NCBI RefSeq assembly: GCF_018350175.1
Contig: NC_058373.1
Coordinates: forward strand, 71,734,001 to 71,798,000
Reading direction: 5' to 3'
Source of the DNA: Felis catus
Taxonomy: Eukaryota
Length of the DNA stretch: 64,000 bases
The stretch's first letter is position 1. Every line of letters starts with the position of its first letter. Below the pieces are notes generated by a model. It had not been told where the DNA came from. It did not search any database and saw nothing but the letters and a program-made list of their open reading frames with translations. Below are positions 1-64,000 of this stretch, piece by piece. The position numbers and the translations under genes are program-made.

Positions 1-2229
1 CCATCCCCACACATGTATTTTTTATATATTTAAACAGGAAAAAAAATAAATAAAGCCGGAAGAATGAGACCTCCAACTGCCCTCCCACCTAGAACCAACT
101 TTCCACTTTTGCAACAATAAATGGTTCCCTGAAGTAACCCTTGGGAGCTCCCCCACCTTTCATTTGCATACAGGCCAAGGCTTGGGTTTTTACAGTTGTA
201 AGCTGACAGTCGGTGAAGAAAAGGAGAGGAGATGGGGCACAGCATCAAAGAGAATGGAGGTTAGTGAATATCCTGGGGCAGGATGGGAGGTCAGCCAAAG
301 ACGGGCACCTGTGAACAAGATGCCCCAGGAACAAAACCAGAGAGCTCCAGGCTAACTCCTGTGAGACAGTCCGTTCCACTTCACCCCTTTGCCAGTGTCT
401 TGCCTCTCTCACAGGAGACAGTGCCCATAGGAAACGGTCCCTTGCTCCCGGCTTTAGAGTTCGAAGAATGGTTGCCAGAATCAGAATGGTTTCGTATGTG
501 TGAGTGTATGTGGGCCAGCTGGTCAGGCACCCTCGTGTTCCCTGCCCCCGCACCTGAGGAGGAGCCCGTGGCCACTTGCAAAGGTGAAGCAAAAGGGGTG
601 TGTAGACAGGTGGTACATCCCCAGGCCCCAGTCTGCAGGGATGCTTAAAGAGGCCAGTTGCTGACTACTTCCTTTTAATTTCAATTTTGTTCAGAATTAC
701 TATCTTTAGATGTAGTGAATGTCAAATATAGAATGCATTCTACCTTTACTATTTATTTACCCAGTTTGGGGGAAATTCTGATGTTGGCAAGGAGAGAGGG
801 TGCAAACAACGAAATTGCTCTGGGCACCATTTACCTTGACCACACCCCTGGCCTCTAGTGAGAACTGATTCTCACTTTCCATTTAGTACCAAAATCTCTA
901 GAAAGGTGGCGTCTCCCACTCTGGCATTGCCCTAACTCTGTAAAGGAGTGCCCTCTGAAGTTTCACATCTCTCCCTCCTACTGCAGGATCAGTTTTGTGT
1001 GTACTTTCAGAGACTCACTCTTTCAAATCTCTTCATGAGTTCCAGACTTTCCAAGCTGACCCACAAGATTCTCATCACCGTAGTCTTCTAGTTTTATTCT
1101 CTTTCCCAGTAAACCCTCTCTTAGCTATCTTGGACTTCCATCCCTGAAGTCAGGGAATCACATCCCTTGAGAATGAGAGGAAGAGAGAAACAGGAGTCCT
1201 AAGCCTGAAGCAGAGACAAAAAGTAGGGAGTTTGTGATTCAGCCTTCTGTGAAGTCACCTCACCTCTCCTGAGCTCTGACCTTCAGAACAGGCAGGAGCC
1301 ACAGACTGTGGCTTCCCTATGTAGCTACTGCATAGAATCACAAAGAACACTGGGAGATTTGGGAGGGAAACCGAGACTGGGGGGGGGGGGGGGGGGGAGT
1401 TAGGAAGAACCATGCCAACCACAGGAGGGCACTGCATCCCCATGGGCTAGCCTGGAATGTCTAGGACCAACAAAGTGAAGAGGTCAGACAAGGACAGCGA
1501 ACCCCCCCTCCCTTGCTCCCAGCAGAAAACATCTCTCCCTCTTCCTAGCTCTTGGGTTTCTCATGCTGACACATCTATAGGAGAGGGACACACAGTCACC
1601 ACCATGTCACACACCACCTGCGTGACAGATACATACACACGCACTCACACGTGTACACATGGTATCCTTCCTCTTCTGAAGATTACCTTGCTAACGGTGT
1701 TCTCTGTGTGAGAAGACCTGCCTTCCTTCCCATAATGCACAGTAGCACCTTTTGCCAGGCAAGGCTGATGCTGGTTGGAGTTCTTTGCCTTTCTGCCACG
1801 TTTTGTTTACCTAGGAGCTAGTCAGTCCAGTGATTCCAATTGTGCTATTTCTTTAGGGTGGCATTAAAGCACTCTTTGCTACCTGCCCGGCATGAGGTCA
1901 CCCAACACACTTGCCATCAACAGCTAGCTCTATAACCCTGCGAGTCACCTGAGACCCCAGCCCCCTCCAGTCCTGGCCTCACACATTTATAGCAGTCTCA
2001 GTCCTGAGAGAGTGACGAAATGCTCAAGAGTCAGTAACATATTCCATGCCTCCCTTCCATGTCAGTGTGTCAGCACCAGACAGCAAGCTACATTAGTCCT
2101 CAGCTCAGTTTCATTGAGGAAAGCACATAATTGTGTGTGGAGTACCCTAGAAAGTACTCTGGCAAGTGACCTTGTAATATTCCATCCATAGCACTCTTAA
2201 CAATAACACTGTAAAAAAGTACCTTCCCT

Positions 2230-2437
2230 GGGGCGCCTGGGTGGCGCAGTCGGTTAAGCGTCCGACTTCAGCCAGGTCACGATCTCGCGGTCCGTGAGTT
2301 CAAGCCCCGCGTCAGGCTCTGGGCTGATGGCTCAGAGCCTGGAGCCTGTTTCCGATTCTGTGTCTCCCTCTCTCTCTGCCCCTCTCCCATTCATGCTCTG
2401 TCTCTCTCTGTCCCAAAAAAAAAAAAAAAAAAAAAAA
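2230..2437 (+). mobile_element. SINEC_Fc (young felid SINE)
   Basis: GGGGCGCCTGGGTGGCGCAGTCGGTTAAGCGTCCGACT... with CT tract and polyA; TSD AAAAAAGTACCTTCCC. Confidence 0.95.
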
Positions 2438-2746
2438 GTACCTTCCCATTTTTTTACTTTTTGTGCCCCAAGAGCCCAAGAATCAGCCTGCAACAGCCAC
2501 AATATCTGAAGTCCTTTTGCTGAGTATTGTTCATACTTGTTGAAAAGCTTCTCAGAGAACCACAGTCTAAAACTCCCTGAATTCTTGGATTCATGGGGGA
2601 GTAGGATTCCTGAGAGGAAATCCTTTGTGTTCTTGCTCTCCTGAAGGAGTCTTCAGATTGGGGTCAACTATGACCAACACAACCCCTGTAGTAACTGCGT
2701 GAGGTCTGGCCTACTGATTCTATTGAACCATCTAAAGTGGAATCTA

Positions 2747-2970
2747 GGGGCACCTGGGTGACTCAGATGGCCAAGCGTCCAATTCTTGATTTTGGCTCAG
2801 GTCATGGCCTCATGGTTTGTGAGTTTGAGCCCTGTATCAGGCTCTACACTGACAGTGTGGAGCCTGCTTGGGATTCTCTCTCCCCCTGTCTCTCTGCCCC
2901 TTCCCTGAACAAGTTCTCTCTCTCTCTCTCAAAATAAAGTTTTAAAAATTAAAAGTAAAATAAAATAAAA
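2747..2970 (+). mobile_element. SINEC
   Basis: tRNA-derived head, (CT)n tract, A-rich tail. Confidence 0.9.
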
Positions 2971-3329
2971 TAGAATTTAGGTGACCCCTAGGGAGGATCC
3001 TGCAGGAAGGTGGTCACAAGATGTCCTTGGACACTTCAGCCAGTATTCTGTACTTCCTGCTTCAGATCATGATGTTGGCGACATCAACTAACTAATAATA
3101 AGTCCCATAAAACCTACATAGCTCCTCTCTCCCAAAACTTGAAAATACTATCAATATAAAGGACAATACCATCCTATTGGAATAGGGGCCAGTGACCATG
3201 TAGTCACGTTCTGTGAAGTGTCCATGCCATATCTGAGAAGAGAATGTGGTTGGGCAGGGGGAAGTCATGAACAGGGGCATGATGCGGGCATACTCAGACA
3301 AGGAAGAATGGCACTCAGTTCCTCTACAG

Positions 3330-3335
3330 TTTATT
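3330..3335 (-). terminator. NDRG2: NDRG2 polyadenylation signal (AATAAA)
   Basis: TTTATT on the plus strand, about 800 nt downstream of the NDRG2 stop codon. Confidence 0.7.
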
Positions 3336-4134
3336 GTTACAGCAGAAATTGTGGGACACAGGAGGGCACCCTCCACACATAACACAGTGTAGTCAGAGCC
3401 CCAAGATAGCCCTTCCCACCCCTATGACAAGCCCCAAGCAGCCCTGCCCCAGCTTAGCTCCCTCCCCCTCCCACTCTAGACACACACTGTCTAGACAGCT
3501 ACCAAAGTTAGTGCAGCCAATGGCCCCAGGCCCCTTCCTATTGCCCCAGCTCCAATCCTTCCCTCATACTTGCTCATTGCCCACCACCTCCCATTCCAAC
3601 TTCCATTTCACACACTGGGTGTTTCTATACCATCCTGAGGACCATTAACCCACCAGCAAGCCTCCCCTGACACACATTCAGTTAGGTCCATACCCGTCAG
3701 AGATCTGAAGGGTTCATGAGAAGCCCTATCAGATTTGGTGAATGGAGTCCTGGCCCCAAGTCCCCCACCCTTGCAATGGGATAAGTAGGGAGAGTCTGGT
3801 GGAGGCACATGGGCAACTACAACAACCTCTTGTCCCTTATCAACAGACACCTAGATTAGGGAGAGGGGTACGTGCCCTCACCACCTTAACACCACAATGA
3901 GGGAGAGGGATACTTTAGGGGTCTGGGTCCCTAAGAGATACTGGGACATCTCTCCCAGGAGCTGAGGGGAATCACAGGTTAGAGGTCAAGGTTAGGGTAG
4001 CAATCAAAGATCAAGGTCATCTCCCCACATGATCTGCCCATCTTCCCTTACTCTGGCCCAGTGCCCTATGCACCTCCCAGGTTAGTGCTGGGGGAGGTGA
4101 GGGCTGGGTCCTACACCAGGGCAACAAAGGTCAC

Positions 4135-7100
4135 TCAACAGGAGACCTCCATGGTATGCCCTGGAGGCCCTGAAGGGAGAGTTCCAGACTCGCTGCTCTG
4201 GGACAGGGTGCGAGAGCGGGACCGGTTGCCGTCAATGGATGCTGCGCTGGTCAGGGAGGCTGTGCGCGATCGTGACAGGCGAGTCATGCAGGATGAGGCC
4301 ACTGTGGAGACAGAAGGATGAGCAGGTAGGCATAAAGGAGGTGAGACAGAGAGGCTGGCAACTCAAGAGTGGGGTGCTTGGGTGAGCCGAGAGTCACAAA
4401 TGGGGCTGGAGCGGGAGGTCAATGATTTGGCAGACGGTGGTAACTTCCAGAACTAGCCTGAAATGGTTCCCTCCCCCCACCCCTCCCACCCCCCCCCCCC
4501 CAGTGCCTATCCCTTCCCCACTCCTGTGCAGCAACCACTGTTCTCATGATAGCTTCTGACTCCCATACTCACTGTAGCCCATGCCTTGCAGGAAGTACTT
4601 GAAGGCCTCGGTCAGCTTGCCTGGCTGTGGAAGTAAGAAGAGGAGAGGGGGACAGTGAGGTGAGGTTAGAAGCTGAGTTGGAGGGTTGCCTGGGTGACTC
4701 AATTGAGCATCTGACTTGATTTCAGCTCAGGTCATAATCCCAGGGTCGTGAGATCGAGCCCCACGCCAGGCTCCACACTGTTAGTGCTTGGGATTCTGTC
4801 TCTCTCCCTCTCTCTCTGCCCCTCTGCTGCTCACGATCTCACTCTCTCTCTCTCAAAATAAATAAATAAACATTAAAAAAGAAAAAGAAGCCAAGCTGGA
4901 ACCCCAAGCCACGGCAGGTTAGGTGTGGAATGAGTGGCAAATGGATGAGCAACAAAGTGTATGGTTCAGAGTCACTAATATCCCATCCCATGGACGGCAG
5001 GGGTACTCACCTGAGTCAGCTGGGGCTGGCCTCCAGAGTCAGCCATCTGTGCAGGAGATAGAGACAACCATCCAGAAGACATAAATAAATGGAGCCATGC
5101 CAAGAGATAGAAAAGGTTCTCTTTTCCTTAGCCTCCCCACTCCAGGCCCTCAGGGTTTGCTTTCTTTATCCGCCCCACTTGCTCTCATGCAGGACCTGGA
5201 AGGCCTGGAAGCTGAATCTAGAGAGGATCTATGGCTCTGGACAGGGGGCCAGGAGTCAGGCGGGGTATGGAGTAGGGTTACTGACCTTGAGAAAAGAGGT
5301 CTGGGTGGGGTCCAGCTTTGAGTTACATTCCACCTGGAGTAAGCAGGAGGCTGAATGAATGAGGTCATACTCCCTGTGGCCCCTCCCTTCGAAGGGACCC
5401 AAGGACCCAGATCCCAGTTTCTTTCCCATCAGCCTCGTACCCATTTCCTTCTTACCAGGAATCAACCTCTTATGCCCCACAGTCACTCTCCCTGTTCCAA
5501 ACAGAGCTGGCCTCTTGGCAAGATACCCCTCTGACCACCACCCTCGATCTCCAACCCTCCCTCACCCACCCCAAAATTCCCTACTGACCACTGCATCTTC
5601 ATGGGGTGCTTGGTCTCCTACCACCAGCATCACAGGGCACCTAGAGGCATAGTGTCGGGAGAAGAGGGTAAGGCCCTGGTGCTCTGTCACCTGCCTTTTC
5701 CCAGAAGAGCAGTTAGACAATGTTTGACTCCAAAGAGGAGACGGTCTTCTGACCCTACCAAGACAATTCAAAGGGGGATGGACCTAGACAGTGAGATTTG
5801 CTTCATAGGACAGTGTGGGAGGTAATGAGAAAACTCCCTGTCAAAAGACTCTCCTTCTAAAGAATATAAGCACCTAGGGAAGATCCAGAGAGGGAGGCAA
5901 AGCTTTATCTCTTAACGTCTTACTTGAGGGTGACAGCACCTCCACGCTCAAGGTTCAGGTCTCGGCGGCTAGAGAGGGGTTCAAAGAGGAGCAGGAATGT
6001 TAGGCAGGCAATGCTGTCTATCCGGATGGAAGCCATCTCCTCCCTGAGGAAGCTCTCTTCCTCCCAGAAATTACAGTCAAATATTAATAATTAAAAGTGA
6101 GAAACAAGGGCATCTGGGTTGCTCAGTTGGTTAAGCATCTGACTCTTAACTTTGGCCCAGGTCACAATTCAAGCCCCACGTCAGGCTCTGCGCTGACAGC
6201 GCAGAGCCTGCTTGGGATTCTCTCTTGCTCTGTCTCTCTTGCTCTCTCTCTCAAAATAAAGTTAAAAAAAAAAAGTGGGAACCAAAGGGCAAGGTGGCAG
6301 GCAGGCCTTAAACACAATCCCTATGGTCATTTGTGCCCCAGGTCTCTGGCCAGAGGTCAGTGAAGGGGGAGGAAGGGCACATGGACAAGAGACCATCTAT
6401 CTCACTTCTGGGAATCCAAAAATCCAAGGAAAGTAAACAGGAGAAAGGGGGACGGCTCCATATAATTCATTCCATGGGGTCTGGCCCACAGCTGCCCCAG
6501 CTGCACACCAAATCCTGACCTCCTCGCACTGTGTACGTCCCAGACTTCGCTCTCCTTCTCTGCACCTCCCCACAACCCCCAGCTGCTGCTTCTACATTTG
6601 CTTCACGTGTGCGCACACACACCACCCACTCACTTGTTGTAGCTATTCCAGTACAGTTCAATGTTCTCCAGATTGGGTGCATGTGTAATGATATTTCTGT
6701 ACTTTTGTATCAACTCAGAATTTCCAGACAACTCCTCCTGAAGGAATGAAGAGGAAAAAAAAATCAGGATTGAGAAGAGAAGTCAACAGTTACTGGATGA
6801 GAAGAGCCAAGCTTTCCTCCCTCCCCAGATCCCGTCCCAGCTAAGGGAGTCACCCCAAGCATTCAAGACCCCAAGGTCCCCTCTACTTCCTCCAGCTTCC
6901 ACAACCACTTACTTGGCTGAAGAGATGTCCAAGGATCATCTCCGGAATGGAAGAGGTGAGGCCTGTTAGCTATGAGGAAAAAGGGCAGGTGAGCAAGCTC
7001 AGGATACCATGAGGAGAAGAAACCCAGGTTACAAAGTGACACACACATCTTCCCTGCTCCACTCCCCTTTCTTGACATTCACAGGCCAAGCAGTTATGCT

Positions 7101-10039
7101 AGTAGAGCCTAACTGGACCCACGCAAGCCCCGCCCCCCCCCCCCCCCCCAGACATCAACCCACAGGCTCCTCCAAACCTTGTGGGCTGCCCAATCCATCC
7201 AGCCCTTGGCATTGGGATCAATGTTGATGAGGACAAGACCTTCGACTGTATCCGGGTGAGTAAGCTGAGGAGTAGCAGGACGATGGGGAATCAGAGGCTG
7301 AGCAGGGCCTTATCCCTTCCCACTGAGCTCCAGCCAGTCTTAGGGGCCCATGGGGCCTGCCCCCCACCCCCTCCCCACAAACACATACTATTAAACCACA
7401 CTCTCCTAATCAGTCTGCCATGGGCCTTAAACCTTGTTTGGGTTGCTTTTGTGTTTTTGTTTTCGTTTTTATTTCTTACAGCATATCGTGACAGGATGTA
7501 GGCCCCAGCTCCAACACCAACTCCAATTATTGTGGAAAAACTGTGAAAGAGAAATGCGTGTCTAATGGGCCCTGGTGTCCAAAACTTTGGCTTTTCAAAC
7601 TCCTCACCCTCTCTCCCAAGGCCACACGCACAAAGGACAGAACACCATCTTCCCTTGAGGGGTGCTAAAAGGGAAGGCGCCAGGGAGCTAACAATTGACA
7701 CTGGTAGTCAGTGTAGGTCCGTGAAGTCTATCTTCAGCTCTCTTGGGAAGCCAGGGTCTTGAAAAGAAACACCCATCCCCCAAACAACCAGACGCTTGTT
7801 TTCCTACATAGCTCTGTGTCCATTCTCAATTCTCAAGAGCTAGTTCAACTTGTTCTGTTTTAGTTCCTGGTTCCTCGTGAGAAACCGGGAAGAAGGGAAC
7901 TTGAAGCAAGATGTTTAAAAAACAAAAACAAAAAAAACAACTTCAGTGAACAACAGGGACAATGGGGGAAACAGAGCCAACAAGGCAAACCGGAGCTGCC
8001 CATGGCCCGGGTGCCCAGGAAAAGCCAAGCCGGGAGTCCTCCGCACTCAGCATACATACCACAGAGGCTCACCTGGCTTTCCCTTCCTTCTCCCTCTCTC
8101 CCTCACACTCAGGGTGTGAGGGCTCCAGATCACCAGGTGTGTGTGTGTGGAGGAGGGGAAGTAGGAGGGAAAGACAAGTCCATCTGGCTCCTTGAGATTA
8201 TGTCACCCCTCCACTTCCTCCGACCTTCTGAATCAGAGAAGCCCCTCCTCAGCCTAAGGCAGGGCCACACATAACCCCTCCCTTTCCTGCCTCTATCCAT
8301 TAGGGCTACTCAGCTGACTCAAGTCCATTTCCAAACCTACCCCTTCCTCTCAACAGTCAGGTGCAGGCATGGAGGAGGAAGGATATATCTAGGACAGAGC
8401 CCACAACCCGTCTAGGAACCCTGGTGGACACAGGAGTTCTAAGGGCACCATTATGCCAGAGAGAGAACTACGGTTTGGAGGGGTACCCAGGCTTCTCACT
8501 TTAAGTACTGCAGGATGCAAGGGATCATATCTGCCAGCTGGTCCAGAGATGGGTACTGATATCTGGGGAAAAGAAGAATGTTAAGGAAAATACCAACCTG
8601 TCCCCGCTGCCCCGCACCTCAGGGTGTCCTATCCATCCTTTCCCGGAATCTCCACTGTTTCCTCCTCCCCTGAGTCCACTCTTCCCCACACCCCCTGTGC
8701 CTCACAGCCCAGTGAGGAAGGAGGGAGCTAATTCTCACCCCAAAGGGAACACAGGAGCCCCCTCTTCCATTCCAGGGGCATCCACATGAACTCGCACGAA
8801 GTTCTGAATGATTTCCTGCATATCTCCGAATTGAAACAGCGGCTGGAAGCAAGATTTATCTAAAGAGAATCCCCATCACCCCGATGGTAGAATCAGCCAG
8901 GGAAAAGCAACCCGAAGTCAGAACCCACCCTCTTTCTTTTATGCCATAGTCAGAGGACAGAACCTCCCCTTGACATGCCACATGGGTGCTGACCCTTCCC
9001 CATCCCTTAGGGTTTCACCCTTCCCACCAGCCTCTTCCCAGAAAGGGGTGGGAGGGGAAGGTGAGGTCCTTACAATTGAGTCCCACATCATGGTAGGTGA
9101 GTATCGCTGGGCGTTTGGGTTTGGGGGTGCCATAGACAGTAAAAGTGACAGAGCCATAAGGTGTCTCCACAGAGTGAGTCTGCAGAAAAACAGGTCACCA
9201 TCAGGAGGAGTCAGGCTGAGAGGAAAAAGAGGCAAGAGAAGGATGCCCACAAAAGTCAAAGTCAAAAGTTGGGGAGTTGAGGTATGGGAGGGGCAAAGCG
9301 AGGAGACAGGAACAAAGATTTAGAAATAGGATCAGCAAGACTTTGGTTCAGGTAAATAAAACAGTGGAAGATGATTCAGAGGGTGGAAAAGAATCCTAAA
9401 AGTTGGGAGAGCACCAAGGAACTCTGAGGAGGAGGAAAAAGGAAGGCAAGGGAGAGATGGGAAAGGGAAAGGACTGGAATGAAAGGAAAGGGAGCAGAGA
9501 GGGGAGAAAGAGCCATGTAGCAGTCCTCTCCCTACTGGGAGACAGGAGAACACCTCCTCCCACCCTGGGACTACTCCCAAGCTGTTACCTGTCCCTGGTC
9601 CAGGAGGATTCCGGCAGCTAACTCAGCCTCCTGGAGAGACACACACGGACAGACACACGCAGACACACACAGCCATGTAGAGTCATAGATGGAGAGACAG
9701 GCACAGATAAAGAAAGGCAAAGAGACCGACCGAGACGAAAGACAGAAAGAGATGACAAAAAGAGACATGGAGAGGATGAAGGTTAGTGCAGTGACAGGAC
9801 AAAGGCCTGACTCCCATTGTGGTGTATGGGGGAGAGACATGGGTACAGGTAGAGAAAACAGGGGTGTGGGTTAGAAAGAGATCATGGATTTGGGAAGGCA
9901 GGAGGCGAGGGGGATGCCCGCAGGCCTGGACTTCGGGTCTGGGAGTCGGAGGGTCTCTATTGACCTTGGCCACCTCAGGCGTCTGCCCTGGCAACAGCGG
10001 CTTCTCCTCTGTGATCTGCACCTCCTGCAGCTCCGCCAT
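4135..10039 (-). CDS. NDRG2: Protein NDRG2 (N-myc downstream-regulated gene 2), 371 aa, 15 coding exons
   Basis: Minus-strand coding exons, all GT-AG: 9965-10039 ([25 protein letters not shown], Kozak GCCACCATGG), 9589-9630, 9074-9179, 8739-8859, 8500-8562, 7480-7540, 7178-7264, 6913-6969, 6634-6737, 5924-5968, 5589-5640, 5286-5333, 5011-5046, 4573-4624, 4135-4301 (...[11 protein letters not shown]). They sum to 1116 bp with consistent phases. NDRG motifs [17 protein letters not shown] and [29 protein letters not shown] are present. Confidence 0.98.
4682..4890 (+). mobile_element. SINEC in an NDRG2 intron
   Basis: SINEC head, CT tract, AAAT tail. Confidence 0.85.
6107..6274 (+). mobile_element. 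SINEC in an NDRG2 intron
   Basis: SINEC head with an internal deletion, polyA tail. Confidence 0.85.
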
Positions 10040-10740
10040 GGTGGCCTGGTAGGATGAAGAAACACCAAAACTGGGGAGGTTGCCTCCACCCCTGCACATC
10101 TCATACACCTGGCTCCCTCTCTCAGCCCAGGACAGTGTAGGGTGCAGAAGGCCCTAGGAGAGGGAGCACACATCAAGCCTTTCTCGCCCTCAGCTCCATG
10201 TCCAGGCCGCTGGAAAGGCAGGCTAGTGGCAGAGGACTCAGGATACCACTTCTCTTCAGACTGGCCATCCCTCTGGCTACCCCTCAACACCCACACCTCC
10301 AGACCCCCCTCTCCTGTCATGCATAGAAATACCAGGGTGGGGCAGGAGTGTTGCTCGGATTTCCCATGCTATATTTAGGGGCCACCCCACACTCCCAGAG
10401 TAGGTAGGGATGAAACTCATGGCTCAGTGACTGGGTACACCAATGATACTAAGGAACAGAGTAGTGAGAGTTCATAATTAACTGTGACCTTCAACTAAAC
10501 ATCAAGGTCAGCAGCTCAAAGGGAAAGGGGTTAAAAATGACCCAAGTACCAAGACCAAGAGGGTGAGAGGGAAAAAAAGAAAAGAAGAACAAGGGACACC
10601 TGTATCCAACTGACCCAGTGCTTCCCTTCCTTCCAAGACTCTCCCTCCCTCCCCATTGTGAATAAATTAGCATACATTCAACATTAGTGGGGCTGGTGAG
10701 GAGCAGAACACCTGTGCAGCCTGGGGGTGGGGTCACTTAC

Positions 10741-10807
10741 TGGGCTCCTATTGGCTGGATGCAGTGGGGTCAGGGGTCAGGGTTCTCTCCCCTCCTGGCT
10801 CAGGGGT
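10741..10807 (-). other. NDRG2: Candidate NDRG2 alternative 5'-UTR exon (67 nt)
   Basis: Minus-strand acceptor CTTGTTTTCTCAG| and strong donor CCA|GTAAGT, located between the CpG-island exon and the ATG exon. Confidence 0.55.
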
Positions 10808-11299
10808 CTGAGAAAACAAGGCAATGAGGTGAATGACACGGGAGACAGACGCTGGGTCTTTTAGGGACAGAAAGCCTCAGCCAAGATCTGAACTACCTGG
10901 GTCACCCACCCTCCCCAGGTCACTAACCCTCCCTAATCTGTACCCCTGAGTCCAATGAACATGTCTTCTCTAGGTTTCAGCTAGAATCAATACAGGCTGG
11001 AGGGGCCTGCGGGGCAACACGGAGAGCAGGTATCAGCCCAGGCTGGGGGAGGAGAGAAGGAAGTGCTGATGTGGAGGAAAGAGCGTGGCTTGTGTCGGAA
11101 CCTCTGGATTCTAGTCCCGGCTCTGTCGCTGAGGGTGTGACCTTGGCCCACTCAGTTACTTCTCTTGGCTTCAATTTCCTATTTGCAAACTACAAGTGGG
11201 GACTAGGGGATCCTCAAGATTTTTGACAGCTCTCAAGTGAGATAAGGGTAGCTGAGCATGACTGTTTCGCACTTAAACGTTTAAAAACGAAATTTAAAA

Positions 11300-12900
11300 A
11301 GCCTCGTGCCTTCGAGTCTCTCCTCCACCCAGTCTCGGTGTGGGTGCCCAGAGCGGAGAAGGGAAGGGAGGGCGGCCCCACAGTCTCCTCCCAGCACCCC
11401 CCCCCCCGGCCCTCCCGCCCCGACGACCCGCAAGGGCCAAGCGCCAGCTGGGAAGGGATGGGTAGGAAGGATGGGACTGACCCGGACCTGCACCCGTCCG
11501 CACCTACGCTGCTCGCCCGCGTGGGGACCGACACCCTAGCGCGGCCGGCGCGGAGCGCCCGGGACCCTGGACACAACCTCGCGCACGCCCCAAACACGCC
11601 CTGCCGCTCGCGGAGCCTCCGCCTTTGTGCGCCGCAGCGCAGCGCCCCCTCCTTGCGGGCCCCTTCCCCCGAGCTGTCGGCTCCGAGGGATAGGGATCAA
11701 ACCGCCCACCGGCCCGACTGGCGCCATCCAGGCCCTGCGGCCCCTCGCCCGCCCCTCCCCCTACCTGCTGCCGCCGCGGCCGCTTCCACCTTCACTTGCC
11801 TTTGACTCTCCGGCCCGCCCGGCTCGGGCTCCCCACAGACCCGCCCCCGGCCCGCCCCAGCCCGCCCACGGGCCGACAGCTCCCTGCAGATCCGCCCCAG
11901 ACCCCCAGTAAACACGCCCCCCCTTTATCCCGCCCCAGGCTGTCTGCCGCTCAGGGAGGGGCTGGGCGGGGGACCCGAGGGGTACCCTAAGGGAAGCAAA
12001 CTGCTGGGTGCTTCCGCGTTCTGCTCGCGTTCCCCACGACATCCCCCCGCAACCGAGCGGTTGTGGGGTGTGCGGGGATCCCTTAGTCCTGCAAGGGATC
12101 CTCACGCCTGCCCTCCACACCGCCCCCACCCCTGACCTGGATCTGCCTATCGCACTGTGGTTCCTTCCTTCGCCCCCAGACCCAGTATGAGGACGGGCAG
12201 GGGGGGAGACGAACCCAGGGTGCTGACACCCCACGATTTCGACTCCGCTTGCCCGTAAACACAGAGCTAGGTTAAGGAAGAAGGAGGTGGGCGGGGATCG
12301 CCGCGGAGGAGGCGAGGGTCTCGCCCGCTGGGAGGGGCAGGTGTGCTAGCACCAACGGGTGGGGGTGGGGGTCGTCGAGGGCGCAGGAGTTTCAACTTCG
12401 GGGTGCCCAGGGTCCTGGTACCTCCTCTCTGTGCTGCGTCCCGACACCAGCTCTCGGCTGCTGAGAAGTTGGAAAACAAGGCGGGGAGGGGGGGCGGGGA
12501 ATGCGGGGGGCCGCTATAAATAGAGGGAGATCGCAGGAGGGGGGGCGAGGATGGCCAACGGGGACTCCCGGGTCAAGGCCCCAAGGGGGGACGGAGGAGG
12601 GGCCAGGGACCCCCAGGGGCTCTGACTCTAGGGTAAACAGGCGTGGGGGCGGAGTTAACTCTGCGGGGGTGGAGTAGGGGCTTGGGGAGGACGCTGTGTC
12701 CCGGGCTGGAACCCAAGAGACCCTGTGGCTTCGGCGGTAACCCCTCCTAGTCCGGCGCAGAGGAGGAGGGTGAGACAGGCTCGGCCCGGCTGTATCTCAG
12801 TGCCCAGGCGGTGTTTTCTCAGAGACTGCTGCGTGTCGCTTTCGGGGCCTGGGGTGGGTTTGCGGTCTTAGACTGCTCACTAACCCTATCCGACCCCCAC
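11300..12900. promoter_or_regulatory. CpG island, NDRG2 proximal promoter
   Basis: Very GC- and CpG-rich, with multiple GGGCGG boxes, immediately 5' of NDRG2. Confidence 0.85.
11765..11900 (-). other. NDRG2: NDRG2 proximal non-coding first exon (5' end approximate)
   Basis: Lies in the CpG island. Donor CAG|GTAGGG at 11764 and alternative GC donor AAG|GCAAGT at 11799. GC boxes and a GATAAA element are just upstream (about 11915-11935). Confidence 0.6.
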
Positions 12901-15228
12901 CCTAGATGCACCCTCCCTGTGCCCCTAGAGGAAGGCCACCTGGAATGGGATAGTTGGGTGGCCGAGGGGTTCCTAAGTTGTCTTAGACAAAAGGAAACCA
13001 GATTGAATTCCTCCCCACCTGCACCCTTCCAGCGCCCCCACCCCCACCCCACCAGGGTTCCCACCCCATCTTCCTTCAGCCTGGTTCCTGAGTTACCATT
13101 TCGGGGGCTGGGCGGCAGGCCAGTTGGGAACAATGGCCAATGGAACTGGAGCTGCCAACCGCAACACCAGCACAAGCTGCCCCCCCCAAGACCCCCAAAT
13201 TGCCCTCCCCCCTCCTGCCTGGGAACCACCCCCCCCACCCCCCTCACCACCCACAACCCCCTCCCATCCAAGGAACATCAATGCCCCTTTCATCCCCACT
13301 TGGCAGGGTCTATTGGAAAGAAGGAGGGGCCAAGAGGGAGGAGGTGACCCAGAGTAGGAGAACTAGTCAGGATCAAACCCCGGGTCTCAACAACCTCATA
13401 TCTAAAGGACCCCCGAACCTTCTCCCAATTTGGAACATCGAAGTTTTCCTCATTTCCCTCCCCCCACCCTCTTCATAACTGTTTCCCTCAGAAACTGGCC
13501 CAGAGGCTGGGCACCCTGGCAGCTTGCCTAGTCCCCTCTCCCCTCTGGACGCCAGTTTAACACTCTCCTGGACAAGGAAAAGCTTGCTGGCCTTAGGATC
13601 ATAGACAGAGCTGTGTAGGGCAGGAGAGAGGTCTTACCAGCCCCCCAGGAGCTGGGGAAGAAAGAATGCCTAGAGCTTCCGCCTGCAGTGTTCTCTGATG
13701 TGTATAAAGTAGTGTTACTTGGAGTGGGGGAGGGAAGGACCTGGAGGTTCCAGCATCTAAATTCGTCTCTGGGTCAGGATGACTCAGGGGGAACCTGATA
13801 AGGGGCCTACGCAGGGGCGTGGGGCGGGCAGGAGGTGGGAAATTTCCACTGGGATCTGTTTGCTTCCGAGGCCTAGGGGTCTCAGCTCCTGCAGGCAGAA
13901 ATGAGGCTGGTTCTGCCCTAAGGTAGGGTTCCCTTTGTCAGGGTAGGTCCCAGCCCAGCCATAAGTCGCCCAACCAGGCTAATCTCTAACTCCCTTCTCT
14001 TGGGCCAGAAGCAGCTTCAAACTGTACCTTCAGTTAAGCAACAGTTTTGCGAGCCTGCTGTGTGCCAGCCACTGTATAGATGCAATTCAAAGAAGTGTGA
14101 AGGGTGGTCATATCTGTTCTAGAAGCATATGATGAAGTAGGTGGGAGAAGGAATAAAGACAGAAAGTTAAGAAAAATGATGTCTATAGAAGATTAATTGT
14201 TTAGACAAAAAATCCTGTGCCAAGTGTTTCCCATTCTTCTCAAGTGGGAGATGAGAGATTTCCATTCCCACTTGATGGTTTTAGTATCCCTTGACGGAGA
14301 CAAACCATGAATTCAACAATACTTTTAAATAAGGTTGTTTTTTTAAGATTTTATTTTTAAGTACCCTCTACACCGAATGTGGGGCTCAAACTACAAAGAA
14401 CTTACAACCCCAACATCAAGAGTCACATGCGTGCTGCACAGACCAAGCCAGTCAGGCTCTGCCGTTTGTACGGAATTCTGATATTTCTAATACCTATGTA
14501 TGTAGTAATATCTACATGTGCAAAGCGTGCTATTTATTCAGTTGACAATATTTTCTGTACATATAAATCCCAGGGTCCCTTGCAATAAATCAGAAATCCT
14601 CTCCCCAGGAGACTGCAGCCCACAGACTAAGAACCATTATTTTGCTATAATTCGGAGGAAAAGGGTTTTTGTTGTTGTTGTTGTTTCCTAGAGTGTACCA
14701 CCCATGAGGATTACAACCACAGGGTATTTGAGTGGGAGAAAGGAACGTTCTATCCAGGAAGAAAAGAGCAAGAGGGAAAGCGTGGGAGAAGAAATACACA
14801 AGTTACTGGGAAGAATTGAATAGTAGCTAGTAGGTGCAAGGTACTTCCCATATATCATCCCACAATACTATAAGGTAAGTTTTATTGTTACACAGTACAG
14901 GTGAGGAACCGCAGCTCAGACATTTCTGAAACAGCAGCTTTAGTGATTTGCCCAAGGCCAACCAACCAGTGCTGTAAATGACAAATCTAGGACTCAAATC
15001 CCTACCCAGATTCATCCCACTCCAAGGCTATTCTCTTTCAACCATGAGGTAGCTAGCCTCTAAAGTCATTATGGCCCCCAGATGAAGAATAATATTGATG
15101 AGAGGTAGGTGATGTTTGATAAAAGCATGGGCCAAGTGTGAAAGTCCTTGACAGTTTTTTTTTTGTCTTGTCACTGAAGATCCTTAGAGCATTCTTGAGC
15201 AGGATTAATGGATAAAAAATAGTTTTGT

Positions 15229-15424
15229 GGGGGCGCCTGGGTGGCTCAATCAGTTAAGAGTCTGACTTCAGCTCAGGTCATGATCTCACAGTTTGTGAGT
15301 TCAAGTCCCATGTCCGGCTCTGTGCTGACAGCTCAGACTCTGGAGCCTGCTTCAGATTCTGTGTGTGTCTCTCTCTCTCTGCCCCTCCCCACCTCTCAAA
15401 AAATGAACATTAAAATAACATTAA
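15229..15424 (+). mobile_element. SINEC
   Basis: Canonical head and CT tract. Confidence 0.9.
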
Positions 15425-15729
15425 AGTTCCTACTGAGGTTGGTGTGTCAAAGCCACTGGGATTCTCCATGTTGGTCACTAATTGGACTTGAGACTAGAAA
15501 GGAGGGCACTGCTGGACTGATGCCAATCTGTTTCCATTAACCCCTTCCCTGGGCTCCTCTCAGCACTGTGGGACAGACCATAAACCAATATGACCAGGAC
15601 CCAGAGGACTGGGTCAGGCTGGGGGGAATGATGAGGGAAGTTTGATCAGCTGGAAAGATCAGAAGGGTGGCAACTTGCTCAATGCAAAGTGGGGAAATGA
15701 AGGACCCCTCTCCCAAGACTCAGGCTGTA

Positions 15730-15900
15730 GCTTCAAGCTGATGTCACATAAACACTGCTGAGGTCATAGAAGCTTCCCTCTCCTCCCCTGTTTCCCCATT
15801 GCTACATAGTCTCCCCAACCAGCTGGTTCCCACATATCTGCACACACTTATAAACAAAGGCTGAGAAGGGGCAGACACCATCCGGCTACTCTCAGGTGCA
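15730..15900 (+). promoter_or_regulatory. Putative TPPP2 core promoter
   Basis: TATAAA at 15849-15854, CRE-like TGATGTCA at 15739-15746 and an X-box-like GTTTCCCCATTGCTAC at 15790-15805, about 300 bp upstream of the ATG. Confidence 0.5.
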
Positions 15901-16164
15901 CAAAAGTGGTGAAGACATAGGTGGTAGTGGTGATTATTCAGTATGTAGGATCCATACTAGTATCCCTGGTGCTGGGAACAGTAGGGGGGATGGAAGCGAT
16001 GGGGGGAAAGGAAAGAGAAGAACAGGGAGGAGGGACTTTGTTCCTGTTGCTGATTCTTATTTTGTTGACTAACACCCATCCTCATTACTCCTCAGTCGTC
16101 CCTTCCCCTCCTCCCTCACCCCCAAGTCTTCCTCCCTGCGGCCCTCCCCCACCTCCAGTTGATC

Positions 16165-17883
16165 ATGGCATCAGAAGCAGGGAAAACGTTCCAGCGGTTT
16201 GCTGTCTTTGGAGAATCATCAAGCAGTGGCACTGAAATGAACAATAAGAACTTCTCCAAGCTATGCAAAGACTGTGGCATCATGGATGGCAAGATAGTCA
16301 CCTCCACTGATGTGGACATCGTATTCAGCAAAGTCAAGTAAGGGGCCAGAGATGGGGGCCAGGCACACAAGGCAGTGGGACCTAGAAAGGTTCATGTGGG
16401 AGGACACAATAATGGGTCTACTGAGCACCTGCTGGGTACCTGGTCCTGTGCTGTTCCCTGTCCCAGGACCCTCAGTGTCAAGAGACCAAATCTCAGTCAG
16501 GGAAGGGTTGGGCCTTGGAAGGTTATGAATTCATGTTCCAGAGTTCCTGGATTTCTGTCTGACTGACCAGAGCCAAGAATGCCCGAACCATCACATTTCA
16601 GCAGTTCCAGGAAGCAATGAAGGAGCTGGGCCAGAAACGATTCAAAGACAAGAAGCCAGATGAAGCTCTGGAGAACATTTATAAACTCATGGAAGGCAAG
16701 GATCCAGCTACCACTGGTGTTACTGTGAGTGACATTCTTCATCCCTAACCCTTGAATCTACTTCTCTAAATCCCTGCTGCTCCTATCTCCCTTCCCACTT
16801 CCAATGTCCCTAACCTCTGTCGTTAGTAATACTGTAGGGAGACAAGGCAGAAAGTCTCTGGGGCACTGTTGGGATTGGAACAGACTTTAGAGATCATCTA
16901 GTAATTTCAGGGATGAAGAGACTGTGGCTGAGGGAAAGGTCCACATCTATTTTAATAATAAAGTTAAGCCTTGTTTCCAAGTGTCCTGTGGGCTCTGGGG
17001 GAACACTGAGTGCAAAGGACTTGGTATCTGATCCCCACTCCTCCTCCCACTCTTGTATAAGATGTAATATCTGCCCTCCTGCCTCCCACCCACTGTCTGT
17101 TCTCTATTTGTCCCCTCTCTGTTTATGTTTATTTAATTTTGAAAGAGAGAGAGAGTATGATAGGGGAGGGGCACAGAGAGAGGGAGATACAGAATCCAAA
17201 GCAGGCTCCAGGCTCTGAGCTCTCAGCACGGAGTCCAATGCAGGGCTCTAACTCACAAACCGTGAGATCATGACCTGAGTCAAAATAGGATGCTTAATGG
17301 ACTGAGCCACCCAGGTGCCCCCTGTCCCCTCTCTATTTAAAGCCCCTTCTATTCTAGGTTTCAAATAGGGCCCTCCCACTTGGAGGGACCTTGCATATTG
17401 GGTCTGGGGTTGAAGTCCTCTGGCTGCCGCCTGGTCAAAATAGCTCCTCTGGAAGCAGAAAACTCCACACACACCCCATTCATTCCCAGACACCAGACTC
17501 CTCCACCTTTGTGAGTGGATGGCTCTTGCCACGTTCCTACCCATGGCTGCATCTGGGCCCTAAAGAAAGCAGCCCCATGCCAACAGTAGAATAGAGCACT
17601 GGGTCCTAGCAGAACCAAAGTCCATCTTTAGAGAAGGGGTGTGACAGCAAAGGGGAAGAGAGAAGGATCAGACCCATCATCCTCTGGCTTGCAGAAGGCA
17701 ACAACGGTGGGTGGAGTGAGCCGGCTGACGGACACCAGCAAGTACACCGGCACCCACAAGGAGCGCTTTGACGAGAGTGGCAAAGGCAAAGGCATCACAG
17801 GACGGGAAGAGATGACCGACAAGTCAGGCTATGTGAGTGGCTACAAGGGTGCTGGCACCTATGATAAGAAGAGCAGCAAATGA
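16165..17883 (+). CDS. TPPP2: Tubulin polymerization-promoting protein family member 2 (p25-beta), 171 aa
   Basis: Exons 16165-16337 ([37 protein letters not shown]...), 16571-16724 and 17695-17883 ([28 protein letters not shown]...[15 protein letters not shown]), 516 bp in total. p25-alpha domain motifs are present. Confidence 0.97.
17123..17321 (-). mobile_element. SINEC in a TPPP2 intron
   Basis: Reverse orientation, ending ...GAGCCACCCAGGTGCCCC. Confidence 0.9.
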
Positions 17884-17957
17884 GAAGTAGCCTCAACAAC
17901 TAGGGTCAGTTAGTCCTCGACCCAGCATCTTACACACCACAGAGGAGCGTAGGGAAC

Positions 17958-17963
17958 AATAAA
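17958..17963 (+). terminator. TPPP2: TPPP2 polyadenylation signal
   Basis: AATAAA 75 nt after the TGA stop. Confidence 0.75.
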
Positions 17964-18499
17964 CATCTGTGTGTGCATCAGCCAATGAGCTCTGTCTTTC
18001 CTTCAGAGAGAGGGATAGATAGACCCACTGGTGCAGAGAGAGAGAAGAGAAGACCCCAGGAGTCAGGGTTTTGAGTTCTGCACCCTTTCTCTAGTTAACC
18101 TCATGCCTCCCAGCCCTAGGTTAGCATTCCCCTCTACAACTGCGTCTAAGAACAGAGCTGAGGAATATATTTGGGGATAAGAGATAAACCAGATGTGGAG
18201 GCAAAAGCATTTGCTCCTTGCACTCATACATTTCTGGTATCCACCCTTCTTATCTCCCAAAGGGAAGTGGCAATTCCCGATTGGACCTAGTATGACCCAG
18301 ACACCACTTGTTAGACCCCTCCCTGTCCCTCCACCTCCCTCCCCTGTTGTAGCCCAGGTGGTGTTGGAGACATGGAACAGAAAATCCTACTGACTGCTAA
18401 GGGTAGCCCAGGAAGATGGCCAGAGGTGAGTGCCTCCAGGACTCCCAGAGCAGGAGTGCCTGTGTGCCGAAGAAAAAGGAATGAAATCAGAATGGCTTC

Positions 18500-18625
18500 A
18501 GATATATTTTTATATTTTTATTTTGGAATGATTTTAGATTCATAGGAAGATTACAAAAATAGTACAGAGGGGTCCAACATACCCTTCACCCAGTTTCATC
18601 CAGTGGTTGTATCTTCTATAACTCA
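18500..18625 (-). mobile_element. Old L1 (L1MB-like) 3'-end fragment
   Basis: TTTTATTTTGGAATGATTTTAGATTCATAGGAAGATTACAAAAATAGTACAGAG...CCCTTCACCCAGTTT resembles an L1M 3' end. Confidence 0.6.
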
Positions 18626-19519
18626 AGGTGTGGTTTTAAAACCTTCTGTGACCACAGCGAGGCTCACCTCACACCTGTCTTGTCAGTGGCAGACCCTGTA
18701 ACCGGAGGTGGGGGCGGGTTGTCAGGAAGAGCTTTGGGAAGGAAAGGGATGCAGTCATCTTGGGGGTAACAGGTCAGAGAAGATCATTTGAAACTCCAGT
18801 GAGCCACAGTGAGAAGAATGGAAGGAAAAGAAGTCAGAGAGAGGAATACAGGGAGACTAAAGGAGGGGAGTGTAGGGGAGAAACTACCCTGGGCTCTGTG
18901 GTAGAAGGAGAGAAGAAAGAACAGGTTACATGGAGAGAAGAGCAATGATTTCATAGAGAGGAACAGACTGGGGACTGAGGGGCATTCTGGAGAAGTGAGG
19001 CTAGAAAGACTCTAAGGGTCTTGGGGAGGACCTCTAGCTAGAGGTACCTACCATGTAGGTGAGTGAGTGGAGAGAATCATAAGGGAGATGGGGACAGCTG
19101 AGGAGAGAAGGGTAGTGGGGATGGGGAGTTGAGACATGGAGCTGGGTGCCTGTTGTCATGGTGTGAGCTGAGGCTCTGGGCCTCCATCCAGGATTCAGGA
19201 TCTGGCCCAGTGGAAGGACAGTCCCTGCCAACTGGACACAGTCAGCTTCTTGGGTGGGTAAGGCTGTCTGTGGGAGAAGGAAGATGATGGGGGAAGAGAG
19301 GAGGTAAACAAGTTGGAAAGGGTCTACAAGGCAGTATGAATTTGCATGGTGACTGAAGCTCTGGACATTTGTCCTACTTCCCTGGTCTCTTGGGAGGGGG
19401 CCCTGCCTGCCTTTGAAGTCAGGGAGGAAGCCTTGTATCAGAAATCAGAGGTTTGGGAATGGGAACAGGCTGGTGTATGGTGGCAGTAGGGGGTAGTTCA
19501 AATCGAAAGCCTCCCTTTC

Positions 19520-19984
19520 CTAGTAGACACCAATGATATCTATCGGTTCCGCATCACGCTTTCCGGAACAGAGCAGGTAGAGCCTTTGGTTGGTTAGGGT
19601 GCTGTTGTAGTAGCAGCTGGTGGGCGGCTGATTAGGGGCCAGAGAACAGATCGTGATGGGGAAGGAGTCCTCTGTGAATGTACAGTATTCGTTGTAATTC
19701 TCACAGAAACTCTCACTGTACTTGCAGAACTTCTGGACTTCTCTCCAGGGGGCATGCACCATATAATGGATTTGCGGGCAATACCAGCTCTTCTGGTTTC
19801 TGCCCCGTACATAGGCCATGAGACCATTACAGTAGCCCTGGAAACCCTTTGGGTAGTGCACCCTGGGATAATCGACGTGTAGCATGTGGAAGTCCTTGAT
19901 GGCAATCTGCATCTCGATGTCCACAACCAGAGCTGGCCCGAAAGCAAGCTGGAGAAACACAAGCCGGGCCACAGCTACTGCCAT
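19520..19984 (-). CDS. RNASE13: Probable inactive ribonuclease-like protein 13, 154 aa
   Basis: Single-exon ORF with a signal peptide and 8 Cys in RNase A spacing. CKxxNTF is replaced by CPQIHYM and the C-terminal catalytic His is absent. Acceptor CAG| lies just before the ATG; a candidate non-coding exon 1 donor (CT|GTAAGT) is at 20251. Syntenic position between TPPP2 and RNASE7. Confidence 0.95.
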   Translation of the reverse strand: MAVAVARLVFLQLAFGPALVVDIEMQIAIKDFHMLHVDYPRVHYPKGFQGYCNGLMAYVRGRNQKSWYCPQIHYMVHAPWREVQKFCKYSESFCENYNEYCTFTEDSFPITICSLAPNQPPTSCYYNSTLTNQRLYLLCSGKRDAEPIDIIGVY

Positions 19985-21507
19985 TCCTCCTGCCGGTAGA
20001 GTTAAGGTGGTTGGAGGCAGAGGTGGGCCTAGAGTGGCTGTCTGCCCCTTCCCACAGTCTCCAGCGTCCCCGCAGCCTTCCCCTATACCCTAAGAGCTGT
20101 ACTGTATTTCAAATATCACCTAGCCCAAGTTCTCATGCCCCAGAGAGAGGAGACACTTGCTGGTTGTCCACCTTATATTAGCCATTCCCCCCACTCCCTT
20201 GGTCCACCTCAGGGTCTCAGCCTCAGCCGGTCCATGAGCTGTAACACTTACAGAAGAAGAGGTCCAACTGGTCCTTGGGCGAGTGACTCTTCCCAATCAT
20301 CCCTGGCTCTGGTCAACCTTTCTGGTAAAAAAATTCAAAGGGGACTGAAGGAACAGGCTGAAGCACAATTCTCTGACTGCTCTGGAGAAAGGGCAGGAGC
20401 TGGAAGACCAGTGGGACAAGAGTAGGAATTCTTGCCTGGAGCCAAAGACAGCCCAAAGGTGAGAAGAGACCAGAAATTTCTAGATAAAGACCAGTCTGGG
20501 AGGAGGTCACGTCCCCTGAGTTTGAAGAGCCCCTGGACTGAGGGGGTTGGGTGGGTGGGAGGATAGGGACATTGCTGTCTGGTCCCCTCCTTTCTGCTGT
20601 CATCGGAACACTTAGTTCCAGCTCCCTGCCAAAAGGCCCTACGTTCTTGGGCTTTCTTTGATGTTTTCTCTGGTCCATAGATCCCTCTTTGCGGAAAGGT
20701 AAGGAGGAAAACACTGTTGTGTTTCTGAGGAACAAGGTGCTGCTTGTTCCTAACCCTCAGAGAACAGAGGGTCTGCCACTCATCCCACTCACCGTGGCCC
20801 AGGAGGCCACACATGCACTCAAGGGCCTCCCTCTAGAGTGCTGGGTTGAGAATCAGAGACCTCGTTGTGGACTCCCCACAGTCCCCATCATCACCTTCCC
20901 ACCAGTCACAATCACACTGTCACACCAACTCCCTCACCTATAACTTCAGGCCCTGTCAGAGTCAGAGCACTCCTGGAAACTGAAGCACACTGACCCTGAA
21001 GCCTCAGGCTTGTCAAGTTGGGTTACACAGGTTGAGTTGTACTTGAGGAAGTATGGGCCATCTGAGTCCAGAGAATCAGACTCTCAATATAGTTTGTCAT
21101 GCTGGGAAAGGGCAGGACTCCTCTTTTCGTCAATACCTGCCCCTTCATCAGAACTAAAGAGTTAGCCCTCTAGAGTCTGCCAGCCACTGTCCTTGACTTC
21201 CACATGCCTCTCAGCCTTGCCTCCCTGTAGGATGTTGTCTGGGTTGTGGGCCTCCTAGTAGGAAGAATGGGATGGAGGAGTCAGAACACAGACCCCTGAG
21301 TGTTCCAAGGCCAATGGGTAATTTGGGGGTGGTGCAGAGTACTGGAGGTATCAGAGTACTGGCATTGTTTGTTCATGTTCCCCCTAGCCTTGCTCTTCCT
21401 GGAAGCATGAACTGAAGTCCAAAACTGAACTTGCTTCTCCTCCTGTATTGTCTGTCTCTGTTTCCTCTGTTACAGGTGATCCTAGACCCCTCATTCTCCC
21501 TGACCCC

Positions 21508-21760
21508 ACCTGTGGTTGCAAGGTGGGTAAGAGCAAGGCTTTTGAGTAAAACAGACCAGAAATCCTGGCTGAATCCTTGCTTTGCTGCTTACAGGCTATG
21601 TATCTCCAATCTAAGTTTGCTAAAACACTATCAGCTTCAATTTTTCATCTACTAATAGGGGTAATACTTTATATACCTCACGGCAGTATTAGAATTCATT
21701 AAGATGTATATCAAGAGCTTGTAGCTCAGTGCCTGGCACATGGTGAGTACTTAATATGAG
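21508..21760 (+). mobile_element. MIR
   Basis: Degenerate MIR core, e.g. ...GTGCCTGGCACATGGTGAGTACTTAATA. Confidence 0.65.
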
Positions 21761-23283
21761 CATAAGTCCATCAGTCCCACAGTCCTGACAGTCTTATCTA
21801 AGACTAAGAACGTGTCCCTTCCATCCCTATCTCTGCCCCTCCTCAGGCTCCCCCCTTTCCTGGACACCACATGCTCTCCATCTCCAGTAAGGCTCTGCGT
21901 CTCATAGGACAGACAGAAGGCTCTCCATGACCTGACCCCTGCCATGTCTCCAACTGCATACCCATCCCCATCTGTTTCCCCCTTTGTGTCACCCTCCACC
22001 TCCTTGTCCTTGTTCATGCCGCCTCCTTTACCCCTGATACTGTTCCTCTCCTCCTCCCACTCTTGCCGCCATCACCTCCACTGAGCTAGCTCACGTGAAG
22101 ACTCAACCCAGAGATCCTGTTTAAGAAGCCTCTGCTTGGAAGACCTCCCCAGGGAAGTGTGCACAGCCAAGCGAGTGAAGGAAAAGCCTACACGGGCAGG
22201 TGACTCGCCTGTATCCTTCAGTCTGGGTCTACAAGCCAGCACCAAGTGGGAGCCATGCAGGGTGGCTCCTGAGACTAGCTGACTCATATCTTTGTTGTGA
22301 GGAAGTCTGCTGCTGTGGTCCCCACCTCAAAGCATGCCTCCTCTTCCCTATTTGCTCAAGGCTGCAGCTTCCCTGAGAAGAGGAAAGGGCTTGTCATGGC
22401 CCTTGGTCGTCTTCTTCCTTCATTCATTACCCACCTATCACCACTCAGCTCTGCACACACAGTTACAGAAATGGAATAGCACATTGTAGAGGAGAGACTT
22501 CGGTACCTGATATAGATAACCTACGGAATTTCTACCTCCTCATCTATAAAATGAGACTAATACCTTTCTTGCCTCATAAGACTACAAGAATAAAGTGAGA
22601 TGGTCATCATGAACATGACTTTCAACCATTACACAGTGTATAAACAATTATAACTGGATATTATCTCCTAGGTTCTACACCGACTCACTTTTTCCCCAAC
22701 TCCATATTGGCAAAGCCCCTTATATTCCCCAAATGATCCAAGTGACCTCCCCCCATCCCCGCTCTGCCAGTGTAGAGCCCCCTCTGACACCTGACTTAAG
22801 CTTCATCTTCATGAAGCTTTCTATTATTAGTCAGGCCCTGTGTGGATTACCTTAAGATTTTTTGAACTTAGTTTTTAGTTGTTACATACCCTCTGAAAAG
22901 CAGTATGACAAACGTTGGGGCAATACAAAGGTAAATAAAACAGCTCCAGCCCAGATTACATTTATAATGCAGCAGGAAAGACACACATATAAGCATATGT
23001 TACAAAGGCCTCGGAAAGGGGGTGAATGTATGATGGACCTTCAGGTTCCAGACTGTAGTTCTAGAGGCCCGGTCTTTAAAATCCTGTCCTCGAGGTCCTG
23101 ATCCATAGCCCTGCTGCTTCCACGCTGACATCCTTGTCATGGTTTCATCTGCTCCCTCAGCCTGAGATTTGTGGAATTCATTGCCTCAGTACTCCAGGCT
23201 TTACATACACGAGAATTCCCCTAGAGATGAAGAAACTAAGTTTGAGAGAGAAAGAGGAGTTTGCTCAAGGTCTTATGTCCAAT

Positions 23284-23482
23284 TTAGTAGTTCTCAACGA
23301 GGGGAAGGCAATTTGGTCATTTCTGGGGACATGTCTGATCGTCACAACCGGAAGGGGCTACTGGCATCTAGTGGGTAAGAGGCCAGGGGATGCCTCTAAA
23401 CATCCGCAGTTGCACAAGACAGCTCCCACAACAAAGAATTATCAAGATCAAAATGTAAATAGTGCTGAGGTTGAGAAACCCT
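23284..23482. mobile_element. MER20-like hAT DNA transposon
   Basis: GCTACTGGCATCTAGTGGGTAAGAGGCCAGGGGATG...AAATAGTGCTGAGGTTGAGAAACCCT. Confidence 0.8.
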
Positions 23483-23486
23483 TGTC

Positions 23487-23850
23487 TGGGGCACCTGGCT
23501 GGTTCAGTCAGAAGAGCATGTGACTCTTGATCTTGGGGTCCTGAGTTCAAGACCCACGTTGGGTGTAAAGATTACTTTCAAAAAATAAACTTAAAAAAAT
23601 AGAAAAGAGGGGCGCCTGGGTGGCGCAGTCGGTTAAGCGTCCGATTTCAGCCAGGTCACGATCTCGCGGTCCGTGAGTTCGAGCCCCGCGTCAGGCTCTG
23701 GGCTGATGGCTCAGAGCCTGGAGCCTGTTTCTGATTCTGTGTCTCCCTCTCTCTCTCTGCCCCTCCCCCGTTCATGCTCTGTCTCTCTCTCTCCCAAAAA
23801 AAAAATAAATAAACGTTGAAAAAAAATTAAAAAAAAAATAGAAAAGAAAA
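23487..23850 (+). mobile_element. Two nested SINECs (young SINEC_Fc at about 23608-23840 in the tail of an older one)
   Basis: Two SINE heads; TSD AAAAAAATAGAAAAGA around the inner copy. Confidence 0.9.
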
Positions 23851-24664
23851 CCCTGGTCCAATGAGTGAATCCGATTTTCTAACAATGGCAGAATTACTTA
23901 TACCTCATATATTGAAAAGGGTCAGTAAATAGGCAGACCTTGGAAATGTTTTTGTTAGATTTTGCTTTCAGTGGTGCTGGGTTTTTCTGCCAGCAAAAGG
24001 GGCACTGAGAGTTCACCGTTGAAATAACTTTGAGTCATTTTTCCTGTCAAGGTGACTCTCTGCCTGTAGTCTTCTACACGTTCTCTCCTACCTCCTCTCC
24101 TTAGTGGTAAGCATTTCTAGAACAGCTGGCTAGAGTGGCAGGTGCAACGGTGATTCCCTGGGATGAGAGGAACCCCAAGATTCTGCCCAAAGTGAGCTCA
24201 CCACAATCAGTAATGTCACTGTTTGCCCTGTCCACCCAAATTCCTCCAACAAGCAGACCAGGTCATGGGCGCTTCCTGGGTTGTCTTTGAACCCAAAGGG
24301 ATCACTTCATGCATCTCAACCTTCTTGTCATTACTTCACCTCAGCCCCAGGGTTGAAGTCCAGGAGCTGCCTTGTCAGTTCCTCCATCTGCCAACCAATG
24401 CTACAGGTTGCTGGGGGTCCCACGCATGACTGGGGTCATCCAGGGGCCGAATGAATGCCTTCTAACCCAGAGATCAAATCAGTTAAGATCACTTATATGC
24501 AAGGCACTAAGCTACACCCTGTGAGAAGTACAAAAGAAGTATAACAGATGGTCCTTGTCTTCTGGAGATTGATAGTCTAAACTGGAGGAAAATGATAAAT
24601 GTGAAGAAATAACCAATGATTTAAGGCAGAAAAGTACACATCTCGAAGACAGTAACTGTAGGAA

Positions 24665-24867
24665 TTTATTTTTAAATGTTTACTTATTTTTTGAGAGAGT
24701 GGGGCGGACGGGGAGTGGGGGGCAGAGAGAGATGGAGACAGAGGACCCGAAGCAGTCCCCATACTGTCAACGCAGAGCCTGATGCGGGGCTCAAACTCAT
24801 GACACTGTGAGCCCGTGACCTGACCCCAAGTAGGAAGCTCAACTGACTGAGCCGCCCAGGTGCCCCT
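24665..24867 (-). mobile_element. SINEC within an L2-like remnant
   Basis: Reverse SINEC with TSD TAACTGTAGGAATTTA. Confidence 0.9.
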
Positions 24868-25740
24868 AACTGTAGGAATTTAGAGGTGAGAAAGATCCCT
24901 CTGAATTGGGAAGATCAGAGCAAATTTTCTGTGTGAGAGGAGGGTCATCCTGGGACCTTGGGATGCATCTCAAGGAACAGTCAATAATTAAACCGAGATA
25001 AAGAAGATTATGAAAGGTATGTTTAAGAAAATAGACAAAACCAGCTTGGCTAGAATTGAGGCTCTCGGTGGAAGAGAAGTCAGAGACAAAGTTCGAAAGA
25101 TGGGTTTGCCAAATTGTGGCAGGCCTTGAATATCAGGCTGCAGAATTTGAATCTTATTCTGCAGATAAAGGGAGAACTGCCAGTGGCTCCCGAGATAGAG
25201 TGACCTAATGAGGCCTCTCAACCCCGGAGCAGGTCTCCCTCTCCTACATCCCAGCTTGTCTAAAAGCATTGGTTTGGGAGCTATAAAGATTCCAACCTCT
25301 GTCAGTACCGTGCCGCCTCCAGATCCACAGCTGTTCCAGGAAAGGTCATGAGAATTCAAAGACCCAAAGCAAGTCCCACATCTGACCCTAACTTACTGTT
25401 CGTTTCACTTTCCCTGTCTACAGAAATGAGCCCATTACCTTTATTTATCCTATAGGAGCAACAAAATTAGGGTAACAGAACTTGGATCTGCTCCTGTTTG
25501 TAGGGAAACTCTCACGGGCTTTCCATCGGTATCCAGAAGCTGTGTGGAACTCCGGAAGGGGGAGAGGCCGGGCTCTGAAGGGTGGGCACCAATCCAGGCC
25601 CGGCCCTCCTCCCAGCCAGCTCCCCTCACCCCCTCTCAGCCAGGCGAGAGGAAGTGGCAGCTGTTGTCCTGTGGGGAAGACAGGCAGAGGTCCACCTGGC
25701 ACTGCTGGGATTTTCACAGCACCCGCCCCAGTGACTTTAA

Positions 25741-25767
25741 ACACACACACACACACACACTCACACA

Positions 25768-25815
<48 letters not shown>
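25741..25815. repeat. (CA)n microsatellite
   Basis: About 37 AC units with 2 interruptions. Confidence 0.97.
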
Positions 25816-25817
<2 letters not shown>

Positions 25818-27359
25818 CAGCAGCATGGCATTAGCCTGGGAGTGGCTGGGCAAAGAGCAGTGGCTGCGGCGATAGAATGAGAAAGCAGAGGGTAGCTACC
25901 TCATATCCCTGGGGTGAGGTTGCTTGTGTGAGGGGCTTTCTTCACTCCCATCTTCTCCCACTATTTTGTCTTCTTGCTCACCCCTTTCTAATTTTTCTCT
26001 TTTCCCTTCTGCCAGACTCCCTGATCAGTCCTTGGCCTGATACCTGACCCTTTTTGTTCTCCCTAATCTTGTCCCCCTTCCTCCATCTTTTTCTCTTGCC
26101 CCTTACATGTGGTGTAGGAGAACTGGCAAAATTATCCCACTGACTGCAAAGTGAAGCAGATCTTGGAAGCTGGATACTTTGGGCAAATAAACAAAATCAC
26201 CTGCCTTCTCCAAATAATTGAGGCAAAGTAGGGGTTTCAGCTTGAATTGTGCAGATGGTAGTTTCAACCCTTTAATTTTTGGGTGCAAACCTAAACCTTT
26301 ACTGTCTCTCCCTTTCGGCCTGAGACACAGTAGGGCTGTGTTTTACTTTCATGCAGCACTAAGGTGGCCTTCTGGAGAACCCAGCATAATGGATTTGAAG
26401 AGCAAACTGGGATAATTATAATGACAGGAAAACACAAGAGCACAGGGCAGTGCAAGTCGTGGTTTGGAAACATCGCACTCTAGAATAATGAGAAGTGAGG
26501 AGTCCTGGCTAGGAATTCAAATGAGCTCTTTCCCACCCCCCTACCTACCCCCCCCCCCTCCAGTCCAGGGCTGGACAGGCCTGTGCTGATCCACATTCTG
26601 TCCACAGTCTGCTTTAAACCATGAATTTTATTTCCAAACATTTGCATTTCTACAGCAGCAGAGGCATAATTCTCTATCCAGAAGTTCAAACTGCAAAGAT
26701 TCAGGCACCTTAACAAAGCAGTGAATGCTGTTCCACAGCCAAGGTCTCCCTGAGGGCAGAGCACAGGAGCCAGAGACCTTTGTGAACTTGCTCCTGGTTC
26801 TCTGTCACCATCTAGTGGTGCTTCCCATCTCCAACACCACCTTTTCTTCCAAAAATCATCCTGACCCTCAGCAGGTCACTCCATCTACTAAAATCATGTT
26901 CCACCGCCCTCAAAACAAAAATCTCCTCTTCTCGACTTGAAATTCTGACTTCTAGACCAGAACACAAACTTTACAATCAAGGACGTTCACATGGCTTCGC
27001 TACAGTTATAATCTACAACAAGGGCCTTTTGCTTCCTCTGCTTAGAACACCCCCACCCCCAGGGCCTCCCCAGTGTGTGCAGAGTAAAAGTCAGAATCCT
27101 TTACAGGTCTCTGAGGCTTTCCATGATCTGGCCACTGGTCCCTCTCTGACGCATCTTTCACCTGCTCTGATCATCCTTTACCTGCTCCAGCCACGCTGGC
27201 CTCCTTGCTGTTCCAACACCCAGGCATCTGTCTGCTTTAGGGCCTTTGCAGTGCTGTTCTGTTTGGACCACTGTTCCCCACATAAGCACAAATTCACTTT
27301 CTCATCTTCAGGTCTTTGTCCCAGCATCGCCTACCTTAACGTCCCTGTTTAAAAATCAC

Positions 27360-27670
27360 NNNNNNNNNNNNNNNNNNNNNNNNNNNNNNNNNNNNNNNNN
27401 NNNNNNNNNNNNNNNNNNNNNNNNNNNNNNNNNNNNNNNNNNNNNNNNNNNNNNNNNNNNNNNNNNNNNNNNNNNNNNNNNNNNNNNNNNNNNNNNNNNN
27501 NNNNNNNNNTAACATTAACAANNNNNNNNNNNNNNNNNNNNNNNNNNNNNNNNNNNNNNNNNNNNNNNNNNNNNNNNNNNNNNNNNNNNNNNNNNNNNNN
27601 NNNNNNNNNNNNNNNNNNNNNNNNNNNNNNNNNNNNNNNNNNNNNNNNNNNNNNNNNNNNNNNNNNNNNN
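27360..27670. other. Assembly gaps (also 34690-34827, 38166-38376, 41477-41638, 53940-54069)
   Basis: Runs of N. Confidence 1.
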
Positions 27671-28510
27671 TTTCACTACTAGATATTTATCCAAAGATAC
27701 AAAAATGCTGAGCCAAAGGGACACATGCACCCCAATGTTTATAGCAGCACTATCAACAATAGCCAAAGTATGGAAAGAGCCCAAATGTGCATCGACAGAT
27801 GAATGGATAAAGAAGATGTGGTATATATACAATGTAATATTAGTTGGCGATCAAAAATAATGCAATCCTGCCATTTGCAATAATGTGGATGGAACTAGAG
27901 TGTATTATGCTAAGTGAAATAAGTCAGTTTAGTCAGAGAATGACAAACATCTAATTTCACTCATATGTGGAATTTAAGAAACAAAACAGATGAACAAAGG
28001 GGAAGGGAAGCAAAAATAAGATAAAAACAGAGAGGGAAGGGTGACTGGGTGGCTCAGGCGGTTAGGTGACCGACTCTTGGGTTTGGCCCAGGTCATTATC
28101 TTACGGTTTGTGAGTTCAAGCCCCACATCAGGCTCTGTGCTGGTAGCATGGAGCATGCTTGGGACTCTCTGTCTCCATCTCTCTCTGCCCCTATCCCACT
28201 CACGCCATCTCTGTCTCTCTCAAAAATAAAATTAAAAAAAAAAAAAAAACAGAGGGAGACAAACTATAAGAGACTCTTAAATACAGAGAACAAACTGAGG
28301 GTTGCTGGAAGGGTTGTGGGAGTGGGGATGGGCTAAATGGGTAAGGGGCATTAAGGAGGACACTTGTTGGGATGAACACTGGGTGTTTATTTAGGTGATG
28401 AATCACTAAATTCTATTCTTGAAATCATTATTAAACTGTATGTTAACTAACTTGGATTTAGATTATTTAAATATTTAAAAAGAAATACATACACTTTGCT
28501 GAATAAGAAA
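27671..28510 (+). mobile_element. L1 (carnivore) 3' end with a SINEC inserted at about 28038-28249
   Basis: L1 ORF2 C-terminus and 3'UTR (CCCAATGTTTATAGCAGCAC...GATGAATGGATAAAGAAGATGTGG); the SINE has TSD-like AAAAACAGAG flanks. Confidence 0.9.
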
Positions 28511-29693
28511 AAAAATCACTGCCTACCGACTTTCCTCTTGTTCTACCTTTTTTCTTAGCAATTATCACTTCAAGCAAAGTGTATGTTTATTTTTTACTAT
28601 CTTTCTCCCAGTGGAATGTAAGCTCCACCACAGGTAGGGATGTTTGTCTCTTTTATTCACTGATCTATGTGCCTCAGCACATAACGCTCAATACATACGT
28701 GTTTACTGCATGGATGAACATGAACTCAGTGTTCTGAGATCAACTACTACTTACAGATGAATCCTGAAAACAAAACTGTTGTTCATCTCAGTTTCCCGGG
28801 CCTTCCTACCCACAGATGGTGATGATTCTATTCCTCAGTGTCTCGGTTCTCCTGAGTGCCCTGTGCCAAGCTCACTAGAGCCCCCAGACCAGTCCACCTC
28901 AGGCTTTCCACACAGCTAGAACTACCCCAAGGAACAAGGCTTGCAAGATAAAGGCCTGTGGCAGAATGAGGCAACTGCCACCCCCAACGGCATTTTCAAA
29001 TTTGGATGATGTTTAAATTTTGAAAATTTTAACAAAGTAAGGAGGAAAAGAGTGAGGGATGAAAGGTGTTGGGGGCCCTCTCCAGGTAAAGTCAGGTGGC
29101 CCTGCTCAGCACCTGGCACTGAGGGGCCCAGAGGAGTGAGTGACCACAGAATAGCTGAGTTGGGGTGGTGCTGGGCATCGTGACTGTGATGAATCATCCA
29201 CTTCCCTGTCTCCTCCATCTCCTCCAAAAGATAAGCAGGAAGTCCTGATGACAAGAAATCATACAAATATTCTAGGCTGTTCTCTCTGCATCTCATCAGG
29301 TCAGAGAAAAAGCCATCCTTACCACTGCAGGGACTGGCTCTTCCCGTATAATGAACCAAAGGTGTATATGGGGGATAAATGGCAGCTCTCTTGAAATTCG
29401 TTTGGGGTTGACACCTGGGTCAGGTGCTTTATTAGAGTCATTAAAACCACGTGGCTGGGGGCCAAATCTATTCTTTAAGCATGAGGTTTGAAGCTTCCTC
29501 ATTGCCAAACCTGTTTAGGCAGGTACACTAGCTCCATAGGTATCCACTTATTTGGGACATGTAGGTGGAAAGGCATGAACCTGATTCATTTCCTGATCCA
29601 GGATGGCTCCCCAGCCCGCCCTCAAACAGAAGCAACGTAGCTCAGGCCAGCTCTTAAGGAGTTAAAAGGCAAGTGATCTGAGGCCAGTGGCAG

Positions 29694-30202
29694 GTAGGGG
29701 CAGCCTAAACAGGGGCTAAGCTGGAGCTGCAGAACTCAGTGAGGAGGTGAGACCTGTGGAGGGACCTCGGTGAGGAGAGAGGACAGAGCAGGGACAGGCT
29801 CTGATGAGAGTGAGGGATGAGATAGACAAAGGAAGAAGGGATAAGGACACACACACAGGACAGAGGAGAGTGATGCCAGGATGGAGGCACAGAGTGGGGA
29901 CACGGGGGCCAGGGGGTGTCATGGAGTAGATGAGACACAGAGCCAATGGATAAGGGCACAAAGAGGATGGGGCTTGAGGGAGAGGAGATAGAACAAAGAG
30001 TAGGAGGACAGAATGAGGGAAGACAGGATGCAAGGTGAGGGGGATGGGGTCACAGTGGGTGAGAAGGGCACCCAGAGCAGGGAAGAAGGAATGAGACCCC
30101 TGGGTGAGGGAAGAAGGAGGCAGTAGTGGAGGGTAACAGTGGTGAGATAGAAGGAGCGCATACAGGAAGACTAATTTCTCACCTCTTGTTCTCTATCCCC
30201 AG
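29694..30202 (+). other. RNASE7: Probable RNASE7 intron 1 (5'-UTR intron)
   Basis: Donor CAG|GTAGGG at 29694, branch-like CTAAT near 30170, polypyrimidine tract and CCCCAG| acceptor at 30202. This fits the typical two-exon RNase A gene layout. Confidence 0.6.
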
Positions 30203-30241
30203 CAAACCCAGCCCTCCGTCCTGACTGTTCCCCTGAGAGAG

Positions 30242-30703
30242 ATGGCAGCAGCCAGAGCAGGATTCAGCCCTCTGCTCCTGCTCCTGCTGCTGGGGCTGTG
30301 GCTAGCTGAGGTCCCAGTCAGTGCCAAGCCCAGCAACATGACCGCAGCTCAGTGGTTTGCAACGCAGCACGTGCAGCCCAAACCCCAGGGATGCGACACT
30401 GCAATGAACAACATCAACAAATACACGAAACGCTGCAAAGACTTCAACACCTTCCTGCATGAATCCTTCTCCAGTGTGGCCACCACCTGTCAGACCCCCA
30501 CCATAGCCTGCAAGAATGGCCGTAAAAACTGCCACCAGAGCCAAAGGCCTGTGTCTCTGAGCACATGTAAGCTCACCTCGGGGAAGTATCCAAACTGCAA
30601 GTACAAAAAGAAGCAACTGGTCGCTTCTTACATTGTAGCCTGTGACGCTCCCCAGGCAGGAGGCTCTGGGAAATTCAAGCTGGTCCCTGTGCACTTGGAC
30701 TAG
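30242..30703 (+). CDS. RNASE7: Ribonuclease 7 (secreted cationic RNase A family), 153 aa
   Basis: 28-aa signal peptide; mature protein starts KPSNMT at 30326. Catalytic H15 (TQH), K38 (CKDFNTF) and H123 (PVHLD) and 8 Cys are present. Mature chain has 15 K + 3 R versus 5 D/E. Candidate polyA signals at 31252 and 31710. Confidence 0.92.
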
Positions 30704-30775
30704 GTCCTTTAGGTTTGCAGCCTTCCTCCCTCATGGGCTGTACCTTAATTCCCTCTCCAGGCCTCTGTGCAAGTC

Positions 30776-30980
30776 TTTTTTTTTTTTTTAATGTTTATTT
30801 ATTTTTGAGAGAGAGAGAGACAGTGAGGGGGAGGGGCAGAGAGAGAGAGGGACAGAGGATCCAAAGTGGGCTCTGCATTGACAGAGGCGAGCCCAATGCA
30901 GAGCTCAAACTCACAAACCTTGAAATCATGACTTGAGCCAAAGGCAGATACTCAACTGACTGAGCCACCCAGGCGCCCCT
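30776..30980 (-). mobile_element. SINEC in the RNASE7 3'UTR
   Basis: Reverse SINEC about 70 nt after the stop codon. Confidence 0.9.
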
Positions 30981-32997
30981 CTGTGCCACTCTTCATATGT
31001 CCAGAAGGTTCTTTTCCTCTCATCTCTTAGGGCCCTTCCTAGCTCTTCTGAGAGGCTGAGGGTGAGCTGAGGTAGACAGGTTGGAGGGCTAAGCTCCAGA
31101 ACAGATGGTCTTTCATCTTTTTGTTGCTGTTTTCCCGGAAGCTTACCCTCAAGAGAGGGGTTGAGCAAGCTAAGAGTATGGGTTCCCTGGCCTGTGCCTT
31201 GTACATCTCTCCCCTGTCCCCTCTTTTCATGGCAGCGTGACAAGAGGGGGAAATAAATGGACAAGAAGGGTATGGGATTTATGGACAGAGCTGCTCCGGT
31301 TCCTAAACCAGGAATCTTCCCCAGATAACGTGGTAGTGACATGGCCTGTGTGTGGAGAGGCAGCTGGGAAGAAAGAAAACAAAGTACCACTTCATATTTA
31401 TGTAGCATTTTAGGCTTTCATAGTGGAGCCACATGAGTTCTTGTGAGATAGACTTGAGAGGGATTATGTGCCTTCTTTAGGGCAGGAAATTGAGATTTGA
31501 GAAAGTGTAATTCATTAAAAAGCTTGTCAAACTGGTTAGTGGCAGAACCTGGACTTGCACTTAGGACTCCTTATTCTAAATACGGTGTACTTTGTACTTG
31601 ACCATTGTGCAAAAAAGGAGAGACCTCTATAGGGACTAGAGAACTAGGTAAGAGTTCACCCATATCCCCTGAGAGCTCTCCGAAGAGCCAGTTGTCCTGT
31701 GCTGGCTGCAATAAAGGTCACTACGTCTCTAGCCAAGAGCTGTTTATGAGGTTCTCCAGGGATCTTAATCCATTCTCTCTCTGCCTCTCTAACCGGGCTC
31801 CCCCTTCTCCAGCCCACTGTTCTTCCGACCCAGCCCCCCCACCCCCCCACCCCGGGCCTGGCTGTGGCTAGATCCCTTTGGCCTGAAGGCATAGGGTCAG
31901 GGGAGTGTCCCAGCTTCATTCCCCTGCTCCAGGATCACATTTCCCTTGACCTCAAGGGACTTCCGTGGCCCAGAGCCTGCTGGTCACAAACAGGCTGGTG
32001 GGAGCTGCCAGAGCTTCCTTCCTCTGATAATGATCTCTCCTGCCTCGGTGCTTCTCTGGCTCTCCAATCTGGCGGTCTGCCCAGGCCGGAGGGCTTGAGA
32101 TGTGGAAATGCCATCTCCCTGTCCCCCCAGGTGTAGACACCACTTCTCCCTCTCTAGTGAGCAGAACTGGAGAAGCTGTGGCTTTACACTGGCTCTGTTC
32201 TGATAGTGTCCCCCACCCCCCGCCACCACATTGCCTGCAGCCCTCACCATCATCAGCACATTCTCTATTTCAGTCCTAAACTGACTATGCCCATGCCCAC
32301 CCTACTTCACTGTCCAATTACCTTGTTAGACTTTCCCTTCCCAGCTGGGGAGTCTGTTCCCTACCTGTCCCTCCCCGACACCACCCATGCTCCTGTACTC
32401 CTTACCAGAGTTAGAGTCAGTTTTGGAGACAGATAAAATTGGGTGTAAATCTTGGTTGGCTCAGTGTTCCTGGCCAAGTGACCTCGAGCAAACTACTGAA
32501 CCTCTCTGCAGCTGTGCTTCCATACAGCAAAATGGGAGTGATACCACCTACCCAATAGGATTGCAGGAAAATTTAGAAATGATATTTATGATGCCTTAAG
32601 CAGCCCTCAGCCCTGGTAGGCAATTAATAATGACCACTAGTAGTAACAAATAGTTGTCCAGTCAAATCCACGGTGGCAAACATGCCGACGAAGGCAAATG
32701 CCCCACTCAACTTTCCTTGAAGGCCTTCTTCTGCTAGAGTGATGTTCATGAGTAGCTAGAGGACAAGTCTGCAGAGTCCTGCTGGGTGGGCTGGTGTTTG
32801 GAGAGGAGGCGGAGGGAAGGTAGGGAGGGGATGATCAAAAGAAAGAGCGGAACGTTGAACAATTCAAGCAGAACGTGGGGCACTACGTTGCTGAGTCTTG
32901 GAAGTAGAGGTGCACTAAATACACATTGTGGCCAGATTCCAAATTACAAAGTGTAAATCTATATATCCTATGGTCATTATACTCTGCGTTTATCACT

Positions 32998-33206
32998 TTA
33001 TTTTTTTAATGTTATTTGTTTTTGAGAGAGAGCACACACGCACAAGCGGGGGAGGAGCAGAGAGAGAGGGACAGAGGATCCAAAGCGGGTTCTGTGCTGA
33101 CAGAGGTGAACCAGATGAGGGACTGGAACTCACCATGAGCCAAACCCTGAGATCATGACCTGAGCCGAAGTCAGATGCTCAACAAACTGAGCCACCCAGG
33201 CACCCC
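32998..33206 (-). mobile_element. SINEC
   Basis: Reverse SINEC, TSD TTTATCACTTTA. Confidence 0.9.
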
Positions 33207-34589
33207 ATTTATCACTTTAAATAGATGGTTTCAATGAGGTGCATAGAAAGCAAGATACTTGGGGGTATTGACTTTTTCCCTTTTTTTTTCACAACTCTTT
33301 ATATATTAATATAAATATAAATTGTATAAGTTGATATATACCATATATAAATTATATATATATTGATGTTTTTTCTTATGGATATTATGGTTTTGAAGAC
33401 CTCCTCCTCACAAAATTTTGAAGTGGCTATAATGATGCTTTTAGTGCATCCTCTCAAAATGAAAAGAATTTCCAGATAAAACTTTTTCTTAAAAGATTCA
33501 TGACCTAAATAGTACTAAGTAACTAAAAATCAAGCATAATTCCAAAGTAATCTGTGGTGATGGAGTTCAAAATAGTGGTATATTGGGGAGTACTAACTGG
33601 CAAGGGGTAAGAGGTAAGCTGGAAATGTTCTTTCTTGGTCTGGATGTTTACTTTGTGAAAACCCATTGAGTTGTACACTTAAGATTTGTATAGTTAACTG
33701 TATGTAAATTACACCTCAATAAAAAATCCTTCTGAATGTATAGCTCTTAACAATTATTTTACTTAACATGATAAATGCTAATACACCAATCAATTCTATA
33801 AAGATTATGATATAATGGAATCATAGATGGAATTATGATCTAGTTAAATTTCTGTTGCTCTGCTTTATACTATTTTTTGAATTGAATAGTACTTATACTA
33901 TTTATTAAATTGTTATAAATACTTTGGCTCAAAAAGTATATGAGGTTCTTCTTAAAGTTGTCCGGCTAATACACTACCTCTTCTCATATATTAACTGTCA
34001 ACTGATTTTCCTATTTTATGTGAAAATTCTTCATTGTTTTATATATAATATAATCTTTTACAATCATTAATTATTCAGCATTTTTCTTAAAATAATAAGT
34101 GTGCGTTTATACTTCTACTGACAGAATTTCGACACTTAAAAATTCATAAGGAAAATTTCACTCTAAGTTACATCTAGAATGCCCACTAATATTTGAAAGT
34201 GATTCAGATATTAACGATGAATCCAAATGACTTGTTTGTTCTCATCACTGATGATTTAACTGATTAGGTTTGACAGTCACCCATTCCTTCACATGACTTT
34301 GATCACAGCCAAGTTGAGAGATGCCAAGAATAATGTTGAAATAAGCATTTGACTATTCAACTTTCCAAAGGTCAAAGGTGAGGTCCAAAGTGAATAACAG
34401 GTTTGGGCCAACTACTAAGGCTGGCTGAAGCCTGATGCAGTCCTACCTGATGGCTGAAGGATGGGAAAAGGAGGCTGATTAGTTATTAAACATTGCTGTT
34501 TCTGGGAGTGGGGGCTTGGGGAGGGGAGGAGAGTGTGTAGGGGAACATTGTCCAGCCTTGTGTAGGTGGCTTTAAAGGAAATTGTTTCA

Positions 34590-35060
34590 GGGTTCCTGCG
34601 TGGCTCAGTCAGTTAAGCATCTGGCTCTTGATTTTGGCTCAGGTCAGGATCTCACAGTTTGTGGGTTTGAGCCCTGTGCTGTCAGAGCANNNNNNNNNNN
34701 NNNNNNNNNNNNNNNNNNNNNNNNNNNNNNNNNNNNNNNNNNNNNNNNNNNNNNNNNNNNNNNNNNNNNNNNNNNNNNNNNNNNNNNNNNNNNNNNNNNN
34801 NNNNNNNNNNNNNNNNNNNNNNNNNNNCCTAATATGGAGCAGACATGGAATCCAGAAAAGAAAGTAACCCAAAGGGCACCTGGGTGGCTCAGTTGGTTGA
34901 GTGTATGACTCTTGATTTCATCTCATGTCATGATCCCAGGGTCATGGGATCAAGCCCTACATCAGGCTCCATGCTGAACATGGAGCCTACTGAAGATTCT
35001 CTCTCTCCCTCTGCCCCTCTCCCCTACTTGCTCTCTCTCTTTCTCAAAAAGAAAAGAAAG
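34590..35060 (+). mobile_element. Two SINECs (the first is interrupted by an assembly gap)
   Basis: SINE heads at about 34590 and 34873. Confidence 0.8.
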
Positions 35061-38000
35061 TAACCCCAGAACTGGTTCTAGAGCTCACTCACTTTCCTAC
35101 AAGTAAAAACTGAGGTATATTAGGTAGGAAACTTTTCTACATCACCCTGGTTTCCCAGAGTCTCCATACACTGAAGTAAATGACCCATAGACATTACAAA
35201 GAGGGCCAGCTGAGTCAATGTGAAAAAAAGGGTCCTGACTCAAGGGCAGAATGTAGGAAGAGGAAATGCCCTTGAGATGAGGCCCTTCTCCACACATTAA
35301 TTCATAGTGTCAATGGCTTTCTTCATCGGATCTATGGCTCTAAGAGAATAACTCTAGTGCTAAGGCAAGAAATACACCAATGACAATAACATCCAGGGAT
35401 GTTCCTTTGAGAGAGCCTTGGCCCATTCTTATGCTCTTGCAGCTTTCAAAAGGACTTTGAAGACTTTAGATCCTCAGTCTTTTAAAGGTCTCCTCCTACC
35501 CCCATCCCACCATGGAAGTTAGAAAGAAGAGCAGATACAGCTCTTGCCAGGATGCTTACCTGTGCAAGACTCCAAAGCCAGTAAGCCTAGGAGCATCCAT
35601 GAAGCCACAGGAGCATGAGAACACATCACTAACAGGGCCTTGTAGGAAGCCCTTGGTTCACAAGAGGAGAGGTGAAGAAAGATGTCTACCCCTAAAGGAA
35701 ATACACACTGTGATGGAAAATCCTCCTGACTTAGGGAGATGGGAATTTCCTATCTATATAAAGCTAACCTACTTCATGGGAGTATCAGGTAGATTAAATG
35801 TGACAATATTTTTAAAGTACTTAGTACAGTGGCTGGCATGTAGGAAAAGTTCAAGAGGTGTTATCATATTTATTACTGTGGTGTCAAATGTTGGGTGGCC
35901 AAATCTGTGATGGATGGAGCAGGCGTGACTTCCGTGACAGAAGAACAAAGGATTTCAACAGAGGCCAAACTCCTCCTCAGCCTTCCTTTGCCAACTGTAG
36001 TTCCTAGCCAAGAGTGGATAAAGCAAGGCTCAAGGTCAGACAAAAAGGACAATATGCATTCATCCCTCTAGGAAAAGTAATTTGGAGTGGGGTGGGGTAG
36101 GGAGCAATACTTTCAAATGGGACCAAAAAAAAGGGGGGGGGGGTGGTGGCTATCAAGTATTTCTGTTAAGACTACTTTACTTAAGGGGTTTTTTTTCTTT
36201 CCCCCAACTCTACCTTCCGTGAATCAAAAGATATAAAAAAAGGCATAGGATTTAGGGCCACCAACTTTTGAGGGTGTCCACCATGTCAGCTCCTCTCCAA
36301 AGGATTCAAGTATCACAGCAATTGATGGAGAAAGCGCTCTAGTGACATTTCCAATTTTCCCTCCTGAGACATTTAAACCAGTCCTCAGGTGAGTTTAGTA
36401 TGCCCTCACCTCCATCATGGAAGACCTCTTACATTTTTCCCACTCTCTGATTCAGTTCCCTTTCATACTTTGTCTTCCATTACTCAAAACTGCCACCAGT
36501 GCCCATGGGTCATCGTCCTCCACTGCTTTCCAATGGACTTCCAGTGGGAAAGCATCATAGCTGTCACTTTCTATGGTCTTCACATAGAAACTTAGTTGAG
36601 CTTACGCATTTAAAACGTAAACTGACCTGGTGTAAATTAGTACAGATTCCTGCTCAGGCCATGGCATTTAGCACAAGACAGATCTACATGTCTTCGTAGC
36701 TTTAGACTCTTTCAGCAGATATTCATAAAATTATAATGTTACAAGAGATTGTATCCACTGACCTCAGACACCATCTAGTTCAGCCTTCTCCATTTTGCAA
36801 ATGAGAAAAGTAAAACCCAGAGGACTTAAACACCTTGTCCAAGATCACGTGGCTAATTTAAGTAAGTACTCAGGTATCTTCAACCAGTCCAGTGATATTT
36901 ACAAACTGACATTCTAATTAATTGTCCCAAATGGATCTCAGACATTTTCCAAGGTCAAAATCACTATCCATGGATTGGCAAATGAATCTGCAAATGGGCA
37001 GATTCCTGGACTTGAGACAAAAGCACGTTCATCCCAAAGAGTGTTCAGTGTCCATAATCCTGACATGTTTACATTTCTGCCTCTCACCCGCGGACCACAT
37101 CCCCTTCAGCTGAATGTTCATATTGTGTCAGTGAGATGGGGAAAAACATAGTACCCAAGAACTTGATTATAAACTAGTCAAGCATGTCCTTGGGTCATGT
37201 CACTGGCTATTGGACACATAAGTAAGGGCATGCAGCAGGAACAAAGGTCTTCACTTCCTATCTGCTATTTGGGGCCAGGGTGAAAACATTGCAGAGATGC
37301 CACTTGGTGGACCTCCAGGTGGGTCTGAGACATCCCCAAATATTTTATCTTTGGTAAAGGTCACCATTCCTTACGTTCAAAGTTGGTATACTCAGGGCTG
37401 GGTTTTCATGGTCAACTAGAGCCCCCAGAGCAATGTTTCTCAGACTTTGCTAGAAATGTGCTAGAAATGACAGAGGAGAATTAATTAAAACACCTTAAGG
37501 CGTGCCTAGCAACAAGAGCCTTCTCTGAAGCCTCCTTTTTTCACTTAACTAATATTCATAGAATAGACATATGCATAAATGTCTTATATGTTATCTTAAA
37601 ATTTCATTGTGGGTAATAGATCAATGCTAATTTCCTGGTTTTGATGGCTGTGCTGTGTTTATGTGGGCCAGGGTATTTGTAACTGGGAAATACTCTCATA
37701 TGAAGGGGTAATGGAGCATCATGTCTGTAACCTATTCTCAGTAGTTCAGGATTGTCAATAATTGGGGGATATGGTTGGAGCGTATAGGGAAGTTCTGTGT
37801 ACTCTTTCTGAAACTTACATATAAATTTGAAATTATTTCAAAGCAAAAACATTTTAAATTGAAAAAAATCGGTAATTTGAATTTTTCAACATACTCCATC
37901 ATACAGTTTTATTTTATGTAAAAATAGTACTTTAAATTACTTCCTCTCCCCCCAAAATAATTTCAGGAAAATTGGGAAAGAATACATTTATGTTGTGTCT

Positions 38001-38513
38001 TTGTATACCTGGTATACATCTGCATTCAGTCAAGGGTAGGAGTACACTGGCCTTAATGGGATTTTCCTTAACTTGCTCTCAATGGGCCTTAGTCTCTGAC
38101 CAGTATTTCTTTTCAAGAACTAGATGAGGAAGATAAGATAGTTATGGGGCAAGGGCAGTAGGAAGNNNNNNNNNNNNNNNNNNNNNNNNNNNNNNNNNNN
38201 NNNNNNNNNNNNNNNNNNNNNNNNNNNNNNNNNNNNNNNNNNNNNNNNNNNNNNNNNNNNNNNNNNNNNNNNNNNNNNNNNNNNNNNNNNNNNNNNNNNN
38301 NNNNNNNNNNNNNNNNNNNNNNNNNNNNNNNNNNNNNNNNNNNNNNNNNNNNNNNNNNNNNNNNNNNNNNNNNNNNTTTGGAACAGTGACTGGAACATAG
38401 AAACCCCTCAATAAATATTAGCTATGATCATTTTTATCACTGTTGTTTTTGTCATCCCTGGGAGGTCCAAATGCTGCACACAGGCTCGTAGTAAGTCAAA
38501 GGCCACAAAAAGT

Positions 38514-38739
38514 GGGGCGCCTGGGGGCGCCTGGGTGGCGCAGTCGGTTAAGCGTCCGACTTCAGCCAGGTCACGATCTCGCGGTCCTGGAGTTCGAGCC
38601 CCGCGTCGGGCTCTGGGCTGATGGCTCAGAGCCTGGAGCCTGTTTCCAGTTCTGTGTCTCCCTCTCTCTCTGACCCTCCCCTGTTCATGCTCTGTCTCTC
38701 TCTGTCCCAAAAATAAATAAATGTTGAAAAAAAAAAAAA

Positions 38740-38771
<32 letters not shown>

Positions 38772-39480
38772 TGGGGCGCCTGGGTGGCTCAGCTGGTTAA
38801 GTGTCCAACTTTGGCTCAGGTCATCATCTCGCAGCCATGATCTCAGGGCTGAGTTCGGGCCCCCATCGGGCTTTGTGCTGACAGTTCAGAGCCTGGAGCC
38901 TGCTTCGGATGCTATGTCTCCGTCTCTCTCTCTGCCCTCCCCTGCTCATGCACTGTCTCTCTCTGTCTCTCAAAAATAAAAACTAAAAAAAAATGCATTA
39001 CATTTAAAAAAAGAAAAAAAGGGGGGCGCCTGGGTGGCTCAGTCGGTTAAGCGTCCGACTTCAGCTCAGGTCACGATCTCACGGTCCATGAGTTCGAGCC
39101 CCGCGTCGGGCTCTGGGCTGATGGCTCAGAGCCTGGAGCCTGCTTCCGATTCTGTGTCTCCCTCTCTCTCTGACCCTCCCCCGTTCATGCTCTGTCTCTC
39201 TCTGTCTCAAAAATAAAATAAACGTTAAAAAAAAAAAAAAAAAAGGAGGGAGGCACCTGGGGTGGCTCAGTCAGTTGAGCATCCAACATCCACTTAGGTC
39301 ATGAACTCGCGGTTCGTGGGATGGAGCCCTGAGTCCGGCTCTGTGCTGACAGCTTGGAGCCTGGAGCCTGCTTCAGATTCTGTGTCTCCCTCTCTCTCTG
39401 CCCCTCCCCCTCTCAACTCTGTCTCTCTCAAAAATAAAGATTAAAAAAATTAATAAAAAATAAATAAACACTAAAAAACA
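38514..39480 (+). mobile_element. Cluster of four head-to-tail SINECs
   Basis: Heads at 38523, 38773, 39021 and about 39250. Confidence 0.93.
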
Positions 39481-40082
39481 AAAACAGAAACAAATGATGT
39501 GGATTCCGAGAGGCAGCACAGTCACTGAGTGTCCCTCTGAGCCAGCGGAGCGCTAGAGGACGTCTTCCATTTAGTTGGGAAGACTGTATACAAATCTAAG
39601 AATCAAATAACAAAACAAGGTAGCACACAGCTAAGTACCCAAATGAGTGATACCAGAAGTATCATTGAAGAAGGTTAGGTTCAGGAGGGATTAATTGGCC
39701 TCAGGAAAGCTCACATAGGCGATCAAGCTGAGCTCTGCGAGATGGATAATATTTGAGAAAGGGCTCTCAGGGAAGAAACAAAAAAGAACAAAACATATTC
39801 AGGAGATAAAAGGAAGACCAGTCTGTTAGAATAGAAATTTGGTCACCAACCTTAACCCATTAGGTAAATTCAATAAACAGGAAGGCAGTGCAACAGAAAG
39901 AGACAATGTAACTTTGGAGCCAGACTTTACCTCATTTTCAATCCCACTTACTACATCTGCCACTTACTAAATCTGTGACCTTAACCTCTCCAAGCCTCAG
40001 TTTCCTTTTCTGGAAAATGGGACTATTAACATGGAACACATAATATTGCTTTGTAGATAAAATTGTATATAAAGCACAATGC

Positions 40083-40318
40083 TTTGGCACACAGTAAACA
40101 CTTTTTAATTTTTTTTAAGTTTATTTATTTATTTTGAGAGAGAGAAGGCATACGCAGGGGAGGGGCAGAGAGAGGGGGAGAGAGACTCCCACTCAAGCAG
40201 GGAGGAGAAGCCCGACCCAGGCCTTGACATGGGGCTCGAACCTACGAACCTCGACATCATGACCTGAGCCGAAAACACGAGTCAGATGTTTAACCGACTG
40301 AGCCCCCCAGGTGCCCCA
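40083..40318 (-). mobile_element. SINEC inserted in a MIR
   Basis: TSD CAGTAAACACTTTTT. Confidence 0.85.
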
Positions 40319-41127
40319 GTAAACACTTTTTTAAATGATAGCTATCATTCTTCATGAAGTACCCAGCACTATGCCAAGCACACAGCAGACCTTCACGAAA
40401 CGGTGGTTAATGTCATCCCTTTCCTTCTGTTGCTGTTGTCAGCCCTGGGCTGACCTGACCCTTAAGTAGGCCCGTGTTTCATGCCATCATACCACCCTAG
40501 GCACCTTAACACTGCATCACATTGAATATAGTTAATATACATATCCCTCATTCAACATCGTTCTTGCAGAAATGTATCTGAAATGATATTTAAAACTTTA
40601 TTTTTGAAATCGACCGCAAATAATTTGTAACTGGCACCACTCCTTCTGTCATTGCTGTACCTGGGAATGCCTATAAGATGAGAAAATCTAACCTAAGATT
40701 GTTTTGCAATCTGATCAACTTTTTGTCAAAAAAGTTGCCAAAATTGCCAAAGCTGCCAAATTTCAAAATAGATGAAGTCGGCTTTGTTCCTGTGGTAGCA
40801 GGTAAGTACACATTTTAAATCTGAGATTTTGCAGTGGACGCTTTCCATACTCCGTATAGTTTTCTTCCCAGTCTGGAACGCGTAGGCCCTTGGAAACCTC
40901 CCAGACCCTGGGCACTGAGCCTCTAGCACTTAATGGACGTAAGGGCCCTGAGACTGTGGCAGTTGGAAAGACTTGTGACGAATGACTAGGATCAAACACA
41001 CAAAGGAAGCCCTTCCCCAGGCTTCCTTGAGTGGGGCTGGCCAGCTGCAGGGTCAGCACCTACCTGAGGGGAAAGCATGTTTGCAACTTGAAAAGTCTGT
41101 GGTCAGCCATCTCTGTCAGCACAAAAT

Positions 41128-41323
41128 GTTTTATTTTTTTAATTTTTTTTACATTTATTTATTTTTGAGAGACAGAATCAGAGCACAAATGGGGGAGGGG
41201 CAGAAAGAGATGCAGCATGCGAAGCAGGCTCCAGGCTCTGAGCTGTCAGCACAGAGCCCATCTTATCTCACGAACCATGAGATCAGGAGGAAGCTTAACT
41301 GACTGAGCCCCCTGGGGCGTCCC
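41128..41323 (-). mobile_element. SINEC
   Basis: TSD CTGTCAGCACAAAATGTT. Confidence 0.85.
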
Positions 41324-42234
41324 TGTCAGCACAAAATGTTAATGGCAGCACTTGGCCCCTGCTGCCATCCCCATCCAGGACGCTTGAGTCTGCGACTGTT
41401 GATGAATAACCACTTGGTGATCCTCCCATCCCAATGAGAGAGGCTCAGCTGAGGGCCTGCAAAAGAGAAATGACTTNNNNNNNNNNNNNNNNNNNNNNNN
41501 NNNNNNNNNNNNNNNNNNNNNNNNNNNNNNNNNNNNNNNNNNNNNNNNNNNNNNNNNNNNNNNNNNNNNNNNNNNNNNNNNNNNNNNNNNNNNNNNNNNN
41601 NNNNNNNNNNNNNNNNNNNNNNNNNNNNNNNNNNNNNNGTCAACTGTTTGCTGGATAATGTTCTCCTGGGCACAAAAATCAATGTTTTGTTAGCTTTGTG
41701 GGGAGAAGCGCCTGAAGGGATCCCAGCTGTGGAAAAGGCAACCAGGCTCCACCTGGGAGGCGGAGGGACAGATGTCTCAGAAGTTTGGCCTCTGGCAATG
41801 TAGATCCTAGCAGCCTTGGAGATTTTTGCAACTTTGAGGAACATTTTATCTCAAAGGCAGTGAAGTCACACAAATCCCAGAGCTTGAGATGCTGGGTGAG
41901 AGCCAACACAGCAACAGGGACTTGAGAAGCCCAGAGCAAGCACCCCACTGCAGTCATTTGCTTGGTCCCTTGACAACTGTTGCACTATCCCCTTACTGTC
42001 AGTATTATAATTTACTGAATATATATGTACTCATTTAGCTCCAATAGTTCTTTTTATTTTTTTTAATGTTTATTTAGTTTTGAGAGAGAGCACGTGTGCG
42101 CGAGAGCCGGGGAGGGGCAGGGAGTGGGGGGTGTAGGATCTGAAGCTGGCTTTTCGCTGACAGCAGAGACCCTGACTCTGGTGGAGCTCAAGAACCAGGA
42201 GATCATGACCCAAACCAAAGTCAGATGCTCAACT

Positions 42235-43068
42235 TGAAAGAGCAGACCTAGGCCGGCGGACTAGTGACTATGTCCCTGACATGGCCGCAGAAAGAGGTTC
42301 CCGCTCAAACCTCAGACCACGCCTCCTCCCCTTGAGTAACTTATGTTTTCTAAGAAAGCGGGCTACTGATTGATGCATTCTTCTGAAGTCTAAAGTGGGA
42401 GGAAGGGAGTATGAGAGGGGTGGAAAGTGTGAGTAGAAGAGGGAGGGCTTCTCTCAGGTAGGGGCCAGAGGCAGGAGCCCTCAATCCTGCCCAGGCTTAG
42501 AATGACCTGGGAGCATTTTACCCCTCCCCAAACCAATTAATCAGAGTCTCTGGGGATGGTGTTTGGTGCTAGGTATTTATATAGCACAGCAAGGCTGACA
42601 GCCAATGGTTAATAGGTGACCAGTGAGAAATGTTCTGTATACACTGAGGCCAAACATGTTAGAGATCCTCAGACACAGTGGTTCTTAAACTTCAGGTGCA
42701 TCAGAATCTCCTGGAAGACTTGTTCACAGATTGTTGAGCCCCACCCCCAGAGTTTCTGATTCAGTAGGTCTGTGACCACCAGGCCCAACATTTGCATTTT
42801 TAACAAGTTCCAGGTGAAGCTGATGATTGCTGATCTGGGACCACACCTTGGCAGCCATTGTTCTATCCTTCCCCAGCCAATCGGCTAAGGCCATGATCCC
42901 TATAAAACCTTTGTGCTTTTGAAACCTGCTCTCTCTCCGGTGTCTCACTGCTGCCTCGGTTCAGGTAGGGGATTGAGCTCGAGCTAGCTCCAATAAAGGC
43001 TCTTGGCTTTTTCACCAGGGACTTGGCTCCCTGGTGGTCTTTGGGGATCACGAATTCTGGACATAACA
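42235..43068 (+). mobile_element. Gammaretrovirus-like (ERV1) solo LTR with an internal foreign segment, inserted in a SINE
   Basis: Starts TGAAAG and ends AACA, flanked by AACT/AACT (42231-34, 43069-72). CCAAT at 42877, TATAAAA at 42901, AATAAA at 42992. Confidence 0.8.
42676..42860. mobile_element. MER5A-like hAT-Charlie DNA transposon
   Basis: Typical MER5A sequence: CAGTGGTTCTTAAACTT...CCCCACCCCCAGAGTTTCTGATTCAGTAGGTCTG...ATTTGCATTTTTAACAAGTTCCAGGTG...GGGACCACAC. Confidence 0.8.
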
Positions 43069-43184
43069 AACTGAGCCACCCGAGCGCCCCTCAGATAATT
43101 CTTTTTCAATGAAATTGTGCAACACCTTATTTCAAGGAATACTGGTGTCACTTAATAAATACAAGTAAAAATAAGTTTAATAAG

Positions 43185-43590
43185 AGGCGCCTGGGTGGCT
43201 CAGTCGGTTGAGAGTCCAACTTAAGCTCAGGTCACTATCTCCCAGTTCGTGAGTTGGAGCCCCACGTCGGGCTCTGTGCTGACAGCTCAGAGCCTGGAGC
43301 CTGCTTTGGATTCTGTGTCTTCCTCCCTCTCTGCCCTTCCCCCACTCACACTCTGTCTCTCTTTCTCTCTTTCTCTCCCAAAAATAAACATAAAAAAACA
43401 TTTTTTTAGTAAATAAAAAATAAGCTTAATGAATGTCATCTAATTTTTAGGGTTTTTTTTAAAGCACCGTTGATTTTTTTTTTTAATTATAATTTTTTTA
43501 AGTAATCTCTACACCCAACATGGGACCTGAACTCATTACCCTGAGTTCAAGAGTCCTATGTTCTACCCACTGAGCCAGCCAGGTGCCCCA
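43185..43590. mobile_element. Two SINECs (plus 43185-43420; minus about 43480-43590)
   Basis: SINEC heads and tails in opposite orientations. Confidence 0.85.
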
Positions 43591-44639
43591 ACGTCATCCA
43601 ATTTTTAAAAATTCTACCCAGATATTGTTTTCAGTTGAAGACTCAGCCTGAAGTCTGTGGTCTCTGTTGGAAAAGGAGAGAAACAAACAATTTATTTACC
43701 TCCCTGCTCTAATACGAGACTTCCTCCTAAATTTTTATCACAGGGATCATAAGAGAACTATTGAAGGCAATGTTCATGCACCACCTAAGACTACAAACAG
43801 AGACACACTCACTGTGCTCTGCCTCCATGGGAACCATTTTCTCCTTCCCTTTTCAGCCTGGCATCACACCAAAGGGGTGGGTTGAAAGTCAGAAAGCTCC
43901 TGGCCCTGGCTCTGCCATTCACTCGGCCTTGGGAAGGGCACTTGCTGTTTCACAAACTCCAGCTCCTTCATTGGTACAAGAGGGAGTTGATCGAGGTATT
44001 TCTAAGGACTCTTCCAGCTCTAACCCTCTATTATCCCAAGACTCTCTCCAACAGGGCAAATTTCTGCCACAGAAGAACCCCACTCACCATGTTGCTTGGC
44101 CAGCTGGAACAGTGATTCTCTTACTGGAAGTGACTGTTTTTCTAGCTTCTGTAAGAACAGAAAGGCATTAGCCTCACTCCCCAGCCTTAATGCTGACTCT
44201 TTCAGGAACCCCTGAGCTAACCTGGGAGAGTGGGGTGTGGACCCTTACTTAGCCCATTTTTCTTCCAAGATTGGTTTCCCCTGTGGTCTGATGTTTCAGA
44301 GTTTCAAAGAAGAAACATGGGCACATGGAAGGAATAGGGGCATTGGAAACTGAGAAGCGTTGATTAAAATCTTATGTCTGACACTCTTTAGTTGTGTGAT
44401 GATGGGCGATTTTCTCAACTTTTCTCAGACATTTAAAAAAGTAATCATACTCGCCTCATAAAACTCTTAAGAGGGATGAACAATGTCAGTATTTATTGAG
44501 GGCATAAAAAGGCACATTATCTGCGGAGACTGAACAATAAAATTCCAGTGGTGTTCTTAAATGTCTGCTGTAGAAGGTCTGCAATACTTGCCCTGGGGTA
44601 TGAAATTCTTGGAAAGGCTAGCAGGGCTGTCCCCATGGT

Positions 44640-44682
44640 GTCGTCGTCGTCGTCCTCCTCCTCCTCCTCCTCCTCCTCCTCC
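44640..44682. repeat. (TCG)4(TCC)10 compound microsatellite
   Basis: Read directly; about 25 bp upstream of the RNASE8-like pseudogene start. Confidence 0.95.
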
Positions 44683-44705
44683 ATGCCATTACTCCCCTAA
44701 GAGAG

Positions 44706-45903
44706 AGGGCAGCAGCCAGAGGGGGATCATGCCCTCTGCGGCTGCTCCTGGGGCTGTGGCCAGTTGAGGTCCCAGTCAGTGCCAAGCCCAGCGACATGAC
44801 TGCAGCTCGGTGGTTTGAAACTCAGCACGTGCAGCAGGGGTGCAACACCGCAATGGGCAACATCGACAAGTACACAAAACACTGCAAAGACCTCAACACT
44901 TTCCTGCATGAAGCCTCTCCAGTGTGGCCGCTGATGAAGTTTTGGGGCGACGGGGGGGGGGGGGGTTCGTGGAGTCCAAAGCCGACAGCCAAGAAAGAAT
45001 TCTTGAAGACTTCTTTGGTGCAAAAGGTGATTTTATTAAAGCACGGGGACAGGACCCATGGGCAGGAAGAGCTGCACTGGGGGTCCTGATGGTAACTCAT
45101 TACATACCTTCAGGTTGGGAGGGGGGTCAGGGATAGACCTGAGGAATTTGGAAGCAAGGTTTCCAGGACCTCAAGGGACTAGCTATTGCTAGGGAAATGC
45201 CATTTATTACCGTTTAGTAAAACCTCAGTCATGAGGCCATTTATGTACATCGGTATGATATATCGATGTATAATGGGGGGGGGGGGCATAAGCTTGGAGT
45301 ATGATTGCCAGCATATATCTTGGGACAGTTGAGATAAAGGAAGTAGACTTAAAGGATCCTCAAGGTTGGGATAATGTTAAGCTAAGGTTCTCTCTTGCCC
45401 CAGCTAAGTGTCATCCTTGAGGCAGCTGAGCTCCTAGAGGGAGGTCATTCTGCTGGTTTCAAGGACTTGTCAGTGGGCTGTAGGCAGTAAGGGAATTTAA
45501 TTTTCCACTTGCCTTAGTTTCCCACATCACCATGGCAAGCACTTAAACCCCTTTCCTTTGTTCTTGTTCCTTGTCCAAGGAATATCACACAGATCCCACC
45601 TGGGGAGGGGATTGGGTGTTAGCTTGTGCTTTGGCCCCTCTGCCTGCCTCCTGCTCCCTTATCGGCCGCCACCTGTCAGACCCCCACTGTAGCCTGCAAG
45701 AAGGGCTGTGAAAACTGCCACCTGAGCCAAGGGCCAGTGTCCTTAACTACATGTGAGCTCACCTCAGGGAAGTACCCAGACTGCTGTACAGAGAGAAGCA
45801 ACTGGCCACTCCTTGCGTCATGGCCCGTGTCTCTCCATAACAGGAGGACGGCCTGGTTCCAGCTGGTGTCGACTGGTCACTGCACTTCAATAATATTGTC
45901 TAA
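44706..45903 (+). pseudogene. RNASE8: RNASE8-like pseudogene disrupted by an LTR
   Basis: Aligns with the 30242 gene. Lesions: ATG>AGG at 44706, 9-bp deletion of PKP, 1-bp frameshift near 44916, a 733-bp LTR at 44932-45664, a further frameshift near 45786 and an in-frame TAA at 45838. Ends CAC TTC AAT AAT ATT GTC TAA. QH and [10 protein letters not shown] are retained. Confidence 0.88.
44932..45664 (-). mobile_element. Solo LTR (probably carnivore ERV1-class) inserted in the RNASE8-like CDS
   Basis: GCCGC target-site duplication at 44927-44931 and 45665-45669. Termini are TGAT...ATCG, a degenerate TG..CA. Minus-strand AATAAA at 45032-45037. Removing the element restores AGT GTG GCC GCC ACC TGT (SVAATC). 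Confidence 0.85.
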
Positions 45904-47989
45904 AGTCGGTGTCCACCCTCCTCCCAAGGCCCCACCCTAAGCTCTGCAGACTCTGGACATTGCTGCTACATTTCCACCCTCCAGTTCTTTACTAATCCTT
46001 ATCCTCTTTGTAAATTCCACTTCCCTCCCACACACCCAACTTCACGCACACTTAATTGCATAGGGGATTTTATGGATGCTCCCAATGATGCAGAAAGAGG
46101 AGTCATTGTCTTTGGCCCTTCACTGCTGTTTATCTTGCTTCCTGTGTGTGATACCATGTGGCCCTTCAGGGGTCAAGCACTGAGGACCTCAGCAAAGATG
46201 GATCCAGGTTTTGTGGGGCCCAGGGCATACATAATGTTGAAGACCCTTTTAAAGAAAAGGAATATAAAATTACAATGCTAACCAAGTTCAGGCCTTGGAA
46301 GGGCTGTGTTTGGACAGTTCAGAGGGACCAAGGCAGGGGAGATTATCCAAGGAAAAAAGGCAGGAGAATTTTCACTGGGTTCCCTGTATTGGACAAAGGT
46401 GCCTGGTTTTGCTGTAATTAGAGATTCGGGTCTTCCTCACGAGTGTGTGTTACTATCCCAGGAAAGTACTGAGGTTTGGAAACCCTTTCTTATCTTTCAG
46501 GCATCAGCTGTACCTGTTCTGCAGGCAGGAGGGAGGGCAGCATCCTGAGCAGGCTCGGGCTGGGACGTCCAGCAGGGTCTGTCTCCCACCCACCTGAGAC
46601 CTGCCTGGGGGTCCCATCTCGAGTAAAGGAGACGGAGGGGAGGAAGAGCAGGTGATGCCTCCAGATGCCAGTCAGGTCTGAGGTCTGACCCCCTTGTTCG
46701 TCCTCATGGATCACCGATAAGACCCAGAGCAGGAACCTCAGATTTCTGAACTGAGTCTCTCTCCCTTGGGAATTTCAGAATCAGGACCTTCCGAGAATCT
46801 TGATCTGGTCCTAATTAGTGTTTCTCTAACCGTGATGAAGGAGCAGTTTTGTATGCAATCTGCCAGACCCATGCTTTTGTAAAATACAATAAGGTGAATT
46901 ACTAGGAAAATGAAATAGAACATACACATATAGAAAACAGCATCTGACTCCTGACTTCCGCTCAGATCATGATCTCACAGTTTGTGAGTTTGAGCCCTGC
47001 CTCGGGCTCCTCACTGAGAGCAAAACGCCTGCCTGGGATTCTCTCTCTCCCTCGATCTCTGCCTCTCCCCCGCTCTCTCCCTCCCTCAAAATAACTAAAC
47101 TTAAAAAAAAAGAAAACACAAGACCAAATTTCTTATTATTAGATTCAATTAACATAAAATCACTCTATTGAATTGGCATAAGAGTTTCTGGATGCTTCCT
47201 CTTCTATACTTTTCCTGTTTTCAAGAGAAAAACACATACACACATGTACACATAAATACTAATATAAGACATACACATCCATACACGTACACAGGGACAC
47301 ATTCACACATGTGCACGTGTGTGGACAACATATACAAACACATCGACACACATGAACACTCAACAGAGAACTAACCTCTCCTTCCCTCCTTCCCTCTACC
47401 AACTCGGCTTCCTTTTCACACTTTGAAAGAGACTTTCCTACACAGATTATGGCTCAGAACAAGCAAAGGATGTTTGGAGAAACATGAAGTGGCAGAGAAA
47501 GCAGAGAATCCAACAATTCTGACTCCCAGCCCCCCTCCCTGCTTTCTAGAAAGATTTAAGGCAGAGCTCCCTATGACCTACCACACCATGCTAGCCCACG
47601 CCAAATATGGCCTTGCCATACTGTACCTTGCCCATCACCATCGCTATCTGGCCACTCCTGTGCTCTTGACCAAGGAAGACATACTGGAAGTGAGAGAAAA
47701 ACATTCTCCTACCCATCTGGCATCTCCCCAGTGTCGTGGGCAGGCTCTACTTCCTCTGTCTGCACCTTAAATGATGGTGTTTTTCAGGGTCCTATTCTTA
47801 GCTCTCTTTTCTTCTCACAACAGCACTCTCTTGAGTAACTTGATGCACATCCAGGGCTTCAATTGCCACTTACCTGTTCCCAAAATCTTACCTCTCTCCC
47901 TGATCTCCCAAGTTCCAGACATGTAAAGCCATCTAGCTGCAGTTACTAGCCTCCTCAATGTCCTGTATGCATCTTAAGAAAAACACTCA

Positions 47990-48240
47990 GGGGGTGCCTG
48001 GGTGGCTCAGTCGGTTGAGTGTCTGACTTCAGCTCAGGTCATGATTTCACAGCTCATGAGTTTGAGCCCCGCGTCAGGCTCTGTGCTGACAGCCCAGAGC
48101 CTGGATGGAGCCTGCTTTGGATTCTGTGTCTCCCTCTCTCTGCCCCTAACCCACTTGCATTCTGTCTCTGTCTCTCTCAAAACTAAATAAACATTTTTAA
48201 AAAAAAATTTTTTTAATTAAAAAAAAAAGAAAAAGAAAAA
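47990..48240 (+). mobile_element. SINEC
   Basis: TSD AGAAAAACACTCAG. Confidence 0.9.
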
Positions 48241-49435
48241 CACTCAGAACTGAGCTCATGATCTGCCTGGCTTCCAAACTTGCCCCTCCTCCTGCAATCT
48301 CTCAGTCTTGGTTGGTAGAAACATACTCAATCATTCAAGGTCCTTATCTAAGAGACACCTGTATCAACTCATTCTTGTTTCCTTCTCTGGTAATTCACCA
48401 TTTATCCCAGGTGCTACCTTAAGAGGGCACAAAAGCTCTTGATTTGTTTGTTTGTTTGTTTGTTTGTTTCCAAATATCCTGGGTTCCTAACATGTGCCCA
48501 ACACAAGCGATGGCTTTGGAGGGGAGCTGTAATTTGGAGTTAGACAAACACACATAAATTGTTGCAATCAAGGATTCATTATCTAGCTTCAGAAGCAAAT
48601 AAAAACACCACCTTTGAAACATCATCAAACAATAACAGAAAGTACAATGACTCAAATAGATTCTATAACATTTTTCTCCCACTTCCCTCATTCATCCCAA
48701 CTAAGCAAACCCATTCTCTGTTAAATACAAATCCCCCTGTTACATGTTTCTGGCATACCACGGAGGCTATAACCAGAGTCAGGCAACACTAGGAGAAATT
48801 TGACCATTCAGTATCTATAAGAGTGGAGTCCTCAGAAGCTGGAGAGTGTGGAAAGAATTCAGAAAAGAATAAATCCTTCAATAGATTAATTATATCCAAA
48901 CAAGTTGTACAGCAACCTGGGTGGGAGTTTCTGACTTCCGTGTGTAGGTTGAAGAATTAGATGAAGTGTAACTTGAACCTTGGGGGCCTTTGACTGTGAA
49001 ACTGGCCCATTCAGAGTGTAATGACACAGCATCCATGAAGGAGGGCTCAGAGGGTCAGTTTGGGGCCTGAGAAGCTGCCCAAAAGTCTTGGGACAAAATC
49101 TCTGCTGGGCCACTGAGAACATGTTTCCGAAAAGTCACTTGAGAAGGGGCTCCCCAGCCATGTAAGACAACACAATTACTTCTTAGTAGGTAAGTTTGTT
49201 TTAACATGCAGAACTTTTTAAATTAAGGATAGAAATATTTAAAAGAATCAAACACGTAGCATTAATATGTTTATATGAAGTAATTTGTGCATATTTGGTA
49301 TTTTAAGTATTTGCAGTATTTAAGAAAATTTAGTCTATTACAGTAATAAACTGGCCTTACAATTCTAATTTAAAATGTGTAATTGGTTTAGATGGGTGAT
49401 TTGAGGTGGAACTTTGCTTTAAATTTAGTTTTGGA

Positions 49436-50145
49436 GGGGTGCCTAGGTGGCTCAGTCAGTTAGGGATCCGACGTCAGCTCAGGTCATGATCTCATGGTTC
49501 ATGAGTTCAAGCTCTGCATCAGGCTTTGTGCTGACCAATTAGAGCCTGGAACCTGCTACAGATTCTGTGTCTCCCTCTCTCTCTGCCCCTCCCCCGCTCA
49601 TGCTCTGTCTCTCTGTCTCTGTCTCAAATAAATAAACATTAAAAAAATTAATAATAAAATTAGTTTTAGAACATTGAAGGAAACAAAATTGAATCACCAT
49701 ATTTATAAACAGTTTAGATTTTAGTGTTTTAGGGATTCAGGAATGCCTTGTTGGTTTGCCAGATGACTGAATTACTTTATAAGAACAGGGAATATTTTAA
49801 ATGTGTAAAATATATTTTTTAATGTTTAAAGTAGTCTTATTAACTACATGTATAAATAGTACATGTATAGTACATGTATAAATAGTACATGAATAAATAG
49901 TCATCAAATACAAGCATATGAAGTGATTATCAAAATGTATGTTTGTGGGGCACCTGGCTGGCTCAGTTGGTTAAGCATCCAACTTTTGATTTTAGCTCGG
50001 GTCATGATTTCATGGTTCATGAGATTAAGCCCTGCTCTACACTGTCAGCACAGCGCCTGAGTGGGATTCTCTCTCTCTCCCTCTCTCTTTCTGCTTCTCG
50101 TGGGATTCTCTCTCCCCCACACTCACTCCAGCCCTCTTTCTCAAA

Positions 50146-50184
<39 letters not shown>

Positions 50185-50715
50185 AATTGAAGAATCCTTT
50201 TAAAAATTATATTTGTTTATAAATTAAACATAAAAGCTTAAGGAAGAACTGGGCTTCTGATTTGCATTTTTAATATAAGGAACATAAATTTTCTTTTATT
50301 ATTATTTTTTAATGTTTATTTATTTATTTACTTAGAGAGACAGTTGGCTCACACAGGAGGGGAGAGAGAGAGAATCCCAAGCAGGCTCTACACTGTCAGC
50401 ATAGAGCCCGATGCAGGCAGGGCTCAAACTCACAAACCGTGAGATCATAACCTGAGCCAAAACCGAGTCGGTCACTCAACTGACTGAACCACCCCAGCAC
50501 CCCCTTTTATGATTTTTTTTAATGTTTACTTATTTTGAGAGAGAGAGCATGAGCAGGGGAGGGGCAGAGAAAGAGGGGAGACAGAGAACCCCAAGCAGGC
50601 TCCTCACTGTCAGCACAGAGCCCACCATGGGGCTTGATCTCACAAAACGTGAAATCATGACCTGAGCCGAAATCAAGAGTCAGACGCTTAAATGACTGAG
50701 TCATCCAGGCATCAG
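49436..50715. mobile_element. Four SINECs (plus 49436-49660, plus 49947-50190, minus 50290-50505, minus 50510-50715) in AT-rich DNA
   Basis: SINEC heads and tails; (TAAA)n tail at about 50145-50187. Confidence 0.85.
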
Positions 50716-52559
50716 GGAACATAAATTTTTAAAAGCCAGAGTAGCCCTCTGAATATTTTCTTTCCGGGAACCAAAAGGGCATTTTAAAAATTCACATTGA
50801 CACTACAGGACCAGTCCATTTTCTACACTGTTTTCATCTATACGGTGAACCGTGAGCTTTGGTTAATTGTGTTTTCTGGTGTTCCCATGTTTGTTGGGCT
50901 TACTGAACACTTCGAAGGGTGGGTGGTCACTGACGATGCAGTGGCCCAGGCTCAGGCCCAAGACCCACAGCAGGCGGCTTCAGCACCAGAACAAAACCTG
51001 GAACTGTATCTCTCCTCAGTGCCCTCCCTCCTCTGCCCACGCTGCCTCCCAGTGGCTCACTCCGCTGACTTGCATTCCGGAGAAACTGAGAAAGGGGAGC
51101 AGGACTCCCCTGAGGCCAGTGTGGCGCTGGCAGAGGCCATCAGCAAAGTATCTCCAAGAAAAAGTAACACTCAAGGGACTATGGTTGAGTCTTCATCCTC
51201 AACTGGGGCTCTTCCTCCTTGGCCAAATTTGGAGTTTTAAGACTACATTTTACTAGGTAGGGGACTTAAAAAAAAAAACAACAGATTGTTAAGTGACTGG
51301 CTCCATCAATATATCAGGCTGCTTGCCTGGAAGAGAGAGAGACTTTGTATGTGTAAAAAATACCCATCATGTTCAGGGTGATGAGGTGAAGTTATATGAG
51401 CGGAATCAAGAGTGCTATATTCTACCAATTAGAGATACTGTGGGGACAAAAACTCCCCATTTCTTAAAAAAAATATATATCAATTTTAAATACAGATATA
51501 TTTTTGGCAGAAATAAAAAAAAAAGACAATGTAACAATTACTTGGAATCAATCAGTTAGGTACTGGGTTTGGAGGCATGGCATAGAGAGAAAGTTTTGTA
51601 GTAAGGGCTCTTAAGAATGGGTGGAATATGGGCAGAGGCCTACAAGTAGTCAGTGAGCACAGGAAAGGAGATGTTAAGGAACTGGAGAGAAATCTGCACT
51701 CACCGGCTTAGCAGTTCTGAAGTTGGGGGTGGGGTGGACGGATGATTTCATGCTGTTGTAATTCCCAGATTGCCTGCCCCTGGAGGACTTTGCTGGGAGG
51801 CATCCAGTGAGGGTTCGGGCTGCCCCTAGATATACCTGGCACATGTTAGATCTTAATAAGTGTTTGTTTAACAAAACTTGTTTTCAGAGCAAAGGAATGG
51901 GGCTAGGAAAATATACAGATTGCAAATCTGGAAAGCTTATAAAACAAATTTTTTTTTTAAAACTCTCATCATGTTTAACATTTTCCAGAGAGGGGGAATC
52001 TACTACCTGTGGAGACAGCCTGTGCCATTTTCTGGCAGCTCTAAATATTTTAAATTGTCCCATATAGAAAGTAATCTACATCTCTCGCTGCAGCAATTCG
52101 CCGATGCCCAGTCACTGTGAGCCCTACAGAATAAACCCAATTGTTCTTCACACCCAACCTCTGAAATATTTTAAGGGAGTTTCACGACCCTTGCCCTCCA
52201 AATATTGGCTCACCAGACAATAACAAGAGCTATAAAATGTCTTCCCCTTTGTGATCCACTAGTTCCAATAATATCCATAAGATATGCTCAATAGAAATAA
52301 CCCCAAGTGGGGAGGAGTAAATTGGTGCACATCTGTTTACACTTTGTGTAACAGAGAAAAGTTAGAAATAATACAAAGTCCTAAAATTGAGAGTGACTTA
52401 AATAAATGACTGGCAACTACATAGTGCTCTAACTGAAGCAGCAAAAGTCATCACTCTGACTGAAGACAAACACACAAAAATCATACTGATGCAGGGAAAT
52501 GTGTACAGGCAATGCTGTGTGAAGAAATCAGAATATACAACTATTTTTTTTCATTTGGA

Positions 52560-53376
52560 AATATTTTTAAAGTTTATTTTTATTTATTTTGAGTGAGACA
52601 GAGAGCAAGCAGGGGAGGGACAGAGAGGGAGACAGAATCCCAAGCAGGCTCCGTACGCTGTCAGCTCAGAGACTGATATGAGGCTTGAACAGACAAACTG
52701 TGAAATCAGGACCTGAGCTGAAATCAAGAGTACCCCTAAAACTGTACTTAAACTTTTTTTAATGTTTATTTTTGAGAGAGAGAGAGACAGAGAGAGAGAG
52801 AACACAAGCAGGGGAGGGGCAGAGAGACAGGGAGATACAGAACCTGAAACAGGCTCCAGGCTCCAAGCTGTCAGCACCGAGCCCGATGCAGGGCTCAAAC
52901 TCATGAACCACAAGATTATGACATAAGCCGAAGTCTGACGCTCAACTGATTGAGCCACCCAGGTGCCCCTAAAACTGTACTTTCAAATGAACTACAACTA
53001 TATAAAACAGTCTCTGGCTTTGTTCGTCAAAAAAGGCCATAAGTGAATTTGGGAGCCTTCCAGAACATCCTCTCCAAGCCATGCTTCCTCCAGATTCACC
53101 TAGCTCAGTGAGCCTACATGTGACCCAGAAGACATTCCACTTTTGTTTTTTGTTTATTTTATTTTATTTATTTTTTTTAACATTTATTTATTTTTGAGAG
53201 ATACAGAGCACGAGTTGGGGAGGGACAGAGAAAGAGGGAGACACAGAATCCGAAGCAGGCTCCAGGCTCTTGAGTTCTCATCACAGAGCCCGAAGCAGGG
53301 CTCAAACTCATTAACCCAGAGATCATGACCTGAACCGAAGTCGGACATTCAACCAACTGAGCCATCCAGGCACCCC
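52560..53376 (-). mobile_element. Three reverse SINECs
   Basis: At about 52560-52738, 52750-52970 (TSD TAAAACTGTACTT) and 53140-53376. Confidence 0.85.
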
Positions 53377-53379
53377 TGT

Positions 53380-54405
53380 TTTTTGTTTTTATAACCAAAT
53401 CATAATTATAGTAGTGTCAGGTATACAACATAATTCATATTTATTGCAAAATGATCACCACAGCCTAGTTAACAACAGCCACCACACATACTTACAAAAT
53501 TTTTTTCTTGTGATGAGAACTTGTACAAAATTTTTTTAATTAAAAAAAATTTTACGTGTAATTATTTGAGTGAGAGAGTGACAGTGTAAGCAGGGGAGGG
53601 ACAGAGAGAGAGGGAGAGAGAATCCCAAGCAGGCTCCGTCTACACTGTCAGCACAGAGCGTGACATGAGGCTTCATCTCTCAAATCACAAGATCATGACC
53701 TGAGGCAAAATCAAGAGCTGAACGCTTAACCAACTGAGCCACCCAGGTGCCCTTCTTATGGTGAGAACTTTTAAGATTTGCTCTTAGCAACTTTCAAATA
53801 TACAATATTATTAACAATGGTCACCATGCTGTATGTACATTATATCTCCACGACTTATTTATTTTATATTTGGAAGTTTGTACTTTTTGACCCCCTGCCC
53901 CCATTTTGCCCACCCTCCACCTCTGGCAACCACCAGTGTNNNNNNNNNNNNNNNNNNNNNNNNNNNNNNNNNNNNNNNNNNNNNNNNNNNNNNNNNNNNN
54001 NNNNNNNNNNNNNNNNNNNNNNNNNNNNNNNNNNNNNNNNNNNNNNNNNNNNNNNNNNNNNNNNNNNNNATAGCATAATTCCCCTAAGATCCACTCATGT
54101 AGCAAATGGCAAGATTTCACTTTTTATGGCTGAATAATATTCATACAAATACACACACACACACACACACACACACAACCACGTTTCCTTTATTCATCCA
54201 TCAATGAACTCTTAGGTTGTTTCCGTACCTTGGCTATTATGAATAACACTACAACAAACATAGGGGCACAGATAACTTTTCGAATTCATGTTTTTGTTTT
54301 CTTCAGATAAATACCCAGAAATGGAATTGCTGGACCCTATGGTAATTCTATTTTTAATTTTGGGGGAAACCTCCATGATGTTTTCCATAGCGGCTGCATC
54401 CCACA
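53380..54405 (-). mobile_element. L1 (L1MA9/L1_Carn-like) 3' fragment with an inserted SINEC (about 53530-53753)
   Basis: Reverse L1 3' sequence, e.g. ATAAATACCCAGAAATGGAATTGCTGGA...CCTCCATGATGTTTTCCATAGCGGCTGCA. Confidence 0.85.
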
Positions 54406-56395
54406 TTTGGCTTTAATTCTGTCTCCTGTGTATTTTCCACTTGTAAACATTGACCACCAAACAAAGAACTTGTAAGGGACAAATCCAGGGAGAAAGGAGA
54501 GCTAAGCAACAGACTCCAGGCCTCAGGCACCACTTGGGCATGGTTTTCACCTCTCTCTTCTTCCCACCGCTGTTCCTGTTCTGTGGATCTTTCTGCTCCC
54601 CTTACCGTTTTCACCTGGATTCGTAATATCTCTTGGGATCTAGTCAGACACTATCTAGGACACAGCAGGGACAAAATAGACAAAGGTCCTTATCTTTAAG
54701 GAACTTATTTTCAAATGATACGTGGTGGAGCTGGTGGACCTATTATGAGAGACAGGACATAAATACATACATAATCAAAAAGAGATAAATACCGTGAAGA
54801 AAACAAAACAAAAAAACATCATTGGAAGGGACGATAGGTGAAAGACCACTTTAGACCAGGTGGTCATGGAAGAGATTTGAAAATCCAACACTTTAGTAAA
54901 ATCCCAAAGGATGAGAGCCAGCCCCCTAGAACTGTGAAAAGAAGTCTCCAGGTGGAAGAAAAAGAGAGTAAGAAGACCCCAAATTAGGAATAAGCAAGGC
55001 ATGTTTAAAAAACTGGAAGAAGGCCACTAGGGCTGGAGGGTCACTCAGAGAGATAGGCAGAAAATGATTCATATGCAAATTGGAAGCCATTAGAAGGGGT
55101 TGAGGGTATCTGACTGGAGTTTTTAGAAGATGCTCTGGGTGACGGGTTGCAGAGAATGGCTTCTCAGGAAGTAAGAGTACAGAACGTCAACCAGTATGGA
55201 AACTAATTCACCAGCACAGACAAGATGGTGGTGGTGTGGACTTTGATGACACCTAGCTCAGAGAAAGTAAGTTGTACATTTTTAAAGGAATATTACCAAT
55301 AAAATAAAGCCAAAACTAAGGGAAAATTAAACAAAAAACAGTATTAACATATGTACTGTATACTACACAGATTTCTTATCCTAAAATAACTAAGGCTTGG
55401 CTCCAGTTTCCTTGGAAGGCACAGGTAACAAAAACATGTTCTCTCAAGTCTGTCCCTTCTTGTCTCTACAATTCCCGTTTGTGGTCCTTCATCACTTCCC
55501 CCTTGTCTGGAAGCCCGGGACCAAAGCAGGGCCCTGGTCACTCCCAGTGGACAAAGAGTCCACTCCCAGTGGACAAAGAGTGGAGCCTATGGTCCCAAGC
55601 CTACCTAGAATGCCAATTACATCTCTTGGGGCACAGAAAGTGGGTAATAAGCATTACAGAAACAAATGTTTCTTCCACTTTCTCTCATGTTTCGATAACA
55701 CTACTTCCCTACAAAAAACATTTTGGAAATTTCTTGGGGATTATTTTAACTATTGCTTATTCTAGAACAGATAGGAAAAAAGGATTTTTATTCTCTGACC
55801 CACAGAGATGTGTCTGTCACTTTTAGATGCTCTTTCAGCACTGGCTATTACAAAAATAAACATCTTCTAATATGCTGGTTAGATGATAGAAAAGGTGATG
55901 TAGTGTTCAATCTGCTTCTTTTCTGGACTCTGACAGTTTAGACGAAACCCTGTAACTTAGTGTTTGAGAGTGAAGACTCTGGAGTCAGACTGCGTGGGCT
56001 CAAATCCTGGCTTTTCTGCTTACTGTGCACTTTCCAGCAAATTTATTTAACTTCAGTAAGCCAGAAGTTCATCTATAAAATGGGAGTTTGGTAAGCTCCA
56101 AGGAATTTGAAATTGGTGAAATATGATGAGAACTGTTTGTGAATACAAGAGAAGGCTTCAAAGCCTGGGCTGTTCCAAACTTCCAATTCCTCCCATATCA
56201 TCTGTCCCCTTCACATCTCCCCAAAACATACTCATCAACATACATTCTATTGCACACACATGCATACCACACGCATTCACACTGTAGGTGACAGCCTGCA
56301 TTCTTGCAGAAAGTGTATTTAACCATTATAAGGAAATTCACTTTACTTACTAAAATAAAATCTTTCTCATTTAGTACAGATTAAAACAACTCCTA

Positions 56396-56622
56396 GGGGC
56401 ACCTGGGTGGCTCTGTTGGGTGAGCATCAAACTTCAGCTCAGGTTATGATCTCACAGCTCCTGAGTTCAAGCCCCGTGTTGGGCTCTGTGCTGACAGCTC
56501 AGAGCCCGGAGCCTGCTTTGGATTCTGTGTCTCCATCTCTCTCTGCCCCTCCCCTATTCGCGATCTCTCTCTCTCTCTCTCTCTCTCAGAAATAAACACT
56601 AAAAAAAAAAAAAAAAAAAAAA
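56396..56622 (+). mobile_element. SINEC
   Basis: Canonical head, (CT)n tract, polyA tail. Confidence 0.9.
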
Positions 56623-57899
56623 TCTGGAAAGGAGTAACTGGATCCCAGAACTTGCAACTAAACTCCATCACCCTGCAGGCTCAAAAAATTTCAATGGCTC
56701 CCCTTTTTCCATAGAAAAAAATGATCCACCCTTTTTTTTTTTTCCAGGAGTGCATGAACTCCCAGAGCCAGCTCAATTTATGTCCACTTCCTAATTGTGG
56801 GAAACTTGGATTCTACCAAATGTTTCCCAGACAACTGCTTGACTATAAGGAAGGTAAGACCCGGTAAGGGAAAGTTCAGACTCTTTCCCAACACTGGAAA
56901 TGGGTCCGTTGGATTTGAAACAAGTGAATAAGGTTCATAATATATTCTCTACAAGTTTCCTAAGTGTTGGCCTCTGTAACCAGCTACTGGGCAGCATTTA
57001 TAAAGTGGACACCAGGGGGTAGCAAAATCTCACTCTCCCAGTTCCCCAGCACTAATTACAAGGAAGCCAGAGAGTCTCCTTGACTTCAGGGCCCATAACC
57101 CAGTGGTGGAAATGAACTCCAGCTCCCTACCTCTAACTCTGCTGGGAACATTATCACTAAAGTTTGCTTGCCCTCGATTTTTTTTTTTTTTCTTTGACAC
57201 CATGGAGCAGAGGGATTTTCTTGTCTCCAAGAAGAATCAACAATTTCTCTTCTTTTCCAGACCCAGTGGAGTGGAGAAAGGATGGAGTTTAGCTTTCAGA
57301 GGTAGTGAAAGAAGAGCTCATCACCTAGGCGACGCCCTCCTCTCCAGCGGTTCCAACCACTGCCCAGAGGCTCCAGCCTCCTGGCCTCACAGGTGCTGCA
57401 CCCACTGGCAGGACGTTTTCCAAACGTCAGCCCCCAGCCGCAGTGGCACATGCCTTCACGCCCCTCTCTGGGGACTATTTAGCTTTCCGATCTCCTCTCA
57501 AACGTCCACCCTTGGGGAGTGCCGCACCCCACCCCCAGCCCCTACAGGGCTTCCCTTTGCCCGCTCGCAGGAGGAACAAAAGCACATCCCGTCTATGCCT
57601 AAGCCTCCCCTGCTCTCCTGGGAAACCCTCGCAGGGGCTTCATTTCACATCCAGACGCAGTGGAGGATGGGTGAGACTAGAACTTTCTTAACTAGACTAC
57701 CCCTCTTTGTCTGCTGCTGCGCCAGATAACCATCCTCACCGCGTTGAGCCCTAGCGATCTTGGGAGACTTGTATCGCCACCCCCATAAGAAGGAAGGGTC
57801 TTTCGAATCATGGGATCTGACTCGGGGAGAGGGGCGGGGTGTCTGATGCCTTCCCTCCGCCAGCCGAAAATGGAGAGACATGATGCAGAGGGGAAGGGG

Positions 57900-60320
57900 C
57901 AGGGAGGAAAGAATTCAGAAAACGTCTGCCAAAGTGCACACCCCTGCAGGAGGATTTGATCCGAAGACCCTGCTCCCCTTCCGTCACGATGTTCACCCCC
58001 ACCCCCCACCCCAAGCCTTCCCAGCTCCCTAATTCCGCCTATCCCCCCCCCCCCGCCTCCGCCCTCCCCTGGCCGCACAGAGGAGCCCATTGTCGGAGCC
58101 AGAAGGCTCGAGGCCGAAGGAGATGGGAGAGAAAGAGGGCGGGCAAGCCCCTGGAGGGTGGAAGGAATCCCCTGATTTCCCTGCCCTCAGCTCCACCAGA
58201 GTCAGCAGGGGCCTGGGGGTCTTTTCCGAGCTCCAGGTGCTGCCGAAGTCTGGCAACCACGGGGAGTACAGGTTCTCGGGCGAGTTACAGACGGGAGGCG
58301 CCGGCCGCCAAAGGACCCCAGTCCTAGGCTAGGTACCCCAGAAAATTCACGTACGCCCCACCCTCTGGAGTGTCCCTTGCGGAAGCTAAACTGATCCCGC
58401 AGGGAGCGAGGCGGCGGCGGCAAAAGAGGGGCATCCTCGGCAAGGCGGGCGTCCGAGGGCCAGGGTCGGGGCTGCCCACTGGAGGGCGGGGCGGAGGAGG
58501 AAGCGCGTTGCGGGAGAGGGAGGCAGATCTGCTGGGGCGTCGGGGAAGCCGCGGAGAAGCTCCGCGCGGGAGAAGGAGTCCCGGCAGGGGGTCCGGCGCG
58601 GAGGCGGAGGCGGGCACTGAAAGGCGGGGCGGGGAGGGGCGGCCGTCTCGGCCCTCCCTGGCGGGGCCCCGCGGCCTGGGAGCCCGGGCGGGCCGATCCG
58701 CCACCGCGGCCGGAGCTGTCCCCCAGCCAGACCCGGCGAGACGCGAGCGGCGGGAGGGAGGCGGCGGCGCGCCCGGCCCCGCCCGCCCGAGCGTCGGACG
58801 CGGCCCCGCGCCGAGCCATGGTGAGTCCGGCGTCGCAGCCCCGGTGTCCCCCTCTGCCTTAGCGCAGCCCGCTCGGGGCCGCCAGCCCCCAGCCCAGTGC
58901 CTCCAGCGCCTGCCTTGGTCTGTCGAGCGCTTCTGGGACTCTCCTCCCGCCCATCCCCCCCTTCTTTTCTTTGGTCTGTCTGCCCCACTGTCTGGCTCTG
59001 TCCCCACCGGGTATTGCTCTCACTCTCTTTCTTCCCTTCTTCTCCGCCCCCTCCCCCATCCTCCCTTTGGTCGTCCCCCCAGTCCACACGCCTCCCCCCG
59101 CCCTCCTCTGTCCCGACCTGTGCCTTCCTTTGCAGGATCTTCCCTCCCCCTCCGGGTCCCAGCTCCTTACCCGCGGGAGACCCCTGCGGGTTGGTGCTGC
59201 AGTGGCCCTGGAAGGGGCCCGGCCTCGGGTCATGAGAACTGACCTGCCTGGAACCACCATTTTCCATCCCAGTCCCCAGCCCGGTGAGCTGGGCCCACCC
59301 ATCCGGCCCTGGGGGACCGGCCACAGCTGTGGCTGGGCTGGGGCCAGGGACGTGGCCAAAGAGGGAAATTCCCGTGGAGAAAGACGGGTTGCTTCAAGAT
59401 AGTGGACAGAGTGGGGAGGGGGCGTGACGCTGCCAGAGCAGACAAGAGATGGGGGGGGGGGGGTCTGGGCAGAGTGCCCCAGGGCTCTCGCTGCAGGGAA
59501 CAGAAGCACTGTCTTAGAGTCCTCAGCTGCAGAGGGGAGGGAGCATTAGCGGGAGCTCCCCGCAGGAGGTAGGAGACTCTGGCAGCAGCAACTTAGGACA
59601 CAGGAAGCAGGGTGGCACTATTAAGGGGGAGCCCCTACCAACAGGAGTGGACACTATTCTGGGAACTTTCACTCCAGAAGTTCTCTCTGAAGAATCATTC
59701 CAAGTAGTGAGCACTGCCAGAGAGAGCGCCCACTCCACTGTAGGGGGGGTGGGAGGTACAAGGCTAAAGGGGCGCTCACTGCAAGAGTGGAGGAGGGGGG
59801 AGGCCCTGCCAGGGGGCGCTCACTGCAAGGAGGTGGGGGGAGGAGCACTACCGGGGCTGCTTCTCTACAGAAGGAAGGGCACCCCCTGGCAGGGAGGCTG
59901 GAGCAAGAAAAAAGAGGAACTGGGCCAGGGAGAGCTGACTCAGTCTCTCTGGTCTCCTTTTTGGTCCTGGCCGACTGGAGGCCCGGTCTCTGTGCTCCTG
60001 CCCGCCGCCTCCCACCCCAGACCCCTCCTCCCCTCCTGCCGCTGCAGTTTCCTGTGGCTGAGACTCTCGCTCAGCCATGAGCTCACCGCCCCTAATGGGT
60101 TGCAGCTGCCTCGCTGCTCCAGCTCTAGCTACCCCCTCCTGGCCTCCGATCGGACAGCCCACTTTGCCTCACCCCGCCACTCTCCACTATCCCACCCTCC
60201 CACCTCCCCCCCGCCCCTCTTTGCGCTAGCCGCCAGCCAGCCGGGTCCCCGGAACACTGGGGGGTCTGTCTGCTCGCCCACACACCTTGGGGCTGGGTCT
60301 CCGCGCTGACGCACTGAATG
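57900..60320. promoter_or_regulatory. CpG island, ARHGEF40 promoter and intron 1
   Basis: Extremely CpG-rich at 58050-58900 with many GC boxes; GC-rich sequence continues to about 60320. Confidence 0.85.
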
Positions 60321-63300
60321 TCCGACTCCGGAGTGGCTGCCCTGGCTTCTCAGAGGGTCAGGACAGATGGGCAACTAGTAAAATACGCAGTTTTGTCTGC
60401 AGGGCAAAGACAAGACTGGGGGAGGGTGGTCATAAAGAACTAGATGAACACGGCAGTGAGCATCCCCTTGCCCACTTAGAGCAAACAAATCTGATACAAA
60501 GAACTTCAAAGCCATCTTGAAAGAGAAATTAGTCTGCAAAGGAATATAGCCTGAGGAGTGGTTGTTTAGGGTACACATTGGAGAAAGATACCCATTGATT
60601 CACCTAGGGAGGCAAATTTAGAGAAAGCAGGGCTGAGTCTTTTGAGACAGTGGCTACAGGTGGAGTTGGTGGAGAGGTCCTACTGGAATCAGAAACTACA
60701 TAACATCGAAGCCTCCCCTCCCCACATGTCCCTTTTGTGACTATTTCCTCTTTCAGCTGTACCCACCCCATTCTTTGTAACCCAATCCCACATGTGGGGA
60801 AGTGGGTGATACCTTTAGAGCCACTCTGAGAGGGAAGAGGTTGCTAGAAAGACGCCACAGACAGCCCTTTAGTCCTCCTTCTTCCCACCCAATGACCATC
60901 TCTAGGAGATGATTGTTCATGGATGGTGGCACCTCCACTTGAGATGGAGCTCCCCAGATGGTAGACCCTGTGAGGAGGGGCTTATAGGATGGCTGTGTGA
61001 AAGCCCTCCACCCTTCAGAACTCTCTCAGCCATCACTGAATCTTCTGGTGGCCCAGAGGCCTGCCTCTCCCAGAGGAGTCCCTATGCAATCTTCCCAACT
61101 CAAGAACCAGGAATGGCCCTGAGATCAGAGACATTCACCAAAAATTCTCCCTGGCCCTCCAAAGCCAACGTCTCAGAGCTCCAGTGTGGAATACACCACT
61201 AGTCCTGTGCACTCTGACTGATCCAGTCCCACCGGGGCCATCCCAGGCTCATTCAGCCACCATTTCCTGAGTGTCCTCTCTGAGCACATAATGTGTATGA
61301 GGTGGCCCCTGGGAGTCACTCCCAGCCCCATACCAGGAGCCATGCCCTCCAGGGATCTGCAGCCCGTCTTATCTCTCCCAGGAGCCCGAGCCAGTGGAAG
61401 ACTGTGTGCAGAGCACGCTGGCCGCCCTGTACCCGCCCTTCGAGGCAACGGCCCCCACACTGTTGGGCCAGGTGTTCCAGGTGGTGGAGAGGACTTATCG
61501 GGAGGATGCGCTGAGGTACACGCTGGACTTCCTGGTGCCCGCCAAGCACCTGCTTGCCAAGGTCCAGCAGGAAGCCTGTGTGAGTGGCCCCTAAGACCCA
61601 CTGTCTCGCCTCAGAGACTAGCCAGACTAATTTCCATCTACGCCAGCTCCCAACACTGATGGCCCCCAGAGGCACAGGCCACTCAGATACTAACGCACAC
61701 AGACACTCATCTTCCCCAAATATTGACCCCTAAAAAAAATATCAACTCCCACAGTCCCATCAGACCCAATTCCAGACATTTCCCCCCTCATATGGATTTC
61801 TCAAGATACTAACTCCCCCAAACAGGACTCAACAGAGATCCTTCACTTCTGCCGATATAAAGACTCCTAAGACTCCTAAGAGTCTCTGATCCCTCCAAGA
61901 CAATGGCATCTGCTGACCATACCATATGTAATGACTCAGTTGTTACCCTCCCACGCATGGAACTCGTTTGCTAGAGAAGCTTCCTACTAGCAGAAAACTG
62001 AACAGTCCCAATCCTTTCCTCTGCTACATGACCATCCCTCCAGCTCCCCTGGGATTGTGACCTATCAGGCCAAAGGCCAGCCCTGCCTAGGGTGGTCCCA
62101 TTCTAACTGCCTTCTCCTGCTGGCTTCATCAGTGGGGGCCTGAGCTCAGTCCCACCTCTCTCCCCAGGCCCAGTACAGCGGTTTCCTCTTCTTCCATGAG
62201 GGCTGGCCCCTCTGCCTGCACGAGCAGGTGGTGGTGCAGCTTGCAGCCCTGCCCTGGCAGCTGCTACGTCCAGGAGACTTCTACCTGCAAGTGGTGCCCT
62301 CAGCAGCCCAAGCACCCCGCCTGGCACTCAAGTGCCTGGCCCCAGGGGGCGGGCGGGTACAGGAGTTGCCTGTGCCCAATGAGGCCTGTGCCTACCTATT
62401 CACACCTGAGTGGCTACAAGGCATCAATAAGGACCGGCCAACAGGTCGCCTCAGTACTTGCCTACTATCTGCGCCCTCTGGCATTCAGCGGCTGCCCTGG
62501 GCAGAGCTCATCTGCCCACGATTTGTGCACAAAGGAGGCCTCATGGTTGGACATCGGCCAAGCACACTGCCCCCCGAGCTGCCCTCTGGACCCCCAGGGC
62601 TCCCCAGCCCTCCACTCCCTGAGGAGGCCTTGGGCACCCGGAGTCCTGGGGATGGGCACAATGCCCCCGCTGAAGGACCCGAGGGCGAGTACGTGGAGCT
62701 GCTGGAAGTGACACTGCCTGCGAGGGGGAGCCCCACAGATGCTGAGGGCTCCTCGGGCCTCTCCAGGACCCGGACGGTACCCACCCGAAAGGGTGCTGGA
62801 GGAAAGGGCCGGCACAGGAGACACCGGGCCTGGATGCACCAGAAGGGTCTGGGGGCCCGGGACCAGGATGGGGCACGCCCACCTGGTGAGGGAAGCAGCA
62901 CTGGAGCCTCCCCCGGGTCTCCCCCTGGAGCTGAGGCTCTCCCAGAAGCGACAGCCCTAGAGGTATCTGAGTCTCCAGCAGAGACATTGGGGGAATCCTC
63001 TGAATCTTGCCCCCTGAGGCCAGGGGAGGTTGGGGGAGGGGCAGGCCAGGGGGCTGAAGGACCACCCGGCACCCCTCGGAGAACAGGCAAAGGAAACAGG
63101 AGAAAGAAACGTGCTGCAGGCAGAGGGGCTCTTAGCCGAGGAGGGGACAGTGCTCCACTGAGCCCTGGGGACAAGGAAGAGTCCAGCCACCAGGAAGTCC
63201 ATGTCAGTCTGCCCCCGCCAAATGAGCAGGAGCTTCCAGGATGCAGCCCGGTTGAAGAGGAGCACAAAGGCTCAGAGAAGCCAGAGTCTGAGCTGAAAGA

Positions 63301-63967
63301 GGAGCTCGGACCAGCAGACAAAAAAGAGTCTCGGCCCCCAGAAGCCTGTGGACCTATAGAAGAGACGGCCAGAAAGAAGGAGCAGGAGGGCCCCAGCCTA
63401 GTATGCATGGCAGGTGAGATGGCACCAGAGCCGGTAAGGCAAGGGTCAGCATAGGTTGGGCCAAGGGAGGAGGCTAGAGGAGGAGCTGGGAACCTGACAG
63501 CCAGAACCCTCCCCACCTCGGGCCCAACAGCTCTGCTTGTGTCTGTGCAGGACCCACAGGTCCAGAAGGGCTTCCATCAGACCCACCAACACCACCCCTG
63601 GAGGCTGTGCAGGAAATGAAAGGGGACAGTGTCCCAGAAGAGGCCTCTCCAGTCTCCATCTCTGATGACCCGGATGTAGCTTGGGACTTGATGGCATCTG
63701 GATTCCTTGTCCTGACTGGTCAGTGGGCATCAGTGTTAGGAGGGAAAGAGAAGCAACCAGGGTGGGCTGTTGAGGGAGGCAGGGTGGATGGGAGGCAGCC
63801 AAGGCCTGCCCCCAGCCAGGACAGACTGTCCATTTTGTGTCCTCAGGAGGGATGGACCAGAGTGGGCGAGCTCTGCTGACCATTACCCCACCATGCCCTC
63901 CTGAAGAACCCCCACCCTCTCGAGACATGCTGAGCACTGCTCTTCATTACCTCCACTCATTGCTCAG
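58818..63967 (+). CDS. ARHGEF40: Rho guanine nucleotide exchange factor 40 (Solo), 5' part; continues beyond the window
   Basis: Exon 1 contributes only the ATG (GCCATG|GTGAGT, 58818-58820). Further exons: 61382-61579 ([58 protein letters not shown]...), 62168-63413, 63551-63718 and 63847-63967. Phases are consistent and all junctions are GT-AG. Confidence 0.96.
59244..59267 (-). CDS. NDRG2: Candidate distal NDRG2 alternative first coding exon (MENGGSRQ)
   Basis: GGG ATG GAA AAT GGT GGT TCC AGG CAG|GTCAGT. The phase-0 donor fits the acceptor at 10046/10045 (GCC ACC ATG...). It resembles the MENGGSMQATM N-terminus I recall for a human NDRG2 isoform. Confidence 0.6.
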
Positions 63968-64000
63968 GTAACTGAGGCCCAGCAGCGGCACCCTGGACAT

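Follow-up and report, generated by a model that had tools for sequence, protein, structure and literature searches.

A candidate distal first exon of cat NDRG2, antisense in intron 1 of ARHGEF40

Gene layout of the window

The window analysed here is a 64-kb stretch of cat DNA. It carries NDRG2, a tumour-suppressor gene, on its minus strand and, on its plus strand, a gene that we take, from gene order, to be ARHGEF40; a Pfam search of the ARHGEF40 stretch in the window gave no match. The features are collected in Table 1. The name RNASE13 for the minus-strand ORF at 19520-19984 is likewise our assumption, from gene order.

Table 1. Features of the window (positions in the 64-kb stretch; donor scores from a matrix built from textbook frequencies)
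Feature	Position	Strand	Basis or score
NDRG2 coding exons, with 15 blocks matched to those of lynx NDRG2 (P0134)	4135..10045	-	
NDRG2 exon 2: acceptor, two codons ahead of the usual Met, 25 coding codons	9965..10045	-	
CpG island of the proximal NDRG2 promoter; 5' UTR donors lie at 11764 and 10740	10741..12500	-	
Predicted intron, 49,198 bases	10046..59243	-	
TPPP2-type gene with a p25-alpha domain; lies antisense within the predicted intron	16165..17883	+	
RNASE13-type ORF, RNase A gene, same strand as the predicted intron; acceptor just before 19989	19520..19984	-	
Intact RNase7/8-type ORF, 153 aa, RNase A gene	30242..30703	+	
Broken RNase7/8 duplicate; a 732-base insertion splits the copy	44709..45832	+	
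ARHGEF40 promoter CpG island	58200..59200	.	CpG observed/expected
ARHGEF40 start codon, end of exon 1	58818..58820	+	
ARHGEF40 intron 1	58821-61381	+	
Phase-0 splice donor of the candidate exon, GTCAGT (CAG|GTCAGT with the last exon codon)	59238..59243	-	4.6 bits
Candidate distal NDRG2 first exon, coding part: ATG and seven codons	59244..59267	-	translated sequence
Putative antisense start and short 5' UTR	59268..59300	-	projection of human spacing
ARHGEF40 exon 2, 66 codons	61382..61579	+	name assumed

An earlier note on this DNA had proposed that a distal first exon joins to NDRG2 exon 2 across an intron nesting TPPP2, RNASE13, RNASE7 and an RNASE8 pseudogene. A TPPP2-type, an RNASE13-type and an RNase7/8-type gene and a broken RNase copy do lie inside the predicted intron. 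The broken copy shares 79–83% DNA identity with the neighbouring RNase7/8 gene (a pairwise figure). Since the RNase7/RNase8 split is dated to simians in the part of PMC3845642 available, the RNASE8 label is doubtful, and broken RNase7/8 duplicate is the better name.

The ratio of observed to expected CpG is above 0.9 in the ARHGEF40 island and falls to 0.57 at 59000-59199, 0.37 at 59200-59399 and 0.27 beyond. The candidate exon sits at the island's downstream edge, in the 0.37 bin. Because ARHGEF40 exon 1 ends at 58820 and exon 2 starts at 61382, the candidate is antisense within ARHGEF40 intron 1, with 449 bases between its ATG and that of ARHGEF40.

The candidate exon and its likely human counterpart

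Read on the minus strand, the eight codons from the ATG at 59267 give MENGGSRQ and are directly followed by GTCAGT, in letter-for-letter agreement with the earlier reading of start, codons and donor at 59243. The ATG has good Kozak bases (G at −3, G at +4). On the other side of the predicted intron, the first codons of NDRG2 exon 2, from 10045 on, are GCC ACC ATG, preceded by CAG. The proposed phase-0 join is thus in frame, and its 8 + 2 codons would produce a 10-residue N-terminal extension. An out-of-frame ATG at 59302 would come before that of the exon if transcription started further upstream. A 293-codon frame that continues from the exon's ATG was considered as a protein in its own right and rejected: it has no Pfam match, relatives change frame against it, and the region is stop-poor in all six frames (1–4 stops).

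By itself the motif is weak evidence for an exon. A 26-mer over the candidate is single-copy within the 64-kb window when up to 3 mismatches are allowed. Of the 2650 GT sites on the minus strand between 12700 and 64000, 29 equal or exceed the candidate donor in score. The same 51 kb hold five phase-0 mini-exons, none longer than 30 nt, whose −3 base is a purine and whose +4 base is G, the candidate included. These equally good mini-exons are what could be said for a motif that arose by chance and has nothing to do with the human exon; yet the candidate alone among the five lies at the island's downstream edge, with the human spacing and exactly ten extra residues, and we regard coincidence as very improbable. 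The candidate stands above chance because its place and size agree with human annotation.

That annotation is NDRG2 isoform 6 (Swiss-Prot Q9UN36-6; ENST00000403829.7), a protein of 367 aa with 93.70% identity (357/381) to the 371-aa reference. Length and identity fit the loss of 14 residues and the gain of 10, an arithmetic which bears out the claim that one human isoform carries a 10-residue extension. The N-terminus that the earlier note gives for a human NDRG2 isoform would differ from MENGGSRQ at one of eight positions. Isoform 6 has in common with the cat candidate ten extra residues, by this arithmetic, an annotated 5' UTR exon that is antisense within intron 1 of ARHGEF40, and a gene model that spans RNASE13. 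The human form also lacks a 14-residue exon, and is annotated and supported by CAGE, whereas in cat it is the DNA signals that are shown.

The human starts are given in tables S3, S4 and S6 of PMC11735407 (Nat Genet 2025), from cell-line CAGE data. ARHGEF40 starts on the plus strand at chr14:21,070,259 and 21,070,303; antisense starts lie on the minus strand at 21,070,868 and 21,070,854, which is 551–609 bp downstream of the ARHGEF40 start. The antisense transcript that the earlier note expected from the ARHGEF40 CpG island has support in human, where a capped minus-strand start exists in ARHGEF40 intron 1 and, at 21,070,868, within an annotated NDRG2 5' UTR exon. Gene pair and geometry are the same as in cat, with starts 551–609 bp apart compared with 449 bases between the cat ATGs. 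These tables record starts in human cell lines, however, and not the splice to NDRG2; use may be stronger in some tissue.

Starts of this kind form a class. As described in PMC4972320 and PMC11735407, the class takes in capped antisense starts 2–2301 bp downstream of the host start; they lie a median of 413 bp from it, 55% of them within 250 bp of a CpG island's downstream edge, and the median length of their RNAs is 9,568 bp, some running into annotated genes. PMC11735407 counts 97–142 converging mRNA pairs per cell line, FAS/ACTA2 being one example. The NDRG2 case would share with the class an antisense start at the island's downstream edge that overlaps the host's first exon. Class RNAs are, however, mostly non-coding and shorter than 10 kb, while the NDRG2 transcript would have to run through 49 kb, past four RNase/TPPP genes, before a coding exon.

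The suggestion that such a transcript interferes with or co-regulates the four nested genes found no backing in the same tables. The human antisense start is 0.4–4% of that of ARHGEF40 (21 versus 5342 and 100 versus 2594 reads). The response to Nutlin was not significant (log2FC −1.0 and −0.35 for the antisense starts, +0.05 and +0.16 for the host; all adjusted p > 0.5), and convergent promoters in PMC11735407 tended to positive co-regulation, not interference.

Conservation and searches for the spliced form

Relatives were compared through three orthologous ORFs (3 of 8 candidates), at the protein level, where ORF calling is biased towards open frames. P0198 and P0200 retain the ATG, the frame and the GT, with a compatible donor; selection would produce the same retention. 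The excess of conservation over the flanking intron that the earlier note had set as a check was not seen in the one informative sequence: in P0200 the exon is identical at 8/8 positions and the flanks at 32/39 (p = 0.21, protein level). In P0199 the codon containing the donor +5 base is changed. This change need not kill the donor, because the donor of NDRG2 exon 2 itself has no G at +5 and scores 1.1 bits.

The protein sample included the 75 members listed out of 813 in the five largest clusters. Among 259 NDRG2-type proteins, none of the 47 with extended N-termini carries the candidate start, in a sample that is thin and does not include human isoform 6 itself. No spliced form with this start occurs among the 288 proteins listed (the best 120 of 123, the best 120 of 2266, and cluster members), which is not evidence of absence. 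A PDB search gave no match beyond weak ones to NDRG3. Scans of metagenome contigs gave 315 pattern matches with ARHGEF40 exon 2, 0 of them confirmed, and 0 matches with a 22-base pattern over the candidate exon. A sequencing-run search with 59230-59560 listed at least 24 runs, 19 of which contain at least half of the words; 3 of the 19 are recorded as RNA, all from one study and all as contigs only, so that neither strand nor splice is readable from them.

Literature searches found no study on what the isoform does or on the junction in any carnivore, and main-text searches by accession and coordinate returned nothing relevant. The distal exon goes unmentioned in the accessible portions of PMC6696087, PMC13286202, PMC13478751, PMC12272907 and PMC3024299, the last of which, to that extent, names just the 371/357 pair of NDRG2 forms. 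Supplements of a dog promoter atlas have no NDRG2 entry among the rows listed.

Two alternatives accept that the DNA is orthologous or conserved and differ from our preferred reading over its use. The junction may never be made in this species, the antisense RNA ending early or splicing elsewhere, so that the human junction would be a primate or cell-line event. Along the path, 70 AATAAA/ATTAAA hexamers and 54 acceptor-like sites occur on the minus strand of the predicted intron, an out-of-frame donor at 59170 (5.2 bits) is stronger than that of the candidate, the RNASE13 acceptor offers another route, and the median length of such RNAs is below 10 kb. The lack of a carnivore model with the candidate start among the proteins listed points the same way, but that sample missed even the human isoform; all required signals are intact in cat, and the human locus, with the same layout, is annotated as spliced. 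We consider this alternative rather unlikely.

The exon may instead be an alternative first exon under selection, shared by primates and carnivores, through which the broadly active ARHGEF40 island could drive NDRG2, with the 10-residue extension, while the gene's own promoter is off. The human isoform agrees in place, strand, frame and extension length, and the N-terminus given in the earlier note would agree at all but one of eight positions; the intact ATG, frame and GT in P0198 and P0200 and the good Kozak bases fit as well, and the proximal NDRG2 promoter is reported, in the part of PMC9408851 available, to be silenced by methylation. Against selection stand flanks that are nearly as conserved, the changed donor +5 position in P0199, the zero of 47 extended models of other species and the low human start relative to its host. 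The literature searches found no paper on a function, and the N-terminal ~20 residues of NDRG2 are not part of the solved domain, with no role known for them (PMC3069448). Selection on the exon is rather unlikely in our judgement.

Probable origin and meaning of the candidate exon

On balance we favour, as somewhat more likely than not, the reading that the candidate is the probable counterpart, in the cat family, of the distal NDRG2 first exon annotated in human, which likely arises from a weak downstream-antisense start of the ARHGEF40 promoter, and that it is a tolerated by-product and not selected control of the nested genes. Orthology is likely from place, strand, frame and extension length. 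Human annotation together with the weak CAGE start suggests a convergent promoter, with the exon as its likely downstream-antisense arm and an occasional splice to NDRG2. The arrangement is already catalogued in human and is not new.

The proposed sequence of events is as follows. The ARHGEF40 CpG island would fire chiefly on the plus strand, with a second, far weaker minus-strand start at its downstream edge, seen by CAGE in human and presumed in cat. Most such antisense RNAs would end early. With a donor a few dozen bases past the start, however, the rare polymerase that runs 49 kb could splice its transcript to the NDRG2 exon 2 acceptor. The product would be a minor mRNA, annotated in human and predicted in cat, that adds ten residues to an unstructured N-terminus. 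Such an isoform is most likely tolerated as a promoter by-product, and not a selected device to control the nested genes.

A more far-reaching version, which we think improbable, gives NDRG2 a selected bypass promoter inside ARHGEF40. The antisense arm would have been captured as a coding first exon before the primate/carnivore split and would be usable when the gene's own island is silenced, its 49-kb transcript sweeping TPPP2, RNase13 and RNase7/8.

One caution concerns annotation. The human NDRG2 gene model spans RNASE13, and hg19 breakpoints in RNASE13 carry the label NDRG2; because the model is so long, variants in RNASE13, RNASE7 or TPPP2 receive an NDRG2 label. The present gain is that a minor human isoform now has one likely counterpart in a carnivore, so far unannotated, which is of use for annotation. 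If the bypass were real, the locus would show cleanly how the antisense by-product of a promoter can become a conserved coding first exon, and would offer a second way into a tumour suppressor whose promoter is commonly silenced by methylation.

The candidate exon and its likely human counterpart

The earlier note's sequence observation at the candidate distal NDRG2 first exon was borne out: the minus strand carries ATG and seven codons (MENGGSRQ) followed by GTCAGT, and the candidate is a real sequence feature. Because host exon 1 ends before it and host exon 2 lies beyond it, the candidate is antisense in intron 1 of a plus-strand gene that we take to be ARHGEF40, consistent with the gene order. 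A phase-0 join to NDRG2 exon 2, across a predicted intron of 49,198 bases, would add ten residues. A second, slightly stronger donor lies 73 bases past that of the candidate; a transcript translated from the candidate ATG and spliced there would not keep the NDRG2 exon 2 frame. In many predicted models (e.g. the protein records P0003 and P0011) the N-terminus of NDRG2 is extended through the preceding intron, likely an annotation artefact.

Features of the candidate region and the predicted intron (window positions)
Feature	Strand	Position	Detail
Candidate exon	−	59267–59244	
Second donor	−	59170	5.2 bits
Open frame from candidate ATG	−	58386–59267	293 codons, through the CpG island
Host exon 1, end	+	58818–58820	ends in ATG
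Host exon 2	+	61382–61579	66 codons
CTCF-like core		59806	related motifs beside it (59700–59900)
Second CpG bump		60000–60400	in ARHGEF40 intron 1
NDRG2 exon 2	−	from 10045	two codons precede usual Met
Open intron before exon 2	−	10040–10099	in frame back to ATG at 10099
p25-alpha gene			between candidate and NDRG2 exon 2
Two intact RNase A genes			between candidate and NDRG2 exon 2
Intact RNase7/8 ORF	+	30242–30703	one of the two intact RNase A genes; stop directly after last His-Leu-Asp
Broken RNase copy	+	44709–45832	between candidate and NDRG2 exon 2
Insertion in broken copy		44932–45663	732 bases, 6-base direct repeats at its ends

The arrangement is already known, a human counterpart being on record. 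Human NDRG2 isoform 6 (Q9UN36-6, ENST00000403829.7) has 367 aa and 93.70% identity to the 371-aa reference (PMC12442299 supplements). We compute this identity as 357/381, with a 14-residue exon omitted and ten residues gained. The ten residues are presumably N-terminal. Two hg19 breakpoints within RNASE13 are labelled 'RNASE13 NDRG2' (PMC11610597). NDRG2 coding position c.143 maps to 21,490,631 (PMC8773923), some 10 kb downstream of them, and the layout of the window is alike.

Among the convergent promoters tabulated in PMC11735407 is the human ARHGEF40/NDRG2 locus, with plus-strand ARHGEF40 starts at chr14:21,070,259 and 21,070,303 and antisense starts at 21,070,868 and 21,070,854, the former within an annotated NDRG2 5′ UTR exon. 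Antisense reads numbered 21 vs 5342 from the ARHGEF40 start and 100 vs 2594; comparison with other supplement files of that paper led us to ascribe these rows to U2OS and RPE-1. Should human exon 1 end where the plus-strand peak has its edge (21,070,397–400), a projection by spacing and not by alignment would put the antisense start at about 59275–59290 of the window, just ahead of the ATG. The candidate is likely orthologous to a minor first exon annotated in human, and likewise to the convergent promoter listed there. In U2OS, 121 reads come from another human minus-strand start, at 21,071,497 (PMC11735407); the pair that it forms with 21,071,660 maps, by spacing alone, near the second CpG bump. 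The CTCF-like core, one mismatch from the consensus, lies upstream of the candidate on the candidate's strand. A literature search, with most subscription papers outside its reach, brought up no work on what the isoform does or on a carnivore junction.

Motif strength and conservation

By itself the motif is no better than chance. A rough donor matrix of textbook frequencies gave 29 of the 2650 GT sites on the minus strand in 12700–64000 a score at least as high as that of the candidate donor, and the real NDRG2 exon 2 donor only 1.1 bits; five minus-strand mini-exons of at most 30 bases in the same interval, the candidate among them, have this phase and these Kozak bases. Support for the candidate comes from its place and size, and a chance motif is very improbable.

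Selection on the exon is unlikely. Three of eight candidate ORF proteins from relatives came from the orthologous place, a tiny sample compared at the protein level only. P0198 is nearly identical to the candidate region and carries little information. In P0200 the eight residues and the Val after them are unchanged; however, its flanks are also conserved (21/26 and 11/13), and 8/8 at that rate has p=0.21. P0199, in a shifted frame, matches at 20/23 positions, and its codon at 59239, which carries donor position +5, is altered; a real donor of NDRG2 itself lacks the +5 G, which limits the weight of this change. The candidate start occurred in 0 of 47 N-terminally extended proteins (259 of the 288 fetched had the exon 2 motif). 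From the five largest clusters, with 813 proteins in all, the sample took in 75, and it did not include the human isoform, so that absence cannot be inferred.

The 293-codon open frame was rejected as a protein: it has no Pfam match, all frames here are stop-poor and relatives are frame-shifted against it. P0198 matches it in start, end and length despite frame shifts. Within a cattle NDRG2 cluster, P0286 (77 aa, labelled Staphylococcus aureus, from a 231-base contig) is likely host contamination.

The nested genes

The intron was said to cross the whole RNase cluster; it would probably span only the RNase genes tabulated. The intact RNase7/8 ORF probably falls short of the usual form by a few residues. 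The insertion splitting the broken copy looks, by eye, like a solitary LTR. That copy had been called RNASE8, and RNase7/8 duplicate probably fits better, because the RNase7/RNase8 split is simian (PMC3845642). Interference with the nested genes, also proposed, found no support: the human antisense start is weak, its Nutlin response was not significant, and in PMC11735407 co-regulation was positive and knocking down a single partner had no consistent effect.

Proposed antisense transcription towards NDRG2

CpG observed/expected, above 0.9 in the ARHGEF40 CpG island, has dropped to 0.37 at the candidate. For antisense RNAs of convergent promoters the median length is 9,568 bp; 97% of them run across the host start, and some continue into annotated genes (PMC11735407). 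In human, the ARHGEF40 promoter has a weak antisense start; in the cat its counterpart may occasionally give a long RNA that would be spliced from the early donor to NDRG2 exon 2, a splice annotated in human, and then translated. The predicted intron path holds 70 polyadenylation hexamers and 54 acceptor-like sites, with the RNASE13 acceptor met first, so the spliced product should be rare. That the junction is never spliced in this species is rather doubtful, though a shade less so than selection. The ten-residue extension would precede NDRG2 residues 1–20, which fall outside the solved domain and for which no role is known (PMC3069448). On balance we lean towards the candidate being a promoter by-product that is rarely spliced to NDRG2.
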